Part shown: positions 1-64,000 of the stretch, in pieces | How the letters are laid out: each line of letters opens with the position of its first letter | How positions within the stretch are numbered: position 1 is the first letter of the stretch | Assembly: GCA_009729775.1 (NCBI GenBank) | Contig: GCA_009729775.1_4081.1 | DNA from: Escherichia coli | Lineage (GTDB): Bacteria > Pseudomonadota > Gammaproteobacteria > Enterobacterales > Enterobacteriaceae | Reading direction: 5' to 3' (one strand) | DNA length: 64,000 bases | Program-made: the position numbers and the translations under genes | The notes under the pieces: model-generated | What the model was told of the DNA's origin: nothing | What the model saw: the letters and a program-made list of their open reading frames with translations, nothing else | The model's database searches: none

Positions 1-765
1 ATTCATGAAAATGATGGTTTATATGTTCCAGATAACACTATTAATTATCAAGGTGGAACTGGTATATCAATAACCTCTAATTTAATATCAACAAAAATAA
101 GCACAACTCCCGGCAATAGTTTAACATCTGATAGTACTGGATTATTTGTACCTAGTAGTTCATCTTCATATACTGCTGGTAATGGAATATCGATTAACAG
201 TAATGTGATTTCATCTAAAATAAGTAATACATCTGGTAATATATTAACATCTGATAGTACTGGGCTGTTTGTTAATGGCACTAATACTACTAATTTAGTT
301 CGTAGAAAAAGAGAACTATATTATTCAAACTTAAATATACAATTTACTGATGGTATTGAACAAAATTTAATTCAAATACTCAAGTCATTGACACCAACAA
401 GCGGAACACTAGATACATTCTTTAACACTACTAGTAATAAACTAAATGTTTATAATTTTAACTCATCACTCAACTTTAAATTGAATATATATGGAACATG
501 GACGACAAGTTCATCTAATATGAGTTTTGCTATAAATTTTACAAATACACAATTTAATAATATTAATCAAGTTAGAACACCAACTATTACTGTTGATACT
601 ATATCATTTAATACATTTTTAAGTGTTGATGAAAATGGTAACCTAGTAACTAATGGAACACCTATTACGTTAATGTCACATGGTGGCAAGTTTACAGTTA
701 CTAATTTATTATTAATTGCTGAGCAAATCGTTCCACCTTCAATGAGTGGGGTTTCTGTAGTTTAA
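1..765 (+). CDS. tail-fibre-like repeat protein, 5'-truncated by window edge
   Basis: Frame +1 open from nt 1 to stop 763-765; tandem repeats of motif G-x-G-I-S-I-x-S-N-x-I-S-x-K-I-S-x-T-x-G-N-x-L-T-S-D-S-T-G-L-F-V; S/T/N-rich composition typical of fibres. Confidence 0.55.
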   Translation: MHENDGLYVPDNTINYQGGTGISITSNLISTKISTTPGNSLTSDSTGLFVPSSSSSYTAGNGISINSNVISSKISNTSGNILTSDSTGLFVNGTNTTNLVRRKRELYYSNLNIQFTDGIEQNLIQILKSLTPTSGTLDTFFNTTSNKLNVYNFNSSLNFKLNIYGTWTTSSSNMSFAINFTNTQFNNINQVRTPTITVDTISFNTFLSVDENGNLVTNGTPITLMSHGGKFTVTNLLLIAEQIVPPSMSGVSVV

Positions 766-811
766 TAACATATTAAGGTCAAGTCTATGCTTGGCCTTTT
801 CTTTTAACTAA

Positions 812-819
812 AATAAATA
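812..819 (+). promoter_or_regulatory. late-promoter-like AATAAATA element
   Basis: AATAAATA about 34 nt upstream of ATG 853, GAGGAAA Shine-Dalgarno before the ATG; matches NATAAATA class of T4-type late promoters. Confidence 0.35.
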
Positions 820-852
820 CATCATATAAATCTATTCTGAGGAAATATTTAA

Positions 853-2817
853 ATGAGTATAAATCGAATTAGAGGTGATGGTGGTGTAATTATTGATAGT
901 AAATCTTTTTTAGAGTTACCGAAAGCACCATCAAAAGAAACCGCTGATGTAATAAGATCAGGGATGATTAGATACAATAAGGAATGGAAATCATTTGAAG
1001 GTGTTCTGGATTTTGAAGATGGTACTATGGCATATCGCCGCTTTGCAAACTTAGATGCAAATGGTAAACTTCTTACTTCCCAATTACCAGATTCAGTAAC
1101 TAGTGGTTTGCAGTTTGTTGGTACATATAATCCTATTCCAGATGATATTGACCCACCTTTAGCACAAACGCCACTACCAGCACCATCAGCATCACTAAAT
1201 GGTGATTATTATGTTGTTCGTGGTATTATGGATGCAGCACAAGCACACTTTGAAGCAAATAACCCACAAACAAGTCCGGTTACATTTACACCTACGAACC
1301 CAACTGGTCAAGGTAATTGGATTGAAATTTTATATTATGTTGACTCCAATCCAAATATATCTGGTGCTAAACTTGTAACATACGCTTTTGCAAGAATTAT
1401 TACTGCATCTATTCCTAGTACTGGTCATGATGGTCTTAAAAATTTAGCAACAGATGCTGACTTAACCAAACCATTTGCTTCAGGCGTTCCAATGAACCAA
1501 ACCGCACTATCAGATGGTGATTGGATCATTATAACTGAAGATAAAAACATACGTCTACGCCAGTCAAGAACAAGCATTTCTGCTGCTTCTGTATTATATG
1601 ACAATACAGTAATGATTGCAAACCATCGTCAATTTAGAACGAACGCAGGAACCGTACAAACATCCATAGATAACGTTGTGATTGAATGTTTACGTAGAAC
1701 TGGTGATTCCATGTATAATGATGGAACAAGCGGCTCAGGGCGTTTTGGTGTGGTGTATGGTAGTGCAGCAGCACCAGCATTGACATTTAATAACAATCCA
1801 TTTGATCCAACCAATAACCCAGGTAATGACCCAGCTAAGTGGTCCGATGCTAATACTGGTATATTTCATCCAGCCGATGACGCAATTGGGTTCAGTACTG
1901 CTGGTACAGAACGTGTTCGAATTAATAATTCAACACTAACATTATATCAATCAACATCAACACCTGCATCAACACCAGTACTAAGATTTGATAATGCAAC
2001 TAATACTAATGTGGGATTAAGTGCTAGTAGTAATATTATTTCATTTAGTTCAATGAATAAAGTTCAAGTTGAATTTAAAAATGGCGAAAGTGCGTTTCAT
2101 GGTAATATTGTTGTTGATGGTACAAGTACATTAACTGGGGATACATCAGCTAGTAATATAACTGCTAGTGGTAATTTAAACATTCAAGGTAATACCACAT
2201 TAGGTGATGCTGCATCAGATACCATTACAGTTAATGGTGTTAGTACTTTTACAGCTAATACTAATTTTAATGGAACAACTAATAAATTTAAAAATATAAA
2301 TCTATTAGCTAATGGTATAATTACATTAGAAAGTACTACTAATCAAAGTACAATCCAATTAGTTAGTTCTGATTTAAAACTATCAATGGGTAATTATGCT
2401 GATGTAAGTATCTATGATAATGGAACTATAAGAACACGTTTTAATAGATATGGTATCCAATTACCAGTACTAGCTACTATTGATAACTCTGTTGGCGTTG
2501 ATGGTATGATTGCATACTCCAATACCGAGCGTACTTCAATGCAAAAAGTTCAAGGTCAATGGGTTCCAATTGGTTCAGGTTCAGTGAGAACCGATGCTTT
2601 TACCATTTCATCTTGGGTATTAAGTGGTGACTACTACACCCTTACTGTAACAGCCTCAAACATCGTCACAGCAGAGATACAGGAACAGGTTAGTCCTGGT
2701 GTCTATACTCGTGTTGAGGTCGATAGCGTGACGTTTAACGGCACTAACGTAGTGTTCAGTATACCTTCAACACCTGATGTACGTTTCGACGGAAGAACAT
2801 TGGTAACAATTAGATAA
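853..2817 (+). CDS. tail fibre / receptor-binding-like structural protein (654 aa)
   Basis: Long ORF with SD; S/T/N/G-rich with beta-rich repeat-like stretches; adjacent to other fibre-like gene; no enzymatic motif seen. Confidence 0.55.
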   Translation: MSINRIRGDGGVIIDSKSFLELPKAPSKETADVIRSGMIRYNKEWKSFEGVLDFEDGTMAYRRFANLDANGKLLTSQLPDSVTSGLQFVGTYNPIPDDIDPPLAQTPLPAPSASLNGDYYVVRGIMDAAQAHFEANNPQTSPVTFTPTNPTGQGNWIEILYYVDSNPNISGAKLVTYAFARIITASIPSTGHDGLKNLATDADLTKPFASGVPMNQTALSDGDWIIITEDKNIRLRQSRTSISAASVLYDNTVMIANHRQFRTNAGTVQTSIDNVVIECLRRTGDSMYNDGTSGSGRFGVVYGSAAAPALTFNNNPFDPTNNPGNDPAKWSDANTGIFHPADDAIGFSTAGTERVRINNSTLTLYQSTSTPASTPVLRFDNATNTNVGLSASSNIISFSSMNKVQVEFKNGESAFHGNIVVDGTSTLTGDTSASNITASGNLNIQGNTTLGDAASDTITVNGVSTFTANTNFNGTTNKFKNINLLANGIITLESTTNQSTIQLVSSDLKLSMGNYADVSIYDNGTIRTRFNRYGIQLPVLATIDNSVGVDGMIAYSNTERTSMQKVQGQWVPIGSGSVRTDAFTISSWVLSGDYYTLTVTASNIVTAEIQEQVSPGVYTRVEVDSVTFNGTNVVFSIPSTPDVRFDGRTLVTIR

Positions 2818-2824
2818 TAAAAAA

Positions 2825-2844
2825 GGGAGAACTGATGTTCTCCC
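2825..2844. terminator. bidirectional rho-independent terminator between convergent genes
   Basis: Perfect 8-bp stem GGGAGAAC/GTTCTCCC with 4-nt loop, flanked by AAAA upstream and TTTTCTTTT downstream; lies between plus-strand stop 2817 and minus-strand stop 2852. Confidence 0.7.
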
Positions 2845-2851
2845 TTTTCTT

Positions 2852-3781
2852 TTATACAGCCATCGGTGCTTTAATTGTTGGCATTGGATTGTAATTCACT
2901 AATTTGAAAGAATCCATTGTGAAATCTTCAATATTAGTAATTGTAGGATCAAGCCATAATTCAGGTAATTCACGAGGTTTTCTCTGTAGTTGTTCTTTTA
3001 CTTGTTCAACGTGGTTTTTATAAATGTGGCAATCACCACCATTCCAAATAAATTCTCCAACATCTAAACCAGTAATTTGTGCAATCATATGAGTTAGTAG
3101 TGAATAACTACTGATATTAAATGGAACTCCCAAAAATAGATCAGCGGATCTTTGATGTAGAATGCAGCTTAGTTTCCCTTGTACTACACAAAATTGTACA
3201 AAGCTATGACAAGGTGGCAACGTCATATCATCAAGCTCACCAACGTTCCATGCACTTAGAATATGGCGACGACCATATGGATCGGACTTTATACCATTGA
3301 TTAGTTCCTGTAATTGGTCAGTTGTACGTTTCATAACAACACCATGTGAACCAGTATAATCGATAACTTTGTATCCTTTATCTTTTAATTCTTGAATTTC
3401 TTCAGTACTGGAACTAAATTTATAATCTTCCCATTCACGCCATTGCTTACCATACACTGGACCTAACTCACCATCAGTATAACCAAGAGCAACGCCTTGA
3501 TTTAGGTAATTATCTGTCCAAATAGTTTTCTTTTCTGTATCACGAGTTCCATGCAAAATTTCACAAAGGCGACGCTCATCATGGGAACCTTCAATAAACC
3601 ATAGTAATTCTGAAGTCATTGCTTTCCAAGCTAGACGTTTTGTCGTCACTGCTGGGAAACCATCTTTAAGGTCAAAACGCATTTGTTGACCGATAAGTTT
3701 GATTGTTCCAACACCAGTACGGTCAACGCTTTCTACGCCTTCATCTAGAATTTTTTGATATAGTTCTTGTAGTTGTTTCAT
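2852..3781 (-). CDS. thyA: thymidylate synthase
   Basis: 309 aa; active-site motif LPPCHSFVQF and overall ThyA-like sequence; uninterrupted (no intron). Confidence 0.93.
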   Translation of the reverse strand: MKQLQELYQKILDEGVESVDRTGVGTIKLIGQQMRFDLKDGFPAVTTKRLAWKAMTSELLWFIEGSHDERRLCEILHGTRDTEKKTIWTDNYLNQGVALGYTDGELGPVYGKQWREWEDYKFSSSTEEIQELKDKGYKVIDYTGSHGVVMKRTTDQLQELINGIKSDPYGRRHILSAWNVGELDDMTLPPCHSFVQFCVVQGKLSCILHQRSADLFLGVPFNISSYSLLTHMIAQITGLDVGEFIWNGGDCHIYKNHVEQVKEQLQRKPRELPELWLDPTITNIEDFTMDSFKLVNYNPMPTIKAPMAV

Positions 3782-4374
3782 TATTCTTCCTTGAAAAATG
3801 TAATAAAATGTTCCATATGTTTTTCTGTGGCATTGCGTGAACCAATACCAGTCCAGTTACCATGTGGTGCTGGAACGACGAATGTTTGTGTGAACTCTTT
3901 CAGTACTGTATCGAAATAAAATACTGAACGTGAATTCATATCATAACAATAAATTTCAGGATTTTCAACTGAATCCATATACATCTGTACTGCCCATGCA
4001 GTACCACCACTTACCTTAGTTGGTGATGTGATATTTGCAATACAATATATTCTTTCTGTATTAAGTATCTGATAACTATTCCTTGCAAGTAAGTTGTAAA
4101 CATAAGAACCTGGCTTTGGTACTTTTCGCTGCAACGAGTAACATGCAATGTTTAGTTGATTTAATATAGAAATATCAGATAGAATATTGGATGGTATTTC
4201 TAATATAGTACTTTCATCTACACTATGCTCATGACCTTTGAATGAAAAATTAATAACTTCAAATCCATTATTTTTTGCATAGATAGAAAAAAGGCGGTCA
4301 GCACCTGCTGCCCCGCCACTAAAACATACATTAGATAAACCTTTAATTGCTTCATCTAATTCATTCTTTTTCAT
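3781..4374 (-). CDS. hypothetical protein, possible SLOG/YpsA-like nucleotide-binding fold
   Basis: 197 aa; Gly-rich motif CFSGGAAGADRL near N-terminus resembling Rossmann-type SLOG motif; assignment weak. Confidence 0.5.
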   Translation of the reverse strand: MKKNELDEAIKGLSNVCFSGGAAGADRLFSIYAKNNGFEVINFSFKGHEHSVDESTILEIPSNILSDISILNQLNIACYSLQRKVPKPGSYVYNLLARNSYQILNTERIYCIANITSPTKVSGGTAWAVQMYMDSVENPEIYCYDMNSRSVFYFDTVLKEFTQTFVVPAPHGNWTGIGSRNATEKHMEHFITFFKEE

Positions 4375-4377
4375 ATT

Positions 4378-5034
4378 TTATTTTGCTTTACGTTCTGCAA
4401 ATAGTTGTTTTACTTTCTCAATAGCTTTAGTCTGTGAAATACCTTCTGGAATTTCTAGATAAATTGTTTTACTATCTTTCGGTTGTTCAACAACTTGTGT
4501 TTGCGGACGCAAGCTTGGCTCTAAATTGTATGCACGTTCATAATGTTCTTTAGCCAGTTTTTCATATTTTTGTGCATCAGTGAGAAGTTGTTCTACAATA
4601 GTAGCTTCTTCTACTTTAGTGTCTGCTTCTTGTGGATTGAATGGGTTAAAGTCTTTTACTTTACCATCTTCTTGTACTTTCGCTTGATTTTCATCTAATG
4701 CTTTGTTTAGAACATCAAGAGAAATTTTATTATTACCACCAGTGTGCATATCAATATCACAAGTACGAACGCGACGTAGATGCTGCATGTTGTGTAGAAC
4801 ATCTAGCATTTTGCGTCCATCGAGATAACCAATTTTATGCATTACTTCCCACAAATCAATATTAGATTGACCATGACCCATAACAATATCAGTTACTGCG
4901 TGTACATATGCTTCTGGTAGTGAATCACGATAAACGATAAGGCAGTGTTCAGGATCATCTGGTAGTGAACGCCAAACAACAAAAACACGAGAACCTGTAT
5001 TACGCATTACACCAACATGACGAATAGCTGCCAT
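4378..5034 (-). CDS. hypothetical protein (218 aa)
   Basis: ORF tightly packed with co-oriented neighbours; no recognisable motif. Confidence 0.5.
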   Translation of the reverse strand: MAAIRHVGVMRNTGSRVFVVWRSLPDDPEHCLIVYRDSLPEAYVHAVTDIVMGHGQSNIDLWEVMHKIGYLDGRKMLDVLHNMQHLRRVRTCDIDMHTGGNNKISLDVLNKALDENQAKVQEDGKVKDFNPFNPQEADTKVEEATIVEQLLTDAQKYEKLAKEHYERAYNLEPSLRPQTQVVEQPKDSKTIYLEIPEGISQTKAIEKVKQLFAERKAK

Positions 5035-5036
5035 AA

Positions 5037-5282
5037 TTATTCTCCTTTATCTTCTTGAGTTTCACTATCTTGTGATTCAGCTTCTTCTTTAGCTGCATCT
5101 TCTTGTGCTTTAATATCTTCAAGAGCTACATTTGCAAAAGAAACAAATTTAGATACAACTGGAGCAACCTCAACAAGTTCTTCAACTTTAAAGGTGTTTC
5201 GTGCAACAGCAGCTTCCATGATTTTTGCAGCATTGATTAGGTCTAGAAGGGTTAGTTGAATTTGATTATTTTCTTGTTCCAT
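5037..5282 (-). CDS. small acidic hypothetical protein
   Basis: Track ORF 5037..5297; second Met at 5282 is preferred because GGAGAG lies 9 nt upstream of it. Confidence 0.45.
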   Translation of the reverse strand: MEQENNQIQLTLLDLINAAKIMEAAVARNTFKVEELVEVAPVVSKFVSFANVALEDIKAQEDAAKEEAESQDSETQEDKGE

Positions 5283-5316
5283 TTTAATACTCTCCATGTA
5301 TATTGGTACATTAACT

Positions 5317-5325
5317 ATTATATCA
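5317..5325 (-). promoter_or_regulatory. sigma70-like extended -10 promoter (TGATATAAT)
   Basis: Minus-strand TGnTATAAT located between terminator 5358-5379 and start 5282. Confidence 0.4.
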
Positions 5326-5357
5326 TATTTTTATAAGTTGTCCCACTTATAAAAGAA

Positions 5358-5379
5358 GAGAACGGAAAATTCCGTTCTC
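5358..5379 (-). terminator. rho-independent terminator after VWA gene
   Basis: Stem GAGAACGG/CCGTTCTC with 6-nt loop, followed on minus strand by TTCTTTTAT; immediately downstream of stop 5392. Confidence 0.6.
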
Positions 5380-5391
5380 ATTATTTAGTAC

Positions 5392-6816
5392 TTAACTACG
5401 TTGACGCTTTTTATCAGCTTCATATTCGTAGTGTACAGTCTCACCAAATGGTGCAACTTTATTTGGGTTACTGTGAATCACGAACAGTGTTTTACAGTAG
5501 TTTGGATCACCCCATGACTGCCACGGTTCACCATCAGTAAACATTACAAGCTGTTTAGGCTTGTAGTTGTCGTTCTTCATATGAACCCATACTGCTTCAA
5601 AGTCAGTACCACCACCACCTTTTACTGGATATTCCAGAATCTTACGTTCTTCGCCAGTTTTGTAATCCTTTACAGTATAAACTTCAGTATCAAAAGTCAT
5701 GATACGAATCTTAAACTGTTTGAATTGTTTAGTGATGCCAAGAACTTCACTAATGAAATCACGAAGCATATCTTCAGAAATAGACCCAGAAGCATCTAGT
5801 GCAATCGCAATATCAATATCATCATCTGGTTTCATCCCTGGGTAAATTGGATTACCATAGAATGAACCATTAGAACCAAAACCTGCACCCCAAGAACGAC
5901 GATTAGGATTTTGATATGTTGCATCAGACTTCAACCAACTACGAAGTGTACGTTGAAGTTTTGAACGCCAGTCAATCTTTGGTTCTTTAAAGTTGTTAAT
6001 CATACGAGCGATTTCTGCTGGTGTACCACCTGCACGAGCAGCATTCATCATTGCTGTTTTGAAATCATCCATGTAATCACGTTTTTGCTGTTCACTTGAA
6101 CCACCCTCTTGACCTTCTTGTGGAACGTCATGCTGGTCAATGGTAGTACCTTTTGGTTTACCCTTACCATCTTTAATATCGCCAAAAGTACCGCGATTTT
6201 TACCTTCACCTTCGCCACCACCACTTTGTGGTTGACCTTCACCTTCACCATCTTCTTTTTGTTCTTCTTCTTCAAGAAGAATGTAAATCTCTTCTGCGGT
6301 CATACCTTCATATTTTTTATCATACAACCATGAACTTTGGATTTTTCCAATTTTCTCACGAACGATGATTTGGTTAATGGCATAATCCGCTGCACGGTTA
6401 TAACGTTGTGGATCACGCATACCACGACGAAGGAAGTGATCGTAAGCACAGTGTAGAATTTCATGACAAATTACAGCAATAAGGTTTTCATCAGTCAAAC
6501 CTTCAGTCATTTCTTTTAATTGTTCGTCTGTAACTTCAGGATGCTTTTCACGAATAGCTTCTTCATATTCTTTCTTTTTAGATGGGTCTTGAATACCCAT
6601 TACAAATTCTACGTTGTAGAATAGATGTTTACCATCAACTGCTAGAGTACGACACCATGTATTATTAGCAACTGGACGTAAACGTGAAGCGAGTACACCA
6701 AAGAATGGTGCAGTTAACATCAAAGATGTACGAGCCAGAACCAGACGATCTTGACATTCTTTCTGGAGTGCCGGAGATACTTCATTGAATCTGGAAGTAG
6801 ATTTGTTATCTGACAT
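5392..6816 (-). CDS. VWA-domain protein with N-terminal HExxH metallopeptidase-like region
   Basis: 474 aa; HEILH motif; C-terminal MIDAS-like DASGS motif (IALDASGSISEDM); Gly/Glu-rich linker; partner of upstream AAA+ ATPase. Confidence 0.8.
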   Translation of the reverse strand: MSDNKSTSRFNEVSPALQKECQDRLVLARTSLMLTAPFFGVLASRLRPVANNTWCRTLAVDGKHLFYNVEFVMGIQDPSKKKEYEEAIREKHPEVTDEQLKEMTEGLTDENLIAVICHEILHCAYDHFLRRGMRDPQRYNRAADYAINQIIVREKIGKIQSSWLYDKKYEGMTAEEIYILLEEEEQKEDGEGEGQPQSGGGEGEGKNRGTFGDIKDGKGKPKGTTIDQHDVPQEGQEGGSSEQQKRDYMDDFKTAMMNAARAGGTPAEIARMINNFKEPKIDWRSKLQRTLRSWLKSDATYQNPNRRSWGAGFGSNGSFYGNPIYPGMKPDDDIDIAIALDASGSISEDMLRDFISEVLGITKQFKQFKIRIMTFDTEVYTVKDYKTGEERKILEYPVKGGGGTDFEAVWVHMKNDNYKPKQLVMFTDGEPWQSWGDPNYCKTLFVIHSNPNKVAPFGETVHYEYEADKKRQRS

Positions 6817-6890
6817 GTATATTTCCTCGTTTAGTTAAGATAAAAGAAGGATACCATTAGGCATCCTTCTTGTCAACAACTCTTTGTTAA

Positions 6891-8216
6891 TTAGCCAAGA
6901 GAGCGTGCTTTACGTACAAGTTCAGAGTACTTAGCGATGAAATCTTTAAACGCTGGTACATCTTTAATGGAAATCGCAACCTTATGAAGCGTGATGGTAC
7001 GAATTGCCAGTACTGCCAGTTCTGCTTGAGTTGCAGAGAAGTTATGGTCTAGGAAGGTGATGAAGTTGTTACACAGTTTACCCCATTCTTCCACTGGTAG
7101 ACGTTGTTCTTGCTTCTCATTGAACAGGTCGATAATTTTATAAACCAAGTTCAGAGTGATAAAGTAGTTCGCAGAAATATCCAGAGTTGCGTCGATTTCT
7201 TTGATTTCACCAGACAGAATAGACATAGTATCTGGTAGTTTAGCAACGTTCTCAACGTACTCAATGTATTCAGTTGCAACACCTTCACCAACACGACCAG
7301 CAATCATTGCACGGAACACTTCTTTATCAATTGTCTTAGTTTTCTTGAGATCTTCGTAGCGTGCTACTGCTTCCCATGAACGTGGAGAAGTACCACCGCT
7401 GTGAGAAGGATCTTGTGGACTAAGTGTGTTAAAGTACTTAGAACCAGTGTTGTTGATGAACGCAACAGTTGCTGGGTTCAAACGTTTTGCAATCGCATAA
7501 TCGTTAATCCAATCTTGATGGTAAGGAATCATCTCAATGTGAGTCATACGGTCACGCAGTGGTGTAGCAAGAGAGAAAGTTACACCGCCATCAGTTTCAC
7601 GGTTACCTGCTGCAAGAATCAGTGCAGTCTTAGGTAGCTTCATCTCACCAACACAACGGTCGAGGATTAGCTGATAAGACGCTGCCTGAACAATAGGCAT
7701 TGCAGAGTTAATTTCGTCAAACAGAATAACACCTTTCCAATCTTCGGACAATTTCAGAACTTTAGGTGCAGCCCATACTACCGCAGTTTCAGCTACATAA
7801 TCTTTTGCTTCGGCAAGCTCAGATTCTTTCAGAAGAGAACCGTCAGTTTTACGGAAAAGCTTCTCTGGTACTGGAATACCGCGAAGGTCACTTGGTTCGA
7901 TTTGAGACAAACGGAAATCGATAAAGTTAGTATCTTGGTCGATTAGTTTTGCTTCAAATGCAGCCAGTTCACGGCGTAGCTGATCAGCATTTTCAGGGTC
8001 AGCTTCGATTTGTTGTTTCATGAACTCGATTTTAGCTACGTTATCTTTACGCAGTGGGTAATTTTCATCAGCATATTGACGAGCGATAGCAGACTTACCG
8101 ATACCTGGGCTACCCCAAATCATCAGGCTATCTTGAATCATGTCAGCCAGTGCCATTGCTTCTTTAGCTTTCTTTGGAGTCAGTTTAACGTTCAGGATAT
8201 CGTTTTGAGTAGTCAT
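6891..8216 (-). CDS. AAA+ ATPase, MoxR/CobS-like
   Basis: 441 aa; Walker A GSPGIGKS, Walker B ILFDEIN; AAA+ sensor region; adjacent VWA partner. Confidence 0.8.
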   Translation of the reverse strand: MTTQNDILNVKLTPKKAKEAMALADMIQDSLMIWGSPGIGKSAIARQYADENYPLRKDNVAKIEFMKQQIEADPENADQLRRELAAFEAKLIDQDTNFIDFRLSQIEPSDLRGIPVPEKLFRKTDGSLLKESELAEAKDYVAETAVVWAAPKVLKLSEDWKGVILFDEINSAMPIVQAASYQLILDRCVGEMKLPKTALILAAGNRETDGGVTFSLATPLRDRMTHIEMIPYHQDWINDYAIAKRLNPATVAFINNTGSKYFNTLSPQDPSHSGGTSPRSWEAVARYEDLKKTKTIDKEVFRAMIAGRVGEGVATEYIEYVENVAKLPDTMSILSGEIKEIDATLDISANYFITLNLVYKIIDLFNEKQEQRLPVEEWGKLCNNFITFLDHNFSATQAELAVLAIRTITLHKVAISIKDVPAFKDFIAKYSELVRKARSLG

Positions 8217-8257
8217 GTATATATTTCCTTTTGTTGGATAAAATCGTTTAAGTTTCT

Positions 8258-8286
8258 ATTATAGCCAATCCGTGGGCAAAAGTAAA
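8258..8286 (-). promoter_or_regulatory. sigma70 / T4-early-like promoter
   Basis: Minus strand: -35 (C)TTTACT, 17-bp spacer, -10 TATAAT, about 40 nt upstream of AAA+ ATPase start 8216. Confidence 0.45.
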
Positions 8287-8324
8287 GGAACTGTGTTAAA
8301 ATAATTTAACTTATCAGTTCCTTT
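8284..8324 (-). repeat. perfect 10-bp inverted repeat (stem-loop) overlapping promoter -35
   Basis: AAAGGAACTG ... CAGTTCCTTT with 21-nt loop; no adjacent T-run. Confidence 0.5.
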
Positions 8325-8529
8325 GTTACTTCATGAATCATCCGTGTGTTTAAAAGGTAAATCTCTTTGCTGTCTTGATGTGAACATTATATCACATCGT
8401 TTCAACTTGTCAATCACTTTTTTTCTTTTTTTTCAAACTCACATCTTGTGTCGCTTGAAAACTTTATGTCTGATGCTTATTGTATCACATCATTCTATCT
8501 TGTCAACATTTATTTTTAATTCATTTTTC

Positions 8530-8910
8530 TTACATATGAATAGAAAATAACTGTTTAAAATCATCACAACACAATGTTAATTCAGTTATTATCATTGCAT
8601 CTGTCAGATATATGTACTGACCTTCAACATAATAAGGTGAAGTACATATTCTGTCAAGTGATGTAAACATTATAGAACTTTTAAATTCTCTTTGCAAGGG
8701 GATTTTTGTAAATTCATAAAGATTATTTTCTTTACAAATTCCATACCCAAACTTGCTAAGACGTAAACCACCGCCAGTTCTGAAATTTTCAAAAATTGAC
8801 ATCAGAAGCATACGGTCTGTTATTTCTGAATCTGATTCATGTACTTCCCTAACTTTGGAAAGTACATTATTTTGATATTCAGTACTGTTATGTGATGGTT
8901 CTGGAAACAT
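8530..8910 (-). CDS. hypothetical protein (126 aa)
   Basis: ORF in track, co-oriented, no motif recognised. Confidence 0.45.
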   Translation of the reverse strand: MFPEPSHNSTEYQNNVLSKVREVHESDSEITDRMLLMSIFENFRTGGGLRLSKFGYGICKENNLYEFTKIPLQREFKSSIMFTSLDRICTSPYYVEGQYIYLTDAMIITELTLCCDDFKQLFSIHM

Positions 8911-8913
8911 ATA

Positions 8914-9309
8914 TTAGTCTCCAACAAAACCTTGACGTGCAGCATAAGATGGTGCACCAGGTTCATTATAGTGTTGTACACCTTCTTTGTCAATTGTTGG
9001 TCCCATACCTTCAGTACCAAAACAACCTGCAATGGCTTCCAACACTTCGTCATCAGCAACTTCAGTACTTTCATCATTATATCGAATATCAGACAAAATG
9101 TCACAGGCTTTTTGTAGTTTATCTACAATTTCTTTTTGGTCTTCACCAGATTTAATCTTATCAACAATGTTAATAAGACATTTGGTAATATCCTTAAGAA
9201 CATCAACTGCTACAACATCGGATTCAACTTCAACTGAAAAACTTTCGTCTTCATCTCTTCCGGTAATTTCGTCTAACGCTTCAACTAGTTCACGATAATT
9301 ATATTGCAT
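8914..9309 (-). CDS. hypothetical acidic protein (131 aa)
   Basis: ORF in track; acidic composition; 3-nt spacing to neighbours. Confidence 0.5.
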   Translation of the reverse strand: MQYNYRELVEALDEITGRDEDESFSVEVESDVVAVDVLKDITKCLINIVDKIKSGEDQKEIVDKLQKACDILSDIRYNDESTEVADDEVLEAIAGCFGTEGMGPTIDKEGVQHYNEPGAPSYAARQGFVGD

Positions 9310-9310
9310 A

Positions 9311-10291
9311 TTATTTGTCTCCTAAAAATTTCTTGTATTTTTCTTGGAGACTTTCAAAAATATCTTCTACTTCTTCATCAGAATCATCTTCCAAGTCAAT
9401 GTTACCTTCAGGTGAATCATCTTCTTCACTTTCATTAACATTTAGTGGGTTATCTCCTAATGCAGTGCCTGGGAATTTTGGTTCAAATTTATGAACACGA
9501 TTTTCGTTCCCTTCATTATCATAATACTCAGGTTCTGGACGATTGTCAAGATCTTCATCTACAACACGTCTCCAATAAAACTGATTGCCTTTTGCAATTA
9601 CAACAAAATGGTCACCTTCAACACCATTAGTCTTTAGTTGACCATCACGAACTGCATCAGCTTCTGTTCCATATGGACCGTAATCAGTACTGTTAGATGG
9701 TTCTTCATCTTCAGAGATACTTAGATCTGGTAGAAATTGGGTATCTTTCATTTCTTTATCGGTGGCAGGATTACCCTCTACGGAAAAATCTTCGTCTTCT
9801 TCTTCGTTAATACCAGCAAGGGATAGCATACGACTAAAATCGAATTCTTCTTCAATAATTTCTTCTTCTTCCTCATCGTCTTCTTCAACTGATTCTAGTT
9901 GAGGTTGACCACTAAGGTCAAGAGAAAAATCTTCTTCACCTTCTACACCTGGTTCTGAAAATTCAGCATCCATACTAACTTCATCTGAGTCAGCACCAAA
10001 ATCACCAACATCAGCGGAAAGATCATCAACTGCCGCTGCTAGTGGGTCTTCAACTGAAGTTTCAATTCCACCAATTTCTTCTTCAGCACCAATAGAATCT
10101 AGATCTAGTGGAGCAATAGGTGGAAGAGATGGAGTCATAGACCCCATTGATGGTACTGGAGCAGCAACAACTGGGTCTTGACGTTCAGCTTGACCAGCAA
10201 GTGCTAACATACGTGATAGTGTTTCCAAATCATCAGATTCTAAACCTGCGATATCGATTTTAACTTGTGCTTCATTAATTTTTTTAGCCAT
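9311..10291 (-). CDS. highly acidic (D/E-rich) protein, scaffold-like composition
   Basis: 326 aa with long D/E-rich low-complexity tracts; function not assignable from sequence. Confidence 0.55.
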   Translation of the reverse strand: MAKKINEAQVKIDIAGLESDDLETLSRMLALAGQAERQDPVVAAPVPSMGSMTPSLPPIAPLDLDSIGAEEEIGGIETSVEDPLAAAVDDLSADVGDFGADSDEVSMDAEFSEPGVEGEEDFSLDLSGQPQLESVEEDDEEEEEIIEEEFDFSRMLSLAGINEEEDEDFSVEGNPATDKEMKDTQFLPDLSISEDEEPSNSTDYGPYGTEADAVRDGQLKTNGVEGDHFVVIAKGNQFYWRRVVDEDLDNRPEPEYYDNEGNENRVHKFEPKFPGTALGDNPLNVNESEEDDSPEGNIDLEDDSDEEVEDIFESLQEKYKKFLGDK

Positions 10292-10313
10292 TTTAAATAA
10301 ATCCTTTTAGTTA

Positions 10314-11831
10314 TCAATCATTATTATTTAATGATTTTAAAATTTGCACTGTTTCATCCTTTTTACCTGAAAGTAAAATGTCAGCAGCAAGTAGAGAAAC
10401 CTCATCACCACGAGTTAGTAGCACTGTGATTTTTTTAGCATAAGGTGACTCTTTAATTTTAGAAGCTAATGATTGTACGTCATCACCAGCAATTGTTTCA
10501 GATTTAGTTTCTGGTTCAGAAACTTCGTCTGGTTTTTGTTCAGATTCTGGTTCTTTCTTAGGTTCTTCTTTTGATTGAATTTGCTCAGTACCAGAGTCTA
10601 CTTCAGGTGTTTCATCACTTTTAACTTCTTTATCTTGTTCATATTTGGCAAGTAATTTAGCAGCAGTTGCTTTTGGTATAAACTTACCATCAGCACTAAT
10701 GAATCTGTCACCACCAACATACGAATATTCTTTGCCTTGTTTGGATTTAACTTTTGTACCGATTTTCATAGCACCGGAATTGTTATGACGGAAAATATCA
10801 CGCTGTGCTGCTCGTTCAACACTTTTAGAAGCACTTGTGTTAAGTTGCTTTTTACTTTCGATATCATACCACAAGTTATTTTTCTTAGCGTATGTTTTTC
10901 CTTTAGAAGAAGTCATTCTATAACCGTCAGGAACAGTAATGCTTTCAAATTCTTCAATTTCTTCATCTGCTTCATTAATTGATTCTTTAGTTGCAAATAC
11001 TGGCTGTTTAGCAGGTTGTGAAGCTTGTTGTGGCTTTTCACCTGAACCAAAACGTTGCTCACTATGTTCTTGTTCACCCGTTAATGTTGGAAAATCACTT
11101 GGGTTATTCTTAACAAATTGCTGATATGCATTAATAATTGCATGTGCATTTTGTTCTGGAATTACTACATTACCATCATTATCACAAAATTCTTTACCAT
11201 TCCACTCACAACGTGTATTGCCTTGTACTAAGGTTGATTTGATTGGAATTAGTTTATTTTTAGAAGCTAACTGACGAGCAATACGCATACCTTCATCTGA
11301 TAGTTTACGGGTCATTGCTGGATCAACTGCTCGGCCTGATTTCATATCAACAAAACGGTGATTCTTTGGAACAAATTTAAAACCACTTACTTCCATACCT
11401 GCTGGAATTGATATATCATCAGCATATGGTGGAAGAATGTAAAATTTTAATGCATTCCATTCTTTTTGTAGTGTTTCTTTAGAAACATTATATACTCGAT
11501 GATCATCTGCCATTAATTCAGTGATGAATTCACTTTCAGTTAATAGAATTCCATCTTTTGAATTGAAACGGTTTTCACCAATAAATGTACACTCTTTACC
11601 TTCAACAATATATTTGTTACCAATCTTATATTCATTTGAAGCTAGATTGTGCTCGACAATCTGTTGTCGAGCACTTGCGTACATGGATGGGTATTTTCTA
11701 GGGTCTACCATTAACATATTATTGTCATTGAACCAGAATCCTTCAAGAAATACATATTTTGCACCAGTATGTGACGTATATACATATCCATTAGGAACTG
11801 TGGTAGTTTCAGTACTGAAAAAATTATCCAT
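10314..11831 (-). CDS. hypothetical protein with internal tandem domain duplication (505 aa)
   Basis: Two related segments (VPNGYVYTSHTGAKY.../VPDGYRMTSSKGKTY... and KIGNKYIVEGKE.../KIGTKVKSKQGKE...) separated by a low-complexity linker. Confidence 0.55.
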   Translation of the reverse strand: MDNFFSTETTTVPNGYVYTSHTGAKYVFLEGFWFNDNNMLMVDPRKYPSMYASARQQIVEHNLASNEYKIGNKYIVEGKECTFIGENRFNSKDGILLTESEFITELMADDHRVYNVSKETLQKEWNALKFYILPPYADDISIPAGMEVSGFKFVPKNHRFVDMKSGRAVDPAMTRKLSDEGMRIARQLASKNKLIPIKSTLVQGNTRCEWNGKEFCDNDGNVVIPEQNAHAIINAYQQFVKNNPSDFPTLTGEQEHSEQRFGSGEKPQQASQPAKQPVFATKESINEADEEIEEFESITVPDGYRMTSSKGKTYAKKNNLWYDIESKKQLNTSASKSVERAAQRDIFRHNNSGAMKIGTKVKSKQGKEYSYVGGDRFISADGKFIPKATAAKLLAKYEQDKEVKSDETPEVDSGTEQIQSKEEPKKEPESEQKPDEVSEPETKSETIAGDDVQSLASKIKESPYAKKITVLLTRGDEVSLLAADILLSGKKDETVQILKSLNNND

Positions 11832-11844
11832 GTGTTGATTCTCC

Positions 11845-12387
11845 TTAAGAAAGCATACGTAACAGTTGGTCGCGTTGCTCTGGACTTAATTTTTGTAGAG
11901 CATCAGGGATACTGGAACCTTGTGCTTTTGGTTGTTCTTGTTGTGCTGGTTGCTCAGTTGAGGTCGATTGTGATGGTTGTGATTCTGAACTTTCTTCGCC
12001 ACCTTGTTGGTCACGGTAGTCATTCATTATATCACGAGCAGCATTTAATAGAGCAGTACCTACATCTTTTGGTGTAAAAGAACGACGAGGATTGTTCCCT
12101 AAATGTTTAATATCAAGATTGTTACCTTTAAAAAACTGTGCCACATCAGCGTAAGGTACTGATGGTTGAGCTTTACCATATTTACGTCCAACATAACGTT
12201 TAAACTCTGCCCATAAGCGGTTGGCTTCAGCACCAACTTCTTGTGCACCTTGTTCAATCTGTCCACTACCAAAAAAGCCTTTTACTTTTCCTTTTGCACT
12301 ATCAACTGCACTTTGTGAACGACTATAAGGACGAGCTTCATTTAACTCATTGTCTTCATAATCTAACATTTCATTAAGTATACTCAT
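11845..12387 (-). CDS. hypothetical protein (180 aa)
   Basis: ORF in track; Q/S/E-rich C-terminal tail. Confidence 0.5.
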   Translation of the reverse strand: MSILNEMLDYEDNELNEARPYSRSQSAVDSAKGKVKGFFGSGQIEQGAQEVGAEANRLWAEFKRYVGRKYGKAQPSVPYADVAQFFKGNNLDIKHLGNNPRRSFTPKDVGTALLNAARDIMNDYRDQQGGEESSESQPSQSTSTEQPAQQEQPKAQGSSIPDALQKLSPEQRDQLLRMLS

Positions 12388-12390
12388 GTG

Positions 12391-12927
12391 TTAATCCTTT
12401 TTACCAAAACCAGCACTCATATATTGAGAGTATTTATTGTCTTTTTTCGATGCTTCAATTGCATCATCAACGGCAGTGTCTGCACGTTGTTGTCCAGCTA
12501 AGTCATAACTGTCTTCTGGTTTGCCAAAATCCACTCCAATAACTGGTTCATCAACATCATCAAAATCGATATCATCTTCCAAATCAGTCATTTCAATTTG
12601 ACGAGGTTCATCTTTACTACGAACACGAATCAATGCTTCTGTCATGCTTAGTAAATTGCCAATTTCATACATTAGTACATTTGATTGAACGCCACGATGA
12701 CATTTAAAGTCAAACATCCAAATTTCACCACAATCTAATTCATAGAAATCTAATGGTTTTTCCATAAAAATTGTTTTCTTTAGTGCTCCAATTTCAAACG
12801 CATCATAGCGATCCATTAGTCGCTGTGTTACTTTACTAAGTTGTTCAGGTGTTGGTTCAACTGCAAACTTAACTCGGTATTCATAAACTGGTTTCTTTTC
12901 AGTTAGGATTTGTTGTAATCTATTCAT
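12391..12927 (-). CDS. hypothetical protein (178 aa)
   Basis: ORF in track; tight spacing. Confidence 0.5.
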   Translation of the reverse strand: MNRLQQILTEKKPVYEYRVKFAVEPTPEQLSKVTQRLMDRYDAFEIGALKKTIFMEKPLDFYELDCGEIWMFDFKCHRGVQSNVLMYEIGNLLSMTEALIRVRSKDEPRQIEMTDLEDDIDFDDVDEPVIGVDFGKPEDSYDLAGQQRADTAVDDAIEASKKDNKYSQYMSAGFGKKD

Positions 12928-12954
12928 TTTAATAACTCCATAAGGTCGTTTAAG

Positions 12955-15062
<2,108 letters not shown>

Positions 15063-15073
15063 TCATTATCTCC

Positions 15074-15850
15074 TTAAAATCCTACACTACCAAAAACACG
15101 ATCAATGATATCTAAACCTTGATTGACATTTTCAGGTAAAAGTGAATTAATTCTGGTACTATACATTTCTTCAATGTTATCAAATTGTATACAATTATCT
15201 GGTTTGATAGTCACTACCATTTCAACTGGAGAACTTGAACTATAGTCTAATGAATCGTATGATATGTTTTGAATAACACATCCGGTTAAAACAAAGTATT
15301 CCATAACACCAGCACTGTTATAAGAAGAACCACCAATAAATTGATCTACTGCATTTACTAAGCCAGCATTATTTGTTGCAGCAGTTGCAGCATCTACTAG
15401 TGTATCTCTTCCTAGATTTTCTAGTGTATCATCTGAGTTACGACCACTCAACATCTGTATAACTAAACCAAATTTATAAGAACCATAATCTTGGTCATTT
15501 CTTGAAGTTATTCTGCGTTGAAAGTCAAGTTGTTTTTGTAGTTGGCGTGATAATGCTTTTGCTGATGCATTTCCAACTGAATCACGTATAGATATAGTAA
15601 TTGGTTCCCAATCATGACTACCTATATAGGAAGTATTAGTTGTAAATTGATATAGTTTATGAGTACTAAATGTTACAGTAGGTCTATCAATTTTATCAAC
15701 ATCTAATGCGATGTGATCACGTTCATCTATATCAGTACCGAAATTATACACAATAACACGAAACTTGTATTTTGCTTTCGGTTGTAGCATTGAACGATTA
15801 CGCCCCGATGGTAAAGGAACGCCATATTTATTAATCATGTTATTTGCCAT
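15074..15850 (-). CDS. putative tail tube protein, paralog 2
   Basis: 258 aa; clear paralog of 15945..16631 (shared N-terminus YGVPL...KQPKAKYKFRVI); position immediately downstream of sheath gene. Confidence 0.45.
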   Translation of the reverse strand: MANNMINKYGVPLPSGRNRSMLQPKAKYKFRVIVYNFGTDIDERDHIALDVDKIDRPTVTFSTHKLYQFTTNTSYIGSHDWEPITISIRDSVGNASAKALSRQLQKQLDFQRRITSRNDQDYGSYKFGLVIQMLSGRNSDDTLENLGRDTLVDAATAATNNAGLVNAVDQFIGGSSYNSAGVMEYFVLTGCVIQNISYDSLDYSSSSPVEMVVTIKPDNCIQFDNIEEMYSTRINSLLPENVNQGLDIIDRVFGSVGF

Positions 15851-15885
15851 AGCAACCTCTTTTTATTTTATAAGGCATTATACTT

Positions 15886-15892
15886 TATTTAG
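15886..15892 (-). promoter_or_regulatory. late-promoter-like CTAAATA element
   Basis: Minus-strand CTAAATA about 36 nt upstream of ATG 15850, followed by AAAGAGG SD. Confidence 0.35.
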
Positions 15893-15902
15893 CATAAAAA
15901 AA

Positions 15903-15922
15903 GCCCCGAATAGATTCGAGGC
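15903..15922 (-). terminator. rho-independent terminator between the tube paralogs
   Basis: 7-bp stem (one mismatch) GCCTCGAA/TTCGGGGC on minus strand followed by TTTTTTT. Confidence 0.55.
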
Positions 15923-15944
15923 TATATATTAAGTTTAAATAAAA

Positions 15945-16631
15945 TTAATTTTCGTAGAAGTTACTATCTGGTAGAGTAGTACTACTAATATTAGTTTGTG
16001 CACCAGAAATAGAGGTAGCAGTTGATGGATTACCGAAACCACTAACTTCATCACCGAACGCTTCGCCATTTGGACCCAATTTAGCACAACCATCTGGTTG
16101 AACTGTCATTGAAATAACTTGTGCTTCACTTGAGGAATAATCCCAATCACCAAAGTTGCTGGATTCAATAAAGCAACCTTGACATACCCAAGTACTCAAT
16201 GTTCCTTCAAACAAGTTTGTTGTATTTTCACTATTAGAACCATCAAGCTCTTGAATCCACATTTCAAATTTAAATTGTGAATCTGTCATGCGAGATTCTT
16301 GACTGTAGTAGTTAAATTCTTTACGCATTTGGTTGTATAGTGCTTTAGCAGAAGCATTACCTACAGAGTCACGGAAAGCAACATCAATTGTATCCCAAGT
16401 GTATTTCCCTTTGTAGTGTGCAGAACTGTTGTAACTATGAACAGTGACGTTTTCATGTGATACAGATACTGCCCCAACTGTATTGGTGTCTAGTGTAATC
16501 ATATTACCATCATCATTAGTACCAAAACCAAAGAAAATAACACGAAATTTGTATTTTGCTTTTGGTTGTTTCATAGAGATACGACCACCGCCAGCGAGCG
16601 GTACGCCATATCGATCAAGCATTGTAGCCAT
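15945..16631 (-). CDS. putative tail tube protein, paralog 1
   Basis: 228 aa; paralog of 15074..15850; first gene after the sheath intergenic region. Confidence 0.45.
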   Translation of the reverse strand: MATMLDRYGVPLAGGGRISMKQPKAKYKFRVIFFGFGTNDDGNMITLDTNTVGAVSVSHENVTVHSYNSSAHYKGKYTWDTIDVAFRDSVGNASAKALYNQMRKEFNYYSQESRMTDSQFKFEMWIQELDGSNSENTTNLFEGTLSTWVCQGCFIESSNFGDWDYSSSEAQVISMTVQPDGCAKLGPNGEAFGDEVSGFGNPSTATSISGAQTNISSTTLPDSNFYEN

Positions 16632-16666
16632 TTATATTCTCCTATTATGGAATGACATCTTTATAT

Positions 16667-16674
16667 TATTTATC
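16667..16674 (-). promoter_or_regulatory. late-promoter-like GATAAATA element
   Basis: Minus-strand GATAAATA about 36 nt upstream of ATG 16631; GGAG SD. Confidence 0.35.
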
Positions 16675-16821
16675 TATCTGGAAGTATATTTTTAATTAAC
16701 TAAAGTGTCATCAACAGGGAACCAATTAATATTAACACAATATAAGTATCTTTTTCGTTTAGTGTGGTCAATATAGTTTACTGATATAGACCATTTTCCA
16801 TTTGTGTATACTTCGTATTTT

Positions 16822-16947
16822 TCAATTATACCGACAATCTTCTAAATTTTTTAAAAATATATTTAGTATGTGTATTGATTCTAACTGAGTTAAAACTATT
16901 TTACTGACATCTTGTATTGTTCTTTTTAGTATTTCTTCCATATCCAT
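16822..16947 (-). CDS. possible small ORF (41 aa) in sheath-tube intergenic region
   Basis: ATG at 16947 preceded by AAAGGGA 5 nt upstream; below the 60-aa track cut-off; may be spurious. Confidence 0.25.
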   Translation of the reverse strand: MDMEEILKRTIQDVSKIVLTQLESIHILNIFLKNLEDCRYN

Positions 16948-17000
16948 AATGTCCCTTTATAACATCAATATAAAGGTATTTAATTTTAAACAATAAAAAA

Positions 17001-17018
17001 GGGAACCAAAAGGTTCCC
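17001..17018 (-). terminator. rho-independent terminator after tail sheath gene
   Basis: Perfect 7-bp stem GGGAACC/GGTTCCC, 4-nt loop, followed on minus strand by TTTTTT; 9 nt past sheath stop. Confidence 0.7.
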
Positions 17019-17026
17019 TTAGTGTT

Positions 17027-19690
17027 TTATTGAGTTTTTTCGATACGGATTGGTACGTAAATGAAGTTAATACTCTTAGTTGGTTGGATTGCAATATCCA
17101 TCCAAAGTTCATTACGGTCAATACGCTCTGCGGTATTGTTACTTTCATCACAAACTACTGCGAAGTTATAAAGACCCTGTTGTTGAACAATTTCAGCCAA
17201 GAAACTATTAACTACACCACTAAATTCCTGACGAGTACTTGGAGTATTCAAACGGAATAGGAATGGTTCGGAAATAATTTCTAGTTGACGACGAATATAA
17301 ACAACTAAACGAGCAACGTTAACACGACTTAGTGCAGAAGTTTGATTAGCAGATAGAGTTTTATCTCCATAAACAAGCAAACCACGGTTAGGACGCATTG
17401 CAATTGGGTTAATGTTGTTAGTATACATAACGTCACGTTGACCTTGGTTATATACTACTGGTTGATATTCACCTTCGCTGTTGATAAAACCAGTACTTGC
17501 AGCGTTTGTTACAACACCACGAGTTGTACCAGCAGGTGGATACCATACATAACTAACACTATCGCTATATGCATATGTACGCATTGCAATAGTACTACCA
17601 GGAACTGCAACCTCTTCACCATCAACGTTAGTACTTAGACACCAACCCATATACTGAGCAGCATAATCATAAGCAGTTGTACGACCAACTGAACCGTTAC
17701 TTGGTGCATTGTTAGCATTAGTAGCCCATTGTTGTACAGCACTACCGTTTCCGGTTGGATTCAAACGTGCTGGAACGTCAGTAACAATAAATGCAGTTTC
17801 TTTACGATCAGTGTTTAAAGTTACACATTCATCAAGTGTTTCAACATAACCAGGTACACAAATTAGGTTAAAATCAATAAATTCAGAACGAATGTCATCA
17901 TTACCAATAATAACAGCAGCTAGTGCTTCAACTACTAGTTGACGTTGTGCAGCACGACCAAATAGGCCAGCACCATCAAGACTTACACCACTAACAACTT
18001 CCCATTGACCATTAACCATTTTCTTAACAACACCTTCAGTGTTACCTAGGTCAACAGCAAGCATACCATTTTGATACAATGCCGCAGCAGGAACTTGGCT
18101 TGGGAAATTAAAGTCTTGGAAAATCATACCATTTAGTGTACTTTGGTCAGTACTGTCAAGTTTAACCCATTCACCATCAACGTTACGATAGAAATCATAA
18201 CCATCAATGCCTTGAGACAAAGGACAAACCCAAATTAAACGGTCAGCCGCTGGTTCATCAACTTGTACATATTTGTTTTCTTCTTGTACTAGATCCCATT
18301 CATCATTAGCAACATCAGCAACATACATAGTTACAGTTAGATTATCGGAGTTCCCGAAATCATACCAGAGAGTTCCTTCTTTTGCTACACTACGTGGTAC
18401 TGAATAACTAACACGGAAGTTATTAACGTTAATTAGAGAGTAGTTGTTACTATCTACTGTTAGTTTTTGTAGTTCAGATTCAGCAAAAATATCATCACCA
18501 CTTTGTGTGATTTTGAAACTGTAACCTTTTGTATTGGAAACAACTAAACCACCATTAGTTTCACGTTTAAATTTAAAACCATCGTTAATAATTTCAGCAT
18601 TTGCATTTAGATTATTGATGATAGTTTGGGTATTAATAACACCGCCTTGTGGAACTGCTAGTACTTTAACTGATTTATTCAAATAAACAAAAGTCATATA
18701 ACTATCAGCACCTGCTTGTTCAATAATAGTTTCACCAAGTGGCAAAGCAGGAGCACTAATTGTTGTTAGTTTTGCACTTTGAATATAGAAAGAGAAACTC
18801 TTACTATCTTCATCAAAACGAGATGCGATATAACTATTGTTTAGTACACCACTTTTCGCTTCAATTTCTTGGAATGAATTACCAGTATATGCTGGTACAA
18901 TATTCCAAACTTGAGTTAGGGATGCATAACGTTTAATAACAAAACGAGTACCAAAATAGTTTGAACCATTTTGGGTGTAACCATCACGAATCCAAATGTT
19001 ACCTTTTTCTACAGTTGAGCCAACTGGAACTTTGTTAATTGGTGATAGGTAAGTTTCCATTTGCACTAGCCCAGAAGCAGAACGTTTATACATTAGCATC
19101 TGACCATTGCTTGGTTTGTAACGTAGAACTAAATCATCAACATTTAAACCTACTAGACTTACATCTTCAACTTCTTCAGCACTTACAATAGTTACTGGCT
19201 TAAGTTGCCAATCATAAAAACTGCTTGGACTATCTTTCTTCGCTACATACGCTTCTACTTGTGATTGTGCGGTATCAAACCACAAAGTACCATTGGATAC
19301 TGGGCCAGTTGGTGCTTCAGCACTTGGTGCTAGTTGTGCTAGATCGATATCAGCACGAATTACATATGCACGGTTAGTAATGCCTAGATAAGAATATACT
19401 GCATGTAGGCCATATTCGTTTAGTTCATCACCTTGAACAACAGAACCGTTATTCATTTGAAAAATTGGTGTACCATAGGTATCAAGTGAACTTTTTTGTG
19501 ATGTTAGAAGCTGTAGTTTTCCAGCGTTTGCTTTAGTAGTTCCCGCAGCTATTGCACTGCTTCCTGGGACAAGTTTGTCTTCAGCAGTAGCGATTACAAA
19601 TAGTGGTACAGTGCCAGGAGCAGCAGCGGTACTCATACTTTCATCAGTTACTGAAATGGAAACGCCAGGTGAGAGTAGATCTCCTGCCAT
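17027..19690 (-). CDS. tail sheath protein (T4 gp18 family)
   Basis: 887 aa; N-terminal LLSPG motif and C-terminal block VVCDESNNTAERIDRNE...IQPTKSINFI match the T4 gp18 signature as recalled; GGAGG SD. Confidence 0.93.
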   Translation of the reverse strand: MAGDLLSPGVSISVTDESMSTAAAPGTVPLFVIATAEDKLVPGSSAIAAGTTKANAGKLQLLTSQKSSLDTYGTPIFQMNNGSVVQGDELNEYGLHAVYSYLGITNRAYVIRADIDLAQLAPSAEAPTGPVSNGTLWFDTAQSQVEAYVAKKDSPSSFYDWQLKPVTIVSAEEVEDVSLVGLNVDDLVLRYKPSNGQMLMYKRSASGLVQMETYLSPINKVPVGSTVEKGNIWIRDGYTQNGSNYFGTRFVIKRYASLTQVWNIVPAYTGNSFQEIEAKSGVLNNSYIASRFDEDSKSFSFYIQSAKLTTISAPALPLGETIIEQAGADSYMTFVYLNKSVKVLAVPQGGVINTQTIINNLNANAEIINDGFKFKRETNGGLVVSNTKGYSFKITQSGDDIFAESELQKLTVDSNNYSLINVNNFRVSYSVPRSVAKEGTLWYDFGNSDNLTVTMYVADVANDEWDLVQEENKYVQVDEPAADRLIWVCPLSQGIDGYDFYRNVDGEWVKLDSTDQSTLNGMIFQDFNFPSQVPAAALYQNGMLAVDLGNTEGVVKKMVNGQWEVVSGVSLDGAGLFGRAAQRQLVVEALAAVIIGNDDIRSEFIDFNLICVPGYVETLDECVTLNTDRKETAFIVTDVPARLNPTGNGSAVQQWATNANNAPSNGSVGRTTAYDYAAQYMGWCLSTNVDGEEVAVPGSTIAMRTYAYSDSVSYVWYPPAGTTRGVVTNAASTGFINSEGEYQPVVYNQGQRDVMYTNNINPIAMRPNRGLLVYGDKTLSANQTSALSRVNVARLVVYIRRQLEIISEPFLFRLNTPSTRQEFSGVVNSFLAEIVQQQGLYNFAVVCDESNNTAERIDRNELWMDIAIQPTKSINFIYVPIRIEKTQ

Positions 19691-19740
19691 ATTAAATCCT
19701 CCAAAAATAATTGGTTATTCGAAATATATTCGTATAGTCT

Positions 19741-19748
19741 TATTTATT
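19741..19748 (-). promoter_or_regulatory. late-promoter-like AATAAATA element
   Basis: Minus-strand AATAAATA about 51 nt upstream of sheath ATG 19690. Confidence 0.35.
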
Positions 19749-19784
19749 GAAGGATTTAATTGTCCAGTCCTTATTGTTTATAAT

Positions 19785-20411
19785 TTATGTATTAGAATAA
19801 ATAATGTCCATTGCTTTTTTATGTAAATCATCAATAGTACTGTTATTCTGTACAATTATATCAGGATTGTTTATTCCAATCCAAGCCCACTCAGATTCGT
19901 GTACTGATTCTAGTTCAACTGGTTTAATATTAATATCCCCTTTATTATAAGAGGCAGCCAAACCATACCAATGTGGTAGAACACGTTGAACTTCAATAAT
20001 AGTCCCATTATTCGATCTAATCATTTTTAATTCATTTGGAAAACGGCAATCAGTGATGATAATATTTCCATCTATGTCTTGCATTGATTTTTCTAAACTG
20101 AATACCCAAATATCATTATGAAAATACTTACGCAAAATATTAGTACCATAATTCTGCAATACCCATCGAGGGGATACATCATTACGACCTAACTTATCAC
20201 ACCAGTACTGATCCGGTTCTTCACGAATCTTACGACTTTCCTTAGTTGACCCCTCAAGCATTTCACGGTCCCATCCAAAGATGGCAGCAACTGAATCTTT
20301 TAGATTGGTTGCGAATGACATTCGTGTGTAACCATTATTAATAAAAGATTCACCAAATGTATCTTTACCACTTCCAATAGTTCCGTTAATTGCAATTATT
20401 TGTCTTCCCAT
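19785..20411 (-). CDS. deoxynucleoside monophosphate kinase-like P-loop kinase
   Basis: 208 aa; P-loop INGTIGSGKDT at N-terminus, resembling T4 gene 1 dNMP kinase. Confidence 0.75.
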   Translation of the reverse strand: MGRQIIAINGTIGSGKDTFGESFINNGYTRMSFATNLKDSVAAIFGWDREMLEGSTKESRKIREEPDQYWCDKLGRNDVSPRWVLQNYGTNILRKYFHNDIWVFSLEKSMQDIDGNIIITDCRFPNELKMIRSNNGTIIEVQRVLPHWYGLAASYNKGDINIKPVELESVHESEWAWIGINNPDIIVQNNSTIDDLHKKAMDIIYSNT

Positions 20412-20429
20412 TATACTACTCCATGTATT

Positions 20430-20699
20430 TTATATAATTTCTATTAAATCCTTTCCTACTAAACTTTCAAGTAATCCAAGAATTGACTCATTACCATAAT
20501 ATATAGAAACATAAGTAATAAAAAATGTTTCCCCATCATCATCACGATATATACTCGCCCATGCATTTATTCGATCTCTACCGATAACATCAATGATTGA
20601 ATCTTTGATAAATTTCCAGTACTTTTCAGTTGATTCATAATCAAGCGTTGGTCTACCACAACGATATCTGTTATACGTTACATTTATGTTATTATTCAT
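20430..20699 (-). CDS. hypothetical protein (89 aa)
   Basis: ORF in track. Confidence 0.4.
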   Translation of the reverse strand: MNNNINVTYNRYRCGRPTLDYESTEKYWKFIKDSIIDVIGRDRINAWASIYRDDDGETFFITYVSIYYGNESILGLLESLVGKDLIEII

Positions 20700-20775
20700 G
20701 ACAAGTTCCTTTAGATTAATATTATCATTATATCACATAATATGAAAAAAGACTCCATATAGGAGTCCTTTTAAT

Positions 20776-21567
20776 TTAACCAATAATCATACCGAGTGGT
20801 TCAGCACCATCTTGATAACGTTTCAAACGCTCTTTAAGCTGTTCTTGAAGCTGTAAACCTTCATTGCGTAAGGTATCACCATCCATAGAAAACGTTCCCT
20901 GTGGTCCAGGAAGCGATGCAAATTTAGCACGGTTACGACCCAACATAATCATTGCTTCGGATAAAGCCCAATCACGCAACCAAGGATAACTTTGCTGCCT
21001 TTGGAACAACAATGGTTCAGGAATATTATGATAGACGTGTAATAGTACTTCTTCAGTACCACGAATATCACGATCTATAATTAATTTTTTGGTCATTGGG
21101 TTAAATTGAAATATAATATCACGACCAAACATACGACCTACCAGTTCTTGGAACTGAAAACTAAAATCATATGTAGTTAGATCATATCCACCAGCATTTC
21201 GTGCTGAAGTCAATAAGTAAGTGTTGGTGAATGCTAGAGAGAACGGGTCTACTGAGTTCCCACTACCAGAACTTAAGTAACCATTACCATAACGATAAAT
21301 CTTTTTAACAATTTCAACTTCAGTTGGTAGCATATATACAGATTGTGAATCATAAAATTTCATATTTAAAAATGCTTCTTCTTTAGAAGCAGAACTCCAC
21401 GCTCTGTAATTCGATACCGCATTATCAATTGCAATTTCTAATTGACCATCAGTAATTTCTACCTCAACGGCCCCAGCACCCAACATTTGAGTGATAACAT
21501 CTTTCAGTTTTTCACGATGGTCAAAGTTAGGAGCAGCAGGGTTTCCACCCATATAATCGTAAGACAT
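20776..21567 (-). CDS. putative late-expressed virion protein (263 aa)
   Basis: Track ORF 20776..21582; start at second Met 21567 preferred (GAGGTG SD 7 nt upstream); late-promoter motif upstream. Confidence 0.55.
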   Translation of the reverse strand: MSYDYMGGNPAAPNFDHREKLKDVITQMLGAGAVEVEITDGQLEIAIDNAVSNYRAWSSASKEEAFLNMKFYDSQSVYMLPTEVEIVKKIYRYGNGYLSSGSGNSVDPFSLAFTNTYLLTSARNAGGYDLTTYDFSFQFQELVGRMFGRDIIFQFNPMTKKLIIDRDIRGTEEVLLHVYHNIPEPLLFQRQQSYPWLRDWALSEAMIMLGRNRAKFASLPGPQGTFSMDGDTLRNEGLQLQEQLKERLKRYQDGAEPLGMIIG

Positions 21568-21572
21568 AAAAA

Positions 21573-21612
21573 AGCACCTCATTAATGTTTATATACATTA
21601 TTTAGAGGTGCT
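21573..21612 (-). promoter_or_regulatory. SD-sequestering stem-loop containing late-promoter-like CTAAATA
   Basis: 8-bp stem AGCACCTC/GAGGTGCT; 3' arm contains the SD; CTAAATA (21599-21605) sits at start of loop; T-run follows. Confidence 0.45.
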
Positions 21613-21617
21613 AATAG

Positions 21618-21836
21618 TTATTTTGAATTATACAAGCAGTACAGGTATACCAATGGAGTAAAATGTTCGGAATCTATTATATATATTAACTGAGTAACAT
21701 ATATTCCATATAGATCTCGTGATTTATCTCTGTACATTAACAATGATTTATTTAAGTAAGGATCAACCCAGTACTTAATATCATTGTACTTCAACGTGTT
21801 GTTACGGTAACCTGATAGTTTTGAATTTTTATTCAA
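21618..21836 (-). CDS. hypothetical small protein (72 aa)
   Basis: ORF in track; overlaps upstream gene stop. Confidence 0.3.
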   Translation of the reverse strand: MNKNSKLSGYRNNTLKYNDIKYWVDPYLNKSLLMYRDKSRDLYGIYVTQLIYIIDSEHFTPLVYLYCLYNSK

Positions 21837-22206
21837 TTTTCTTACAATTACTCAGTAAGTGAATGATATCATCAGCAGTGAATGGTCCCAATACCAGAAC
21901 TTCTTCACCATTACCGAAAATGCTCAATGGCACTGATTGTTGACCAGCTAGATATTCAATTTGTTCCAGTTCGAAAATGTCATCAGCAGCATATACTACC
22001 TGCTCCATTTCATTATCTTTAATCCATGACTGCCAATGTTCTTTAAACTTCTTAGCTTCGTATTCTTGAACATAGTTAGGTGATTCAGGGTTGTATTGAT
22101 GTAACATAGTCATCCCAGCCATTACTAATTCTTTAGGGGATGGTGTAGAATCTTTCAGTACTACGATAGCTTGGATAGTTTTTACTTTAACGTCATTAGC
22201 AGCCAT
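21829..22206 (-). CDS. hypothetical protein (125 aa)
   Basis: ORF in track. Confidence 0.5.
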   Translation of the reverse strand: MAANDVKVKTIQAIVVLKDSTPSPKELVMAGMTMLHQYNPESPNYVQEYEAKKFKEHWQSWIKDNEMEQVVYAADDIFELEQIEYLAGQQSVPLSIFGNGEEVLVLGPFTADDIIHLLSNCKKIE

Positions 22207-22218
22207 TATATACCTCTA

Positions 22219-22536
22219 TTATAGAATGATTTTATTCTCAGGAACGAAAACTTTTGGAGTGTTTTCGATTGCTTTAATAGCATCAACATAAGCATCAACT
22301 AATGCAGGGTTTGCATCACTAACACTAATAATGTTGGATTTATAAAAAATAACATTTTTCTCCATACTAACAAACTCTAGATAATCACGAAGAATGATTT
22401 CACCATTTTCGTCAGTCCCTAGTTGTGCTGGGTAGTTAACTACAACAGCTTCAGCAGAATCGGTTTGAAGAACTGCTAGTACTGGGCCAATGTTATTGAT
22501 GTTTAGTAGTTTAACGGTCATAGTCATTTTTGTCAA
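22219..22536 (-). CDS. hypothetical protein (105 aa)
   Basis: ORF in track. Confidence 0.5.
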   Translation of the reverse strand: MTKMTMTVKLLNINNIGPVLAVLQTDSAEAVVVNYPAQLGTDENGEIILRDYLEFVSMEKNVIFYKSNIISVSDANPALVDAYVDAIKAIENTPKVFVPENKIIL

Positions 22537-22546
22537 GTCCTTTTGT

Positions 22547-23023
22547 TTATTTTAGAATGTATAAGTGTTTTTCTGCATTGACCAGACGGTGATCAATGAT
22601 TTCTTTGATAACGTTCCAGTTACCGCCGCCCAAATCGGCTCCAATTTTCGGGAAATGTACATGAACATCTCGATCAACTTTACAAAAATAATTTAGATGT
22701 TTGAACACATCGTCAATTGCATCATAACTGACATATTTAGCACCGTCATTACCGTACATTTTTTGGGTAATACAGTTTGCAATAATCAAATTATCGTTAA
22801 TTGCTGAATATGCAATTTGTCCAATTCTAAGAAATCCCATTTCCTTTTCATATGCTTTATAATCATCATATGCCATTGGATAACGATTTCTTAGTTCTTT
22901 TGCAAAACCTGAACCCATTTTACCCTGTGCGTTACAACCATGAGCAATTATATGTAATGCATTTTGATCATCGGTAACAGTACTGAACAATTCAAACAGA
23001 TTACCTCTGTGTTCATGTATCAT
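22547..23023 (-). CDS. macro-domain (ADP-ribose binding/processing) protein
   Basis: 158 aa; HGCNAQGKMGSGFAKEL and FPKIGADLGGGNW resemble macro-domain N-x-N-x-G-G-G and FP-x-I-G-x-G motifs. Confidence 0.6.
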   Translation of the reverse strand: MIHEHRGNLFELFSTVTDDQNALHIIAHGCNAQGKMGSGFAKELRNRYPMAYDDYKAYEKEMGFLRIGQIAYSAINDNLIIANCITQKMYGNDGAKYVSYDAIDDVFKHLNYFCKVDRDVHVHFPKIGADLGGGNWNVIKEIIDHRLVNAEKHLYILK

Positions 23024-23071
23024 TATATTCTCCGAAAAGAAAGGACTCTTTTACAGAGTCCTTATTTTAAA

Positions 23072-23329
23072 TTATTCTTCTTCACCGAAACGGATTTTCT
23101 TTAATTCTTTTCGATGCTTTCTAGCTATTGTACTTTTGTGAAGTCTATTACTGCGTTTTGTGTCTTTTGTAATGTACCATGAATCTTCTGGTGCATCATA
23201 ATCACAAAATCCATCTTCCGTAATTGTTCCTAAAAATGCAGATTTTTTAGGAATATTAGTTTGAGCTTTAGCCTGAAATTGACCTTTTGCTAATTGTTCA
23301 CGAAAACTGAGCATAATAGTATCTCCCAA
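23072..23329 (-). CDS. hypothetical protein (85 aa)
   Basis: ORF in track; basic C-terminus. Confidence 0.45.
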   Translation of the reverse strand: MGDTIMLSFREQLAKGQFQAKAQTNIPKKSAFLGTITEDGFCDYDAPEDSWYITKDTKRSNRLHKSTIARKHRKELKKIRFGEEE

Positions 23330-23360
23330 ATTGTTAAGAAGAACTTTTTGTTCTTCACAT

Positions 23361-23612
23361 TTATTTAGGGTTGCCAGAAACCTTCACATATTTGATAAAT
23401 GCCAAAATATCATCTTTACTAAAAGATTTTACAATAAATTCGACAGCCGAATCATACTGTTCTTGTTTAGATAGATATTCTTTCATTTTGTTAATTTTAA
23501 TCTGGGCTTTTTCTTTAGCTATTGAAATATCAGGAATTTTGAACTCTACTCCCAACGTATCAGCTAGTTGTTTTGCACGAGATGATACTTTTTCAATATC
23601 CATTAGTTCCAA
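23361..23612 (-). CDS. hypothetical protein (83 aa)
   Basis: ORF in track. Confidence 0.45.
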   Translation of the reverse strand: MELMDIEKVSSRAKQLADTLGVEFKIPDISIAKEKAQIKINKMKEYLSKQEQYDSAVEFIVKSFSKDDILAFIKYVKVSGNPK

Positions 23613-23851
23613 CGACCTTCTTTAAGACCTTCAATAAATCCAGTACAACCACCTGGTACATAAATGTCATTTACGAAAATTTGAGGAACTTGACGAACTG
23701 GTTCACCACAAATTTCAGACAGTTTTGAACCATCGATACCTTCAGCAACAATATCTACAAACTCCATTTCAAATTTATTTTGTTCACATACAGCTTTTGC
23801 AGTGTCGCAAAATTTACAACCAGTCTTGCGACCATAAATTTTAACTTTCAT
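23603..23851 (-). CDS. nrdC: glutaredoxin / NrdC-like thioredoxin
   Basis: 82 aa; CKFC redox motif near N-terminus and VPQIF; resembles T4 NrdC. Confidence 0.8.
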   Translation of the reverse strand: MKVKIYGRKTGCKFCDTAKAVCEQNKFEMEFVDIVAEGIDGSKLSEICGEPVRQVPQIFVNDIYVPGGCTGFIEGLKEGRWN

Positions 23852-23852
23852 G

Positions 23853-24254
23853 TTATTTCCTTCTATTTCTTTGAAAAGCTTTAACAGCTTTAATAATACT
23901 GTTACACATTCGTTCAGTCAAATACTTTTGACATTCTCGTACATCAATGTACATGAACTTATCCAATTCTGGATGACTCTTACCATATCTATTAGTGTAA
24001 GTACTTTTACAAACTAATTCATCTGGTATTGGTTTGTCTTTGGCAGTATAAAAGAAAAGTACTAACCTTTTTCCCTTTCTATAGGATACATCACCAAGAA
24101 ACAGAAGATCATCTTCATCGATTTCGTATCCTGTCTCTTCGAAACATTCACGTACAGCAGCTTCTTTGAAAGTTTCATTACCCTCAGCTTTCCCTTTAGG
24201 TAAATCCCAATGATTCTGTCCGTGTTGTATGTCCGATAAGTATCTGACCATCAC
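23853..24254 (-). CDS. Nudix hydrolase
   Basis: 133 aa; canonical Nudix box GKAEGNETFKEAAVRECFEETGY. Confidence 0.85.
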   Translation of the reverse strand: MMVRYLSDIQHGQNHWDLPKGKAEGNETFKEAAVRECFEETGYEIDEDDLLFLGDVSYRKGKRLVLFFYTAKDKPIPDELVCKSTYTNRYGKSHPELDKFMYIDVRECQKYLTERMCNSIIKAVKAFQRNRRK

Positions 24255-24362
24255 GATAAAATATTATACCACAACTATAACGCATATCTTATCTCTTTGT
24301 CATCAATCGATGTTCAGATACTAATAATTATATCAGTTATTGGTTTTTTGTCCCACTATTTT

Positions 24363-25475
24363 TTAGAACATTTGTTTGATTGCTTCGTAACGAAGTTCAC
24401 AAACAAAATCACGAATTTCTGACGTTTCAAGTTCACCATCTTTGACCATTTGCTGAATATCAGGCAATTCAACATCAGTATAACGATCATAAACTTTAAT
24501 AATTAGATCTTCAAGTTCTAAATCAATTTCTTTTCGCAAAATGAAGTATTCCAAAACTTTATAAAGGAATTCTTCACCTCCGTTATTTTTAATATTCATA
24601 TCCAATAAAATATTACCCATTTCAATAGGGGTCTTTTTACGGAATGTTTTGATATCATCACGGAAACGTTTGATATAATTACTAAATTTAACATACTTAA
24701 CTGGAACTTTAATAGCACCGTTAAGTACTGAATCATTATTTACTTCTTCATTTTCAAGAAGAATAGACCACAGAAAATATGGTTTATATACATCCGTACA
24801 GTTCTCTGCAATATAATCAATAAGGTCTAAATTCTTTTTGGTCAAAGATGTATTAAACACCTTTTCGTAATAACCAAATTTACTTAGCGTCTTAAGGAAC
24901 TTTGCAGGCTTTTCTTCGGAAAATGCTTTTTCGAATTCCACAAAAACACGGTCAGGAACAAGATGATTTAGTTCACCACTATTGACCATTCCAATAGCGA
25001 GTTCCTCAGTGCTTTCATGGATAGTAAAGTCTGAATAACGAGTAGCAAATCGAGCAAGACGTAACACGCGTAATGGATCTTCTTTAAAATGGTCAGAAAC
25101 ATGACGTAGTATCTTGTTCTTGATATCAGCTTTACCACCGTATGGATCGATGTGAATTTGTAGTACTGGATCATACGCAATTGCATTAATTGTAAGGTCA
25201 CGGCGATACAAATCTTGTTCTAGTGTTACGCCTTTTGTATCCACTTCAAAGCCACCATATCCAGTACCAGTTTTACGCTCAGTACGGGCTAATGCGTGTT
25301 CATTACCTTCTGGACTTAGATATACTGGGAAATCCTTACCTACTTGCTTATAGCCAATACTTTGCAAGTACTTAAGATCAGATTCGGATGCACCAACAAT
25401 GACATAATCTTTGTCTTTTGCACGGATGCCCATTAAACGGTCACGGACGTAACCGCCAACCAAATACTTTTTCAT
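24363..25475 (-). CDS. CCA-adding tRNA nucleotidyltransferase / poly(A)-polymerase head-domain protein
   Basis: 370 aa; N-terminal LVGGYVRD...DKDY signature of class II CCA enzymes. Confidence 0.8.
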   Translation of the reverse strand: MKKYLVGGYVRDRLMGIRAKDKDYVIVGASESDLKYLQSIGYKQVGKDFPVYLSPEGNEHALARTERKTGTGYGGFEVDTKGVTLEQDLYRRDLTINAIAYDPVLQIHIDPYGGKADIKNKILRHVSDHFKEDPLRVLRLARFATRYSDFTIHESTEELAIGMVNSGELNHLVPDRVFVEFEKAFSEEKPAKFLKTLSKFGYYEKVFNTSLTKKNLDLIDYIAENCTDVYKPYFLWSILLENEEVNNDSVLNGAIKVPVKYVKFSNYIKRFRDDIKTFRKKTPIEMGNILLDMNIKNNGGEEFLYKVLEYFILRKEIDLELEDLIIKVYDRYTDVELPDIQQMVKDGELETSEIRDFVCELRYEAIKQMF

Positions 25476-25476
25476 G

Positions 25477-25599
25477 TTATTCCCCCATCAGCCAATCACG
25501 TAGACGTTCCCAGAAGCCTTTTGGTTGGTATTCTGGGTATTCATATTCATCTGTGCCTTGCTCGGAAACACCCCAATCTTCTTCTAACATAGCAATCAT
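25477..25599 (-). CDS. possible small ORF (40 aa), translationally coupled to CCA enzyme gene
   Basis: ATG at 25599 preceded by GGAGG 5 nt upstream; stop TAA abuts CCA gene ATG; below track cut-off. Confidence 0.4.
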   Translation of the reverse strand: MIAMLEEDWGVSEQGTDEYEYPEYQPKGFWERLRDWLMGE

Positions 25600-25610
25600 A
25601 ATGCCTCCAA

Positions 25611-26033
25611 TTAAATTAATCTATCACGTAGACGGTCGTAATATTTTTTGTGTATAGCTAGTATACACTGATATGCAGAATAGTCAATACCAAATGTATC
25701 ATCAATGAACATGTACTGATCAAGTGTTTCCGGTCCATTATCATCAACTGGTAATGTCCCTTCTTTTTTTGATAGTGTGTGCCACATCAACTCACTTTCA
25801 ATATGGTGAGTTGCGTATGTCAATTCTATCTTACTTTTTCGTAGTAAAATTAACAATTCATCATTGTCGTCGAGTGCATTACGAAATTTAATACGAACTG
25901 TACCCTGGAAATTATTAGTGTACATAACACGATGATGATTGTATGAAATCAAACCACGTCTTTCAGTACTGATTTCGTGTTCAGCAAAGTACTTTAACGT
26001 TTCATTAAATTTTGGAATTTTAGTAACGTCCAA
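25611..26033 (-). CDS. hypothetical protein (140 aa), paralog of next gene
   Basis: Shares IDDTFGIDYSAYQ block with 26020..26436 (IEDTFGIDFDTYQ). Confidence 0.5.
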   Translation of the reverse strand: MDVTKIPKFNETLKYFAEHEISTERRGLISYNHHRVMYTNNFQGTVRIKFRNALDDNDELLILLRKSKIELTYATHHIESELMWHTLSKKEGTLPVDDNGPETLDQYMFIDDTFGIDYSAYQCILAIHKKYYDRLRDRLI

Positions 26034-26436
26034 TCACATAATCCTCATAAAGTTCGTATACCCTCATTATACTCTGATATGTATCAAAGTCAATACCAAA
26101 GGTATCCTCAATGAACTGATATTGCAAAAACTCTTCCTCTGTAGCAGCAATAGGAAGAGTCCCGTTTCGTTGTTCTGTGGATTGAACATCCTCAATATAC
26201 ATCAACACTATACCTTCATCCAGATTTATATCTATCATAAAAACATCTTCACTATAAAATATGTTATATGTACGGATGAAGAGATTTCCTGTTCTATCAT
26301 AACTTGACACGTGTGTTTCATAATACATTTTATCTAAACTAAAGAACAAACCTGTACTATCTGGCTTTTTAGTATTTTTTAATTTAATTTCGATAGCATC
26401 AATAATAGGTTTAATATCAAATTTTTTCATAGACAA
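26020..26436 (-). CDS. hypothetical protein (138 aa), paralog of previous gene
   Basis: Paralog relationship as above. Confidence 0.5.
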   Translation of the reverse strand: MSMKKFDIKPIIDAIEIKLKNTKKPDSTGLFFSLDKMYYETHVSSYDRTGNLFIRTYNIFYSEDVFMIDINLDEGIVLMYIEDVQSTEQRNGTLPIAATEEEFLQYQFIEDTFGIDFDTYQSIMRVYELYEDYVIGRY

Positions 26437-26612
26437 ATCTCATATCGATTAGTGTTTGGATCATAGCAATAATTATCATTAACTTTAACACCAGGTTTAA
26501 GTGTTATTGTTGTTCCTACTTCAGTACTGGATTCCGCATCACAGTAAATCATCACACCAACTCCTGCGAGTAAGGCTACGATACATACAATTACACCAAT
26601 GGTATATTCCAT
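26427..26612 (-). CDS. small membrane protein (61 aa)
   Basis: One hydrophobic segment VIVCIVALLAGVGVMIY. Confidence 0.4.
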   Translation of the reverse strand: MEYTIGVIVCIVALLAGVGVMIYCDAESSTEVGTTITLKPGVKVNDNYCYDPNTNRYEICL

Positions 26613-26625
26613 TTCAATTCCTCGG

Positions 26626-27021
26626 TTATAAAAAGTAATTATACAGTTTATTGTACAATATAAAAAGGTCTTTCACATTATCATAAGTAATATCAGATAC
26701 ATCATGAATTAATGATAACTGAAAAAATGAAGCTTCGTCTATTTCTGCTGGAATTATAACATCACCATCGTCTTCGTCCATTTTATTAGTGTAGTATTTT
26801 ATGTGATCTACATTCAACTCAATAGAGAACGCAATGTTGGTTTTTGTATAATCTTCAATTAATCCAATATATTGAGATTTTTCATTAATAAAAAATCCAA
26901 TCCCAACACAACGGTTATCTGGATATGGATAGTACCATCTATTAATAACTAGGTGTTCAGGTAAGTCCATATCATGTGTTGATATTATAGATTTTACAAT
27001 TTCCATCCAGGAATAATTCAT
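26626..27021 (-). CDS. hypothetical protein (131 aa)
   Basis: ORF in track. Confidence 0.5.
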   Translation of the reverse strand: MNYSWMEIVKSIISTHDMDLPEHLVINRWYYPYPDNRCVGIGFFINEKSQYIGLIEDYTKTNIAFSIELNVDHIKYYTNKMDEDDGDVIIPAEIDEASFFQLSLIHDVSDITYDNVKDLFILYNKLYNYFL

Positions 27022-27074
27022 AATTAAAACTCCATAAGAAAAGGGACAGAATTAATCTGTCCCTTTAGTATATA

Positions 27075-27407
27075 TTACTCTTCGTTTTCTGTCAAATCAT
27101 CAAGAACTGGGTGTTCTGGATGGTTTCGGCGGTGTAATTTAATGCTTTTGTCTTTACTGAATACAGTTTCCATTTTTTCAAATGAATCACCAATTGCTTT
27201 GTATAAATCTGCTGCATCGGCAGTAACTGATTTACTACCTGATGTTAGAGTCACAGAGTATTGAGACTTATGCTCTTTCTTCACATGAACTTCAATATCC
27301 ATTACAGTTGAAGTACGGAACTTTTCAAGACATTTAGCACCATCGTAAATTGCATCTTGAATTGCTGTAGTAAAATCAACATTACCTTGAATATTTAATT
27401 TTAGCAT
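27075..27407 (-). CDS. ribosome hibernation factor homolog (HPF/RaiA/YfiA family)
   Basis: 110 aa; aligns by eye along full length with E. coli HPF/RaiA as recalled (LNIxGN..TxAI..KLE...TL...A.A..D.Y.AI....K.E..L.K.K). Confidence 0.7.
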   Translation of the reverse strand: MLKLNIQGNVDFTTAIQDAIYDGAKCLEKFRTSTVMDIEVHVKKEHKSQYSVTLTSGSKSVTADAADLYKAIGDSFEKMETVFSKDKSIKLHRRNHPEHPVLDDLTENEE

Positions 27408-27423
27408 AATTTACCTACCTTTT

Positions 27424-28383
27424 TTAGAGTGAACTTAACAACAAATCTGCTCGGTTTGTAACTTGACGATACCATAAGGAATTCATTATTTCTTTTTTAA
27501 ATTTCTTAGGGTTATCATTTTTTACACTGTTCCAAAGTTTATTAAACGAAGCTAACTTATCTACTCCCATTGTATAGCACATTTCAAAAAGAATACGTTG
27601 TTGTTCTTTGGTCAGATTTACTGCTTGTTTTTTCTGCATCAATAATAAAAAGTCATCATATGTTCTTTTCATATCTTGCATTAAAAGTTTGTTGGCTTGA
27701 GCTTTGGTAATACCGTTTCTGTACTTGATAGCATCAGATTCTTTTCTTCCCAAATAATGCCCATAACCGATTGTATAATTACCTTTCATATCCTTGTAAG
27801 GATGAAATTTAGAATTGTGGAAAGGAACTCCGACTTTCCCACCAAGTAAACGGCGTTTGTTCTTGGACTGAAATTCAATTGAACCTTCAGCTTCTTTGAT
27901 GTGATTGACAATTTCTGGATCATTATAATCAAACTGTACAGTCACATCTGGTAACAATACGTTCTTCAAATCCTCTTTTGTTGGGATAAAGATACCCTGA
28001 GAAGTATGAAGAGTAGCATTTAAATTGATATTTTTCAACAAAATAACATACTCTTCAAGTTGTACATTTTTAGGTTTAAACTTTTTAGCAATAGAATAAT
28101 AACTATCACCAGGTTGAACCGTATAATGCTTCTCGCCGCGTGGAACATCCTTTGATATTTCTACCTTTGGTAATTCCTGCTTTTGAATTTGCGTAACTTG
28201 TGGTTTTAAATTGTGTACCTGACTTTCGTCCGATGATGATACACGATCATTTTGAGAAAAACCATAAAATCCAATCGCAGCGACAAGTACTGTGCAAACT
28301 AGAACACCATAAGTAGTCTTAGTTTTCAGTGCTTTTTTCGCTTGTTTCAAAACGCCTCCTTTGTTGATTGTTAAGATGGGCAA
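27424..28383 (-). CDS. membrane-anchored LysM + T4-lysozyme-like (GH24) protein, endolysin candidate
   Basis: 319 aa; N-terminal hydrophobic segment; LysM (HYTVQPGDSYYSIAKKF); C-terminal GNYTIGYGH...lysozyme-like region resembling T4 e. Confidence 0.7.
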   Translation of the reverse strand: MPILTINKGGVLKQAKKALKTKTTYGVLVCTVLVAAIGFYGFSQNDRVSSSDESQVHNLKPQVTQIQKQELPKVEISKDVPRGEKHYTVQPGDSYYSIAKKFKPKNVQLEEYVILLKNINLNATLHTSQGIFIPTKEDLKNVLLPDVTVQFDYNDPEIVNHIKEAEGSIEFQSKNKRRLLGGKVGVPFHNSKFHPYKDMKGNYTIGYGHYLGRKESDAIKYRNGITKAQANKLLMQDMKRTYDDFLLLMQKKQAVNLTKEQQRILFEMCYTMGVDKLASFNKLWNSVKNDNPKKFKKEIMNSLWYRQVTNRADLLLSSL

Positions 28384-28518
28384 TCACAAAGATGGCAAAG
28401 AGGCCATTTGCAAAAGCCTCATCGGACTTTCTACAGTACAAAAACGTTCTTTTCAAATGTTTAAGTAGTATAGCATATTTTTATTTTATTACAAGACATA
28501 TTTACTGTAAAAACCACA

Positions 28519-28929
28519 TTAATCGTAGTAGGTTCTACCTACAGTTATGTGATATTTAAAGTACTTGGTTGGTAGTCCTAGTTCATTTCTAATATGTGTG
28601 ATGAAATCATCTTCAAATTCAATGATAAAGAATGAACCTGGATTCTTTTTATCTTTTACTATCTCAATACAAGGATTGAACTTTATCTTTACTTTCATTC
28701 CATCGTATTTTTTCCAGAACTCTTCATGTGGTGGTACTTCACCACGCACTATACTAACATGTGCTCCCCATTGAGGATCTTTAACGTCAATATGTAAATC
28801 AGTTCTGATGAAGTACTGGTAGTATCTAACCAACTGTAATGGAAGTTGCAGTACTAACCAGAAGTCCTTCTTCTTTTTCATAGTGCCACGGTCTGGATCA
28901 TACACCAGAGTTCCTTCCATTTCAATCAT
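28519..28929 (-). CDS. 2H phosphoesterase-superfamily protein (LigT-like)
   Basis: 136 aa; two H-x-[ST]-x motifs (AHVSIV and YHITVG) about 72 residues apart. Confidence 0.5.
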   Translation of the reverse strand: MIEMEGTLVYDPDRGTMKKKKDFWLVLQLPLQLVRYYQYFIRTDLHIDVKDPQWGAHVSIVRGEVPPHEEFWKKYDGMKVKIKFNPCIEIVKDKKNPGSFFIIEFEDDFITHIRNELGLPTKYFKYHITVGRTYYD

Positions 28930-28936
28930 ATTTTAC

Positions 28937-29140
28937 CTATAAAATTACATATATGTTTTTATTTTCAATACGAACATATGTTTCCAAAACATCTTTCGGA
29001 ATTTTATTACTTGTTTTGAACCATGTAGTATTCTCTACTAAAACAAAAGTTTCACCTTCAGTTTCACCAAATGTACTTAGTGCATAAATGAAGTAATTTG
29101 GTGCTGCACTACAATAGATATCAGCATTAATTTCAATCAT
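28937..29140 (-). CDS. hypothetical small protein (67 aa)
   Basis: ORF in track. Confidence 0.35.
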   Translation of the reverse strand: MIEINADIYCSAAPNYFIYALSTFGETEGETFVLVENTTWFKTSNKIPKDVLETYVRIENKNIYVIL

Positions 29141-29286
29141 ATGTTACACCACAATAAAGCTTAATACAACGAGTGTAATAAACACACCCACAATAGCAGT
29201 CATTTCTGGGTTTGCATCATATGTATAGCGTATACATTTTAGAAAATCTTTACCAAATTTCTTTAGTCCATTCATATATTTTCCTT

Positions 29287-29643
29287 TTATTTCTTGTGTA
29301 AAGGTTCATCACTTTCATAATAAATTGTATCATTATTTCGCTCTATAGTAAAGCTCTTTTGACACAACTCTTCAGCTAAACCCTTTGCATAGTTTAATAC
29401 ATCTCGGTTGAGATATACTTCTTCTTTTGGAAAGCGTGGGTACTGAATAATACGAGCACACATCCCACTTTCAAGACCGCCAGTGTAGATATATTCACAG
29501 GGAATTAATTGTACACAAAAGCCATACTTAAACGCAAATTTTCTTGTGTACTCTCTTGCTGTTTGAATATCACCAGCAATATGGATATTCCAGTACTGTG
29601 TCTCCACTGTACCTTTATCGATGTATTTCATACTCATCTCCAA
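29287..29643 (-). CDS. hypothetical protein (118 aa)
   Basis: ORF in track. Confidence 0.45.
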   Translation of the reverse strand: MEMSMKYIDKGTVETQYWNIHIAGDIQTAREYTRKFAFKYGFCVQLIPCEYIYTGGLESGMCARIIQYPRFPKEEVYLNRDVLNYAKGLAEELCQKSFTIERNNDTIYYESDEPLHKK

Positions 29644-29660
29644 TTATAGCACTAAAAATC

Positions 29661-30050
29661 TCACTTTCCCAACTCTTCTATGATTCTTTTTATTGAATCA
29701 TGATTTTCCAGACATAAAGTACTGTAATTTCTGCCAGTTTTTTCATTGAGGTCGTCGATTTCAATCATAAGATATCCATATGTAATATCTTGAACCCTAC
29801 TTCGTTTTACCCTTGAGTACAGCTTGATTGGTACTGATACACGAGTATTCAAAAACAATTCAGATAAATCATAACGATACACCTGGTATTCATTCTTGGA
29901 ACGCTTACGACTGTACGATTCTAAACACTGCGGATAACGTCTATCAAAAATACTGGTCCTTAGCTGAAGAATCATCGGATCTAACTTATGTGAGTAATAT
30001 TTTTTAATTATTTTCTCAAAACGCTTAATGTGACGTTTCTTCCATCTCAT
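29661..30050 (-). CDS. hypothetical protein (129 aa)
   Basis: ORF in track; basic N-terminus. Confidence 0.45.
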   Translation of the reverse strand: MRWKKRHIKRFEKIIKKYYSHKLDPMILQLRTSIFDRRYPQCLESYSRKRSKNEYQVYRYDLSELFLNTRVSVPIKLYSRVKRSRVQDITYGYLMIEIDDLNEKTGRNYSTLCLENHDSIKRIIEELGK

Positions 30051-30544
30051 GTTCTAACTCCTTTCAATAATACAATAGGAAAATACTGTGTATCTCTATC
30101 AGAAATACTATTACAGTACTCAATAATTTCTTGATGGAGTGTGTTTATATAAATGCTAGGATATGGAATTGGTGTTTGTATTAGTCCAGAACTATAAACA
30201 CAATCAGTTCTTTGACAATCAATATAGTGTGTTGTTGGTATACCTTTACCACGTTCCTCAACTACAATTGAGTACGTGTCAGCAATAAAGATGAACGCAT
30301 TGTTAATTGATACATATTGGAGGGAATACACATCATCATGAACTTCAATCAAAGGACCATCAAAATTCATCAATACCGAACGGCGATATCCTAACACATC
30401 ACTCATTGCATCGAACTGTTCTTGTGATGAAAGAAAACAAAAACACGTATCACGACATACGTCTATAAAACGCTTAAATGTTTCTGTTTCTATAAGCATA
30501 TAATTTTCCTTAAAAAAGACCCCACATAGTGAGGTCAAATACAT
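30047..30544 (-). CDS. hypothetical protein (165 aa)
   Basis: ORF in track; 4-nt overlap with downstream gene. Confidence 0.5.
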   Translation of the reverse strand: MYLTSLCGVFFKENYMLIETETFKRFIDVCRDTCFCFLSSQEQFDAMSDVLGYRRSVLMNFDGPLIEVHDDVYSLQYVSINNAFIFIADTYSIVVEERGKGIPTTHYIDCQRTDCVYSSGLIQTPIPYPSIYINTLHQEIIEYCNSISDRDTQYFPIVLLKGVRT

Positions 30545-30769
30545 TTAATCGTTATCATCATCCAATGCGTCACGGTAAACATAATAAACATGTGCACCTA
30601 GCAAAGCAATAAGTACAATAAAGACTAACCAGAATGGTACAAAATGCAGTACTAGAGAAAATGCCAGTACTGTAATAACCATTACAACTGAACTGAAAAT
30701 AAGACGGACTGCTTTTTCAAATCCAGATAGTAAATTTTTAAAGATTTTTTTCATAAATGAATCAACCAT
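30545..30769 (-). CDS. small membrane protein with two TM segments and acidic C-terminus (holin-like features)
   Basis: 74 aa; two hydrophobic stretches and DALDDDND tail; holin role is speculative. Confidence 0.45.
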   Translation of the reverse strand: MVDSFMKKIFKNLLSGFEKAVRLIFSSVVMVITVLAFSLVLHFVPFWLVFIVLIALLGAHVYYVYRDALDDDND

Positions 30770-31112
30770 TTTTAATCCTCAAGAAAGTATGCTTACATTT
30801 TAGTTTATTACCATAGAATGAAATAGGAACATTAAACATTTCAATCTTATCTTCTTTCAACAAACGTAGAATATCAGGATCATTTTTTGTTTGAATACAA
30901 TGAAGACCATTAACCTGAATTTCTAAACCTTTCTTTAGATATTCATAAATTTTTTGACGACGCATCCCGCCATAACTATCATTATGTACCACATCACGTA
31001 GTTCTTTATATTCTTCCTTTAATGTTCGGTCTACAAGTGTTCCATCTTTCTTCCTGATCTCTGCAATACATTTATATTGATTTGAACCTCTAAGAGCCAT
31101 GTTGTACCTCAT
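30762..31112 (-). CDS. hypothetical protein (116 aa)
   Basis: ORF in track. Confidence 0.45.
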   Translation of the reverse strand: MRYNMALRGSNQYKCIAEIRKKDGTLVDRTLKEEYKELRDVVHNDSYGGMRRQKIYEYLKKGLEIQVNGLHCIQTKNDPDILRLLKEDKIEMFNVPISFYGNKLKCKHTFLRIKNG

Positions 31113-31569
31113 TAGGGTATTTTTTCATCAATTCGTGTAAACGCTGAATCTCTTGTTCTTTTTTTCTATCACTCTCGTATTTTCGAGAAAGTTTCTTTTT
31201 TGTATTTGCTTCTTCTAATCTAATATCAGTACAGAATTTGTCATTTTTTAAAAAATTGATACGCAATGCATTGTAAACAGCATTGAAATCGTTTCCTAAT
31301 TCTTTAGACGTGTCAGTGTAATTATGAAAATACATGTTATTTGTCATATTTACATGTTCAATTACTGCACCATTATGAGTTACGATAAACATTATATCGC
31401 CATACTGTTCATGTGGTTTTGAACGATATAGATATATATGTTGACGTAAATAATCTTTTAATTCATGTTCAATGCCACTTTGTTCATAACTTTGATATAC
31501 TAAAACCTCACCATCAGTTGAACTGTTGTCAGATTCATATGGTTCGCGGATAATTATAAGATTATACAT
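31090..31569 (-). CDS. hypothetical protein (159 aa)
   Basis: ORF in track. Confidence 0.5.
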   Translation of the reverse strand: MYNLIIIREPYESDNSSTDGEVLVYQSYEQSGIEHELKDYLRQHIYLYRSKPHEQYGDIMFIVTHNGAVIEHVNMTNNMYFHNYTDTSKELGNDFNAVYNALRINFLKNDKFCTDIRLEEANTKKKLSRKYESDRKKEQEIQRLHELMKKYPNEVQHGS

Positions 31570-31577
31570 ATTACTCC

Positions 31578-31859
31578 TTATACCGGAGATACGGTACTCA
31601 ACATTAGTAAAGCTGTATTTTCATCAATTTCATGATAGTTGTCGCATACAAGTGTTTCCAACAAATCAGGATGATAATAATAATGTTCATAATCAGTATC
31701 ATTAGGAATATGATGATATACAAATACAATATCAAAAACATCATCATCATTTTCACACTTGAAACGCTTTAATTCATCGACACTTTCAACAAAGCCATAT
31801 TCTTCAAAAGCAGTTGTACCATCTGGTAGTTTCATCCATGCACTTGCAACAATTTTCAT
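31578..31859 (-). CDS. hypothetical protein (93 aa)
   Basis: ORF in track. Confidence 0.45.
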   Translation of the reverse strand: MKIVASAWMKLPDGTTAFEEYGFVESVDELKRFKCENDDDVFDIVFVYHHIPNDTDYEHYYYHPDLLETLVCDNYHEIDENTALLMLSTVSPV

Positions 31860-31876
31860 AAATTTGTGAATCCTTA

Positions 31877-32461
31877 TTATTTTGTAATGTTTAGTTTAGA
31901 AACGAAGTATTCTTTGGCTTCTTCATATGTCATTGAAGTATACATAGGATTCCATTTATCGTCAATATCGATAAGTACTTTAACTTCCATTACATCTTCT
32001 GGTGTATAGAATTGCCATGTATTGTGATCTGGCTCATAGTTAGGGTCTAGTACAAAAACCGTACCATCCTGACCATAAACTTCCCCATCCTCTAATAGCT
32101 CACGGAAGAAATCTTCTCCAGTAGTTGGGTCTTCGTATGCATTATAAAAACGAAAAACAACATTCTCAACATCAGTTCGGGTAGTACCATCGTCTTCATC
32201 ATATTCCACCAAACGGTCCTGATGAAATACTAGGTCAATAGAACCAATGCGAGGTTTATTATGTGGAGTTTTGATTTCTTGCTGGGAATTCAAATCAATA
32301 CGTTCAGTACTGATGAATACTCCACTAGGGGTAATTTCAATACCAGACACATTTTCTGGTGAATAGTAAGCGTCACACATGTCATCAATGTGCATGTGCT
32401 CATGATACACTTCCATTTCAGGATTCTGCAACAACAGTGCTGCTAAGTCTTTTGCTTTCAA
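31877..32461 (-). CDS. hypothetical protein (194 aa), paralog of 32831..33463
   Basis: N-termini MKAKDLAALLLQNPEMEVYH / MKSHELAKLLLSQPNLEIYH and TPSGVF/TPSGIF blocks shared. Confidence 0.5.
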   Translation of the reverse strand: MKAKDLAALLLQNPEMEVYHEHMHIDDMCDAYYSPENVSGIEITPSGVFISTERIDLNSQQEIKTPHNKPRIGSIDLVFHQDRLVEYDEDDGTTRTDVENVVFRFYNAYEDPTTGEDFFRELLEDGEVYGQDGTVFVLDPNYEPDHNTWQFYTPEDVMEVKVLIDIDDKWNPMYTSMTYEEAKEYFVSKLNITK

Positions 32462-32850
32462 TCTTCAATCTCCATAGAATTATCATCATCATAATCATCA
32501 CTGGTGTACTTAGTTTTTACCTCAATACCATTCTCATGTAGGTATGTGATAAAACCATTACCATAAACGAATTGATTATAATATGTATTTTCTTCTACAT
32601 GTGCATCATAATCATCTTCATAATATGTGGGTATTGTAACATCATGACCTACACTTTGCAAGTACTGGAACAATTCTTTCAGTACTACTTCGATATCACC
32701 TTCTTCTGTACCATAACAATAAGCAGGTTCACCGTGAGTGAATTTGAAACCTTTACAGGAAACTGTATAAATGTCACTCATTTGTATACCACAATCATCA
32801 CATTCATGTATAGAACAATGCTGGTGGAATTTAATCTTTTTGATTTGCAT
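32458..32850 (-). CDS. hypothetical Cys/His-rich protein (130 aa)
   Basis: ORF in track; CSIHECDDCG cluster near N-terminus. Confidence 0.5.
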   Translation of the reverse strand: MQIKKIKFHQHCSIHECDDCGIQMSDIYTVSCKGFKFTHGEPAYCYGTEEGDIEVVLKELFQYLQSVGHDVTIPTYYEDDYDAHVEENTYYNQFVYGNGFITYLHENGIEVKTKYTSDDYDDDNSMEIED

Positions 32851-33463
32851 TTAGAAATTCACCAATTTTGGTAGTTGATGCTTTAACATTGAATTCAGAA
32901 TCAGGAAAATCTTTAGAAAATGATTCATTTTGTTCTTGTGAAAGTTCTTTTTTCGGTGGAAATAACATTTTGGCTAAATTTTTACCACATTCAATTGCTT
33001 CATCATATGACATATTTTCCCATGTTTCATGCCAAGTATTAGGATCATATTCTGTCAGTACTGAAATGAAATCAATATCATCAGATGTATAACAAACAGC
33101 ATGTTGATTAGAGAATTGTGTTGATTGATTTTTACCTAATAAAACAATTGGCTTTTCATAAGGAATGTTAAATACCAACCCATATTCTAAGCTAAGAACA
33201 GTTTGAATATGTGAACCCTCCAATTTTGGAGTAATAGTACCATCCTTAAAGAAAATTTGCACATGACCCAAGAGGGGGGTTTCGTATGGTGTAAGTACAT
33301 TTTCAGAAACTGATGTAGGTTTTACCGTTGTGAAAATACCAGATGGTGTAACCATTAATTTATTATCAAAATTCTGATAATGCAAGTCACTCTCTGCATC
33401 ATAATGATAAATTTCTAGATTTGGTTGAGATAGTAGTAATTTTGCTAACTCATGCGATTTCAT
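32831..33463 (-). CDS. hypothetical protein (210 aa), paralog of 31877..32461
   Basis: Paralog relationship as above. Confidence 0.5.
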   Translation of the reverse strand: MKSHELAKLLLSQPNLEIYHYDAESDLHYQNFDNKLMVTPSGIFTTVKPTSVSENVLTPYETPLLGHVQIFFKDGTITPKLEGSHIQTVLSLEYGLVFNIPYEKPIVLLGKNQSTQFSNQHAVCYTSDDIDFISVLTEYDPNTWHETWENMSYDEAIECGKNLAKMLFPPKKELSQEQNESFSKDFPDSEFNVKASTTKIGEFLNANQKD

Positions 33464-33511
33464 ATTATTTCTCCAAAAGAAAAGGAGAGTCGCTATGACT
33501 CTCCATATAGT

Positions 33512-33952
33512 TTATTGTAAAACTTTAAGTTTGTAAAGTACTCCTTCAACAAAACTCATAATATCTTCTAATGTGTTTACACTGCCGTAATCACCCGATT
33601 CTTCAAGCATATCATGAATTGCTCTGCATTGCTCAACATATTCTTCAAGAATTGGTACACAATCTTCAATTGGTGTAAAACGATAACTATTACCAGTCCC
33701 AACTTGCAAAGCACCACGATTATTCATGATACCTTCAACAAATGCGTCTACATATTCTGGTAATTCTTTATATAGTTCATCTAATTGTAAATGCTTTGTA
33801 TAAAAATGACATTGTAAGTGCCAGTTATGTGCAGCAGAACTTAAAAACAAACTATTTTCAATAAAAGTTAATAGTACTTCATCATATGAATTATCTTCTT
33901 CAGTACTTCCGATAAAGTCCATTACGTGTCGTAAATCATTAATATCTTCCAT
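33512..33952 (-). CDS. hypothetical protein (146 aa)
   Basis: ORF in track. Confidence 0.5.
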   Translation of the reverse strand: MEDINDLRHVMDFIGSTEEDNSYDEVLLTFIENSLFLSSAAHNWHLQCHFYTKHLQLDELYKELPEYVDAFVEGIMNNRGALQVGTGNSYRFTPIEDCVPILEEYVEQCRAIHDMLEESGDYGSVNTLEDIMSFVEGVLYKLKVLQ

Positions 33953-33984
33953 AATATCTCTCCTTAGAGTTATTCTCTTATTAT

Positions 33985-34413
33985 TTAGTTAATAATAAAG
34001 GTAATTTCAGGATTCATTTCCGAAACTGCATTGCGTTTACTTCTATCCCATAGTATTCTGTTATTATACAAAGAAGAATCACATACGACAAGTAAGCAAT
34101 TTCTTAATCTACTTACAGTACTTTGATTATTTAAATCAGTTTCTGAGATAAAAAATACATTTTCAGGAACTACTAAAGGAATAGATTTATCAAAAAACAA
34201 AACTACAATAGGTCTTGTTGTATGAACTGATTTAACAAAATCCAAAATACTATTATAAAAATTAGTTTCTTTAGTAATTACTGACGGATCTTTAATTCTT
34301 TTCAAATATTGCTGTGGTAATTGATGTTCGTCTTTTATCTGAAACTCAAAATATTCTTTGAATAACATTTGTGTTAATTCAGATTTATCGGATATTTTCG
34401 TTGTGTTACTCAT
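33985..34413 (-). CDS. hypothetical protein (142 aa)
   Basis: ORF in track. Confidence 0.5.
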   Translation of the reverse strand: MSNTTKISDKSELTQMLFKEYFEFQIKDEHQLPQQYLKRIKDPSVITKETNFYNSILDFVKSVHTTRPIVVLFFDKSIPLVVPENVFFISETDLNNQSTVSRLRNCLLVVCDSSLYNNRILWDRSKRNAVSEMNPEITFIIN

Positions 34414-34558
34414 TCACTTCGTTCTCTCGTAACTCAAGAAGTCACTGCGTTTACTTCGTAAACTAGTTCCTTCTGAAAATGATAATGTACTTTAAAAACT
34501 TGACGGGATTTGTTGAGGACTATTACATCCCCCCGCAGGGGAATGAAGGTAATAAAAA

Positions 34559-34576
34559 AGAGACAATTAAGTCTCT
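34559..34576 (-). terminator. rho-independent terminator-like hairpin
   Basis: Stem AGAGAC/GTCTCT, 6-nt loop, followed on minus strand by TTTTTTATT. Confidence 0.5.
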
Positions 34577-34615
34577 CTTGACGATGATGGCATCGGATAT
34601 TATCGAATTGCGAAT

Positions 34616-34654
34616 TTCTCAAATTTTGGACGGATCTTTCTTGTACCAAAATTT
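34616..34654. repeat. direct repeat copy 1 (TTCTCAAATTTTGGACG...CTTTCTTGTA) with own 9-bp hairpin
   Basis: 17-nt core identical to copy 2; stem AAATTTTGG/CCAAAATTT. Confidence 0.6.
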
Positions 34655-34767
34655 AGAGAGCGAAAGCGGGTTGCTCGGTTTCTCTCTATCGCAGTCATAT
34701 GCAACGGTCGCTGGTCTTTTCATCAACAGCACTCAGTACTAACTCTATTCGATCAAAGTAGTACTTG

Positions 34768-34809
34768 TTCTCAAATTTTGGACGCAACTTTCTTGTAAAA
34801 ATTGCGTCC
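34768..34809. repeat. direct repeat copy 2 with 8-bp hairpin GGACGCAA/TTGCGTCC
   Basis: 17-nt core plus CTTTCTTGTA identical to copy 1; 152 bp from copy 1. Confidence 0.6.
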
Positions 34810-35103
34810 GCTATCCTTGAACTCCCTTAGCAAATCTGGTAAGGTGCGAACCTTATACATCTATCTAGGAACTCTCTGTATGCTTATCGGAGTTCTTTAT
34901 ACAGCCGTGTCGCCGTGATTCGTGGTCTTACATCGTGTTTGTTTAAATGCCAGTACTCTAACAGGTTTCTTCTGCTGTTCGCTACAACGGTAAAGCTCAT
35001 CTATCCTTTACATTTTCAAGAGAAGTAGGTTCTCAGTGTCCATTTTTCAATGTCCGTTGTCATTTTCTATATACATTATATCATTGGAACATATAATGTC
35101 CCA

Positions 35104-35580
35104 TTACATGTATACTTTTTTTAAATCCTTAGAACAACGATCAAAAATTGTGTTTATGAATTCAACATCTTCGATAATATTCGAATCGTTAGCAACATTT
35201 TCATTTCTTGTCGTGTTCCTATATGTGTGTTCAGGATGATTGTATACCACCTTGACTACATTATTTAGGTCTATAAAATTTGACGTTTTTTGTGTATAAG
35301 AAGCCTGAAGCTTGATGAGTTTACCATCATTCTCAAGATTGGTTTTATGAATTAGTTCTTCAATGCCAGTTAAATGGCTATAGCTATCTTTTTCTTTTAC
35401 AAAAGTAATAGTAACAAGAACTGCTTTCTCATCTCCCATATCGGAAATGTTTTTTACAGCACTGATAATTTCTAAGTTTGAAAAATCTAATTCTTTAAGC
35501 ATTTTACAAATATTTCCACAAAGTTCGATAAGTGATAATTTCTTCTCTGGTAACAGAAACTTCATTGCACTTAACACCAT
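35104..35580 (-). CDS. hypothetical protein (158 aa; alternative start at 35502)
   Basis: ORF in track; overlaps upstream ORF unless Met27 (35502) is the start. Confidence 0.45.
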   Translation of the reverse strand: MVLSAMKFLLPEKKLSLIELCGNICKMLKELDFSNLEIISAVKNISDMGDEKAVLVTITFVKEKDSYSHLTGIEELIHKTNLENDGKLIKLQASYTQKTSNFIDLNNVVKVVYNHPEHTYRNTTRNENVANDSNIIEDVEFINTIFDRCSKDLKKVYM

Positions 35581-35860
35581 CAGTTTCAGTACTGAATGGT
35601 TGTACTGGTCTATCTTCTGTTAAACCTCGTTCATAAGTACAATGATAAAACTTATTTGTGCTCATGTCAAGAAATACGAGATCAAATTCTTCAGTCCACC
35701 TTCTGTTCCCTTTGCTTTCATTGTAGATGATTTTATATTTTACATCTGGTTTAAAAGTTTCAGTACTGTCATCCCATGCACCATAGTCAGTATATTCATC
35801 ATTTTCATCTAACTCTGCTAGATGCCACATTAATTGTGGTAAAAAGATTTTAGATTTCAT
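35504..35860 (-). CDS. hypothetical protein (118 aa)
   Basis: ORF in track. Confidence 0.45.
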   Translation of the reverse strand: MKSKIFLPQLMWHLAELDENDEYTDYGAWDDSTETFKPDVKYKIIYNESKGNRRWTEEFDLVFLDMSTNKFYHCTYERGLTEDRPVQPFSTETDGVKCNEVSVTREEIITYRTLWKYL

Positions 35861-35912
35861 TTATTTTCTCCAAAAAAAAGGACTTGAATACTCAAGTCCC
35901 TATAATATCATA

Positions 35913-36524
35913 TCAATCATGTTTATTCAATTTCTTCTGTTCTTTTTTCAAAGCTTTCATATGACGACCAAACTCTCGAACATGCCATAGATGATCAGTT
36001 TCCCATAATTCTTGACGTAACCTACGTTCTTCTAGTAGTTTCGACTTGTCAATGTTATTTTTCTTTTTTTGTACATTAAAGAAATTATTCATATGTTCTT
36101 GGAGAAGATTACGACCTTTAACTTTCTCAAGAAACTCATCAACTGTTTCAGTTTTATTCGAACGTAGTTGATTACATCTGGAGCACATAGTATTAAAGTT
36201 TGACTCTAAATCAGGTCCACCCTTAGATGCCAGATGATTATGGTCAACTGTCATTAAAACTTCATAAAGACCACATACAGCATATACATTTAAATGTGGT
36301 TTACCATATACTGGATCAGAACATAATGAACGTTCAATGCGTACTTCAGTAGCTTCAATCCCACATGCCACGCATTTTGGATTCTTAATAAATGTAAGAA
36401 CTTTTTGTGGGAAATATCGAAAAGTAATACCATTTAAAGTGTAGCGTTTCATCTTAGTACTTCGTTGATTTAATTCGTCAAGAAGTGATAATTTGGTCGT
36501 ATAGTAAACATGATATTTGTTCAT
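35913..36524 (-). CDS. HNH homing endonuclease
   Basis: HNH motif VDHNHLASKGG...N and Cys pairs (CVACG, CSRCN); track ORF extends to 36569 but Met16 avoids overlap with upstream gene. Confidence 0.8.
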   Translation of the reverse strand: MNKYHVYYTTKLSLLDELNQRSTKMKRYTLNGITFRYFPQKVLTFIKNPKCVACGIEATEVRIERSLCSDPVYGKPHLNVYAVCGLYEVLMTVDHNHLASKGGPDLESNFNTMCSRCNQLRSNKTETVDEFLEKVKGRNLLQEHMNNFFNVQKKKNNIDKSKLLEERRLRQELWETDHLWHVREFGRHMKALKKEQKKLNKHD

Positions 36525-36525
36525 T

Positions 36526-36834
36526 TTATTCCTTGATATTGATTTTAATATCTTTACCTTGTAAATCACGAATAGTTTTAATTAATGCATCATGTTTTAA
36601 AGCACATTCGTTGTATACTGCATCCCAACGAGTAAGTACTTTAAGAATTTCTGCACCATCATAACCTTTAAAACCATTTTTGTCAATCATAATTTTTTGT
36701 GGTAGAGGTGTATCATCATCACATCTTTCTAACAGAATTTCTTGTTTAATTGGTGCAGGGGATTGTAGTTTTACTTGTTCTGCACATCCACTTATAATTA
36801 AAAAAGAAATAAACGGAACTAATAATTTTTTCAT
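36526..36834 (-). CDS. lipoprotein, o-spanin candidate
   Basis: 102 aa; signal peptide with lipobox IISGC; Pro-containing mature region; ATGA overlap with upstream i-spanin candidate. Confidence 0.45.
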   Translation of the reverse strand: MKKLLVPFISFLIISGCAEQVKLQSPAPIKQEILLERCDDDTPLPQKIMIDKNGFKGYDGAEILKVLTRWDAVYNECALKHDALIKTIRDLQGKDIKINIKE

Positions 36835-37205
36835 TTGAATTTATTCCTCGCAGCTTGAGAATTTTGTTTTAGTTCATTCAGTACTTTTACACCATCTTCA
36901 TCTAAACATACATTCTTATAAACTTCACGTTCTACAATAAAAGGAACTTTTGTTTCAATAACTTTAGCATTATCTTCCATGATTTTTTTAGTTTCAAGGT
37001 AATTTTTTGCATTTTCTTGTTGCATTTTATCTAAGGCGGTATCAACTTTTTTAGCTATTTGTTGCTCTATGCTTTGTTGATAGCCACTGTAATAAGTATT
37101 AGCTTCCCAGCCAGCATAAGCTGAACCGCCAATCAATAATACAAAAGAAATTGGTTTCCAAAATGGAATAAGAATTTTTGAAACAATTATTTCTAACATA
37201 CTCAT
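36831..37205 (-). CDS. type-II membrane protein, i-spanin candidate
   Basis: 124 aa; single N-terminal TM segment then charged coiled-coil-like periplasmic region; late-promoter motif and TAGGAG SD upstream. Confidence 0.45.
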   Translation of the reverse strand: MSMLEIIVSKILIPFWKPISFVLLIGGSAYAGWEANTYYSGYQQSIEQQIAKKVDTALDKMQQENAKNYLETKKIMEDNAKVIETKVPFIVEREVYKNVCLDEDGVKVLNELKQNSQAARNKFK

Positions 37206-37232
37206 AATAATATCTCCTATAGTTGATGATAT

Positions 37233-37239
37233 TATTTAG
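37233..37239 (-). promoter_or_regulatory. late-promoter-like CTAAATA element
   Basis: Minus-strand CTAAATA about 28 nt upstream of ATG 37205. Confidence 0.35.
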
Positions 37240-37258
37240 AGTATATAATTGTATAGAT

Positions 37259-37678
37259 TTACAACATTTTTTGAATATGTTCTGCTAGTTCATACAGCTT
37301 AGTTTCATTATTCTCGAACTTTTCATCAACTTGAACATTGAATTTTTCTTCTAGTTCCATTACCATTTCAATCCAATCAAGCCAATCAAAATGGAATTTT
37401 TCTTCGACTTCCAATTTAGTAAGATTGAAGTTCGCTGATACATCATTCTCTGATGTATCACAATAACGAGTAGTGATGAATTTGACAATTTCTTTTTCAA
37501 CATCGTTTAATTCACGAGTTTGATATTCGGGCTGAAGATACCACCACTCTCCCTTATTAATAGATTCCAATTCTTGTTTGATTTCATGCATTACTTTATA
37601 ACGGTCAGTACTTTTATGAATAGAATTGACTTCTTGATTCAATACATGTAGTGCATTTTTAATACGTTCATTTAACAT
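37259..37678 (-). CDS. acyl-carrier-protein-like domain protein lacking the phosphopantetheine serine
   Basis: 139 aa; C-terminal FDWLDWIEMVMELEEKF resembles ACP DSLDTVELVMALEEEF with Ser replaced by Trp. Confidence 0.55.
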   Translation of the reverse strand: MLNERIKNALHVLNQEVNSIHKSTDRYKVMHEIKQELESINKGEWWYLQPEYQTRELNDVEKEIVKFITTRYCDTSENDVSANFNLTKLEVEEKFHFDWLDWIEMVMELEEKFNVQVDEKFENNETKLYELAEHIQKML

Positions 37679-37697
37679 TTTATCACCTTATAAAAAA

Positions 37698-37721
37698 AGA
37701 GAACTCCATATGAAGTTCTCT
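37698..37721 (-). terminator. rho-independent terminator after 929-aa gene
   Basis: Perfect 8-bp stem AGAGAACT/AGTTCTCT, 8-nt loop, followed on minus strand by TTTTTTT. Confidence 0.6.
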
Positions 37722-37752
37722 AATTATACATAATTACTTTTTCTATGTCAAG

Positions 37753-40542
37753 TTATAAATCACGGAAACGATTTGGTGTGTTTAAACGATACATTGAGTA
37801 CAATCCCAATCCACGCATAATCTCACCTGCCCAGAAACCAAAAAACATACCATTATCAGTACCTTCTCTGACTGCTGGACTCCATGAACCATTCATTGGA
37901 GAACCTGGACTTACAATAACATAGTTCTTTTGAAGTTCGAGAACTAAGTTATCAGCGAGTGTTGTTAGACCTTCTATTTTACATCCAGCCAATCCAGCAG
38001 CACAAGCCCCAGCTAACCACAACCCACACATATGACCTGTAAAGTCCCAATCTGGACCTTCAACTGTGCCATCTTTATTGAAGATTGTTGGTGAACGACC
38101 ATCATTATCTTTTTGAAATTGAATTAAAAAGTGAATCCAATTCTCACAAAATTCAACAAGATCTGCTGGTGGTTCAATTCCTCTCTCTGCGAGTTCTTGC
38201 CATGCTCTGGCAGCCCCAAAGAACGCACGTGGTTCATACCCACTCCATGCTTGATCACCCCAATGTAGCATAGTAAATGTATCTGGTTCACCATATTTTA
38301 AGTTATCCCAGCGGTTCCAAACATATGCTTGTGCACATGGACCAACAGTACCGAATTGTTGAGTAAACCATGTTTGAGAATCTTTCATAAAGCTTAACAT
38401 GTTGCCTAAACGTGTGTTATCAACTGGTTGGTCTTTAAAACAATATATCACTGGATACTGATAACCAGGATAAGGCAAACCACGCCAACCTGAATACTGA
38501 TTCGCATACGGGTCAGTGATGTTAGAAAATGGTATTGTTCCTGGAGTGTAATGCAATGAGTTTAACAAATAATCTTTGATTACACAATCCCCTAACTGTG
38601 CAGTATAAGGTGATTCACCTGCAATTGTTATTGAAAATGTCATGGTATAGTCATCACCGTCAGCATCCGTATATAATTCTGGAATGTCATTAATACAATA
38701 CCAATCAATTATTGCAGCAACGCCATCTACTGGGGTTGTATCAGGTAAAATAGTAATATCTTCTAGCTCACTATAAACTGGTGCATCTGGTCTTGGGTCA
38801 GAACTTGGATGATTTGGCTGATACCCAGATAAACGTAATGTATCAGAACTTAGTGTGATAGTAGTCCATTCCCCGTGTGTTGCAGGAATCATCCACCACC
38901 ATCTCCAACCATTATCATCTATAATTCGTATATTATAATCATCTTCATATGAACGATATGTGAAAGATTTAACTTCAGACTTATTTGTTGCTAATAACCA
39001 AAATCCAATAACAGCACCATCATCTTCACCACAAACCAACTGATTAATTGTATCGCGTCTTGTGATTAATATATCAGTACTATATAACATTTCGGACGTA
39101 GCTGCACCATAAGGAACAACAATTCTACTATCAGCAATTATATAAGGGGAACCATCTGCTTTCTTTTCTCTAACAAATGCACTTAACGGTGTTAATGAAT
39201 GTGTGATATTTTGGTCTTTACTTTCTGGTAAGCCGCAACGATAACGAACAACATCATGGTCATTTTTTGTTTTTGACAATTCCAGTACTGGTTTAAATGA
39301 TAACGGTTTACCATCATCGCACACGCCACCATAGTCAACTAGCAATTTTGAATCAGCATTTACCCTGAACCAAATAGCTTGTTGCTCCATAGTACTCTGT
39401 GCACTTTGGTCTTGTCTGATAGTAATGTATCCTAACGAATTTCTACCAAACTTAGCAATAGCATCACTTGGATAAAAATATTCATAGGAAATACCATCAG
39501 TGAATGGTGTGGTTACAATTGTACTTTGTCTGAAAAATTTATCTCTGGAGTCGATATCACCATAAGCATAGCATGTGAGTAGTGAACATTTCCAACCCAA
39601 ATAATGTTTTCTTTCTTTAGTTATTTTATATAACAAATACGAAGCATCACTAAACCATAATTCTGCATCTGATGCGTTATCAGCAAATTCTAAATCAATT
39701 GGAACATGAAGTGGGCGGTTGTGTTGCATTTCATTTCGTTGAATTATTACACCACCATATTCTACTGGTTGACGATTAGCAAAATTTAATTTATATACAC
39801 CATTAATTGTTGTATTCTTTAATTGAACAGTTCCTTTTTCAGATTCGTCAAAACCTTCTGCTAAAATATTACCATCCCAGTCGATTTTTCTACCCATGAA
39901 ATCAATAATCCAGTCAACATCATATTGTTCACCTGGTGTATCCCAATCAACACTACCATCTGGTAATAAAGCTTTTACTGACGCATTTATTTGGTTCCAT
40001 GCTAAAGCACCTTTGAATGCAAATGTCACTTTATCCAAGAACTGACCATAATATGGTGCACCATGTGGTATTTTGCATTGACCATTAGTAAATGTAAATT
40101 CTACTCCCTTGAAACCACCATGTGTGGGCCAGCCATCATCAGCTAAAGGCCAGTTAGCCAATATAGGTTCTTTTGCATTAACTATCCAGTTACATTGTAG
40201 CGGTGTAGGTGGATCTGGTAATTCACGTCCAGCATAAAAGTACTGATGATATGCGTCCCAATACCACTTTGCCTTATCTAAAAACAATGGATCATTTGTA
40301 GCCAGATATGCATAAATGTATCCTAAAATTAATAGACTTTGACCTTCTGTTGTCCCGTCACCGTTTGGTTGACCTTCCATTGCAGAATAGTTAATAAAAT
40401 GGCGGTTGTTCGCCAAAACACCCTGATTGTTCACCACATAATGCTGTACTGTTGGATCTATAGTATCACCAGTATTTCTTTCAATAAATTTGTGATGCCC
40501 ATAAAGAAGTTGTACAATATTATCAATATTATTGTTTAACAT
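37753..40542 (-). CDS. large Trp-rich protein (929 aa), possible virion-associated hydrolase or fibre component
   Basis: Long ORF, W/Y/G-rich; no motif confidently recognised. Confidence 0.55.
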   Translation of the reverse strand: MLNNNIDNIVQLLYGHHKFIERNTGDTIDPTVQHYVVNNQGVLANNRHFINYSAMEGQPNGDGTTEGQSLLILGYIYAYLATNDPLFLDKAKWYWDAYHQYFYAGRELPDPPTPLQCNWIVNAKEPILANWPLADDGWPTHGGFKGVEFTFTNGQCKIPHGAPYYGQFLDKVTFAFKGALAWNQINASVKALLPDGSVDWDTPGEQYDVDWIIDFMGRKIDWDGNILAEGFDESEKGTVQLKNTTINGVYKLNFANRQPVEYGGVIIQRNEMQHNRPLHVPIDLEFADNASDAELWFSDASYLLYKITKERKHYLGWKCSLLTCYAYGDIDSRDKFFRQSTIVTTPFTDGISYEYFYPSDAIAKFGRNSLGYITIRQDQSAQSTMEQQAIWFRVNADSKLLVDYGGVCDDGKPLSFKPVLELSKTKNDHDVVRYRCGLPESKDQNITHSLTPLSAFVREKKADGSPYIIADSRIVVPYGAATSEMLYSTDILITRRDTINQLVCGEDDGAVIGFWLLATNKSEVKSFTYRSYEDDYNIRIIDDNGWRWWWMIPATHGEWTTITLSSDTLRLSGYQPNHPSSDPRPDAPVYSELEDITILPDTTPVDGVAAIIDWYCINDIPELYTDADGDDYTMTFSITIAGESPYTAQLGDCVIKDYLLNSLHYTPGTIPFSNITDPYANQYSGWRGLPYPGYQYPVIYCFKDQPVDNTRLGNMLSFMKDSQTWFTQQFGTVGPCAQAYVWNRWDNLKYGEPDTFTMLHWGDQAWSGYEPRAFFGAARAWQELAERGIEPPADLVEFCENWIHFLIQFQKDNDGRSPTIFNKDGTVEGPDWDFTGHMCGLWLAGACAAGLAGCKIEGLTTLADNLVLELQKNYVIVSPGSPMNGSWSPAVREGTDNGMFFGFWAGEIMRGLGLYSMYRLNTPNRFRDL

Positions 40543-40543
40543 A

Positions 40544-41080
40544 TCATACTCCTGCTCTAATTAATGCACCGTACCATGTAACTCCTTTATCATATGTTTC
40601 TAATGAAATAATATCTTTTTCACCAATTTCATAAGAAAGAACAACTGGTCTATTATATGACCATTTAACATTTGAACCCCAATTAACGAGGTTAGACCCT
40701 GTTTGCTGAGTTAATAGGATAGTAATTGAATAAACTTCAGTAGGAGCAGAACCAATAGCAATAGTGGTATTTCTATCAGATAAATTAATATTAAAAACTG
40801 TATTACCTGATAGGGGATTAATTAAAATATTATTAGAACTCAATACATTATATAACTTGTTACTAGCACTATCATACAATGTTACCCATTCTGTTTCATG
40901 ATTCTCATTAGTAGCTTTAGCTTTTATTTTTACATTATTTTCGGAAGAAGTCATTCCAGTCCAGCCAGAAATAATAAAAGAACTGTTTTTATTTGTTCCA
41001 AATGATGCAATTACCGAATCACTAAGAGAACTATCTTCACCGTCAATAGATCCGAGTACTGACAATGTTAAAACCATCAT
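40544..41080 (-). CDS. fibre-like S/T/N-rich protein (178 aa), possibly 3' part of a frameshifted gene
   Basis: No SD before ATG 41080; upstream ORF 41043..41243 ends inside an A5 run one frame away. Confidence 0.5.
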   Translation of the reverse strand: MMVLTLSVLGSIDGEDSSLSDSVIASFGTNKNSSFIISGWTGMTSSENNVKIKAKATNENHETEWVTLYDSASNKLYNVLSSNNILINPLSGNTVFNINLSDRNTTIAIGSAPTEVYSITILLTQQTGSNLVNWGSNVKWSYNRPVVLSYEIGEKDIISLETYDKGVTWYGALIRAGV

Positions 41081-41243
41081 TTTTAATGTCTACGCCAGTT
41101 GCACCTGAAAAATTATTTTGAAATTTAATAACTCCGGTAGTGTGGATATCTGTGAAAATTTGTTGTGCCATACTTAATCCTTGCGTTAATTTATATTGAG
41201 TATTTATCGAGTATAATGGCATTTTTAGTACCATTATACTCAT
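41043..41243 (-). CDS. small ORF (66 aa), possibly 5' part of a frameshifted gene
   Basis: Starts 5 nt after stop of upstream NTase gene; terminates within overlap with 40544..41080. Confidence 0.35.
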   Translation of the reverse strand: MSIMVLKMPLYSINTQYKLTQGLSMAQQIFTDIHTTGVIKFQNNFSGATGVDIKNDGFNIVSTRIY

Positions 41244-41248
41244 GTATA

Positions 41249-42481
41249 TTACTTATACCATTGCATTTCTCTGATATCAATGATAATTTTTGATGCTAAT
41301 TTAATGTTTGGTTTTTTGGGAAGTACTGATTTCTTATATAGAACATCACGAATGTATTGTACTTTATCATCGAAATATTCTAATACTTCTTCATACTTCC
41401 ACTTACCATTACGAATATCCATCAACATTTGTGCATCAGGTCGTTTAACTTGAATAATTCCACTCTGTAATGCTTCTTCTGCACTATTCAAAAGTCTAAT
41501 TGTGTGCATAGCATGTTTGCAATCGAATCCGTGTTGTGATTCTAAAATAGCACGTTTGGCATTACGATTTTCTTTCCATTTATGATAACTTTTCCTATTC
41601 TCACTATTTTCCTGATATTCTTTTTCGTTAAATTTTACAATTAGTTCTGGTTTGGTTTTCAACTCTTCAGTACTACGCTCTTTAGAAAAATAACGCAATG
41701 AACCATCACCATTGATAGTACTTTCATTCGGATTTTTAATAATCGCAAAAATGTTTTCTCCGTAATGAATTAGTTCATAGCCATTATTAAAATTCAATAA
41801 ATTGAAATCACGATCTAGAATTTTATCAGTAGTGTAGTTATGCACTAATCTTACAAAATGATATTGCTTTAATGGATTTTTCGAAACTAACTGCAATGAC
41901 GTATCACGCATATATTTTTCAAAATCAATCTTTTTAGCATTAAATGGATGTAAGTTCGATGTATCTAAACGTTCAACAAGATATTGTGGAAATGAATCAT
42001 ACATCCACGCAAGAACCTCATCGACTGGGTGTTCTTCTAAAATCTCATTTAATCGTTTTTCAGCAATACGCTCTTTATCCATCCAACCGTGATGATTTGT
42101 CATACGCTTAATCTGATTATATGCATATCCAGTGTATGAAAATGCAATCTTGGAACTAAGAAGTTTTTGGTTAAATGAACGAAGATAGTCATAAATTTCA
42201 GTACTTTCAACAATGTGTTCAGGTTCAACCCAAAGTGATTCAAGAATATTAGGGTTAGCTTCAGTGTATAATTTTAAATACTGATTCAACTCATAGAATT
42301 TAGTATCTTCTTCGCTTTTATCAGCTACCTCTTTGACCTTATAGAAGGGTGTAAGAATAAATTCTTTATTAGCAAGAAAAATACCACGATAATCAGTATC
42401 ACTTTCAGGTGTACTGGTTCCGTAGGCTTGTGACCCAGCCAAGTGTTTCACTATTGTTTGTTCAATATATTGGTTATTCAT
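41249..42481 (-). CDS. Pol-beta-superfamily nucleotidyltransferase (410 aa)
   Basis: N-terminal GSQAYGTSTPESDTDYRG fits G-S-x(9-13)-D-x-D nucleotidyltransferase signature; rest unassigned. Confidence 0.6.
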   Translation of the reverse strand: MNNQYIEQTIVKHLAGSQAYGTSTPESDTDYRGIFLANKEFILTPFYKVKEVADKSEEDTKFYELNQYLKLYTEANPNILESLWVEPEHIVESTEIYDYLRSFNQKLLSSKIAFSYTGYAYNQIKRMTNHHGWMDKERIAEKRLNEILEEHPVDEVLAWMYDSFPQYLVERLDTSNLHPFNAKKIDFEKYMRDTSLQLVSKNPLKQYHFVRLVHNYTTDKILDRDFNLLNFNNGYELIHYGENIFAIIKNPNESTINGDGSLRYFSKERSTEELKTKPELIVKFNEKEYQENSENRKSYHKWKENRNAKRAILESQHGFDCKHAMHTIRLLNSAEEALQSGIIQVKRPDAQMLMDIRNGKWKYEEVLEYFDDKVQYIRDVLYKKSVLPKKPNIKLASKIIIDIREMQWYK

Positions 42482-42879
42482 AGATAAATTGTTAACTCCT
42501 TTAAGAAACCATTATAATAACGATTAAAGTCATGTTCTAATGTTTTATAATCATCAAAACTAAAACCTAAATTGATAATTGTATCTTCTTGAAAGAAAGT
42601 TTCTTCATTCATACATTCAATAGGTTCGTAATTAATTCCACCTTTGAAAACTTTTGTAAAAAACATTCCATCATTATTAATTTCAACATACATAAAATTA
42701 TTTTCTGGATCACGAGGACAGACGATATTCAGTGAACTATTTCCACTTGTATTGTACTCATAAGAAATTATATCAAAAGAATCAATACCATAACACTTAG
42801 ATTTTTCTTTATCGCCAAATACTTTTCTATCTGTACTCATATTGCGTATAGTGCTATAGATATCATCAACTGTAGTCAT
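42478..42879 (-). CDS. hypothetical protein (133 aa)
   Basis: ORF in track; 4-nt overlap with NTase gene. Confidence 0.45.
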   Translation of the reverse strand: MTTVDDIYSTIRNMSTDRKVFGDKEKSKCYGIDSFDIISYEYNTSGNSSLNIVCPRDPENNFMYVEINNDGMFFTKVFKGGINYEPIECMNEETFFQEDTIINLGFSFDDYKTLEHDFNRYYNGFLKELTIYL

Positions 42880-42881
42880 AG

Positions 42882-43391
42882 TTAACCACCATACTTTGAC
42901 TTGTATGTTTCAAGTGATAAAGATATACGATTTTGCTTTTTAATTCTTTCATCAATATCCTTTGAATTCTTCACACTTCGGTATACGTCAGCTAATAAAT
43001 TATAATCTTCTTTATTTGAGCTATGCTGTGTCCAACCTATGTCTGTTTTAATACGAACACTTGCTTTATTTGACGAGTAAAAGAAACTGAAACCATTTGA
43101 CCCATCAAAAATATCAAAAGTATCTACCCAATCACCATAAGGAAAACTCATTGGGACTGACTCGTGGTCGATTGTGATATCCGATAAATTTTTTGAACAG
43201 TACTTCGCAAAGTGATAAACGATTGGATCACATTTTGATAATTCGTATTTGTATTCAATGATAGTTTTTCTATTAGCATCATTGATAGCATATTCTTTTA
43301 TCAATGGACTTTTTTTGATGATAAGAGTCCATAGAAACGATTCTAATCCGGTTTCATCAACTTTTTGTTTCTTTTTGAAAAATGAAATCAT
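42882..43391 (-). CDS. small-protein paralog family member 3 (169 aa)
   Basis: Shares block xxD(N/D)DR(K/R)xxI(E/D)xKYxLSK with 43388..43909 and 43916..44482. Confidence 0.5.
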   Translation of the reverse strand: MISFFKKKQKVDETGLESFLWTLIIKKSPLIKEYAINDANRKTIIEYKYELSKCDPIVYHFAKYCSKNLSDITIDHESVPMSFPYGDWVDTFDIFDGSNGFSFFYSSNKASVRIKTDIGWTQHSSNKEDYNLLADVYRSVKNSKDIDERIKKQNRISLSLETYKSKYGG

Positions 43392-43909
43392 TTATATAAA
43401 CCCTTAATTTTCTGTCTATTATGTATATCATTTTGCTGGATTTTCAATTTAGTAAGGTTGTTTCTTACACCTTCAACTCCACGCATTATTTGTAACATAA
43501 TTAGTGATTCGTCATATGTTAGTACATTGCTATTATTATCGATATATACTTTCACTCCACTTTCAAGATAATCATTTTCTTTGGAGTTAAAGTTTCTAAT
43601 AACAAACTTAACGCCATTTGATGTATCACTGAAAACATATCGTTCCGCACCGTAGAATGTTTTTCCACGAAATAAACCGCCGTCTTCCCACTTCCAACGA
43701 CTAGATTCATAATCATTAACGTAATCAATGATTAAAGAAAGTAAAGGATGTTTGCTCAATTTATATTTTGCATCTAACAGGATACGTCTATCATTATCTG
43801 TGGTAATAATATCCTTTAGTGAGTAGCTTTTAGATATAATTTTAAAGATAATTTCATGCCAAATTAAAGTACTGTTTTGTTTTCCAACTGATCCAAAAAA
43901 CATATCCAT
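43388..43909 (-). CDS. small-protein paralog family member 2 (173 aa)
   Basis: Paralog block TDNDRRILLDAKYKLSK; SxRWKWEDGG. Confidence 0.5.
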   Translation of the reverse strand: MDMFFGSVGKQNSTLIWHEIIFKIISKSYSLKDIITTDNDRRILLDAKYKLSKHPLLSLIIDYVNDYESSRWKWEDGGLFRGKTFYGAERYVFSDTSNGVKFVIRNFNSKENDYLESGVKVYIDNNSNVLTYDESLIMLQIMRGVEGVRNNLTKLKIQQNDIHNRQKIKGLYK

Positions 43910-43915
43910 TCCTCA

Positions 43916-44482
43916 TTAGTATAAATCAGTAATGTCTTTGTATGCATTAATCTGTTTTTGTTGTAATGAAAGTTCATTGAGTTTAGTTACCATTTTATCT
44001 ACACCAACACGTGTATAGAAAATAATAAATGAATCTAAATTGCCTAGAGTAATTCTTGAACTGAAATTTGAAAGTTTTCTTGCATAAACATAAATTTCTT
44101 CTTCACTTGGTAAACGTTTCTCAATCGGCCAGCTTTCCACACCATTCGGCTCATAATCGATTTCAAATTCAACTCCCATCACTGTGTCTTGAATGCGATC
44201 CGTATATGAACCACCGTAAAAATACTCTCTTGGTTTGGATCTCCAACGAGGACTAAATGGGTCAGTTGCGTATTCTTTTACAAATTTGTAAAAGGACATT
44301 TTACTGAGCATATACTTCATCTCAATTAGTGCTTTGCGGTCATCATCAGTTTTAAACTCTGCTTTTAGCGATGGACTTTTACACAGTAACTTAACTAAAT
44401 TGTTGTACATCTTTAATGTACGTTGTTCTTTCATTTCTTTGATTTTGTGACGTTTTGGTGGTGGTAATAAAGATTTGACCAT
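43916..44482 (-). CDS. small-protein paralog family member 1 (188 aa)
   Basis: Paralog block TDDDRKALIEMKYMLSK; SPRWRSKPRE; AGGAGG SD. Confidence 0.5.
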   Translation of the reverse strand: MVKSLLPPPKRHKIKEMKEQRTLKMYNNLVKLLCKSPSLKAEFKTDDDRKALIEMKYMLSKMSFYKFVKEYATDPFSPRWRSKPREYFYGGSYTDRIQDTVMGVEFEIDYEPNGVESWPIEKRLPSEEEIYVYARKLSNFSSRITLGNLDSFIIFYTRVGVDKMVTKLNELSLQQKQINAYKDITDLY

Positions 44483-44524
44483 AATTTCCTCCTATTTTTA
44501 TTCAATTATACACATAAAAGAAAA

Positions 44525-44553
44525 GCCCGTCAATAGACGAGCTTTAAATTTAT
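44525..44553 (-). promoter_or_regulatory. near-consensus sigma70 promoter (-35 TTGACG, 17 bp, -10 TATAAT)
   Basis: Read on minus strand; about 40 nt upstream of ATG 44482; -35 lies inside the upstream terminator hairpin. Confidence 0.5.
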
Positions 44554-44565
44554 TTCCAACGTGTG
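44542..44565 (-). terminator. rho-independent terminator overlapping fibre gene stop
   Basis: 10-bp stem with one mismatch, 4-nt loop, followed on minus strand by TTTTCTTTT. Confidence 0.55.
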
Positions 44566-47279
44566 CCTGGACCTGATGGTACACCAGTACTGGCAGGTAT
44601 CGCTGAACCACGTTTCGTTGTACTTGGACGATATGTCAAAAAACGAGTTACTTTTTCTGTATCAATTGAATTTATTCCTGAAGTTCCAGTAACTATCTTA
44701 CCAATGTAAGTGCTAGTTAAAGATTCATCAATTGTTTCAGTACTAATAACATATGACGCTTTCTTAGTATTCCTGTTCATTTGTATATACAAATAGAACG
44801 TAGTATTAGCTGGATTACTTTTTACAGTACTTAAATCAACACTTTGTATAGGTAGTCTGTCGAAAATTCCACCTAAAAACACCGGAACTTCACGTGTAAA
44901 GTACACTGAGAATCCTTGTGCAACGTCTTGTGATACTACCACAATCTTTTCTTTAACGCTACCATTTCCGCTAATTAAACCATCCATTTCAGCAGATGTT
45001 GTACCAAAAACGCTGAATACAGATTTGGTTTGATAGTCAGAATCTTGAAAATTGTAATATCCAAAACCAACACCAGGAATAACACCATGTTGATATGCTG
45101 CACCAAGTTGGATGTAACTAGATGATAAAAAACGATTTGATGTTATGACACCATCTACTGTTTTAGCTATCATCATCTTAAATTGTGCATTACCTGGTTG
45201 TGAAAATTGATGTACGGCATCAACACCAATGTAACCAAATCCTGAATATTTTGCAACTGTTAGACCAGTACAACGTTTCATATATGCTTCAGTAATAATT
45301 CCTGTAACAGAACTCAGTGTTTCATATCTAGTACTCACCAATGTAGCTGAAGTTATGTTAGTTCCAGATAATACAACATCAACTTCGGCATAGATTGCAT
45401 AACCTTGGTTATTGTTAAGATTATATGCTGAAACTACTGCGATGGATTTAGAAAAAGTATTATCAGGTACATAATATAATACAATTTGTCCAGATAGTGT
45501 ACCAACAATGCCAGAGTTTCCTATATTAGCAAAAATATCTTGTTTTAATGATTCTAATACCGTTGGTTCTATTGTATATGTTTCATCAAATTCTAAAGTA
45601 TCTGGATTTAATAATCCACCACTTGTTTTATATACACCTTCAATGAATGATGTTCCATAGCATCTAACACTACCATCGGTATCAACAAGAGAAATCATAG
45701 CAGTGTATGTAAAATCATCGCCTATTTGTTTACGATTAGATTGTGGTGCAAAACCATTTAATGTAGTATTATGTTGAACTGAGTTATATTGATATGTTGG
45801 TTGTGAACCTATTTCAGAAAAAACAGTATTATTATAATTATATGTTACATCATCATACGTACCAGAACATGCTAATAATATTTTTCTATTATCGATGAAA
45901 CGTACACCTAAAAGGTTTGCACCAACAGCACTACCAAAAACTGGTAAAACGTTTGCATTTATAACATTACTTGCGGATCTAGTACTGGCAACCCATGAAT
46001 CAAACGGTGTACCACTAACCTTATATCGTTGTAGACCATAAAATTCAGTTGAACTCCATCTAAATTTAGATGCAAATACCAAACCATCTTTAGTTTGACA
46101 TAAACCACCTGCGTTTCCTAATACGCCAGCAGCAGTTGTCCCGGTGAAGTTGACCATATCAATTTCAAAAGGGTTAGAAACTTGAAATCCATTATTATAT
46201 GAAACAGTCGCAGGTGCACGAGCACTACCATCTAGGGACATAGATTTTGAGTTTATATTATAAACAAAACTTATGCCAGTACCATAAACTGTTGAAATAT
46301 ACAAAGGTGTAACCATTCGATGTGTTGGATATAAAGTTACACGTATTTTTGATAAATCAGGACTAACGTTGGCTTGTATATTAAAGTCTGTATAATCTGA
46401 AAATTCTACACGTGATACGGGTGATGTAACTTCGAATAATGAATCCGAGCTAGTACCAACACTATATAATTTATCGAACACTCTTATGTTATTAGATGCA
46501 GAATAACTTGTGTTTCGAACAGTTTGTCCTGATAACCCAGTAACTTTTGTTAATGATGCCATTGAGCTTGCTTTCACATCACTTAGCTCTACTGTGTAAA
46601 TGGAAAGTGCTAATCCCAAATTAGAAACACTCTTATCTTTACACCAAATATAAACCTTTGTCCCAACAATATGTGTATATATTGGCATATCATTACCAAA
46701 AGAAGTACTTGGTACTTTAGCATGAATATGTGATATTTCGTTAAATGTACCATTGGTTATAGTGAAAATATAATTATCTTCAGTACTTAAACACCCAAGC
46801 ATTTCATAACCATTAGAGCCAATAAAGTACTTAATATTTTCAGTACTACTCATAATTGAAGGTTTATACATTGAATTGGTTGAAATAACACTTTCTTGTG
46901 AAATCATAGTTATATTTCTGATTTCTCGTATAAATGAATAATAAAAACCTTTAGTACTACCATTGGTTCCGCTACGCAGAACAACGGCGGTTCCATCATC
47001 TTCAATAATTGTTGGCTGAACTACTTGGTCACTTGACATAGGTGTAGCACCTTCATACGACCCACTTACGTTTAATGGTAAGTAATCCATTTCTCCTATA
47101 CGTGATATAGGCAACATATCTAAAATACTTTGAACTTCAGAACGCTTATATATTGGATATTGAACAATTCCAGTATTGGCATTCGGTGAGGTTCCATTAA
47201 AAGTACGCATAGCGTACCTTTGTCCAATTGCCAAGTTCCCAAGGATCTCGGCACTTCCTATAATTCGTTTTGATGACAT
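44550..47279 (-). CDS. tail fibre protein (about 909 aa)
   Basis: Track ORF 44550..47369; start at Met31 (47279) avoids overlap; N-terminus paralogous to 47895..50591; conserved C-terminal module shared with two neighbours. Confidence 0.6.
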   Translation of the reverse strand: MSSKRIIGSAEILGNLAIGQRYAMRTFNGTSPNANTGIVQYPIYKRSEVQSILDMLPISRIGEMDYLPLNVSGSYEGATPMSSDQVVQPTIIEDDGTAVVLRSGTNGSTKGFYYSFIREIRNITMISQESVISTNSMYKPSIMSSTENIKYFIGSNGYEMLGCLSTEDNYIFTITNGTFNEISHIHAKVPSTSFGNDMPIYTHIVGTKVYIWCKDKSVSNLGLALSIYTVELSDVKASSMASLTKVTGLSGQTVRNTSYSASNNIRVFDKLYSVGTSSDSLFEVTSPVSRVEFSDYTDFNIQANVSPDLSKIRVTLYPTHRMVTPLYISTVYGTGISFVYNINSKSMSLDGSARAPATVSYNNGFQVSNPFEIDMVNFTGTTAAGVLGNAGGLCQTKDGLVFASKFRWSSTEFYGLQRYKVSGTPFDSWVASTRSASNVINANVLPVFGSAVGANLLGVRFIDNRKILLACSGTYDDVTYNYNNTVFSEIGSQPTYQYNSVQHNTTLNGFAPQSNRKQIGDDFTYTAMISLVDTDGSVRCYGTSFIEGVYKTSGGLLNPDTLEFDETYTIEPTVLESLKQDIFANIGNSGIVGTLSGQIVLYYVPDNTFSKSIAVVSAYNLNNNQGYAIYAEVDVVLSGTNITSATLVSTRYETLSSVTGIITEAYMKRCTGLTVAKYSGFGYIGVDAVHQFSQPGNAQFKMMIAKTVDGVITSNRFLSSSYIQLGAAYQHGVIPGVGFGYYNFQDSDYQTKSVFSVFGTTSAEMDGLISGNGSVKEKIVVVSQDVAQGFSVYFTREVPVFLGGIFDRLPIQSVDLSTVKSNPANTTFYLYIQMNRNTKKASYVISTETIDESLTSTYIGKIVTGTSGINSIDTEKVTRFLTYRPSTTKRGSAIPASTGVPSGPGTRWK

Positions 47280-47295
47280 CTTTCTTTTCCTTAAT

Positions 47296-47883
47296 TTACC
47301 AACCAATTGTACCAGTTTCTGATGGTTTTCCAGTACTGACTGGGAATGAAGAACCTTTTTGTGTAACACTAGGTCTATATGTACTAAATCTGGATACTTT
47401 ATTAATGTTTATATTTGTAATACCACTTGTACCAACGGTCAGTGTTCCAATAAACATTATAATTTCAGATTCTTGTATTTGTGTTGGTGATATTTTATAA
47501 ATTGGTTCACCGAGAACTAACGTTGCATATACGTATTGTGTTTGTGTTCCAGATGAAACTGTTGAAGCAAAAATAGAAACTGCTGGAAATTTATAAAGAT
47601 AACCACCAATAAATGATGGTATCTGTCTATTAAATGTAAGACTATATCCAGATGAAGTGATATTTAGACTTGCATCATCATACAATTCACCGTATTGTGT
47701 GAGGGGTAATCCATTTACAATAAAATTAACTTCATCTTTAGTAATAGAGGGGAATGTACATTCCCCATTTGAATTTGTTGGGTAATAAGTCATATTATTA
47801 CCTAATACACCAAGTCCAGTACTTTTACCTTGTACTGTAACTTGTTGCATTGCCTTAAGGTCTGCTCTTATTTTATATGCCAT
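47296..47883 (-). CDS. short fibre-like protein (195 aa) carrying the shared C-terminal module
   Basis: C-terminus KVSRFSTYRPSVTQKGSSFPVSTGKPSETGTIGW matches C-termini of both large fibres. Confidence 0.55.
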   Translation of the reverse strand: MAYKIRADLKAMQQVTVQGKSTGLGVLGNNMTYYPTNSNGECTFPSITKDEVNFIVNGLPLTQYGELYDDASLNITSSGYSLTFNRQIPSFIGGYLYKFPAVSIFASTVSSGTQTQYVYATLVLGEPIYKISPTQIQESEIIMFIGTLTVGTSGITNININKVSRFSTYRPSVTQKGSSFPVSTGKPSETGTIGW

Positions 47884-47894
47884 TATGTAATCCT

Positions 47895-50591
47895 TTACCA
47901 GTTTATGGTTCCTGTTTGTGATGGTAGACCGTAGCTAACTGGGAACGATGAACCTGCTGATTCAAGTGAAGCACCAAATATATCTAAACGGGAACGTTTT
48001 TGTATATTAATTGTTTCGATTTGAATTGCATTAGTTTGAATAGTACCTATCCAAAAAATATTATATGCAGTTGTTCCTGTTTCAGAAATAACATCAGTAG
48101 TTATGTAATAGTTTGCCAATCCTTGTTCCAATTTAACATATACATAGAATGTTGTATTTGCTGGATTAGACTTAATAGTTCTCAAATCAATATTTGAAAC
48201 TGGTAGTGAAAATGACTTACCTGAAAGAATAACAGGTGTTTCCTCAGTAAAATAAACAATAAATCCTTGTGCAACGTCCTGTGACACTAAGTTAATTGGG
48301 CTACCTTGAGCAGTCCAGTTATTATAGTCTGTAATCGTTGTCCCATATTTTTTGAATGTCATTTTATTTGAGTAATCCATTGGCTCCAAAATTCCAAAAC
48401 CAATACCAGGTAATGCTGCGGGTTGACTTCCTTGTTCATAACTGGCATGAGATCCAGTAATAATAAAACTTGTAAATTGTGCAGTTGATTTAGTTACATA
48501 TGCTCTAAATTGATGAGTTGCAGTATTACCTATTGTTGGATGTGTTAATGGGTCAGAACCACCAATGAAGTAGAATGAACCACCATCATATATTGTCAAA
48601 CCAACAGAAGAAGATGCAATCGAACCATTCCCATTTGGTGTAAAGTTATCACCATATGTATTTTCAAGTACTAAACGCTTGAATGTAATAGATGTAATAT
48701 TACCAACTCTAGTATTAACATTAACTTCAGCAATTCTAATATAGTTTCTATAATCATTAGTAACTGTACTCAACATAACGAAAGCAGGAATGTCTGTTTG
48801 TTGCGGAACAAATAGTGTCATATCACGGTATGCTTGTGCTGATAAATTCCAATCACTTAGAACTTTCGCATATTCAGCATTTCTAAAATTATCAAGTACT
48901 GATTGTGTTACACTTATAATACCTGTACCATTTAAGTTTTTATCATAGGATAAAGATTGTGAATAACGTTGTCCAACCATAAAAATACCACCATTGGTTG
49001 TGACAGTTGACCCAGAAATACTACTAATAAAAATTCTATTATTTGCATTATCATCAACATTAGCACGTTCAACTGTAGGTTCATAACCTTGTATTGTTCC
49101 TAAAGATAATGATTTAAATGTAAAATTAGGAGTACTTTTATGAACTGCATATGATGGTCTAAATCCACCACTACCCGAAGCACGTGAATATTGTTTAGTA
49201 CTGTTATCTGGTAGTAATTCCACACCATTAATAAATGAGCCTACGGCTGAACCAAATGATGGACGAACTATTCCACCTTTGAAATCAGTTGATAGTACTG
49301 CACGGACATTCAGCATACTATAAACTATTTGAATAGGAAACTTAGCTTTTTGCATAAGTAATGGTTCTGCTAAGTTTGGACATGCAGTACAAAATGCTTC
49401 ACCAGAATTTAAATAAAAATAAGAACTGTAAATATTCCTTGCATTTGCATGGTTATACAATGGATCGTTATTTAAAACGTTACCAGTAGGAACTAATGCT
49501 GAACCAGTATCCGTTATAACTAATGGTGCTTGGTATGAACCAATATCATTACCCGCATCTAATGTACATTGTTTAGTACTCATATTGAATACAAAACTGT
49601 AACTATGTTGTGGTCGTGTATTATAAGTTGCCATTGTAAACCAAGCATCACCATTCATTCTAAAGCGGAAATTCTGTGTACCTGGCTGCTGTGCAACATA
49701 TAAATCGATTGATGTCATGTAAATCCCAATACCACGTAGATTTTTTGGAACATACACATAAGGTTTATCAGCGATATTCGTTGATGTTACCTGATTAGTT
49801 ATAACCATATTATTTTGTGCAGAATAAGTTGTATTATAAAATGTTTTAGTAGTCCATCCAGTAATACGAGTTGCTGTATAAGTGCCATTACTGATATTAT
49901 AAACAACTTTAACTACAACTAATTGTAATTGGTTATTTGCATTAAGTACGTTGAAAACATATATAGAACCATCTTCTGCCATCATAGCATATTCAATACC
50001 ACCTTCAGGTGATATATCTGCTTGGTTAACGAAAAAACCAGTATGCAATTTATCATCTAATGTACCATTGGTAATTGATATAAACAAACCATTAGTACTG
50101 TTAGAAGTGTCAATATATCTACCGAGTAAAATATTTGGATCAGTATTGTATAAACCAATCGCAACTCGATTTGAACCAAAAAATCCAGGCTTGTATTGAC
50201 GACTTGTGTTAATTGTACGGCTCATGTCATCAACTGATAATGCGTTAGCTAAATATGAATAAAATAATCCCTCAACACTACCGTTTGTCCCACTACGTAA
50301 AAGCACTAGTGTACCATCGTTTTCTAATAAAATTTTATTTCTACGTTGTGTCTGGTTTTCTGATGCACCATTGAAATCTCCAGAAACACCCGCAGGTAGA
50401 TAGTTTTGTGAACCATAATGGGAGATTGGCATCATACTTACTATATCTAGTACTTCATCTCTTGAATAAGTATCTAGCTCCATATTGCCATTAGCATCAA
50501 ATACTTGATCATTGATACCTTGTATTGTTCTTTTACCATTAACTGTCACATTATGTGTGACATCCAAGCCACCATATATTTTCTTTGACAT
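47895..50591 (-). CDS. tail fibre protein (898 aa)
   Basis: Long S/T/N/G-rich ORF; N-terminal region paralogous to 44550..47279; shared C-terminal module; canonical TATAAATA upstream. Confidence 0.6.
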   Translation of the reverse strand: MSKKIYGGLDVTHNVTVNGKRTIQGINDQVFDANGNMELDTYSRDEVLDIVSMMPISHYGSQNYLPAGVSGDFNGASENQTQRRNKILLENDGTLVLLRSGTNGSVEGLFYSYLANALSVDDMSRTINTSRQYKPGFFGSNRVAIGLYNTDPNILLGRYIDTSNSTNGLFISITNGTLDDKLHTGFFVNQADISPEGGIEYAMMAEDGSIYVFNVLNANNQLQLVVVKVVYNISNGTYTATRITGWTTKTFYNTTYSAQNNMVITNQVTSTNIADKPYVYVPKNLRGIGIYMTSIDLYVAQQPGTQNFRFRMNGDAWFTMATYNTRPQHSYSFVFNMSTKQCTLDAGNDIGSYQAPLVITDTGSALVPTGNVLNNDPLYNHANARNIYSSYFYLNSGEAFCTACPNLAEPLLMQKAKFPIQIVYSMLNVRAVLSTDFKGGIVRPSFGSAVGSFINGVELLPDNSTKQYSRASGSGGFRPSYAVHKSTPNFTFKSLSLGTIQGYEPTVERANVDDNANNRIFISSISGSTVTTNGGIFMVGQRYSQSLSYDKNLNGTGIISVTQSVLDNFRNAEYAKVLSDWNLSAQAYRDMTLFVPQQTDIPAFVMLSTVTNDYRNYIRIAEVNVNTRVGNITSITFKRLVLENTYGDNFTPNGNGSIASSSVGLTIYDGGSFYFIGGSDPLTHPTIGNTATHQFRAYVTKSTAQFTSFIITGSHASYEQGSQPAALPGIGFGILEPMDYSNKMTFKKYGTTITDYNNWTAQGSPINLVSQDVAQGFIVYFTEETPVILSGKSFSLPVSNIDLRTIKSNPANTTFYVYVKLEQGLANYYITTDVISETGTTAYNIFWIGTIQTNAIQIETINIQKRSRLDIFGASLESAGSSFPVSYGLPSQTGTINW

Positions 50592-50625
50592 TATATATCC
50601 CTTATAAATTAGATATTAGTTAATG

Positions 50626-50633
50626 TATTTATA
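50626..50633 (-). promoter_or_regulatory. T4-type late promoter TATAAATA
   Basis: Exact TATAAATA on minus strand 35 nt upstream of ATG 50591, directly after nrdG terminator. Confidence 0.5.
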
Positions 50634-50645
50634 TACATAACAAAA

Positions 50646-50665
50646 AAGCACCCAACGGGTGCTTA
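50646..50665 (-). terminator. rho-independent terminator after nrdG
   Basis: 8-bp stem AAGCACCC/GGGTGCTT, 3-4-nt loop, followed on minus strand by TTTTTT. Confidence 0.65.
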
Positions 50666-50667
50666 TG

Positions 50668-51138
50668 TTAAAAATCTTTATTTTTATATAGTATTCTTTG
50701 ATTATTTGAACCACGGAAAGGTAATTTTAAATTCTTTTCGGACTCGATAAACTTACCATCAACTAATACATCTAAGTACTGAAGTATATCTTTAGCATGA
50801 TTTTTCATAATCTCATCTAAAGTATACCCACTCCAGCACCAAATAGTTTTACTAGGATAAGTTTCTTTAACTACTTTGCATAGATTTAAAACTTCATCTA
50901 TATTCTTTTTCATTAATGGATCGCCGCCTAGAAGTGACAAACCACTAACATATGGTTTTTTTAGTTCCTGTAGTATAATCTCAACTGTTTCAGTACTGAA
51001 CAATTGACCACTTCTGTAATCCCATGCTTCTTCATTGAAGCAACCATCACATCCGTGCGAACACCCACTAACAAATAAAGAGCAGCGAACGCCCTCTCCA
51101 TTTACTAAATCATCCTTGATTATCGTCTGGTAATTCAT
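50668..51138 (-). CDS. nrdG: anaerobic ribonucleotide reductase activating protein (radical SAM)
   Basis: 156 aa; CSHGCDGC (C-x3-C-x2-C) cluster; adjacent to nrdD. Confidence 0.85.
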   Translation of the reverse strand: MNYQTIIKDDLVNGEGVRCSLFVSGCSHGCDGCFNEEAWDYRSGQLFSTETVEIILQELKKPYVSGLSLLGGDPLMKKNIDEVLNLCKVVKETYPSKTIWCWSGYTLDEIMKNHAKDILQYLDVLVDGKFIESEKNLKLPFRGSNNQRILYKNKDF

Positions 51139-51442
51139 CTAATATTGCACTCACTATTTCGACAAGAACATCGCCGTGACATGATTTTGGTTTACAGAAA
51201 CAACCAAGGCGTTTCCCTGCGAGTTCAAGTAATTCATCAATCTTAACTTCTCCACAAGAAATACGTTCAATAATGTATTCTCTGAATTTTTCAATTGATT
51301 CTTCTCTTGTACTAACAATGAACTCGGCTTTGGTTTGTTTATCTTTAATATGGGTAAATGGGTTTCCCCATTTAGACCCACGTCCAATATACACATCATA
51401 CGGTTCTTTGTATTTGTTAACCACAATTGGCTTTAAATCCAT
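51110..51442 (-). CDS. small conserved protein between nrdD and nrdG (DUF4326-like, from memory)
   Basis: 110 aa; motif YDVYIGRGSKWGNPF and CFCKPKSCHGD; overlaps nrdG start by 29 nt. Confidence 0.5.
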   Translation of the reverse strand: MDLKPIVVNKYKEPYDVYIGRGSKWGNPFTHIKDKQTKAEFIVSTREESIEKFREYIIERISCGEVKIDELLELAGKRLGCFCKPKSCHGDVLVEIVSAILDELPDDNQG

Positions 51443-51450
51443 AATTTACC

Positions 51451-53319
51451 TTATTTGTGCTGAATACGCTCACAACACTCTTGTTGTTTGCCTTTATTGA
51501 ATCCACGCGAAGAAGGATTACCCAAGTAACCAGAAACACGACGAATCACTGAGATTGTCTTCTCATTACGATTATCACATACCGGACAGTGGAAACCATG
51601 TTTATCTACACTGAACTCACCCTGGAAGCCACATTCATAACAATGGTCAACTGGTTGGTTAATACCAAAATATGGTATCTTCGTGTAAGCATAGTTAACT
51701 AATGTTTCAAGTGCTTGAATGTTGTTTGCTAAGTTTGGAGATTCAACATAACTGATGTTTCCACCGTTACTTAGGTAAGCAAAGCCTTCTTCATAACTCC
51801 ATTTATCAAATGGAGAACTTTCTACCCATACTGGTTGATGGAAGGAATTTGTGATGTAATCACGTTTTAGTACTGAAGGATATTTTGCTTCAATACAACG
51901 TGCAAATTTATAACAAAGTGACTCTGCTGGCGTTCCATATAGACTAAAAGCTATATTACTCTCTTTTTTGAACTCATCGCATTTTACTTTCATATAATTC
52001 AGTACTGACATACAAAACTCCTTACTGATAGAACCAGTGAGGATTTCTGAACATTCAACAAGTCCAACATAACCAATACTAATACTAGCATAACCATTGT
52101 AAAATAGCTTGTCAATGGTTTCTTCTGCACCTAAACGTGCTAATGCACCTTCCATGAACAAAATTGGATTTTGCTTTGCTTTAGTGCCTTTTAAACGCTC
52201 TACGCGGTTCATCTGAGCACGATATGCAATATTCATATGCTCGTCTATCTTATCAAAAAACTCTCCGTCAGAAGTACTCTCAAGAGCAATTAGAGGTAAA
52301 TTGATAGAAACCACACCTAAATTGAAACGACCGTTGTATTGTTCATTTCCATTTGAATCTTCCCATTTTCCTAAGAATGAACGACAGCCCATCGGTGTTA
52401 CAGCAGTACTACTACTTCCAGTCACTTTGTGATTTAATGGTACTGAAACAAAGTCAGGGTAGATTCGTTTTGATGCACAACGCATAGCTAACTGTTTAAG
52501 GTCATAATTACTATCGTTGGTATTCATGTTTATACCATCTTGTAAAAAGAAAATTACTTTAGGAAACACTGGAGTAATCTTATCTTTACCTAAACCATTC
52601 TCATGGACTTTTAAGTACTGTTCAGTGATTAATTTGCCAAATTTAGAAGTGTTAAGACCTAAACTAAGAGAAATAAATGCAGCTTGACCATTAGTACTAA
52701 TCATTGAATTAGTTTGGTAAAGTAATGTTTGGCAGCCATCATACACTTCTTTACGTAGTTCTTCTTCAATGAATTCATCACTTAGATTATATTTCTTTTG
52801 TTTTTCTAACAGCTTATCCCATGACTTTTGAACGTAAGGTTCTAATCCGACATCAATGTGAGCCAAAGATTGACCACCATACTGGGAACTGGCAACAGCT
52901 TGGACAATTTGTGTCAGTACTGTGCAAGCTACACTGAAACTTTTTGGTTCTTCAATTTTAGCACAACCAATAGTGAAGCCGTTTTTAAGCATATCAGGAT
53001 AGTTAACCAAGCAACAATTGGTCAATGGGCTAATATAGTAATCTAAATCATGAATATGACCATATCCATCATTATGCCATTGCATTAACTCGGTGGGAAT
53101 AACATCTTGTGAATAATGCTTAGATAGAATACCTGCTAGTAAATCTCTATGTGTATTGACGCATTTTGCATCTTTATTAGCGTTTTCATTAGTAAGATCA
53201 GTATTACTCTGATTTAGGAAATTTGTTACATCGGTATATAATTTATCTAATTGCATTGTACATTCCTTGTATTTTGAAATCATCTGGGGGTGAAGATATT
53301 TAATATCACCAGACAACAT
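51451..53319 (-). CDS. nrdD: anaerobic ribonucleoside-triphosphate reductase (class III)
   Basis: 622 aa; NENANKD, TNCCLV, QYGG blocks; C-terminal Zn ribbon and glycyl-radical motif RRVSGYLG; close to T4 NrdD as recalled. Confidence 0.92.
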   Translation of the reverse strand: MLSGDIKYLHPQMISKYKECTMQLDKLYTDVTNFLNQSNTDLTNENANKDAKCVNTHRDLLAGILSKHYSQDVIPTELMQWHNDGYGHIHDLDYYISPLTNCCLVNYPDMLKNGFTIGCAKIEEPKSFSVACTVLTQIVQAVASSQYGGQSLAHIDVGLEPYVQKSWDKLLEKQKKYNLSDEFIEEELRKEVYDGCQTLLYQTNSMISTNGQAAFISLSLGLNTSKFGKLITEQYLKVHENGLGKDKITPVFPKVIFFLQDGINMNTNDSNYDLKQLAMRCASKRIYPDFVSVPLNHKVTGSSSTAVTPMGCRSFLGKWEDSNGNEQYNGRFNLGVVSINLPLIALESTSDGEFFDKIDEHMNIAYRAQMNRVERLKGTKAKQNPILFMEGALARLGAEETIDKLFYNGYASISIGYVGLVECSEILTGSISKEFCMSVLNYMKVKCDEFKKESNIAFSLYGTPAESLCYKFARCIEAKYPSVLKRDYITNSFHQPVWVESSPFDKWSYEEGFAYLSNGGNISYVESPNLANNIQALETLVNYAYTKIPYFGINQPVDHCYECGFQGEFSVDKHGFHCPVCDNRNEKTISVIRRVSGYLGNPSSRGFNKGKQQECCERIQHK

Positions 53320-53397
53320 TATAGCGTCAGAACAGGTTATTTCTCTTGACCTATATCAAGGAAAAGTCACATTGGTTTTTATTTGCACAAATAGAAA

Positions 53398-53416
53398 AAG
53401 CACCACTAGGGTGCTT
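53398..53416 (-). terminator. rho-independent terminator-like hairpin upstream of nrdD
   Basis: 7-bp stem AAGCACC/GGTGCTT, 5-nt loop, followed on minus strand by TTTTCT; sequence related to nrdG terminator. Confidence 0.55.
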
Positions 53417-53518
53417 TAAAGTACTGCTAATATAACAACTGCCCAAATTAACAGTAATACATTGGTTGGGGCTGAAAAAATCATATATGCAGCAATTGCA
53501 CTACAACCTATGACAAGT

Positions 53519-53704
53519 TTAGCTAGTCTCATCTGGACTCCATGTAATAGTCACTGTGAACGTCCCTTCCTGAAAACCAAACTCATCTTGTGGGATTTGT
53601 TCAGCTAATGGGTTAAATCTTGAATCGAAGGCTTCATGCACATCTCGCTGAATATCATAGAGACTTTCACCATCGTATTCTTTTTTAAAGATTTCATTCT
53701 GCAT
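53519..53704 (-). CDS. hypothetical small protein (61 aa)
   Basis: ORF in track. Confidence 0.3.
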   Translation of the reverse strand: MQNEIFKKEYDGESLYDIQRDVHEAFDSRFNPLAEQIPQDEFGFQEGTFTVTITWSPDETS

Positions 53705-54104
53705 TGATACGTAACGACCCTCGTATTATGTCTGGATAGCCATCAAATAGTTCAATAAGTTGGTTTAACGCATAAGAACTGAAGAATGGATTATTCTTTG
53801 CAATTTCTATTCGTTTTTCAATATCCATTAATATAATCTCTGGTCTACTGAAATTACCTTTACGTCTATATGTTAGTAAACGCTCTTTGTGTCCGTTGAA
53901 CTGAAATTCAAAATATGTTGATGATGTATAATCACTTCCATCAGGAATCGGAATTGAGAAATCAACATTGTACTTATAACCAAATGCAAAAAAATAACCA
54001 CCATCTTCGAACGGTATAGTTGTATCATTTAGGTGGAAATCTATTTCATCTCCTAATATATCAAATATCTTGGTACTTAGAGACATAAAATCATCGGCTA
54101 ACAT
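53694..54104 (-). CDS. hypothetical protein (136 aa)
   Basis: ORF in track. Confidence 0.45.
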   Translation of the reverse strand: MLADDFMSLSTKIFDILGDEIDFHLNDTTIPFEDGGYFFAFGYKYNVDFSIPIPDGSDYTSSTYFEFQFNGHKERLLTYRRKGNFSRPEIILMDIEKRIEIAKNNPFFSSYALNQLIELFDGYPDIIRGSLRINAE

Positions 54105-54114
54105 TTTTTTTACC

Positions 54115-54333
54115 TTATTTTATAACTCGACAGTAGTACTGAATAATGTAAGGAAATAATGGATTATTCACGTATGTAGCGAAATTAGCTATTGTAACTT
54201 TTTTATAGTACGAATTATGAATTGTTATAAGAGTGTGGGGATCTATTGATTCTCTATTAGAGAGTTCAACATAACGCCCACACTTCATATAAGCCTTACC
54301 ATAATAATCGTAAATTATGTCATATTTTTCCAT
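54115..54333 (-). CDS. hypothetical protein (72 aa)
   Basis: ORF in track. Confidence 0.4.
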   Translation of the reverse strand: MEKYDIIYDYYGKAYMKCGRYVELSNRESIDPHTLITIHNSYYKKVTIANFATYVNNPLFPYIIQYYCRVIK

Positions 54334-54693
54334 TTATTCTGGATCTTTGTTTTTATCAACTGTGTTGTTTTTATTCAAATCAATTTGTAAAGCCATTGCA
54401 GCTTCAGCATTTTCTTCATGTGTGCCATTGAATTTATACCCATTCTTAATGAGATTCACTGTGTAGTACTTATTGTAAAGAAATGCCCACACGACCATTG
54501 CAATTGTACCCACAATCCAAAATGACACTGCGTTGAGGATGAAGTAAATTACAAATGCACCGATGAACGTAATAAAGTCACCACGAAACAATGCAGGGAA
54601 CGGTCCAAAGAATAATGTTGTCCATGAGAATCCAAAGAAACCATCTTTGCGTTGTCCTACATTTTCATTTTTTAAAGAAATAGTTTTAGCCAT
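54334..54693 (-). CDS. membrane protein (119 aa)
   Basis: Two or three hydrophobic segments. Confidence 0.45.
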   Translation of the reverse strand: MAKTISLKNENVGQRKDGFFGFSWTTLFFGPFPALFRGDFITFIGAFVIYFILNAVSFWIVGTIAMVVWAFLYNKYYTVNLIKNGYKFNGTHEENAEAAMALQIDLNKNNTVDKNKDPE

Positions 54694-54702
54694 TTTAATC
54701 TC

Positions 54703-54927
54703 CTACTTATTATTTGGGTTTGGTATACAGTACACATATACTAGATTACTAAAGTGTTCAGTACTGGAATATTTTGCTAACTCAGTAATGTGAAAGTTCT
54801 TGTCATAAAACCTTCCACTATTGAATGTTGTTATTTGGCAACAATGTATAGGTCTGAAAATATAATAATAAAATATATCATTTTCAACTACAACAGTATG
54901 GTTTGTATAACGCTCGATTTTCTTCAT
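54703..54927 (-). CDS. hypothetical protein (74 aa)
   Basis: ORF in track. Confidence 0.4.
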   Translation of the reverse strand: MKKIERYTNHTVVVENDIFYYYIFRPIHCCQITTFNSGRFYDKNFHITELAKYSSTEHFSNLVYVYCIPNPNNK

Positions 54928-55292
54928 GTGTGGATAATTTCCTTAACCCCGTATTCCATAATTGCTAATGTGCAAATTTCACATGGTTTAGCAGGTACAG
55001 GAATACCATCTTTACTTATCCGTGCAATCAGTAAAGTATGAACATCAGCACGTGCAGCTAATAAGCAAGAAATTTCAGCATGGAGAAATTCACCTTGTGG
55101 ACGTCCAGCACGAATTGCAAAACCTTTCTGTACTGGATGTGTCTGTGTATAAGAATTTGTGCGTGTTGCCAGTACTCGACCTTTTTTATCCAGTGCACGA
55201 GCAATCACACGATACCGCTTGTAGTTCCCTACTTGCTCAATAGGTGGCATCCGGCGTAATTCTTCAACAAGTTTCTCCAATTTACTATTCAT
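54924..55292 (-). CDS. compact CDA-fold zinc-dependent deaminase
   Basis: 122 aa; HAE and PCEIC zinc-binding motifs of cytidine/deoxycytidylate deaminase superfamily. Confidence 0.6.
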   Translation of the reverse strand: MNSKLEKLVEELRRMPPIEQVGNYKRYRVIARALDKKGRVLATRTNSYTQTHPVQKGFAIRAGRPQGEFLHAEISCLLAARADVHTLLIARISKDGIPVPAKPCEICTLAIMEYGVKEIIHT

Positions 55293-55915
55293 AAGTCTAA
55301 GTCTATACCCTTTTCAAGTGATTTTTCTAGAACCCAAAGTTTACATTCTTCACTCTCCAAATGTATCTTTGCCTCTTGCTGTTCTTCTATTGTACAAGAC
55401 TTTATGAATGCACGCAAGGCTTGGATTGTATTTTTTAAATTTTTTATGTCATCGATAATTTTTTCTTTGGTTTCTTCATCGATTACACATGAACTCCAAC
55501 TGTGTCGTTCCTCCCAAACTGTTTTAGTGGGATTATAAATTGATGATGTCGAAATAGCTACATGGATCTTATTAAATTCATCGTCCGCTTCTTGTTGGGT
55601 GTAATCACCATATGTTCTTAGCACATTTTTGTATAATTCATCAATGGCCTCTTCATACGTATCACCACCACAATCCAATTGATAATCATGTGCTTGTACC
55701 CATTCGTCGTCTTGCTCAATATACATTGGTGAAAGAAATTCTACCCAAAATTGAGTCTTTGTATTCAATGCTTTGAAATCTTCAATTCGATTTGTCATTG
55801 GACACACATCATGAGGTTCTATATCAATCCTAGCTGGAACCATATCTTTGTTTATGAATTTAGGATGACCCAAAATCCACCAGTACTTTTCCGATGTAGT
55901 CATAGTAATCTCCAA
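55289..55915 (-). CDS. hypothetical protein (208 aa)
   Basis: ORF in track. Confidence 0.5.
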   Translation of the reverse strand: MEITMTTSEKYWWILGHPKFINKDMVPARIDIEPHDVCPMTNRIEDFKALNTKTQFWVEFLSPMYIEQDDEWVQAHDYQLDCGGDTYEEAIDELYKNVLRTYGDYTQQEADDEFNKIHVAISTSSIYNPTKTVWEERHSWSSCVIDEETKEKIIDDIKNLKNTIQALRAFIKSCTIEEQQEAKIHLESEECKLWVLEKSLEKGIDLDL

Positions 55916-55949
55916 TTAAAAAGTACTGCACACGATGGCAGTACTGATG

Positions 55950-56309
55950 TTAAACGTAACGTTTCTTTTTATAATCATACCCTACTGCTTTGTAAAAGTC
56001 AAACAAAGAAGCATGTTCAAATGTAGGTAATAGATCATATGGGTGCTGATAGTTCGCAATACCAACAATAGCCATCATTGATTCAGCAGTTCTTACGTTC
56101 TCACTATCCCATTCATCTAAACGCCAAAGTGAGCAAAGTACCTCTCGTTCATGTTGCTTACCCAGAAAGAATCCAGCTTCACGGTCACGAAATGCACCTA
56201 CACTGACAGTACTTTTGTACCAGTCTTTTTCACCATATAATGGCATACGGATAATATGTTTTTCTTTAGCTTCTCCAAAGCGATGAAGAAATGCTACATA
56301 ATCACTCAT
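55950..56309 (-). CDS. hypothetical protein (119 aa)
   Basis: ORF in track. Confidence 0.5.
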   Translation of the reverse strand: MSDYVAFLHRFGEAKEKHIIRMPLYGEKDWYKSTVSVGAFRDREAGFFLGKQHEREVLCSLWRLDEWDSENVRTAESMMAIVGIANYQHPYDLLPTFEHASLFDFYKAVGYDYKKKRYV

Positions 56310-56476
56310 AATTTATAACCCATTACAGGTTTGGTATGATCCGGTTCGTAAGACTTTTCAGTACTGAACCCTCTGAAATTACCACGACCTGGATTCGGGC
56401 AAGCCATTCCTTGTACTGAATGCTTACCCTTATCTTTGCCACAATTTTTACATTTGTAGTCAATTACTTCTTTCAT
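56306..56476 (-). CDS. small zinc-ribbon-like ORF (56 aa), translationally coupled on both sides
   Basis: CKNC...C...C pattern; AAGGA SD; ATGA overlaps with both flanking genes; below track cut-off. Confidence 0.45.
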   Translation of the reverse strand: MKEVIDYKCKNCGKDKGKHSVQGMACPNPGRGNFRGFSTEKSYEPDHTKPVMGYKL

Positions 56477-56721
56477 TGTGCATCCTTCGGAACAGTATTA
56501 AGACGTTTGCGATTCACAATCTTCCTGCACATGAGGTTAAGATCTTGCCCATGACGCATAGTATGACATGCGTATAGTGTTCCTTGATGATTTAGTTTTG
56601 TTAAACCTTGACGGATGATTTCAGCATCCATCTCATCAACTTTAGGAGCACAACCACAGAGAATAATGGATACAAATATTGTTAATGTAATGAATATATT
56701 TTTCATGATATTTTTTCTCAT
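56473..56721 (-). CDS. lipoprotein-like small secreted protein (82 aa)
   Basis: Signal peptide with lipobox-like ILCGC. Confidence 0.45.
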   Translation of the reverse strand: MRKNIMKNIFITLTIFVSIILCGCAPKVDEMDAEIIRQGLTKLNHQGTLYACHTMRHGQDLNLMCRKIVNRKRLNTVPKDAQ

Positions 56722-57098
56722 TTAGTAAAACACGAATTATTACTGATAAGTTCATCAAGTACGTTTTGTACTTCGATAGAATTAATATCAACTTTGTAAT
56801 AATTATAGTTTTTAACTCTAAAATGTTCTTTTGATATATCAACTTTAAATTCAATAATATCAAGATTACCAATAAAATCAGACTTATCAGTTCTTAAATC
56901 CAAAATACCTAATTCCGGTTTTTGTGGTTTACATAAAATCAAACCAAATTTATTTTCTTCAAATGCCTGATTAAACATATCATAATAATCACTAATAACA
57001 AATCTAATATTATCAGTGCTTAACTTTCCTGATTTTCCTTTTTTATAAACAGAAACAATGTTTAGTTCAAAGGTTTTACCAAAGCGTGTGATTTTCAT
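56718..57098 (-). CDS. hypothetical protein (126 aa)
   Basis: ORF in track. Confidence 0.45.
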   Translation of the reverse strand: MKITRFGKTFELNIVSVYKKGKSGKLSTDNIRFVISDYYDMFNQAFEENKFGLILCKPQKPELGILDLRTDKSDFIGNLDIIEFKVDISKEHFRVKNYNYYKVDINSIEVQNVLDELISNNSCFTK

Positions 57099-58066
57099 TT
57101 TGGGCTATAACCACTTTTAATTTTAGAAATTACTTTCTTCTCGAAGAACTTACGTGCTTCTTCAATAGTTTCGAATTCTTCACCATCTGTAGTACTAGTT
57201 TTACCAATAGAACCGTACTCAATAATTACTTCACACACTGGAGCATTCAATTCAATATTATAGAATTTGTTTGAAGAATCGTGAACATATTCCAAATGTA
57301 CATTATCAGGAATGTTCTGTACATAATCATAGTTCTTGAAGATAATATCAATCATATTTTCTTCGCCGCGATCAGGAAATATTTCAGTATTATTGAGTAC
57401 TAAACGCTGTGCAGCACGGAACATATCAAAATATTGTTCGCCTTTTTTCAGTTCTTTTGTATCAGAACAGAAATGACCATAATATTCTACATAATCATTC
57501 CAAGGATAAATTCCTTCATCAGCAGTTTCAGACACGTAAGTTTCATCTTGTGGAACTTTAAAACCACGAGTTTTTGGATGAGAAATTAAGCACAGTGAAA
57601 TATTATGACCGATATCTGAATCATCAGTAATACTACCACCAACCATATGAACAACATTTTTAATACTTTCAAAATCTACATCTTCAATTTCATGATACAT
57701 TAAATGTTCTTCAATATTACTTACTAGTAATGAATTACCATTTCCGGCATCGAATTCAAAAATGAAAAGTTCTACACAATCTTCTTCTTTCATTTCAATA
57801 GTATCACTGAGTTTAATATACTCATTTTTTAATTGTTCAATATTTTCATGAGAACCAAAACTATAACGTGAACTGATATAACTACTACCGTCCAACCATC
57901 CCATATCCCAAGGTTCTTCTGACATGTATTCTGAGCTATAGAAATCAGTCAAATCATCTCTCTGAGTACAAACCGTAAGAGAACGAACATTACTAAGACC
58001 TTGAACTTCAAGATTCAGCACTGTAGTATTGCCAATTTTTTGTTCAGAAATAATTTTAGTTTTCAT
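57095..58066 (-). CDS. protein with C-terminal WGR-like domain (323 aa)
   Basis: C-terminal KFYNIEL...EYGSIGKTSTTDGEEFETIEEARKFFEKKVISKIKSGY fits WGR-domain consensus as recalled. Confidence 0.55.
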   Translation of the reverse strand: MKTKIISEQKIGNTTVLNLEVQGLSNVRSLTVCTQRDDLTDFYSSEYMSEEPWDMGWLDGSSYISSRYSFGSHENIEQLKNEYIKLSDTIEMKEEDCVELFIFEFDAGNGNSLLVSNIEEHLMYHEIEDVDFESIKNVVHMVGGSITDDSDIGHNISLCLISHPKTRGFKVPQDETYVSETADEGIYPWNDYVEYYGHFCSDTKELKKGEQYFDMFRAAQRLVLNNTEIFPDRGEENMIDIIFKNYDYVQNIPDNVHLEYVHDSSNKFYNIELNAPVCEVIIEYGSIGKTSTTDGEEFETIEEARKFFEKKVISKIKSGYSPK

Positions 58067-58283
58067 TTAAAATACCTATTGAATTGATTTACGCCATTTG
58101 GCTAGTTTAACATTCATGTAAGTAAGGAACTCACGTTCCATCTCTTCTGAACTCATATTATCGCATTACAAAGCGAACATGTCAAGTGCACAAATGCAAA
58201 GATCTACAGCTTCACCTTTGACACCATCTTTACCTGCTTCTTTATATGATAACCCATCACGGATGTTCATATTTCATATCATC

Positions 58284-58934
58284 CTACTTTTTCGATTGGA
58301 ACAATGCAATCTGTACGCGTGTGATGAACTCACGCTCTACTTCTTCAGCACTGTGTCCTTCATATTGTGTCTTGAAAAGTTCCATTGCTTTTAGGGCCAT
58401 CTGTACAGAAATGTCTGTAATACTTTCAGTACTGGTGCTTTCAAATACGTTTTTGATGGTTAGTTCACCATCACAAACATCATCAACTACAACTGGGGTA
58501 TTGTTTTGTTCATCAATGTAACGTAAAGCTTTGTACTCTGCTTTTGTTAGATTTTCATACCAACGTGGGTGGTGGAACAAATCATGCATTGTAACTTTTG
58601 CTGCTTCCATGAGAAGTAATAGCTCTTCATTTCTGCGAATATGTTTTTCTTCACCTTTATGATTTTTGTAAGTATATGCACAACGCATAATGGCTAATCG
58701 AACTTCACCTGCTTTGGTGATAGTGTATGAATGTATTGCATTATCATAATCACTTTCCCATTTCTGACCAGCATATTCGTACCAAAGTTCATTAGTTTCC
58801 CATTTAATGAAATCAAATTCTAACAAACTGTCAATCAACTTAGCCAAATTACCACTGTACTCACGGCTAATGATATTGAAACCACCATTGTACTTTGCAA
58901 GGTACAGAATCTTTTCTTGAGTTACATTTTTCAT
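58284..58934 (-). CDS. hypothetical protein (216 aa)
   Basis: ORF in track. Confidence 0.5.
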   Translation of the reverse strand: MKNVTQEKILYLAKYNGGFNIISREYSGNLAKLIDSLLEFDFIKWETNELWYEYAGQKWESDYDNAIHSYTITKAGEVRLAIMRCAYTYKNHKGEEKHIRRNEELLLLMEAAKVTMHDLFHHPRWYENLTKAEYKALRYIDEQNNTPVVVDDVCDGELTIKNVFESTSTESITDISVQMALKAMELFKTQYEGHSAEEVEREFITRVQIALFQSKK

Positions 58935-59272
58935 TACATGTAATCCTTGATGTATTTTAGCAGTTTAGATTTCTCTTCGGTACTTAATGATTTCTTGTTC
59001 ATTAAGTGTTTCATTTCTTGACGTTCAATTTCTTCACATCTTTTAGATTCAGCTTCAATTCGTGTATTATATTCTTCGTCAGTTTCTTCTCTGGTCCAAA
59101 TTACATTGTATCCATGAAAACCGCCGTAACCACTGTCTGGTGAAAGACTAATGTGACCGTTATATTCAGCACGATACTTATTAAGAGTGTCAATAAAGGT
59201 ATCAATGCCACACGGTTCAATTTCAATATAACCAATCACTACAGTAACGTCAATTTTGTTCATAAAGTTCAC
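58934..59272 (-). CDS. hypothetical protein (112 aa)
   Basis: ORF in track. Confidence 0.45.
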   Translation of the reverse strand: MNFMNKIDVTVVIGYIEIEPCGIDTFIDTLNKYRAEYNGHISLSPDSGYGGFHGYNVIWTREETDEEYNTRIEAESKRCEEIERQEMKHLMNKKSLSTEEKSKLLKYIKDYM

Positions 59273-59290
59273 CTATAAAATTAGGGAGCA

Positions 59291-59848
59291 TTAGCTCCCT
59301 TTGTATTGATGTTTATGTTTTGTACTGTATTTCCAGCCAGTACTATGTCTTGTTCTGATATCGTCCCAATACGATGGTAATGAACGCATCTTACGTCTTC
59401 CACGTATATCAGGTTCCCCCTCATCCTTCAGTACTGCACAAGCCATACGACGCTCTTGTTGAGTCTTAGGACGCTTGTATCGGGAGTGGTTATGTTTGTA
59501 CATATACGAACGCTTATGACGCCATTCCGTATCACGAGCTTTACGTTTATGTTCCCAGTACTCATTATAGAGTATCATGTATTCACCCATAAGTAAATCA
59601 GGAGATACAAGTAATCCTTTTTCAGTACAAAGATAATAACCCACAAACTTTTCTGGAAACATTTCGTAATAGAAACGGTTCTTCCAAAATGTTTCACGAT
59701 TCTTTTTGTTGAATTCTGCTAAATCAAATTTCATCTTACTGTGGAAACGATCTATCCCTTGATGGTCAGCAATGTATTGAAGTAGATCGTCTACAATCTC
59801 AACTTTACCAGAATCGTGATACAACGTAAATGTTTGGTCAAAAAACAT
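59291..59848 (-). CDS. hypothetical protein with strongly basic C-terminal tail (185 aa)
   Basis: AAGGAG SD 8 nt upstream; K/R/H/Y-rich C-terminus. Confidence 0.45.
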   Translation of the reverse strand: MFFDQTFTLYHDSGKVEIVDDLLQYIADHQGIDRFHSKMKFDLAEFNKKNRETFWKNRFYYEMFPEKFVGYYLCTEKGLLVSPDLLMGEYMILYNEYWEHKRKARDTEWRHKRSYMYKHNHSRYKRPKTQQERRMACAVLKDEGEPDIRGRRKMRSLPSYWDDIRTRHSTGWKYSTKHKHQYKGS

Positions 59849-59950
59849 ATGAAATCTCCTTTAAGTTAAAATAACCTAATGGAAAGTCATTCTTCCTTTA
59901 ATACATGTTCTCATGATTTGTTCCTTTTGTCAAGATATAGATATAAAAAA

Positions 59951-59970
59951 TCCCTGCCAAAAGACAGGGA
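59951..59970 (-). terminator. rho-independent terminator
   Basis: 6-bp stem TCCCTG/CAGGGA, 8-nt loop, followed on minus strand by TTTTTT. Confidence 0.6.
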
Positions 59971-60074
59971 CGAAAAACTGAAATAACACATGGAGTTCTT
60001 TTTAATTTAATAAAAAGTATTATTATTCTTATAAAAGTATTTATTAAGAACTCCACAATATTGCTTCAAATGAA

Positions 60075-60263
60075 TCAAAAACCTTTCTGAGCTACTAGTT
60101 CACGGTACTGTGCACGAGTTAGTACACCTTGCTTGCGTAGAGCTTGTAGACCGGATAGGGTTTCACTCTTACGTTGTTCGTACATACGTTGTTCTTTGGA
60201 TTGAATAACTTTCTCTTTCTTAACTTTTGCTACTGGTTCTTGTTTCTTAGGTTGTTTAGCCAT
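60075..60263 (-). CDS. small basic protein (62 aa)
   Basis: ORF in track; K/R/Q-rich. Confidence 0.4.
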   Translation of the reverse strand: MAKQPKKQEPVAKVKKEKVIQSKEQRMYEQRKSETLSGLQALRKQGVLTRAQYRELVAQKGF

Positions 60264-60331
60264 TTTATATCTCCTTCTGTATTATGATAACAACATTATA
60301 TCATGTATGGGACATAATGTCCCATACAATA

Positions 60332-61771
60332 TTACATATTTTCTTCAGCAAATTCAGCCAGTGGTGAACGAACAACACCTTCTAGTTCGATGACACGACA
60401 ACCTGCCCAGTCTTTAAACTTCTCAGTTACATATGTCAAACCACTGTTAACAGGACTAATAAACTTACTGTCAATCTGACTCAAGTTACCCATAATTACT
60501 ACTTTACAGTTTAACCCTGCTCGTGTCAAGATGGTTTTTGCTTGTGCAGGTGTAATGTTTTGGAATTCATCAACTACTAGAATAGTGTTGGTGAATGAAC
60601 GTCCACGTACAAAGTTTAGTGCTTTAAATTGAATAACATTACGTTTCATAATCTCTTCAATACTACCTTGTGGATTGGCATCATCTTTATGAAGAAACTC
60701 TAACGCATCAATCGCGGCTCCACAGAATGGAATCACTTTTTCTGCTTCTGAACCTGGCAAGAAACCAATATCTTCAAACTGTGAGTCTTGAGTTTTAGAG
60801 AAGATGATTCGGTCGTATTTACGTTTTTCCAGTACTAATTCTAATGCAGTAGCAATTGTAATTAGTGTTTTACCAGTACCAGCAGAACCTAGCAGTACTG
60901 TTAGATGTACATCAGGATCGAGAATACTGTTGATGGCGAGTGCTTGTTGGATATTCTTTGCTTTAATATCCCATACTTTAGCACGTAAAGCCACTGATTG
61001 TCCAATGTCTTGGAATACCAAAATATCTTCTGGTGTTAGTGTTCCATCATCTTCCTCAATTGCTGATTGTCCTTCGTACACAAATAATACGTCAGCATCA
61101 TCATATAGATAATCACCGATGCATAGATTTTGTGGAAGCAGATGTTCAATCAAGCTTTTAGAAATGTAATGATACAAACGACGACCAACTTGTTCGGATT
61201 GAATATTAGTATTGGTTAAGTTGCTGTATACTTCCCAAAAATTGATTTCCAGATGGTGTTGACCAATGTGAATCAAATCACTATCACCAATAACAATATC
61301 ATGGCGATAATCTTGTACCTCGACACCATAACTTAGTGCTTTGATACGCATGTTGATATCACGAGTTACCAGTACTGATTCTGTTGCTAAAGCTACCAGA
61401 ATGATTTTATCATCAGGTACAGTACTTTTGAGAAGGGTTTGAACTTTCTCTTCTGTACCTTTAGTACGAATTAGTGCCTCAGCTTCTTCGTTTGTAATAA
61501 CAAACAATTTGCTATCAGGATTCATATTGGTATGAACATCAGCAATATTAACACCAGTACTACTAATCTCGTCATGTGATGCATCTGCAATAATTGCTTC
61601 AATGTTACGAATAGCAACACGAGCATCGCGTGAAACATCTACATTACGACTCTTAATCGAATCTAATTCTTCCAGTACTGTAAATGGTAGAATGATTGCA
61701 GCACCATCAAAAGCAATAGATGCATTAGGGTCAGATAGTAGTACGTTTGTGTCAATTGTATATTTTTTCAT
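60332..61771 (-). CDS. phoH: PhoH-like ATPase with N-terminal PIN domain
   Basis: 479 aa; PIN-like N-terminus (YTIDTNVLL); Walker A LLGSAGTGKTL; Walker B VVDEFQN. Confidence 0.85.
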   Translation of the reverse strand: MKKYTIDTNVLLSDPNASIAFDGAAIILPFTVLEELDSIKSRNVDVSRDARVAIRNIEAIIADASHDEISSTGVNIADVHTNMNPDSKLFVITNEEAEALIRTKGTEEKVQTLLKSTVPDDKIILVALATESVLVTRDINMRIKALSYGVEVQDYRHDIVIGDSDLIHIGQHHLEINFWEVYSNLTNTNIQSEQVGRRLYHYISKSLIEHLLPQNLCIGDYLYDDADVLFVYEGQSAIEEDDGTLTPEDILVFQDIGQSVALRAKVWDIKAKNIQQALAINSILDPDVHLTVLLGSAGTGKTLITIATALELVLEKRKYDRIIFSKTQDSQFEDIGFLPGSEAEKVIPFCGAAIDALEFLHKDDANPQGSIEEIMKRNVIQFKALNFVRGRSFTNTILVVDEFQNITPAQAKTILTRAGLNCKVVIMGNLSQIDSKFISPVNSGLTYVTEKFKDWAGCRVIELEGVVRSPLAEFAEENM

Positions 61772-61831
61772 AAAACATCCTTGAGTTATGAGTACATCCT
61801 TGTACTCGACTAATGTTATTGACTCGGATTA

Positions 61832-62134
61832 TTACATATTTGGTTCGTATTCAACATAGCAACGTGAACCTCGAACCTTTTCTTCCCAGCACTCCTGGTA
61901 AACAAGTTGACCAATTGAAACTGGTTCTCTTGATAGTCCATTACGTACTTCACCACTTTGGGTTTTATACATGAATGAACATTTGGACTCGCTACATTGT
62001 CCTAAACTAACAACTTCTGCGGTATTGTAGTGAATGTTGGTACGCTTAGTGTTCTCGTGATACTGTCCGAACCAAAGAACTCCTGCACCTAACAGAACAG
62101 TACAAATAAGACTTTTGATGTGTGTTTGAATCAT
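61832..62134 (-). CDS. secreted/membrane Cys-containing protein (100 aa)
   Basis: N-terminal hydrophobic segment; six Cys. Confidence 0.45.
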   Translation of the reverse strand: MIQTHIKSLICTVLLGAGVLWFGQYHENTKRTNIHYNTAEVVSLGQCSESKCSFMYKTQSGEVRNGLSREPVSIGQLVYQECWEEKVRGSRCYVEYEPNM

Positions 62135-62451
62135 AATGCGTTAAATCCATTGTTTAAGTATGTTTCAATATTAATTTTACCAACAGGATTACTACTGTGA
62201 ACAAAGTACTCAAACGGTTCTTTAATATTATTATCAAACATATAATCAATAAGAAACTTAGCAAAAGAATATCCAGTCTTTTCGTCTTCGCTCACATCAC
62301 CCAAGTCATGGTCGAATGATACAAATGCTGGAATTCCATTTTCAATAACATATTCACATGCACTTTTAAAGTCACGACATACCACCATATCTTGGTTTGG
62401 ATAATATAGATTTGCATCACGAATATCATCCAAAAACATTGCGTAAGACAT
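62131..62451 (-). CDS. hypothetical protein (106 aa)
   Basis: ORF in track; 4-nt overlap with neighbour. Confidence 0.45.
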   Translation of the reverse strand: MSYAMFLDDIRDANLYYPNQDMVVCRDFKSACEYVIENGIPAFVSFDHDLGDVSEDEKTGYSFAKFLIDYMFDNNIKEPFEYFVHSSNPVGKINIETYLNNGFNAL

Positions 62452-62460
62452 GTTAAACTC

Positions 62461-63012
62461 CTATAGATAACTAATTAGTAAGTTTTCTTTTTGAATCAGA
62501 TACTCCAATTCTTGTTTTGCTGTACCGATGAAGTTCTGTGTCATAAGATTATTATATCCCGCTTCTCGATTTTGTCCCTTAGAATAACGAGAAATATGAC
62601 ATAAATTTACACCAGCAACTTCAGCACTCGCATGTTTAGCATTAGTGTATCCATCTCTAATGTGTTTCAACTCGTCATAGCTTACTTCATAGCTAAAACT
62701 ATGACTGTTTGCACCTGGGTAAATTTCAAAAGTTTTGAGTGGTCGAAGATGGGAAACAAAAATATTGTAATCCATTTCTTCTTGAACTTCACGACGCAAC
62801 GCATCTTCTAGTGAGATATCAGTACTTTCAACTGTTCCACCACATCCTCCTAGAAGTCCATCCCAACGTAATTGTAGTAATACCAGATTTACTTCTGGTA
62901 TATCATTTAACTCATAGTTTTTGTAAGGGTTGCATTTTCTTGCAAAGAAATAGCAAAATACAAAATTTGCACGTGAGCCATATTCACCAAAGGGAACTTC
63001 TTTAACACTCAT
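62461..63012 (-). CDS. Nudix-like hydrolase (divergent Nudix box)
   Basis: 183 aa; GGCGGTVE...RREVQEEMD approximates the Nudix box with a 3-residue insertion. Confidence 0.5.
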   Translation of the reverse strand: MSVKEVPFGEYGSRANFVFCYFFARKCNPYKNYELNDIPEVNLVLLQLRWDGLLGGCGGTVESTDISLEDALRREVQEEMDYNIFVSHLRPLKTFEIYPGANSHSFSYEVSYDELKHIRDGYTNAKHASAEVAGVNLCHISRYSKGQNREAGYNNLMTQNFIGTAKQELEYLIQKENLLISYL

Positions 63013-63767
63013 TTCATACGTTCCTTAATTATAGTCTCTAGATGTGGTATTGCTTTGGTTGCTGGCTTGATAACTTTTTCATTAAACAAAAAATCATTAT
63101 CATTTTTACGAATGTTAACATTAACACTATAACATGGTAATGCTGCTGCTAATCTCGACCATACCAGTACTGTATCGCTACTACCAATTACAATAACTGT
63201 ATCATTTTCATTAAGAGATTTCAACACATTATTTCGTTCTTCGTAAATTGGTAAGCGTATACCATCAACATAACGATGATATTCTCCAATCATTACTACA
63301 TTTGGTTTAGCAAAAACATCATGTTTTGGTATGTATGGTTCGTATCCGCAGTTAATAACATTATAATCATCAGAATTGATACTATAATTTTCAATAACTT
63401 CACACAAGTTTCCATGAAGTTTAAGCTCATGACCACCAATACGAGTATAAAGATCGTCCATGTTAGAAGTCATATGAAGGAAGCAATCACCATATTGATC
63501 TTCTAACGATTTTATAAAATAATGCATTGCATTTGGTTCGCATTGTCCCAATTTTACACGTAATGTATTATAGAAAGAATGAACAACATGATATTTTGTA
63601 GTTAAACTAGCAATGTTACATACATCATTAATTTTAAATGTATCCCACAAACCATCATCAAATCGAAAAGGTTCCATCCCACTTTCAACGGAAAGTCCTG
63701 CACCTGATATAATCAGTAATCGTTTTTTACCTTCATTGCTTATAAATTTTTCTGATATCATATTCAA
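63009..63767 (-). CDS. short Sir2-like (sirtuin-family) protein
   Basis: 252 aa; GAGLSVESGMEPFR, LHGN, VVMIGE and VIGSS blocks in sirtuin order; zinc-ribbon Cys pairs not evident. Confidence 0.6.
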   Translation of the reverse strand: MNMISEKFISNEGKKRLLIISGAGLSVESGMEPFRFDDGLWDTFKINDVCNIASLTTKYHVVHSFYNTLRVKLGQCEPNAMHYFIKSLEDQYGDCFLHMTSNMDDLYTRIGGHELKLHGNLCEVIENYSINSDDYNVINCGYEPYIPKHDVFAKPNVVMIGEYHRYVDGIRLPIYEERNNVLKSLNENDTVIVIGSSDTVLVWSRLAAALPCYSVNVNIRKNDNDFLFNEKVIKPATKAIPHLETIIKERMK

Positions 63768-63770
63768 TCC

Positions 63771-63965
63771 TTATAAAAAACCAATTAAATATATTGATAA
63801 TAACAGAATGATTCCAATATGATAGGCATACATAAAATTATTATCTTTGTGATAACCATTGGATTTCAAGTCCCTGTATAAGCATTTAGCATTGTTATAA
63901 ATTACAACAATAAAAAAAACTATAAAAAAACTCAAAACCCATTCATAAATTGTGTATGCCATCAT
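63771..63965 (-). CDS. small membrane protein (64 aa)
   Basis: Two hydrophobic segments. Confidence 0.4.
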   Translation of the reverse strand: MMAYTIYEWVLSFFIVFFIVVIYNNAKCLYRDLKSNGYHKDNNFMYAYHIGIILLLSIYLIGFL

Positions 63966-64000
63966 CTATTCTCTTATAATTATATAATTTTAATACTTTA

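Follow-up and report, generated by a model that had tools for sequence, protein, structure and literature searches.

We observe 15 TAAATA boxes in the window (the whole 64,000-nt stretch of DNA analysed here), each a short distance upstream of a start codon, and these are most probably (roughly 85%) -10-type late promoters of a RaK2-like jumbo phage, read by its gp55-like sigma factor. The source is a 121Q/PBECO4/phAPEC6-like E. coli jumbo phage (Asteriusvirus, RaK2-like group), whose genome is 34% G+C.

TAAATA boxes occupy a narrow zone upstream of gene starts

A sequence-only reading of the window had listed eight TAAATA-containing motifs at a similar distance upstream of start codons. Seven lie exactly where they were placed (AATAAATA at 812-819 (+) and 19741-19748 (-), GATAAATA at 16667-16674 (-), TATAAATA at 50626-50633 (-), and CTAAATA at 15886-15892, 21599-21605 and 37233-37239, all (-)), and the similar spacing holds for them, with 27-50 nt from the motif end to the start codon (Table 1). 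The eighth, AATAAATA, is at 60038-60045 (-) rather than 60036-60043 and fails as a gene-start box, with no credible start downstream: the next solid start (59848) is 189 nt off, the sole nearer ATG, 46 nt away, begins an ORF of 26 codons that lacks a Shine-Dalgarno (SD) sequence, and Pectobacterium phage CBB has no box there. Eight further boxes that the reading had missed, all on the minus strand (10325, 12431, 12956, 16977, 23362, 33982, 41201 and 53297), complete the set.

Base composition predicts about one TAAATA per 770 nt, as had been calculated. The hexamer is nevertheless rarer than expected across the window (45 vs 125 in dinucleotide shuffles), and 15 of its 34 sense-strand copies precede a start codon by 27-50 nt; the zone 20-60 nt upstream of starts that holds them makes up 6% of the sequence (binomial p=3e-10). 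Closer to starts (0-19 nt upstream) and farther from them (60-99 nt) no sense copy was seen, and antisense copies are few (four) and scattered. Local dinucleotide shuffles of these zones yield 5.9 boxes, with a maximum of 12 in 300, compared with the 15 observed. The enrichment beyond AT-richness that had been proposed is therefore real, and stronger than was claimed.

Table 1. TAAATA boxes and the predicted hairpins associated with two of them. Distance is from the box to the start codon of the downstream gene; matching entries are those of Table S7 for CBB (PMC5259590).
Feature	Position	Strand	Distance (nt)	Downstream gene	CBB distance (nt)	Matching entry	Remarks
TAAATA in AATAAATA	814..819	+	33 (to ATG)	853-2817, 654 aa, orthologue of structural protein CBB_224	31	Porf_224	gene placed after tail-fibre genes
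TAAATA	10325..10330	-	33	9311-10291, phAPEC6 gp267c, virion protein	28		within 3' end of gene 10314-11831
TAAATA	12431..12436	-	43	11845-12387, gp269c			weakest of set; sole box not conserved at its CBB orthologue
TAAATA	12956..12961	-	28	12391-12927, gp270c, virion protein	28	Porf_210	overlaps stop codon of gene 12955-13509
CTAAATA	15886..15891	-	35	15074-15850, gp274c, tail tube			directly after terminator hairpin
GATAAATA	16667..16672	-	35	15945-16631, gp275c, tail tube			
TAAATA	16977..16982	-	29	16822-16947, gp276c, 41-codon ORF			after sheath gene terminator
AATAAATA	19741..19746	-	50	17027-19690, tail sheath		Porf_204	
CTAAATA	21599..21604	-	31	20776-21567, gp280c, neck/head-tail adaptor		Porf_201	distance to SD-preceded ATG at 21567, not to ORF's first ATG
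CTAAATA	23362..23367	-	47	23072-23314, 80 aa	48		
CTAAATA	33982..33987	-	29	33512-33952, gp306c, virion protein, 66% MS coverage	28	Porf_169	overlaps stop codon of gene 33985-34413
CTAAATA	37233..37238	-	27	36831-37205, Rz-like spanin per phage JP4 annotation	31		
GATAAATA	41201..41206	-	29	41043-41171, gp315c, 42 codons, virion protein			followed by tail-fibre gene 37753-40542 (gp314c)
TATAAATA	50626..50631	-	34	47895-50591, gp323c, virion protein	35		after terminator; sole full T4 consensus of the 15
TTAAATA	53297..53302	-	40	51451-53256, nrdD, anaerobic ribonucleotide reductase	31		
Predicted RNA hairpin	19691..19760	-		tail sheath			5' arm 19747-19760 AUUAAAUCCUUCAA ends at box; 3' arm 19691-19704 covers SD GGAGG
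Predicted RNA hairpin	21573..21612	-		neck			5' arm 21605-21612 AGCACCUC abuts box; 3' arm 21573-21580 GAGGUGCU is the SD

Box-bearing genes are enriched for virion proteins and keep their boxes in relatives

Using the phAPEC6 mass-spectrometry virion proteome (PMC7247149) to define the virion class, we found detected virion proteins at 9 of the 15 box-bearing genes, compared with 7 of 80 others (Fisher p=3e-5). Three of those seven boxless virion genes lie directly downstream of a box-bearing gene, and one further box-bearing gene is the spanin. Counting against a late-promoter reading, the genes downstream of 6 of the 15 boxes, nrdD among them, are not known to be structural.

With one exception, the boxes are retained at the same genes in the distant phage CBB. 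Of 13 box-bearing genes compared with their CBB orthologues, 12 had a box in both phages and one in the window only; none had a box in CBB only, and the other 34 orthologues had one in neither phage (p=2.5e-10). For the box at 16977 there is no available CBB orthologue. The spacing is nearly equal in the two phages. Among eight relatives, TAAATA is identical in all eight upstream of the neck, sheath and two tube genes, and is absent upstream of the dNMP kinase and third tube genes. The flanks diverge across five or six genera, yet the box itself persists at orthologous genes.

Architecture of the putative promoters

TAAATA is invariant in the 15 boxes, and the preceding base is A in seven, C in five and T in three. 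The 12 nt downstream of the boxes are 74% A+T. We found no -35 partner, the best TTGACA match averaging 3.1 of 6 positions vs 3.0 for background and reaching 5 at none of the 15 boxes, and no TG extension of the extended -10 type at any of them. Lacking both a TTGACA-like -35 at 16-19 bp upstream and a TGn extended -10, the boxes do not fit the sigma70 promoter type.

The boxes could still be -10 elements of host sigma70 or of the phage's own RpoD-like factor (CBB_513 type), and not of the gp55 homologue, given that TAAATA is AT-rich and TATAAT-like and that the group is described as encoding a complete RpoD-like sigma factor (PMC5259590). We consider this very unlikely: besides the missing -35 and TG extension, the boxes are associated with virion genes, their motif matches the target of T4 gp55 (PMC2988020), and a separate TGAAAC-N-TATAAT class is described for the non-structural genes of CBB (PMC5259590). 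This second CBB class, with a spacer of N13-18, has one exact match in the window, no more than chance.

A gp55-family sigma factor in the phage group

A look for gp55 homologues elsewhere in the genome had been suggested, and a gp55-family sigma factor is present in every close relative. A homologue of CBB_244 occurs in all 33 matching Escherichia records at 74-79% identity, beside gp47/46 homologues as in T4, and a gp55 homologue is named in phAPEC6 (gp237c), 121Q (gene 591), PBECO4, slurp01 and JP4. From relatives that are 96-99% identical, the phage analysed here probably carries the gene as well, ~39 kb outside the window. The CBB_244-type homologue matches phrog_234 at 8e-18, the match stopping at profile position 135 of 181; T4 gp55 matches the same profile at 3e-69 and the RaK2-type family phrog_12791 at 5e-7. 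Direct comparison of the homologue with T4 gp55 by BLASTP gave 24% identity (E=2e-4), and the best tblastn matches outside the phage group were to cyanophage gp55 (E 1e-8 to 3e-10). Pfam, NCBIfam and PDB sequences gave nothing useful for the homologue, the gp55 link coming from PHROGs and tblastn.

The SLDFLYEAND sliding-clamp tail at the C terminus of T4 gp55 is missing from the homologue, which has ~100 extra residues. Since the authors of the CBB paper report finding no gp33 or gp45 homologue in that phage (Buttimer 2017, PMC5259590), the T4 activation mechanism may not apply here, and in this respect the report of gp33 orthologues in group 2 jumbo phages by Iyer 2021 is at odds with Buttimer 2017.

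Predicted hairpins and the RNA-level alternative

In predicted folds of the neck and sheath leaders, a 5' arm upstream of the box pairs with a 3' arm over the SD, and therefore read-through transcripts are predicted to be translationally masked. The sheath hairpin has a minimum free energy (MFE) of -20.7 kcal/mol (z=-5.0; none of 200 shuffles reached this stability), compared with only -3 to -5.5 kcal/mol for RNA starting ~7 nt past the box, and the neck hairpin has an MFE of -17.0 kcal/mol (z=-4.8). Both architectures are common to all eight relatives, with arms that are different yet complementary; for the neck, these are CACCTC/GAGGTG in the window, ACCCC/GGGGT in CBB, GAP32, Yen9-03 and Kaldavass, and GCACCCC/GGGGTGC in 7t3. 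The neck hairpins were compared by per-sequence folds and not by a formal covariation pair count, which was dropped because MAFFT set the CBB- and 7t3-type arms 1-2 columns out of register, making counts meaningless. Modelling of the late RNA leaves the SD less paired than in the read-through form, clearly so at only 2-4 of the 15 boxes. In T4, genes e, soc and 49 have a late promoter within an SD-sequestering hairpin that masks translation, and the predicted neck and sheath hairpins enclose the box in like manner.

The same folds would suit an element acting in the RNA, with UAAAUA as an AU-rich processing site (e.g. RNase E-type loop cleavage) or a translation-enhancing leader, and cleavage instead of initiation freeing the ribosome-binding site. 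Box position is fixed relative to the SD and start codon, and the neck and sheath boxes each occupy the loop of a hairpin that sequesters the SD, so that a cut there would act just as internal initiation does. However, the hexamer is avoided equally strongly on both strands of genes. In synonymous-codon shuffles, CDS interiors contain 13 sense copies vs 34.1 expected and 7 antisense copies vs 32.0, making TAAATA the most depleted of 15 hexamers of equal composition, and the CDS interiors of CBB have 13 vs 63.5 (sense) and 5 vs 54.6 (antisense). A signal read in mRNA would not cause antisense avoidance. Several boxes also come right after terminators, so little upstream RNA would arrive for cleavage, and the phage family encodes a sigma factor of the gp55 type, for which this sequence is the known target; altogether an RNA-level role is very unlikely. 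That the boxes are a chance product of AT-rich intergenic sequence and TAA stop codons is extremely improbable, since even with the low G+C content of the genome and 2 of the 15 boxes overlapping an upstream stop codon, 13 are clear of stop codons, the local shuffles fall far short, the position is strict and strand-specific, and the boxes are conserved in CBB. Stop-codon overlap, -35 partners and AT-richness were each rejected as explanations of the boxes after testing.

Proposed model of late initiation

Gene class, the lack of a -35, avoidance in genes, conservation and the gp55 family support the divergent T4-type late promoter that had been suggested. From these we infer the polymerase form that uses the boxes, the start sites, late timing and translational masking. 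After infection, the phage would make a minimal sigma factor of the gp55 family, which would steer E. coli core RNA polymerase to TAAATA, with A/C preferred on either side and no -35. Initiation would occur a few nt downstream of the box, within the AT-rich stretch, giving short (~20-45 nt), weakly structured 5' leaders ahead of virion, tail and spanin genes, and the avoidance of the hexamer within genes, on either strand, would prevent stray late initiation. At the neck, the sheath and probably the spanin gene, bases immediately upstream of the box would pair with the SD, and the ribosome-binding site would be exposed only in RNAs initiated at the box.

More tentatively, late transcription in this group may run on a remodelled gp55 that has extra residues and no clamp tail and recognises only the 6-bp TAAATA core. 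In that case, and in contrast to T4, it would not be coupled to the replication clamp, and temporal control would depend partly on conserved hairpins that keep read-through RNAs untranslated until the internal late promoter initiates; we regard this as possible but doubtful. The map of 15 putative late promoters can be used to annotate operons and gene timing in Asteriusvirus, some members of which are studied as antibacterial agents. These results change no concept, since late promoters of the T4 type whose 5' positions are degenerate are already familiar.

Comparison with known systems

Our literature search for RNA data on this phage group found none. The sole related RNA-seq study found was that of PA5oct, which reports sigma70-type promoters and motifs alone (PMC7318152). 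The RaK2 genome and EJP2 papers do not mention phage promoters, and a literature search with CAGTACTG returned primer sequences only.

A close precedent is 'promoter 3', ATAAATA/CTAAATA, predicted in CBB and Cronobacter phage GAP32 by MEME run solely upstream of structural genes (Buttimer et al. 2017, PMC5259590, Table S7). The window boxes share its phage group and motif, and the orthologous genes served in CBB are the neck, sheath and two tube genes and the orthologues of CBB_169, CBB_210 and CBB_224; the window phage, however, belongs to a different genus. Our avoidance, conservation and sigma-homology evidence extends this sister-genus prediction, the main text of that paper being without coding-sequence avoidance, cross-genus conservation statistics or SD-masking hairpins.

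At T4 late promoters, RNA polymerase with gp55 recognises TATAAATA at -10 (Geiduschek and Kassavetis 2010, PMC2988020). As in T4, the box is a lone -10-type AT element with no -35 and an AT-rich downstream stretch, ahead of virion and lysis genes; unlike in T4, its fixed part is the last six bases alone. The suggested likeness to cyanophage and divergent T4-like late promoters, with degenerate first positions, agrees with variants already described: cyanophage S-PM2 has NATAAATA (PMC2984593), and Aeromonas phage Aeh1 has (a/g)CTAAATA (PMC2988020). Here too the first one or two positions vary while the TAAATA core is retained, but S-PM2 and Aeh1 retain homologues of both gp33 and gp45, together with a gp55 of T4 size (PMC2984593; PMC2988020).

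TAAATA boxes lie at a defined distance upstream of gene starts

TAAATA is scarce across the window (45 copies vs. 125 in dinucleotide shuffles). We found that 15 of its 34 gene-sense copies precede a start by 27-50 nt, although the zones 20-60 nt before starts make up only 6% of the sequence (binomial p=3e-10), and that none lies 0-19 or 60-99 nt upstream; the four antisense copies are scattered. The sequence-only reading had proposed an enrichment beyond what AT-richness predicts, and this holds against shuffled upstream zones, with 15 copies observed vs. 5.9 in dinucleotide shuffles (maximum 12 in 300). Seven of the eight sites it listed are exact and lie 27-50 nt before an SD-preceded start, and eight further sites of the same kind had been omitted. 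The eighth, placed at 60036-60043, is off by 2 nt: AATAAATA occupies 60038-60045, and the next solid start is 189 nt away. This box is flanked by a 62-codon gene and a terminator within a GGAGTTCTT/AAGAACTCC inverted repeat, and lacks a counterpart in the distantly related Pectobacterium phage CBB; a short non-coding RNA or a mini-ORF of 26 codons might be expressed from it. The inverted repeat is 9 bp, and 3′ of the box is a terminator-like hairpin, CCCTGTCTTTTGGCAGGG, with a T run and no credible gene in between.

The TAAATA core is invariant in all 15 promoter-position boxes, preceded by A (7), C (5) or T (3) and never G, and followed by A (9), C (5) or T (1). The full T4 octamer occurs once, all but two boxes are clear of stop codons, and the 12 nt 3′ of the boxes are 74% A+T. 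No -35 or TG partner was found at the 15 boxes.

Inside genes, TAAATA is avoided relative to synonymous-codon shuffles in both the sense (13 vs. 34.1 expected, minimum 22) and antisense (7 vs. 32.0 expected, minimum 19) orientations, and no other hexamer among the 15 with this composition is as strongly depleted. Because avoidance affects both strands, it points to a signal at the DNA level rather than in the mRNA. Both patterns recur in the 108-kb syntenic region of CBB, which has 23 boxes in promoter position, with 13 vs. 63.5 and 5 vs. 54.6 expected copies in gene interiors.

A separate TAAATA lies between a stop codon and a terminator hairpin, an arrangement also kept in CBB; it is followed by an extended -10-like TGATATAAT ahead of the next gene, for which the CBB equivalent is TGAAAC...TATAAT.

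Features of the window, with one homologue outside it
Feature	Position	Strand	Remark
Neck gene	20776-21567		box at 21599
Sheath gene	17027-19690		box at 19741
Spanin gene	36831-37205		box at 37233
nrdD box region	53257-53302	-	
Eighth site	60038-60045	-	box 60038-60043
Inverted repeat region	59960-60060	-	
TAAATA after stop codon	5382-5387	-	region 5300-5395; gene 5392-6816
MoxR-type ATPase gene	6891-8216	-	upstream region 8217-8286
CAGTACTG palindrome, examples	1893-1900, 18148-18155, 35587-35594, 61673-61680		
gp237c of phAPEC6	L016, 2501-3340		outside window

Boxes are conserved and associated with virion genes

A 10-kb piece of the window is 96-97% identical to Escherichia phages SP27, 121Q, PBECO4, phAPEC6 and others, and another piece matches slurp01 at 99.7%. 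On these sequence matches the window belongs to Asteriusvirus, whose members are RaK2-like jumbo myoviruses of ~350 kb. In annotated relatives the minus strand carries nearly all genes, and the virion genes (neck, sheath, three tube proteins, fibre and virion proteins), spanin and nucleotide-metabolism genes are intermixed, making the gene-class specificity of the boxes testable. Using the phAPEC6 virion proteome (PMC7247149), we found that 9 of 15 box-bearing genes encode virion proteins vs. 7 of 80 others (odds ratio 15.6, p=3e-5); three of these seven box-less virion genes directly follow a gene that has a box. Another of the boxes stands in front of the Rz-like spanin gene, and nrdD is among the exceptions to the virion/lysis pattern.

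The late-type box of nrdD (anaerobic ribonucleotide reductase) keeps its position here and in CBB, which suggests that this nucleotide-metabolism gene may be expressed late as well as earlier. The MoxR-type ATPase was detected in virions despite an upstream region with a sigma70-like TATAAT (GGCTATAATAG) and no TAAATA box.

An identical TAAATA precedes the neck, sheath and two tube genes in all eight relatives compared (RaK2, CBB, GAP32, fHe-Yen9-03, 7t3, Kaldavass, vB_Ec-M-J and Turkey5), and the sequence 5′ of it diverges; none of the eight has TAAATA upstream of the dNMP kinase and third tube gene. CBB orthologues, at 24-78% protein identity, were compared for 47 genes of the window: 12 of these have the box in both phages, 1 has it in the window only, none in CBB only and 34 in neither (p=2.5e-10), with almost the same box-to-start spacing.

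Predicted hairpins would mask the SD in read-through RNA

At the neck gene, AGCACCUC directly 5′ of the box is predicted to pair with the SD GAGGUGCU (-17.0 kcal/mol, z=-4.8); the predicted partner of UUGGAGGAUU at the sheath gene is an arm of 14 nt (-20.7 kcal/mol, z=-5.0). Both folds are predicted in 8/8 relatives, with neck arms varying among CACCTC/GAGGTG, ACCCC/GGGGT and GCACCCC/GGGGTGC. RNAs begun ~7 nt past either box would be nearly unstructured, and modelled late leaders for all 15 boxes range from 0 to -6 kcal/mol; for read-through RNA, the models clearly mask the SD of the sheath, neck and spanin genes and the one that follows the box at 23362. A hairpin whose SD-pairing arm lies upstream of the box places the modelled productive mRNA start between box and SD, as at a promoter. 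T4 genes e, soc and 49 use a promoter-inside-SD-hairpin arrangement, which the predicted neck and sheath folds resemble.

A gp55-family sigma factor is encoded by close relatives

The search for a gp55 homologue beyond the window, proposed with the original motif, found one in close relatives. Homologues of CBB_244 ('sigma factor for late transcription') occur in 33/33 matching Escherichia records at 74-79% identity, always adjoining gp47/46-type nuclease genes; that of phAPEC6, gp237c, is ~39 kb from the left end of the window. The homologue matches PHROG 234, the T4 gp55 family, at 8e-18; T4 gp55 itself matches PHROG 234 at 3e-69 and the RaK2-type PHROG 12791 at 5e-7. BLASTP aligns homologue and T4 gp55 at 24% identity over 139 residues (E=2e-4), and their N-termini (KRKKYLNNADLLREI and KPKYNYVNNKELLQAI) look alike by eye. 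The homologue is about 100 residues longer (279 vs. 185 aa) and lacks the C-terminal SLDFLYEAND sliding-clamp-binding tail of T4 gp55, so late transcription in the RaK2-like group may not be clamp-coupled. Buttimer et al. did not find gp33 and gp45 in CBB (PMC5259590), and Iyer et al. reported gp33 orthologues for group 2 jumbo phages.

Other over- and under-represented palindromes

The palindrome CAGTACTG occurs 35 times in the window vs. 0.86 expected from dinucleotide and 2.5 from synonymous-codon shuffles, and 34 of these copies fall within genes, covering all three reading frames. Among 6-bp palindromes, the one in greatest excess is its core, the ScaI site AGTACT (131 vs. 35). Enrichment is equal in CBB and RaK2, and only 1 of 19 sites matches at the orthologous CBB position; it seems to be the density of sites, not their positions, that is maintained. 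We found no literature on this palindrome. Several 6-bp palindromes, namely CAGCTG, ACCGGT and CCATGG, are missing entirely from coding sequence (0 vs. 14.6, 5.6 and 5.0 in synonymous shuffles), which looks like restriction-site avoidance.

Comparison with known late promoters

The box observation is confirmed, and its reading as T4-type late promoters with putative start sites is supported. We found no published reports of coding-sequence avoidance, cross-genus conservation statistics, SD-masking hairpins or a tail-less sigma, each an incremental addition to a published prediction. The T4 late promoter consists of the 8-bp box TATAAATA and lacks a -35 element, with variants at -13 in use, and in Aeh1 positions -13/-12 are (a/g)C (PMC2988020); cyanophage S-PM2 uses NATAAATA (PMC2984593). 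Buttimer et al. (2017) identified by MEME an ATAAATA motif preceding structural genes, with 35 sites in CBB and others in Cronobacter phage GAP32, compared it to the T4 late promoter, and covered orthologues of at least seven boxes of the window in their Table S7 (PMC5259590). The boxes are therefore a new genus-level instance of that prediction and an element of a known kind.

Follow-up and report, generated by a model that had tools for sequence, protein, structure and literature searches.

A conserved sheath and tail-tube gene block in a RaK2-like jumbo coliphage, with three tube-fold paralogs and a candidate +1 frameshift site

The window, by which we mean the whole 64,000-nucleotide stretch of DNA analysed here, comes from a jumbo coliphage of the RaK2/121Q type and contains its conserved block of sheath and tail-tube genes. 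We favor, with moderate confidence, an explanation of the locus as a module for tail-tube expression that is conserved among RaK2-like jumbo myophages, in which one paralog (tube1) forms the tube trunk, two others (tube2 and tube3) are specialised, and a split small gene occupies the spacer behind the sheath gene.

Organization of the locus

The window belongs to the genus Asteriusvirus and is 99.7% identical to phages slurp01 and G17. On the minus strand, the sheath gene, whose counterparts in 121Q and G17 likewise carry a tail sheath annotation, is followed by a strong terminator, a 395-bp spacer, tube1, a further terminator, and tube2. Downstream of tube2 on the same strand are tube3 and then a gp4-like head completion gene. 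The gap between tube2 and tube3 is 11 nt, and the tube3 stop and the start of the gp4-like gene share one base (13968). The main features are as follows:

19749-19739, minus strand: AATAAATAAG box upstream of the sheath gene
17027..19690, minus strand: tail sheath gene, 887 aa (Pfam Phage_sheath_1C, 1.7e-14; PHROG 10581)
16632-17026: spacer between the sheath gene and tube1, 395 bp
15945..16631, minus strand: tube1, 228 aa, probable major tail tube protein (PHROG 4542, 5e-86; PHROG 45, 5e-4)
15074..15850, minus strand: tube2, 258 aa, tube-fold paralog (PHROG 4542 'tail tube protein', 8e-80)
13968..15062, minus strand: tube3, 364 aa, third tube-fold paralog, more divergent and extended at both its N and C termini
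13540..13968, minus strand: gp4-like head completion gene (Pfam Tn7_TnsA-like_N, 2e-16; PHROG 218 head closure, 1.8e-40)

Three tube-fold paralogs

An earlier note on this DNA described two paralogous tube-like genes. The paralogy holds, with tube1 and tube2 sharing 31% identity (E=1e-34), but the number does not, as the third paralog at 13968-15062 had been missed. T4 gp19 matches PHROG 4542, the family of both tube1 and tube2, at 5e-10, and no match to that family was found for T4 gp3 or gp54. Tube3 matches PHROG 13438 and, weakly, PHROG 4542 and 45. None of the three proteins has a Pfam match, and searches of all three paralog families against the PDB with phmmer and hmmsearch returned no sequence match.

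AlphaFold models of tube2 and tube3 match the tube/Hcp folds of contractile tails. The AF2 model of tube2 has a pLDDT of 70 overall and 80-90 in the core, and every top Foldseek match is a tail tube protein (best E=1e-8). It also displays a helical insert of ~45 aa and a C-terminal helix, both of which are absent from tube1. The tube3 model superposes on T4 gp54, gp3, and gp19. The double β-sheet tube/Hcp fold is thus assigned to tube2 and tube3 from predicted models and to tube1 through its 31% identity to tube2, in agreement with the tube-like character that the earlier note had proposed for the first two genes. Its expectation that both would be present in virions is likewise borne out in relatives. 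Published mass spectrometry detected all three paralogs in phAPEC6 (gp275c, gp274c, and gp273c), the tube1 and tube2 counterparts gp042 and gp043 in RaK2, and CBB_205 and CBB_207 in CBB, and gp287 and gp286 are found in PA5oct virions. PA5oct gp287 is nearer to tube1 than to tube2, and this phage carries only tube1-like and tube3-like genes, with no tube2 ortholog. Tube2 therefore appears to be the younger duplicate, while the pairing of a tube3-like gene with a tube gene is ancient.

Rather than interchangeable tube subunits, the paralogs are more likely to be proteins of distinct function, one of them the major tube protein and the others specialised for rings. Tube1 would be the major subunit, needed at roughly 150 copies lining 25 sheath rings, and we infer for it the role of the trunk, made up of stacked hexameric rings inside the sheath. 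Tube2 would be a clade-specific duplicate of tube1 that is decorated with added helices, and tube3 an older, extended, and specialised tube-fold ring protein resembling T4 gp54 or gp3. The most likely role of tube2 and tube3 is in specialised rings of low copy number. These would sit at the baseplate end, as T4 gp54/gp48 and Pvc5/Afp5 do, or at the neck end, as does T4 gp3. This placement is proposed because of the N- and C-terminal extensions, the ancient pairing with a tube gene, and the lack of any other annotated homolog of gp3, gp48, or gp54 in the 266-315 kb stretch of the 121Q genome that was inspected. No specific sequence homology to gp54, gp48, or gp3 was found, and comparisons of the tube3 profile with the single T4 sequences of gp48, gp54, and gp19 were all negative.

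It is improbable that tube1 and tube2 instead co-assemble, alternating or mixed, into a heteromeric tube trunk. The two proteins are both of the gp19 type, belong to the same PHROG, show similar peptide counts in virions, and each have a promoter-like box of their own, all of which such a trunk would accommodate. It is less easily reconciled with the terminator that separates the two genes in eight of eight RaK2-like phages compared, with the 45-aa insert and C-terminal helix that only tube2 of the pair possesses, or with the tail that PA5oct makes without a tube2 ortholog. In addition, the solved tails matched by the models, among them T4, phiKp24, A-1(L), and PVC, are each built from one trunk protein and specialised end rings.

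Conserved terminators and promoter-like boxes

The signals that surround the tube genes are listed below in the order in which they would be transcribed:

16995..17020, minus strand: terminator-like hairpin and T-run after the sheath gene (hairpin 17020-16999; 9-bp stem, 5 GC, dG -14.4)
16666..16674, minus strand: GATAAATAA late-promoter-like box, 41 nt upstream of the tube1 ATG
15896..15923, minus strand: terminator-like hairpin and T-run after tube1 (hairpin 15923-15902; 9-bp stem, dG -12.1)
15885..15893, minus strand: GCTAAATAA promoter-like box, 41 nt upstream of the tube2 ATG

A strong terminator after the sheath gene, another between tube1 and tube2, and a late-promoter-like motif for each tube gene had all been claimed in the earlier note, and each is recovered here, the motifs as a TAAATA box 41 nt before either ATG. 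Both hairpins are also annotated as terminators by ARNOLD in phage G17. All seven other RaK2-like phages in the comparison, and PA5oct as well, have an equivalent of the post-sheath hairpin with a different stem sequence, and the post-tube1 hairpin keeps its position across the relatives compared with stems that differ. The region has 7 terminator-like sites, compared with 3.4 +/- 1.8 in shuffled sequences. Judged by their GC-rich hairpin, their T-run, and their conservation as structures, the two elements are predicted intrinsic (Rho-independent) terminators.

Every relative compared has a box of the form nnTAAATA at a distance of 39-49 nt upstream of tube1. The GCTAAATA box before tube2 is invariant in the window, EJP2, RaK2, GAP32, CBB, and PHA46, and is additionally found in XaC1, Yen9-03, and L025. 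On the gene strand, 10 of 18 [AC]TAAATA sites fall 20-60 nt upstream of a start codon, where 1.0 would be expected, and an ATAAATA late motif has been reported for CBB and GAP32 (PMC5259590). The boxes of the window read GATAAATA and GCTAAATA and are not the exact TATAAATA of the gp55-dependent T4 late promoter (-10). Exact T4 late promoters were rejected, as the 64 kb hold a single TATAAATA where 11 would be expected, a depletion rather than an enrichment.

One layout, running from a terminator through an [A/C]TAAATA box, tube1, a second terminator, and a GCTAAATA box to tube2-tube3-gp4, recurs in 8/8 RaK2-like phages compared, which include the window and cover at least six genera, and PA5oct has both terminators and the box before tube1 in common with them. 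Since this layout recurs despite differing hairpin stems, it is plausible that tube1 and tube2-tube3-gp4 are separate transcription units, and the conserved terminators and boxes are compatible with such units, which the earlier note suggested may set the stoichiometry. Transcription of the sheath gene would end at the intrinsic terminator, and the T4-like late box [A/C]TAAATA would then drive tube1, which is followed by the second terminator. The second box, GCTAAATA, would restart transcription for the packed group of tube2, tube3, and the gp4-like gene. The terminators would in this way insulate high-output genes from low-copy ones. We infer the actual transcript boundaries from these signals.

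An insertion in the spacer and its split small gene

The 395-bp gap after the sheath gene (16632-17026) and the 41-aa open reading frame within it, both pointed out previously, are present. Because the same interval is just 100-135 nt in related genera, the gap is, on this comparison, a lineage-specific gene insertion of about 290 nt and not a regulatory spacer. The spacer would be an insertion hotspot, occupied here by a small gene of an 81-aa family and, in PA5oct, by a Hef-like homing endonuclease. Several other identities for the insert were rejected. An Rfam scan (E<=1) for known RNAs in the gap and intergenic regions gave only sub-threshold, terminator-driven matches. No frame product has a Pfam or PHROG endonuclease signal that would mark a decayed homing endonuclease, and a tube-gene fragment like Yen9-03 g200 is disfavored by hhalign against the tube family (0.15% probability). 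Nor does the insert behave as a repeated or mobile element in blastn, occurring at one place per record with the exception of the unverified CMSTMSU assembly. The parts of the small gene are as follows:

16822..16947, minus strand: frame A, the 41-aa ORF; its conserved start is the second ATG, at 16941
16828..16836, minus strand: TGT-CGG-TAT junction, candidate +1 frameshift site, invariant in the four sublineages having the frame break
16692..16832, minus strand: frame B (+1) continuation, 46 codons and a stop

Frame A is kept in five diverged Asteriusvirus sublineages. Conservation of the ORF, a check suggested in the earlier note, is therefore found, but its 41-aa extent is not the whole gene, which continues in the +1 frame. 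Uninterrupted homologs of 81-84 aa from related metagenomic phages span both halves. The pN/pS ratio is 0.44 in frame A, compared with 1.0-1.5 in the other frames, and 0.31 in frame B, compared with 1.1-1.2; as estimated from these substitution patterns, both halves are under purifying selection. The four sublineages with the common frame break have diverged to a pS of 0.43-0.78, and their conceptually joined products align without gaps, with 14 of 19 invariant residues in the frame-B half. The CMSTMSU copy, an unverified record with several frame errors, was left out.

At the junction, one extra base just 5' of a conserved Gly GGN codon produces an in-frame CGG. This codon accounts for 4 of the 19,420 codons in the genes of the window (0.21 per 1000), and GGT for 740 (38 per 1000). 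Frame B contains no ATG, GTG, or TTG and no accumulated stop codons in any lineage. The site thus has the sequence features of a hungry-codon +1 frameshift, namely two conserved overlapping frames, a second frame without a start, and a rare 0-frame codon paired with an abundant +1-frame codon. Phage A4 has one -1 and one +1 change elsewhere in the gene; the first site is lost in it, and a new CGG-before-GGT break is found 17 codons downstream. UE-S1 and ph0011 have an additional base near the 3' end of the gene. TGT-CGG-TAT is a candidate +1 ribosomal frameshift site, and the small gene is probably still expressed through it. The more specific reading, that expression depends on an efficient and conserved +1 frameshift triggered by the almost-unused CGG directly before glycine GGT, is put forward tentatively, at somewhat below an even chance. 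Transcriptional slippage was rejected as the cause, there being no homopolymer run within the 20-nt overlap where the switch must occur.

Alternatively, the small gene may be a decaying pseudogene of an inserted 81-aa gene, with the +1 break as an inactivating indel, a reading that we regard as possible but rather doubtful. Indels do occur, as A4, UE-S1, and ph0011 demonstrate, and the gene is far less constrained than those flanking it (pN/pS of 0.3-0.4 vs about 0.03). The product is not among the phAPEC6 virion proteins in the published list, and the gene is missing from most RaK2-like genera. Simple decay does not readily explain why four sublineages keep the break over such divergence with a pN/pS of 0.31-0.44 in the correct frames and 1.0-1.5 in the wrong ones, why the joined products remain alignable without gaps and hold most of their invariant residues beyond the break, why frame B is free of accumulated stops in every lineage, or why the break falls exactly at a very rare codon of the window (4/19,420). 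It is also quite unlikely that frames A and B encode two separate peptides, with frame B translated from a non-canonical start or by termination-reinitiation. A frame-B ATT overlaps the frame-A stop in the window and in Turkey5 (ATTGA, ATTAA), but in fEgEco12 and UE-S1 that stop is 9 codons further downstream, past conserved frame-B residues; the three usual start codons are missing from frame B in every lineage, and the intact homologs are single 81-aa proteins across both halves.

Comparison with known systems

The arrangement resembles that of T4 in that only a short spacer, which bears a late-promoter box, separates the sheath gene (gp18 in T4) from the tube gene (gp19) that follows it. 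The two also share several tube-fold paralogs, which in T4 have distinct roles (gp19 as the tube, gp3 as the terminator, and gp54/gp48 at the baseplate-tube junction), and gp1-like and gp4-like genes in the neighborhood. The contrast drawn in the earlier note, with a single-copy T4 tube gene directly behind the sheath gene, was overstated, as T4 has several tube-fold proteins and its gene 19 is preceded by a 116-nt gap that contains a late promoter. What stands is that the T4 paralogs, of which gp19, gp3, and gp54 fall in one PHROG, are dispersed around the genome, whereas those of the window form a tandem cluster. T4 also has no strong terminators at the places equivalent to those after the sheath and tube1 genes, and its promoter box is TATAAATA rather than the [A/C]TAAATA of the window. 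Homology to gp48 or gp54 was not detectable in the sequences of the window's paralogs.

AFP and PVC particles combine a tube (Afp1/Pvc1) with an adaptor ring (Afp5/Pvc5). Unlike these, the genes of the window are from a phage of T4-like lineage and encode larger proteins with extra helices and extensions, and the ring placement here is predicted. The cryo-EM structure of the phiKp24 tail (PDB 8bfk; PMC9700779) contains the tube protein gp119, encoded directly after the sheath protein gp118. This protein has an enlarged tube fold with extensions, and the models of tube2 and tube3 both match its structure. However, a single tube protein was fitted in phiKp24, paralogs are not discussed (PMC9700779), and its sheath and tube sequences are of a different lineage.

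For the small gene, the closest parallel is in glass-sponge mitochondria, for which +1 frameshifting has been proposed to follow the same rule, at rare TGG/CGG codons that are inserted ahead of a glycine codon (Haen et al., reviewed in PMC5633667 and PMC5009743). Shared with this system, and with out-of-frame A-site pairing of the Ty3 type, are the extra base 5' of Gly GGN, the near-unused CGG, and a break that persists through long divergence. The case in the window differs in being a bacteriophage gene read by E. coli ribosomes at a predicted site, and in that the gene is small, non-essential, and less constrained.

Implications

If the proposed frameshift is real, the junction would be a natural recoding site of the hungry-codon, out-of-frame pairing kind, read by E. 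coli ribosomes in a phage. Translation of the small gene would provide a simple and genetically tractable E. coli +1 site defined only by a rare codon beside an abundant one, and would open the out-of-frame pairing model to direct tests. If it is not translated, the small gene is an ordinary decaying insert at a hotspot. The primary papers on RaK2-like jumbo phages never assigned tube proteins; the RaK2 paper put forward other proteins as the tube, and the phAPEC6 paper makes no mention of one. With a clear assignment, those who build cryo-EM models of these unusually complex tails would have a list of parts to test: a single trunk subunit, a decorated duplicate of more recent origin, and an older paralog with extensions, all behind conserved transcription signals.

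Organization and transcription signals of the sheath-tube locus

The phage that carries this DNA is an Asteriusvirus, one of the RaK2-like jumbo myophages of about 350 kb. Positions 13900-19800 of the window share 99.7% identity with Escherichia phages slurp01 and G17 and 98.8% with 121Q and PBECO4, all four of which belong to the genus. The module runs on the minus strand throughout, from the sheath gene to a gp4-like gene, with three tube genes (tube1, tube2, and tube3) in between.

Features of the locus and its promoter motif (window coordinates)
17027-19690, minus strand: sheath ORF, 887 aa, Pfam sheath C-terminal domain, PHROG 10581
17020-16995, minus strand: hairpin and T-run 3' of the sheath gene, 9-bp GC-rich stem, also annotated with ARNOLD by the G17 authors
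16632-17026, minus strand: sheath/tube1 spacer, 395 bp, holding a 41-aa ORF (16822-16947)
16692-16947, minus strand: small gene, frames A and B; frame A is the 41-aa ORF (MEEILK...LEDCRYN, then stop), conserved
15945-16631, minus strand: tube1, 228 aa, PHROG 4542 "tail tube protein"
15923-15896, minus strand: hairpin and T-run between tube1 and tube2, a second terminator-like site
15074-15850, minus strand: tube2, 258 aa, PHROG 4542 "tail tube protein"
13968-15062, minus strand: tube3, 364 aa, starting 11 nt past tube2
13540-13968, minus strand: gp4-like head-completion gene, its start sharing one base with the tube3 stop codon
12387, 12927, 15850, 16631, 19690, 21582, 23314, 33952, 37205, 50591: gene starts with [AC]TAAATA 20-60 nt upstream

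An earlier note on this DNA had described a sheath gene, a terminator, a gap with a 41-aa ORF, and two tube-like genes, each behind its own promoter box and with a terminator between them; all of these were found as described. Elsewhere in the window, two further stretches of unusual length, 595 and 313 nt (27924-28518 and 8217-8529), hold no ORF of at least 45 aa in a crude gene call.

Intergenic regions were compared with those of EJP2, RaK2, GAP32, CBB, PHA46, XaC1, Yersinia phage fHe-Yen9-03 (Yen9-03), Vibrio phage 2.275.O, and PA5oct. A hairpin with a T-run lies at the same positions, 3' of the sheath gene and 3' of tube1, in all of these phages, with stems that vary among them (GGGAACC, GGAGCC, GGGGCTT, GCACCC, GGCGCC, and others). 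Fixed position with varying stems is the pattern expected of a conserved structure rather than a conserved sequence. In the window, tube1 and tube2 each have a TAAATA box 41 nt upstream of the ATG. The box stands 39-49 nt before tube1 in all compared phages, and GCTAAATA before tube2 is invariant in the window, EJP2, RaK2, GAP32, CBB, PHA46, XaC1, Yen9-03, and the metagenomic contig L025. On the gene strand of the window, 10 of 18 [AC]TAAATA sites fall 20-60 nt upstream of a start codon (1.0 expected). ATAAATA has been reported at 35 sites before structural genes of CBB and likened to the T4 late promoter (PMC5259590); the exact T4 octamer, TATAAATA, is depleted in the whole window on both strands, with 1 site against about 11 expected from shuffles. 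These signals would define three late transcription units: the sheath gene, tube1, and the tube2-tube3-gp4 group. T4, too, carries late boxes ahead of its genes 19 and 20, and 116 nt separate gene 18 from gene 19, but it lacks terminators at these places. The contrast drawn in the earlier note, with a T4 tube gene that follows the sheath directly, is overstated in this respect.

Three tube-fold paralogs

All three genes already carry the RefSeq label "tail tube protein" in 121Q. The proposed paralogy of tube1 and tube2 holds (31% identity, E=1e-34), but the proposed number does not, since tube3 is a third member; in profile-profile comparison over the core, its family matches that of tube1 at 95.7% probability (E=9e-9) and that of tube2 at 97% (E=8e-11). 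Tube3 has the same length as T4 gp48 (364 aa), yet lacks detectable homology to it. The AlphaFold2 model of tube2 has a pLDDT of 70 (core 80-90), with a C-terminal helix and, at about residues 135-180, a helical insert of low confidence. That of tube3 reaches 61.5, with a good core at about residues 60-270 and disorder in the N-terminal 28 and C-terminal 90 residues. Structure matches of both models are tube-fold proteins only. For tube2 they comprise the cyanophage A-1(L) tube, PVC/AFP tubes, the phiKp24 tube, T4 gp3, T4 gp19, and the gp54 homolog of a T4-like Klebsiella phage, all at E values of 1e-8 to 1e-5. Tube1 probably has the same fold, given its homology to tube2, so the earlier note is not refuted on the fold. 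PHROG 45 takes in T4 gp19, gp3, and gp54; PHROG 4542 is matched by T4 gp19 (5e-10) and not by gp3 or gp54, and tube1 and tube2 are therefore gp19-type proteins.

Published virion proteomes, whose peptide counts are not quantitative, contain both tube1 and tube2 in phAPEC6 and RaK2, and so do not refute the earlier note. In phAPEC6, which is 98.9% identical to the window, tube1 (gp275c, 25.1 kDa), tube2 (gp274c, 28.8 kDa), and tube3 (gp273c, 40.4 kDa) gave 2, 3, and 7 peptides (PMC7247149). RaK2 virions (Table S3) yielded tube1 (gp042, 5 peptides) and tube2 (gp043, 3 peptides), with tube3 not detected. The CBB virion list includes tube1 (CBB_205, 6 peptides) and tube3 (CBB_207, 9 peptides), and tube2 is not among its entries. 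The PA5oct orthologs carry an ESI-MS/MS flag in the genome record.

Copy number at the tube locus is still changing. Searches with tube1 (tblastn) find two loci per genome in RaK2-like phages of enterobacteria, Xanthomonas, and Vibrio, and one each in PA5oct, Atu_ph07, and XacN1. Of the PA5oct proteins, gp287 (206 aa) matches tube1 (37%, E=1e-33) better than it matches tube2 (E=1e-28) and has no counterpart of the tube2 insert; tube3 corresponds to gp286 (492 aa), its ortholog at 99.7% probability. Because PA5oct has a tube1-like and a tube3-like gene, these two are the old pair and tube2 a younger duplicate of tube1. In Yen9-03, a mini tube paralog of 134 aa separates the sheath gene from tube1 (L022 4044-4448; PHROG 4542 at 1.8e-8), and its N-terminus, LLDKYGIEL, resembles tube1; it is the fourth tube-family gene in that genus. 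In Vibrio 2.275.O (L020 5275-8157), a pectin-lyase-fold gene and a reverse-strand gene separate tube1 from the second copy, so the tandem arrangement is broken there.

An insertion hotspot between sheath and tube

The stretch from the sheath terminator to the tube promoter is a hotspot for insertions. The sheath/tube1 spacer measures only 100-135 nt in EJP2, RaK2, GAP32, CBB, PHA46, XaC1, and Vibrio 2.275.O, where it is terminator and late box alone. In the window, an insert of about 290 nt separates these elements; it is confined to 121Q-like Asteriusviruses and present in five diverged versions (69-77% DNA identity) between flanking proteins that are about 97-100% identical. Other spacers hold a 538-aa Hef-like homing endonuclease (PA5oct, L004 3296-4912), the mini tube gene (Yen9-03), or two or three small genes of 72-81 aa (metagenomic relatives, L025 3739-4470 and L023 1514-2026). 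The last include a second small family (L023_74 against L025_72, E=3e-13).

A split small gene

The 41-aa ORF is continued by a conserved +1 frame, frame B, that reads GIIEKYEVYTNGKWSISVNYIDHTKRKRYLYCVNINWFPVDDTLVN and ends in a stop; ATG, GTG, and TTG are absent from it in every lineage. Across four sublineages (Nei-Gojobori), pN/pS is 0.44 when part A is read in frame A and 0.31 when part B is read in frame B, against 1.0-1.5 in the wrong frames. Variable columns at codon positions 1, 2, and 3 number 22, 9, and 28 in part A and 12, 15, and 27 in part B. These substitution patterns indicate that both halves are under purifying selection. The small gene has a pS of 0.43-0.78, comparable to or a little higher than the 0.24-0.52 of the sheath and tube1 genes on either side, which places the divergence of the lineages after the break arose.

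The two frames must join inside a 20-nt overlap holding an invariant TGT-CGG-TAT (16836-16828). CGG accounts for 4 of 19,420 codons in the window's 94 predicted genes (GGT for 740). Three of the four lie in one 122-aa ORF (54924-55292, minus strand), possibly a recent acquisition or an ORF called in the wrong frame. The junction also overlaps a 10/12 match to a sigma-70-like promoter, TTAAAA-18-TATAAT (16825-16854, minus strand), and nucleotide conservation at CGGTATAAT could be due in part to a promoter instead of to recoding.

A search of frame B alone against 1.84 billion proteins returned uninterrupted 81-aa proteins of related metagenomic phages that span both halves (P0191, P0196, and P0192). 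An intact 81-aa ORF sits at the identical locus of an A4-like contig, in the order sheath, 81-aa ORF, tube1, tube2, tube3, gp4. The CGG codon is absent from the intact genes. When the two halves are joined conceptually, the products of seven phages give a gap-free alignment, with 14 of 19 invariant residues in the frame-B half. The 81-aa family has no match in Pfam, PHROG, or PDB, and its product is absent from the phAPEC6 virion proteins (PMC7247149).

We tentatively regard the junction as a candidate site of +1 frameshifting, at a probability somewhat short of even. The extra base lies just 5' of a conserved glycine codon and creates an almost-unused in-frame CGG, as in glass-sponge mitochondria, where the same rule holds for +1 sites and out-of-frame A-site pairing is the explanation given (PMC5633667, PMC5009743). 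Phage A4 has no frame break at the first junction (CGG to GGG with a 1-nt deletion), and an extra C before a GGT 17 codons later makes a new break, GTT-CGG-TGT; skipping that C restores WSVGV..., matching fEgEco12 and the intact homolog. The small gene may instead be a decaying pseudogene, a plausible reading to which we give only a slightly lower chance. Other indels in A4, UE-S1, and ph0011 favor decay, as do a constraint about 10x below that of the flanking genes and the lack of protein evidence for the product. What probability remains falls to separate peptides or other explanations.

Proposed roles of the tube proteins

Tube-fold paralogs that comprise one trunk protein and specialized rings are well known from T4 (gp19, gp3, gp54, and gp48) and AFP/PVC. 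The phAPEC6 tail has 25 hexameric sheath rings (PMC7247149), and so needs about 150 trunk subunits. Tube1 would be this subunit: it is a gp19-type gene directly 3' of the sheath gene, as in T4 and phiKp24, it is the least decorated and slightly the most conserved of the three, it is the copy kept in PA5oct, and its own promoter box and terminator flank it. In phiKp24, the product of the gene after the sheath gene was fitted as the tube by cryo-EM (PMC9700779). Tube2 and tube3, with extra helices or extensions and both downstream of the tube1 terminator, may form low-copy specialized rings. The 121Q annotation shows no homolog of gp3, gp48, or gp54 over the next 49 kb downstream, which would leave these roles otherwise unfilled. 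Structural scores of tube3 do not separate an initiator (gp54/Pvc5-like) from a terminator (gp3-like), and we infer all three assignments.

Overall, what the earlier note observed is confirmed and its interpretation is partly supported. The tube module is an ordinary, conserved one whose genes carry automated labels and whose terminators are annotated in G17. Assigning the tube is nonetheless useful, as it went unidentified in the primary papers on RaK2 and phAPEC6, and the split small gene, together with the CGG junction in it, is an unreported element of the locus.

Follow-up and report, generated by a model that had tools for sequence, protein, structure and literature searches.

A conserved stem-loop with an embedded late-promoter motif is predicted to lock translation of the neck protein gene in a 121Q-like jumbo phage

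The neck protein gene of a 121Q-like jumbo phage probably carries a translational lock of the kind described for T4 gene e, through which only late transcripts would be translated. Its Shine-Dalgarno sequence (SD) is paired in a stem-loop with an upstream copy of the anti-SD, and a putative late-promoter box lies where the loop opens. This interpretation had been proposed in an initial annotation of the DNA, and it is supported here by statistical and comparative evidence that is entirely computational. At the sequence level, the arguments for it are the conservation of the helix, the late box, the presence of a late sigma gene, the shift in SD accessibility between long and short RNAs, and the recurrence of the arrangement at other genes.

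Results

The neck gene and its neighborhood

The window (the whole stretch of DNA analyzed, 64,000 nucleotides) derives from an Escherichia phage 121Q-like Asteriusvirus, and the 5-kb stretch surrounding the neck hairpin is 99.7% identical to 121Q. PBECO4, G17, slurp01, and others are also close to this phage; they are Asteriusvirus members, Rak2-like jumbo myoviruses of ~350 kb. Two genes frame the element:

20776..21567, minus strand: neck protein gene (head-tail adaptor Ad2, T4 gp13-like), assigned from phrog_211 (E 2.4e-41), the annotations of 121Q, G17, and fEgEco12, and an N-terminus conserved from residue 1-3
21618..21836, minus strand: upstream small ORF (121Q gene 547), taken from the ORF list and annotated only in 121Q; its stop codon (21618-21620) lies 5 nt before the 5' arm of the hairpin

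Upstream of the neck gene, the same strand encodes early-type genes (tRNA nucleotidyltransferase, nudix, glutaredoxin, a macro-domain protein, and small ORFs), while a small ORF, a dNMP kinase gene, and then the tail sheath gene follow downstream. ORF 547 is probably translated weakly, as it starts with TTG and has no evident SD. It is probably a real gene, since its differences from fEgEco12 in the last ~20 codons, read from the sequences, are mostly synonymous. No similarity was found between ORF 547 and the small ORF at the same position in Hallingskeid.

The neck gene starts at the ATG at 21567, because the neck proteins of relatives (60-73% identity) align from residue 1-3 of the product that begins there. 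The G17, fEgEco12, and A4 records use this same ATG. The 121Q RefSeq start of gene 548 is 15 nt too far upstream (ATG 21582), inside the hairpin and with no SD. This candidate was rejected: it is absent in A4, Munch, and GAP32, and the homologs align from the downstream start. The hairpin itself also favors ATG 21567 over the RefSeq start, in line with the three related phage records.

The SD of the neck gene is enclosed in a stem-loop

The element reads as follows on the minus strand:

21605..21612, minus strand: 5' arm AGCACCTC, from the sequence and from the MFE and centroid structures; it holds CACCTC and pairs with the SD
21583..21600, minus strand: inner 6-bp stem-loop, from the fold, made of TAATGT (21600-21595), the apical loop ATATAA, and ACATTA (21588-21583)
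21573..21580, minus strand: 3' arm GAGGTGCT, from the sequence; the SD GAGGTG is at 21580-21575
21568..21573, minus strand: run of six T (U-tract, SD-AUG spacer), from the sequence; it gives a terminator-like look in this phage only

Direct reading confirmed the SD-sequestering stem-loop of the initial annotation (AGCACCTC at 21612-21605 against GAGGTGCT at 21580-21573), and its 3' arm is indeed the SD of the gene at 20776..21567, whose ATG occupies 21567-21565. GAGGTG is a good SD, 7 nt 5' of the ATG. The 3' end of E. coli 16S rRNA, CACCUC, is complementary to GAGGTG, and the 5' arm therefore holds a literal copy of the anti-SD. The loop was given as 24 nt, and there are 24 nt between the arms (21604-21581), a region that is itself structured by the inner 6-bp stem. 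One detail had to be adjusted: five T rather than six separate the 3' arm from the ATG, as the run of six counts the last base of the arm. The loop is opened by TAAATA, the C of CTAAATA (21605) being the last base of the arm.

The whole element folds at -17 kcal/mol in RNAfold, compared with -6.4 +/- 2.2 kcal/mol in 200 dinucleotide shuffles (z = -4.92), and none of the shuffles folded as well (0/200). A scan of 19400-22000 with Rfam 15 gave only sub-threshold matches at chance level, none of them at the gathering score.

The loop opens on a putative late-promoter box

The motif in the loop is the following:

21599..21605, minus strand: CTAAATA, a gp55-type late-promoter box, from the enrichment of [AC]TAAATA before gene starts, the invariance of TAAATA in the alignment, and the late consensus of Aeh1

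In 114 kb of 121Q, 25 of the 46 [AC]TAAATA copies are situated 25-80 nt upstream of a start on the same strand, compared with 1.5 expected (p ~1e-25). The distances from box to ATG cluster at 33-43 nt, and that of the neck gene (38 nt in 121Q) is typical. In 121Q, boxes of this type stand 33-57 nt before the start codons of late genes, among them those for the major capsid, scaffold, protease, tail tube, sheath, and baseplate hub, and they also precede portal-region, endonuclease VII, and spanin genes; a few copies are intragenic or in odd contexts. Within the window, the coding strand carries 10 of the 11 CTAAATA copies, and seven of these 10 are intergenic, although intergenic DNA makes up just 6.7% of the window.

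A sigma factor that could recognize this box is encoded elsewhere in 121Q, outside the window. The product of gene 591 is a gp55-like late sigma, with matches to phrog_234 ("late sigma transcription factor", E 8.4e-18) and phrog_12791 (E 2.7e-154), and the gene adjoins homologs of gp47 and gp46. In T4 the late sigma gene likewise stands beside gp47/gp46.

The T4-like phage Aeh1 has a published gp55-type late consensus, CTAAATA, with the box starting at -12, while the T4 late box TATAAATA spans -13 to -6 (PMC1524935). For the related jumbo phages CBB and GAP32, ATAAATA has been put forward as the late motif, alongside a gp55-like sigma; a point against the lock is that homologs of gp33 and gp45 were not found by the CBB authors (PMC5259590), although a later survey reported gp33 orthologs in this phage group. 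The placed enrichment before late genes, the Aeh1 consensus, and the gp55-like sigma gene thus all speak for the suggestion that CTAAATA is a late-promoter motif.

The exact T4 consensus was also considered as the box of this phage and was rejected, as TATAAATA occurs once in the window compared with 11.3 +/- 3.6 expected (~11-fold depletion). Such a depletion suggests selection against stray late boxes. The sole copy (50626-50633, minus strand) is preceded by a terminator and has gene 499 (898 aa) downstream of it. Another oddly placed motif is the CTAAATA at 5388-5382 (minus strand) upstream of gene 565: it points straight into a terminator-like hairpin (GAGAACGGAATTTTCCGTTCTC followed by a T-run), after which comes a TGATATAAT promoter (all within 5298-5391).

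The predicted late RNA would leave the SD accessible

The box predicts where late transcription would begin:

21592..21594, minus strand: predicted late transcription start, placed from T4/Aeh1 late-promoter geometry by taking the final A of the box (21599) as position -6

This start (~21593) falls within the apical loop, past both 5' strands. According to partition function calculations, opening the SD-AUG region costs 14.3 kcal/mol in an RNA that begins at 21680 and 3.1-3.6 kcal/mol in RNAs that begin at 21590-21596. When the 121 annotated genes in 114 kb of 121Q are ranked by SD occlusion, the neck gene comes first, its SD having a probability of being unpaired of 0.001 (median 0.42), and the tail sheath gene comes second. 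The neck arrangement exceeds chance. Late genes situated within purely late clusters (capsid, scaffold, portal) have no comparable SD occlusion. In these models, both halves of the earlier proposal hold up: RNA initiated upstream would fold and hide the SD, as indicated by the near-zero probability of an unpaired SD and the high opening cost, and RNA starting inside the loop would free it, as indicated by the fall in that cost.

The mechanism that we propose is as follows. Transcripts from upstream early or middle units on the same strand would carry both arms, and the 5' arm, an anti-SD mimic directly before the late box, would pair with the SD and block ribosome initiation. In this phage, the U-run may additionally stop part of these upstream transcripts. 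Late in infection, RNA polymerase with the gp55-like sigma would recognize CTAAATA and start ~6 nt downstream of the box, at ~21593; the resulting mRNA would not contain the 5' arm, its SD would be open, and it would be translated. The late start site, the early read-through, and the effect on translation are all points that we infer from the features above.

The helix and the box are conserved across genera

We compared the upstream regions of neck genes in 20 distinct sequences, drawn from 12 phage records and 8 distinct IMG/VR contigs. The records were those of A4, fEgEco12, ph0011, RaK2, K64-1, Munch, PHA46, EJP2, GAP32, CBB, Hallingskeid, Serratia BF, XbC2, fHe-Yen9-04, XaC1, and pEa_SNUABM_50, some of which are identical over the region. 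Together with the IMG/VR contigs, they cover Asteriusvirus, Alcyoneusvirus, Mimasvirus, Eneladusvirus, and the Munch-like and XaC1-like groups. Querying IMG/VR with the neck protein alone returned only 121Q itself, and a 12-protein alignment returned 19 loci.

All 20 sequences share one design, in which CCNC abuts (TA)TAAATA and is followed by a spacer of 24-32 nt, GNGG, and 5-10 nt to the ATG. The helix shows a compensatory change (CCTC/GAGG versus CCCC/GGGG), its core pair being U-A in 7 cases, C-G in the other 13, and never mismatched (n = 20), and the flanking or outer pairs swap between A-U and U-A and between C-G, U-A, and A-U. RNAalifold, applied to a MAFFT alignment of 12 sequences, independently recovered the helix, with double (compensatory) changes in 4 of its 8 pairs. 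The covariation score was 0.264, compared with 0.140 in shuffled alignments (0/500) and at most 0.138 in slid controls. The hairpin is kept in A4, although A4 and 121Q are unrelated in sequence immediately before the 5' arm. In Mimasvirus and Eneladusvirus, the box lies within the 5' strand (CCCCTAAATATG / CATGTTTAGGGG), while in Asteriusvirus it opens the loop; the predicted start falls in the loop in all of them.

More distant neck homologs set a boundary. No SD-sequestering helix was found in PA5oct or Atu_ph07, and in Vibrio phage 2.275.O the helix is reduced to a weak form of 7 bp (the folded region reaches -10.4 kcal/mol) and the upstream gene is divergently oriented. We accordingly restrict the claim to relatives whose neck proteins are at least ~60% identical.

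TAAATA is invariant in the alignment, while neighboring unpaired positions vary, and this observation bears on whether the motif is a promoter at all. If CTAAATA were no promoter here, the hairpin would be part of every neck mRNA and would tune translation down or stabilize the message. Such a role would agree with the [AC]TAAATA copies that are intragenic or oddly placed, for example the one at 5382-5388 directly before a terminator-like hairpin. A constitutive structure in the 5' untranslated region is nevertheless unlikely, because a virion protein gene would be almost shut off at an opening cost of 14 kcal/mol; moreover, it would not account for a box that stays invariant across genera amid variable positions, nor for a box-to-ATG distance that fits the late-gene distribution. 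We therefore consider this explanation highly improbable.

The U-run is less constant than the stem. The latter was kept in all sequences, whereas RaK2, K64-1, and Hallingskeid have no U-run and EJP2 has just 3 U. This matters for a second explanation, in which the hairpin is a Rho-independent terminator that ends the unit of genes 544-547 and overlaps the neck SD only incidentally, through genome compaction. The stem of 8 bp with 5 G-C pairs, directly followed by six U (a feature of this phage and its close relatives only), looks like a terminator at the end of an upstream coding unit, and the order hairpin, U-run, SD, and ATG is common in the intergenic regions of this phage. Indeed, a compact layout of terminator hairpin, U-run, SD, and ATG with a near-zero spacer recurs at the minus-strand starts at 33463, 30499, 27006, 23023, and 35858, among others. 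However, these ordinary terminators have the SD after the U-run and not within the stem, and their loops are 4-6 nt long, whereas the neck arms are separated by 24 nt of structured loop with a promoter box in it. The SD helix and the late box are found in 20/20 sequences, including those in which the U-run is missing. The hairpin is among neither the ARNOLD terminators of G17 nor the annotated terminators of Munch, and it was not called by our consensus scan, which required a loop of 3-8 nt. We consider it unlikely that the element is simply a terminator. We note that the hairpin and U6 could still terminate most upstream transcripts in this phage, in which case SD occlusion would be partly redundant. 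Some termination is plausible and would act in the same direction as the lock, as a possible add-on; it is not a conserved function, because the U-run after the stem is not conserved.

Upstream transcription

A translational lock presupposes RNA that arrives from upstream, and the following elements may shape it:

24263..24335, minus strand: two extended -10 promoters (TGGTATAAT at 24263-24271 and TGATATAAT at 24327-24335) upstream of the nudix gene, from a motif scan
23041..23063, minus strand: terminator-like hairpin between the nudix-gene promoters and genes 544-547, from the consensus scan and the G17 annotation
20751..20767, minus strand: terminator-like hairpin closing the neck transcription unit, an ARNOLD terminator in G17; the consensus scan lists the same stem on the plus strand
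20727..20735, minus strand: extended -10 promoter TGATATAAT for genes 549-550 (dNMP kinase), from the motif scan and the upstream sequence of gene 549

The two promoters at 24263-24335 are candidate sources of early transcripts toward the neck gene, and the hairpin at 23041-23063, which counts against the lock, would have to be leaky for such RNA to reach the neck hairpin. No promoter was recognized for genes 544-547 themselves, and the "TGAAACG" -35 motif of CBB/GAP32, considered as a middle promoter for these genes, has no occurrence within the window. Transcripts from the promoter at 20727-20735 are predicted to continue into the sheath gene, with no terminator between this promoter and the sheath start at 19690.

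The extended -10 motif TGnTATAAT occurs 18 times in the window, compared with 7.9 expected, a count reached in 0/100 shuffles. The copies are mainly on the coding strand and often directly follow a terminator hairpin; examples are 20727-20735, 24263-24271, 24327-24335, and 5317-5325, all on the minus strand. They are probably host-sigma70 early promoters. The PA5oct transcriptome paper describes sigma70-like promoters only.

The arrangement recurs at the tail sheath gene and at gene 49

The scan that ranked the neck SD also brought out the tail sheath gene (17027-19690, minus strand), which has the same succession of anti-SD, late box, loop, SD, and ATG:

19747..19760, minus strand: 5' arm ATTAAATCCTTCAA, ending in the late box, from the same scan as for the neck gene
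19741..19747, minus strand: late box ATAAATA, from the motif
19691..19704, minus strand: 3' arm TTGGAGGATTTAAT with the SD GGAGG and the ATG (19690) directly after it; probability of being unpaired 0.001

Opening the sheath SD-AUG region costs 19.5 kcal/mol, compared with 7.5 kcal/mol in the shorter RNA, and the arrangement is kept in 9 relatives across genera.

A third instance was found at 121Q gene 49 (KTSC domain; ~35018-35078 of locus L045), formed by AAAAACTCCAAGAT pairing with ATCTTGGAGTTTTT. Its loop contains ATAAATA and its 3' arm TGGAGT, a U-run and the ATG come next, and the probability of an unpaired SD is again 0.001. Gene 49 heads a structural operon (genes 50-51) behind the IF3 and ClpS genes; like the neck gene, both it and the sheath gene come after early-type genes on the same strand. 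There are thus at least three instances (neck, sheath, and gene 49) in the 164 kb of 121Q that were scanned, which are the parts of the genome outside 50-218 kb. This recurrence at the tail sheath and at gene 49 therefore supports, on computational grounds, the reading of the neck hairpin as a T4 gene e-type arrangement.

The sheath gene also helps in weighing translational coupling, in which the neck SD would stay closed until a ribosome finishing ORF 547 melts the 5' arm, so that synthesis would follow upstream translation and not promoter choice. The distances at the neck gene would allow this: the ORF 547 stop is 5 nt before the arm, and the upstream gene ends ~1-10 nt from it in RaK2, GAP32, CBB, Munch, and EJP2. 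However, the sheath 5' arm begins ~25 nt after the upstream stop, beyond the reach of a terminating ribosome, and yet has the same design. Coupling also leaves unexplained an invariant late box that always abuts the anti-SD; in addition, ORF 547 is a poor candidate driver given its probable weak translation, and the small ORFs that lie upstream vary from genus to genus and are unrelated. It is quite improbable that coupling explains the element. A ribosome terminating at the ORF 547 stop could nevertheless briefly melt the arm and permit some translation, and the late-only lock that we favor could to this extent be leaky.

Discussion

Locks with a promoter inside a hairpin have been described for T4 e, soc, 49, I-TevI, I-TevII, I-TevIII, and segB, and for Aeh1 mobE; in the case of gene e, the long transcripts are translated ~100-fold less well (PMC3014915, PMC2988022). 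The neck gene resembles the T4 e, soc, 49, and I-TevI cases in that the SD is paired, by computation here, in RNA initiated upstream (PMC3014915, PMC2988022). As in the T4 e group, the 5' strand includes or adjoins a gp55-type late box, so that the predicted late RNA would not contain that strand, and a late gene stands downstream of earlier genes on the same strand. The differences concern the phage, the targets, the box, and the extent of conservation. The phage is a Rak2-like jumbo phage and not a member of the Tevenvirinae. The targets are virion genes (the gp13-like neck gene and the gp18-like sheath gene), whereas those in T4 are lysis, decoration, endonuclease, and homing genes. The box is [AC]TAAATA, compared with TATAAATA in T4. 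Finally, similar e leaders have been described only in closely related phages (PMC3014915), whereas the neck helix is kept, with compensatory changes, across several genera. Aeh1 mobE shares the late-box variant CTAAATA (PMC1524935) and a hairpin over the ribosome-binding site, and is grouped with the T4 cases (PMC2988022); unlike the neck gene, it is a homing-endonuclease gene embedded among nrd genes.

Searches of the literature on Rak2-like phages (121Q, PBECO4, phAPEC6, fEgEco12, and RaK2) turned up no analysis of promoters or hairpins other than the ATAAATA motif of CBB/GAP32. Judged from its sequence features, the arrangement is a known mechanism in a new phage group and on new target genes, well conserved and recurrent, and it reveals no new mechanism. 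Cross-genus compensatory changes provide unusually good comparative support for a mechanism that has so far been known mainly from T4 and its close relatives.

The unit of anti-SD, late box, loop, and SD may even be a reusable cassette and a general organizing principle of Rak2-like jumbo phages, a tentative idea to which we would give slightly less than an even chance; two of the three instances, neck and sheath, are conserved across genera. With such a cassette, virion genes could be interspersed among early and replication genes of one strand and would need no tight terminators, since they would stay translationally silent on every non-late transcript. The principle of T4 gene e would then be older and more widely used than is known from T4 itself, and would act on core structural genes. 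A lock of the kind proposed for the neck gene would, in addition, account for late virion genes placed immediately after early genes of one strand. For the 350-kb phages of this poorly understood group, these results give a concrete regulatory annotation, in which the late-promoter box is pinned down and start sites are predicted.

One further inverted repeat may be mentioned here. Between the divergent 121Q genes 17 and 18 (~14260-14366 of L045), TTCCATAAATA...TATTTATGGAA carry two facing ATAAATA boxes, and the region looks like a pair of divergent late promoters. In addition, gene 17 has a weak SD with which this repeat pairs.

Follow-up and report, generated by a model that had tools for sequence, protein, structure and literature searches.

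The macrodomain gene and its neighbourhood

The window, a 64,000-nucleotide stretch of DNA recorded under Escherichia coli (GCA_009729775.1), carries a short macrodomain gene on its minus strand. The 4 kb around this gene match Escherichia phage 121Q at 99.5% identity and PBECO4, slurp01, Sharanji and other phages at ~99%; 121Q itself is an Asteriusvirus, a jumbo myovirus of 348 kb. The following features lie in this part of the window:

22547..23023, minus strand: gene for the 158-aa macrodomain protein, orthologous to gp544 of phage 121Q; start codon (ATG) at 23023, stop codon 22547-22549
23041..23063, minus strand: terminator-like hairpin, AAGGACTCT-GTAAA-AGAGTCCTT then TCTTTTC, separating the macrodomain gene from the small ORF upstream of it
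23603..23851, minus strand: glutaredoxin (Pfam Glutaredoxin 2.1e-08), syntenic neighbour
23853..24254, minus strand: NudE-like Nudix hydrolase (Pfam NUDIX 1.1e-12; 38% identity to T4 NudE, E 3e-17), syntenic
24363..25475, minus strand: CCA-adding tRNA nucleotidyltransferase (Pfam PolyA_pol 7.3e-19, PolyA_pol_RNAbd 4.4e-08), syntenic

A macro-domain protein had been placed at 22547-23023 in a preliminary description of this DNA, and the ORF spans exactly these positions, with a GGAG ribosome-binding site 6 nt 5' of its ATG; the PHROG, PDB profile and fold matches given below agree with that identification. We confirm that the ORF is real and encodes a well-conserved macrodomain protein of a 121Q-like jumbo coliphage. 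This identity is already carried by the public annotation, where 121Q gp544 is a [quoted passage not shown] and, in some records, a "phosphatase". The gene is present in a single copy within the window and no other copy was found in the further 121Q regions searched. Comparison with the 89%-identical orthologue of phage vB_Ec-M-J gives a dN/dS of 0.12, a substitution pattern which shows that the gene is under purifying selection.

The gene order runs from lysozyme and the ribosome hibernation factor HPF, through others, to the CCA-adding enzyme, the NudE-like Nudix hydrolase, glutaredoxin, two small ORFs and the macrodomain gene, and continues with three small ORFs, a gp13-like neck gene, a dNMP kinase and the tail sheath gene. 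The same order is kept in a metagenomic relative and in Xanthomonas phage XaC1, whose macro protein is 45% identical and whose block adds YqeY and a weak PTH2 match; in one relative the NUDIX and Glutaredoxin domains are fused (L007:4715-5392). The neighbourhood is a deeply conserved block and not an anti-defence island. The preliminary description had called it a nucleotide-metabolism block, which fits the dNMP kinase, glutaredoxin, Nudix hydrolase and CCA-adding enzyme nearby but not the neck, tail sheath and tail tube genes that lie there too. Elsewhere in the family, the macrodomain homologue of a T5-like metagenomic contig adjoins Gad2 (anti-Gabija), a cpYpsA SLOG protein and an HD domain protein.

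The hairpin divides the macrodomain gene from the Nudix-glutaredoxin genes; within 17 nt of it come the GGAG ribosome-binding site and then the ATG. Its stem (AGGACTC...GAGTCCT) and T-run are kept in vB_Ec-M-J and in Salmonella phage SE_PL with loops that vary, and it may function as a terminator or as an RNA-stabilising element. Matches to sigma-70-like promoters were no more frequent than chance (19 versus 20.4 expected) and the T4 late motif TATAAATA was nearly absent.

Fold, class and active site

The protein matches PHROG 335 with an E-value of 1e-45, and as a single sequence it already finds solved macrodomains (BT1257, 1.3e-15; SCO6735, 1.6e-11). A family profile built from 42 homologous sequences, which served both for the searches and for the AlphaFold2 model, was compared with solved structures and gave BT1257 at 5.7e-28, SCO6735 at 3e-21, Poa1p at 1e-16, the DarG proteins of Mycobacterium and Thermus at 6e-14 and human TARG1 at 1.4e-12; no MacroD/YmdB match was returned by this search at E<=0.01. 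The Pfam Macro model (PF01661) scores 16.4 bits, below its gathering score of 22, and many of the homologues carry a precomputed PF01661 match.

The AlphaFold2 model (pLDDT 94.3, pTM 0.90) has the three-layer alpha/beta/alpha fold with a central mixed beta-sheet that is expected of a macrodomain. When it was searched against the PDB with Foldseek, the best 17 matches were all BT1257, SCO6735, Poa1p, DarG or TARG1, and nearly all of the 50 listed were macrodomains. The query-normalised TM-scores are 0.84 for BT1257 and 0.72-0.76 for SCO6735, DarG and TARG1, with Poa1p at ~0.70. MacroD/YmdB and coronavirus macrodomains rank lower, with TM-scores up to 0.70 at 12-16% identity; YmdB (5cb3), for instance, stands at rank 25 with a TM-score of 0.67 and 16% identity. 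The best matches in the viral structure library BFVD include "tk.4" of a T4-like phage (TM 0.83). Both the profile search and the structural model, the checks proposed in the preliminary description, place the protein among macrodomains; the lack of a macro fold or of the Gly-rich loop had been named there as evidence to the contrary, and here the fold is predicted with confidence and two such loops are present. On these profile matches and the model, we assign the protein to the TARG1/DarG/SCO6735 ("ALC1-like") macrodomain class and to its Gln-type (SCO6735-like) subclass. The active-site positions are as follows:

Key residues: H28, G29 and N31; N83, T86 and Q87; K96 in the mobile loop
Gly-rich loop 1: G34-K-M-G37-S38-G39
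Gly-rich loop 2: G128-A129-D130-L131-G132-G133-G134, in which Asp130 replaces the usual second Gly

In an alignment of 120 homologues H28, N31, Q87 and G128 are essentially invariant (N31 and Q87 occur in 120/120), and profile alignments match the four to SCO6735 H24, N27, Q85 and G126. Q87 occupies the position of TARG1 Lys84 and DarG Lys80, where the conserved Asn (N31) would hold it in place, and the TARG1 Lys84/Asp125 dyad is missing, with Q87 and G132 in its place. SCO6735 likewise has Gln85 in the Lys position and lacks both the TARG1 dyad and DarG Lys80 (PMC9411070; PMC5087735), and its N27S and Q85A substitutions abolish thymidine-ADPr hydrolysis (PMC9411070). From this Gln-type active site we predict that the macro protein is catalytically competent. 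Among the features of SCO6735 that are not shared is its Val25, a position (Val/Ile) that has been called SCO6735-specific and acts via its backbone; it is an invariant Gly29 in our protein.

The missing dyad bears on one alternative, in which the macro protein would be a protein mono-ADP-ribosylhydrolase that reverses Glu/Asp-linked modification by host toxins or phage ADP-ribosyltransferases. SCO6735 and TARG1 do also remove Glu-linked ADP-ribose from proteins (PMC5087735; PMC9411070), and D130 in the catalytic loop recalls the catalytic Asp125 of TARG1, which lies two residues further along. However, the TARG1 dyad as such is absent, the annotation of the window and of the 121Q regions inspected (about half of the genome, up to ~100 kb and ~216-281 kb) lists no ADP-ribosyltransferase, and no phage member of the family has genetic evidence for such a role. 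We find this alternative quite improbable.

Asp130 stands at the position of SCO6735 Gly128 and, by our own alignment, of TARG1 Gly123. Among the 120 homologues this column holds G in 55, D in 42, A in 9, V in 8, E in 3, and Y and T in 1 each, and the acidic residues occur almost solely in sequences that are at least 50% identical to the macro protein, which make up the Rak2/121Q-like jumbo-phage clade. T4 Tk.4, BT1257 and SCO6735 have Gly here and the active PhiKZ AdfM has Ala. Judged from the alignment, D/E130 is a derived, clade-wide change beside an active site that has otherwise stayed fixed; the mobility of the loop may make the change tolerable, or it may be the sign of a change in substrate.

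A further possibility is that D130 has disabled hydrolysis altogether, leaving a non-catalytic ADP-ribose binder or sponge, or an inhibitor that acts on DarT by binding. The acidic residue does stand where a G128E mutation "partially abolished" the activity of SCO6735 (PMC5087735), and SCO6735 that has lost its catalytic activity continues to inhibit DarT by interacting with it (PMC9411070). Against this, the loss of activity in G128E was only partial, the residue in active PhiKZ AdfM is not Gly either, the other catalytic residues are invariant in the 120 homologues, the dN/dS is low, and the macro protein lacks the C-terminal DarT-binding domain of DarG. It would therefore seem very unlikely that the protein is a mere binder.

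Relatives of known activity and the probable substrate

Scored with the family profile, BT1257 reaches 99 bits, T4 Tk.4 91, SCO6735 78 and PhiKZ AdfM 49. T4 Tk.4 is 30% identical to the macro protein over 123 residues (E 2e-12) and, like it, is a stand-alone protein of ~155 aa with the same partial match to DarG models; the motifs HGCN, MGSG, N..TQ (Gln-type) and IGAx.GxGNW are common to both. Tk.4 differs in having Gly for Asp130, a shorter mobile loop after the Gln, and a gene that lies in the tk-vs-regB early region, and the genetic evidence is from T4 only. T4 without its other anti-DarT factors is still resistant to DarTG2, which predicted a further factor (PMC11825919). On a host that expresses DarTG2, T4 was found to require just one gene, tk.4, whose clean knockout sensitised the phage and which was named adfM (anti-DarT factor macrodomain); enzymatic removal of ADP-ribose was inferred in that preprint rather than demonstrated (bioRxiv 10.1101/2025.11.20.689424).

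Biochemical activity has been reported for PhiKZ gp104, independently named AdfM, which strips DarT2-made ADP-ribose from a TNTC ssDNA oligonucleotide and rescues DarT2 toxicity (PMC13309987). It too is a phage macrodomain that stands alone, belongs to this class and keeps the conserved Asn. In contrast to the macro protein, it has a Lys-type (DarG-like) site, shares only 20% identity at its 49 bits, and is imported into a phage nucleus, a structure that 121Q-like phages are not known to build.

The nearest solved structures are those of SCO6735 and BT1257 (PDB 5E3B, 2FG1; TM 0.76-0.84), which like the macro protein are without the TARG1 Lys/Asp dyad. They differ from it in being bacterial and basic (partial-sequence pI 8.7-9.9 versus 6.5 for the macro protein) and in having Val/Ile25 and Gly128 instead of Gly29 and Asp130; BT1257 is from Bacteroides, and SCO6735 is induced by UV and DNA damage in its own host, Streptomyces coelicolor. 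The pI is no guide to DNA binding here, as both validated phage AdfMs are acidic. SCO6735 frees DNA of thymidine-linked ADP-ribose and protects E. coli against DarT (PMC9411070), and thymine-linked ADPr is reversed by TARG1, DarG and SCO6735 (PMC9411070; PMC13036486).

The DarG antitoxin of DarTG2 (PDB 5M31, 5M3I) has a homologous N-terminal macrodomain, with the profile E-value of 6e-14 given above. The PADLOC DarG model (PDLC02990) matches the macro protein at 1.2e-10 in its macro part only (positions 17-136 of 329), and the NCBIfam DarG model (NF048014) matches over positions 18-139 of 338 with 32.9 bits against a cut-off of 250. The macro protein differs from DarG in lacking the C-terminal DarT-binding domain, in having Gln for the catalytic Lys80 and in having no DarT neighbour; no DarT gene lies next to the macrodomain gene, and its flanking ORFs encode 72-125 aa without a Pfam match. 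A true DarG, or a toxin-antitoxin pair, is ruled out by the absent C-terminal domain, the absent adjacent toxin and a score far under the cut-off. Rather, the protein is an uncharacterised addition to the phage AdfM-type, SCO6735-like macrodomain hydrolases.

The preliminary description had suggested that a phage-encoded macrodomain could reverse a host defence based on ADP-ribosylation, of the DarT type, and this has become the best-supported reading, to which we lean on account of the class and of the homology to Tk.4. Specifically, the macro protein is somewhat likely to be an orphan, antitoxin-like DNA ADP-ribosylglycohydrolase of the AdfM kind that counters host DarT2. Beneath this reading lie the fold, the class, the conserved active site, the homology to Tk.4 and SCO6735, the purifying selection and the single copy in the window; its substrate would be thymine-linked ADP-ribose on DNA and its target DarT2, with a possible hand-off to a Nudix hydrolase. 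In an infected E. coli with DarTG2, DarT2 would ADP-ribosylate thymidines in TNTC motifs of phage single-stranded DNA and block replication. The phage macrodomain would then hold the ADP-ribose via its two Gly-rich loops, N31 and Q87 would position the distal ribose, and the thymine-ribose bond would be hydrolysed. Intact DNA would thereby be restored and replication could proceed, while the free ADP-ribose could be degraded by the nearby NudE-like Nudix hydrolase. T4 NudE is active on ADP-ribose according to the T4 sequence record, and its homologue here could consume the ADP-ribose that the macrodomain would set free.

Two things make us favour DarT2 as the target: the protein falls within the TARG1/DarG/SCO6735 class, and T4 Tk.4, the reported anti-DarTG2 factor AdfM, is a homologue of it. 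Also counted in favour are the Gad2 neighbour in the T5-like contig and the dN/dS of 0.12, and the published DarTG2 experiments were done in E. coli, the host of the 121Q-like phage (bioRxiv 10.1101/2025.11.20.689424; PMC11825919). Counted against it are the identity to Tk.4 of just 28-30%, the T4 preprint's reliance on inference for enzymatic removal, and the fact that the biochemically proven PhiKZ AdfM is of the Lys type and more distant. D130 in loop 2, Gly29 at the Val25 position and the conserved gene block of a non-anti-defence character count against it as well.

The preliminary description had also raised the processing of O-acetyl-ADP-ribose generated by a Sir2-like enzyme. Such an enzyme is encoded in the window, as part of the following group of genes:

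63009-63767: Sir2-family gene (PF02146 3.7e-20; best PDB matches are CobB-type deacylases)
62461-63012: Nudt16-like Nudix gene, directly after Sir2
62131-62451: gene for a cREC "cyclic-phosphate processing receiver" domain protein, in the Sir2 module
60332-61771: gene for a PhoH-like protein, in the Sir2 module, with a 100-aa ORF between the cREC and PhoH-like genes

Beyond the presence of this CobB-type Sir2 gene, the idea that the macro protein deacetylates O-acetyl-ADP-ribose made by a phage Sir2-like deacylase would be in keeping with TARG1, which was first described as an O-acyl-ADP-ribose deacylase. However, the Sir2 gene heads a co-directional module of its own (Sir2, Nudix, cREC, PhoH-like), 40 kb from the macrodomain gene, and the macro protein falls outside the MacroD/YmdB type, to which O-acetyl-ADP-ribose deacetylases typically belong. 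The sirtuin-Nudix-cREC neighbourhood of jumbo phages has been predicted to carry out NAD-dependent RNA-end repair and is stated to be uncoupled from macro genes, the viral sirtuin clade being probably an RNA 2'-phosphate ADP-ribosyltransferase (PMC9503650). Given the 40-kb distance and the separate module, we reject a coupling to Sir2, and a role in O-acetyl-ADP-ribose processing is most improbable.

An alternative of more substance is that the macro protein processes RNA-linked or small-molecule ADPr in RNA or translation repair. Its substrates would be U-ADPr RNA, or ADP-ribose-1''-phosphate (ADPr>P-derived products) from NAD-dependent RNA-end repair, such as that of the Sir2-Nudix-cREC module, and the NudE-like Nudix hydrolase would finish the breakdown. 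The synteny with the CCA-adding enzyme, the NudE-like Nudix hydrolase and HPF, kept even in XaC1 at 45% identity, speaks for this, and the derived D130 could mean a changed substrate. TARG1, DarG and SCO6735 reverse uracil-linked ADPr on RNA as well (PMC13036486), and phage Macro domains have been argued to target mainly soluble ADPr derivatives (PMC9503650). In addition, the yeast ADP-ribose-1''-phosphate phosphatase Poa1p (PDB 6LFQ) belongs to the same class (profile 1e-16, TM 0.70) and shares the fold. We compared its residues H23, S30 and F152, chosen as those mutated in solved structures, their functional weight being taken from the PDB entry names only. H23 alone is conserved, as H28, whereas S30 is K35 and F152 is G132 in the macro protein; Poa1p also differs in having Ser at the Q87 position and a long insertion. 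An assignment as a Poa1p-type phosphatase is weakened by the unconserved equivalents of S30 and F152.

Other observations also stand against an RNA or small-molecule substrate. The active site is of the SCO6735/T4 Tk.4 type, and according to the results of one study SCO6735 is inactive on guanine-linked ADPr and on 2'-OH- and 5'-phosphate-linked nucleic-acid ADPr, although the discussion of that study is inconsistent on phosphate ends (PMC11833690). The Sir2 module is 40 kb off and has its own Nudix and cREC genes, and the conserved hairpin stands between the macrodomain gene and the Nudix-glutaredoxin genes. On balance we regard this alternative as unlikely. One version of it ties the two peculiarities of the locus together, in that the Rak2/121Q-like clade, with its D/E130 and its CCA/NudE/HPF synteny, might have re-tuned a Tk.4/SCO6735-type macrodomain to ADP-ribosylated RNA, or to a soluble ADPr-derived immune signal or toxin, instead of DNA. 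Examples of RNA targets for such an enzyme would be uracil- or adenine-linked ADPr placed on tRNA or mRNA by toxins such as CmdT-like enzymes. If this were true, the macro protein would protect the translation apparatus rather than counter DarT2, but we give the idea little credence.

Distribution of the family and significance

Relatives of the macro protein were found by tblastn in 1,785 phage records. These include T4-like phages, in which some copies are named Tk.4, and phages of Escherichia, Salmonella and Pseudomonas with sizes of ~86-99 kb and 140-155 kb. Searched against a library of 1.8 billion proteins at E<=1e-3, the family profile matched 18,966 cluster representatives; the number fell to 11,025 with a threshold of E<=1e-10 and to 1,163 with E<=1e-30. 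As for macro domains in general, 56% of jumbo phages and 41% of myoviruses are reported to have them (PMC9503650). No family member was found within positions 1-45 kb of T5, a phage that is sensitive to DarTG2. Our literature search returned no work on the macrodomain of the 121Q family or Asteriusvirus and none in which Asteriusvirus phages were tested against DarTG.

Along with the stable synteny to tRNA and translation genes, the clade-wide Asp/Glu in the phosphate-binding loop is the sole point at this locus that is not routine, and it is a possible natural experiment in the tuning of macrodomain substrates. If the macro protein does counter DarT2, the 121Q/PBECO4-like jumbo coliphages, which are considered for therapy, would carry a built-in DarTG2 countermeasure, and the practical use of this knowledge would be the prediction of host range against DarTG2-positive E. 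coli. It would also support the view that large lytic phages routinely bear orphan antitoxin-like ADP-ribosylhydrolases such as AdfN and AdfM.

Genes and a hairpin in the macrodomain block

Genes in and near the macrodomain block of Escherichia phage 121Q (L001), Xanthomonas phage XaC1 (L004) and the window
L001:26076-26408 (roughly window 27075-27407), HPF/RaiA-type ribosome hibernation factor homologue
L004:4689-5120 and L004:7091-7489, genes with a YqeY (GatB/YqeY-like) domain and a weak PTH2 (peptidyl-tRNA hydrolase) hit
L001:32513-32923 (roughly window 33512-33922), annotated [quoted passage not shown]
Window 23853-24254, NudE-like Nudix
Window 23603-23851, glutaredoxin

The HPF/RaiA homologue adjoins the lysozyme gene upstream of the CCA-adding enzyme, an arrangement that is kept in XaC1 and in L007, a metagenomic relative from Logan SRR22213601. 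Within the same syntenic block, XaC1 carries the YqeY and weak PTH2 genes as extras, which make the surroundings of the macrodomain gene look still more tRNA- and translation-related. The 121Q gene annotated as a starvation-inducible regulator has a product name identical to that of rI.-1 in the T4 record. The NudE-like Nudix and glutaredoxin are separate, adjoining genes in the window and form a single 225-aa fusion protein in L007 (4715-5392), which suggests that the two are functionally linked.

Directly upstream of the macrodomain gene (window 23041-23063, minus strand), the sequence AGGACTC...GAGTCCT forms a hairpin, and a T-run comes after it. Escherichia phage vB_Ec-M-J and Salmonella phage SE_PL have equivalent hairpins (L011:~560-582 and L012:~562-583) in which the stem is kept and the loop differs, and the element is probably an intrinsic terminator or an RNA-stability element within a long run of co-directional genes. 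The octamer of T4 late promoters, TATAAATA, is clearly depleted in the AT-rich window, where it occurs once in the whole 64 kb versus 11.3 +/- 3.6 expected from shuffles; this phage does not use TATAAATA as its late promoter.

A different setting in T5-like contigs

A macrodomain homologue with 45% identity lies in an early-type region of T5-like metagenomic contigs (L005/L006:3462-9639). Its neighbours are a protein with an HD_4 domain, a circularly permuted YpsA (SLOG) protein, a dCMP deaminase, the anti-Gabija protein Gad2 and a T5 A2-like protein. These surroundings, quite unlike the jumbo-phage synteny, look like an anti-defence region.

The Sir2-headed module

Five co-directional genes form a Sir2-headed module at window 60332-63767 on the minus strand.

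Genes of the module
63009-63767, minus, Sir2
62461-63012, minus, Nudt16-like Nudix
62131-62451, minus, cREC cyclic-phosphate-processing receiver domain
61832-62134, minus, 100-aa ORF
60332-61771, minus, PhoH-like protein (479 aa)

Window coordinates projected from the segment at 21-25 kb, which is 99.5% identical, miss this module by ~1.4 kb relative to NC_025447.1 (121Q), an offset that implies at least one indel relative to 121Q somewhere in window ~25000-60000. Our literature search found no experimental characterisation of the Sir2-Nudix-cREC-PhoH module. Its gene content fits the sirtuin-centred neighbourhood for which Iyer et al. 2022 predicted a role in NAD-dependent repair of RNA ends.
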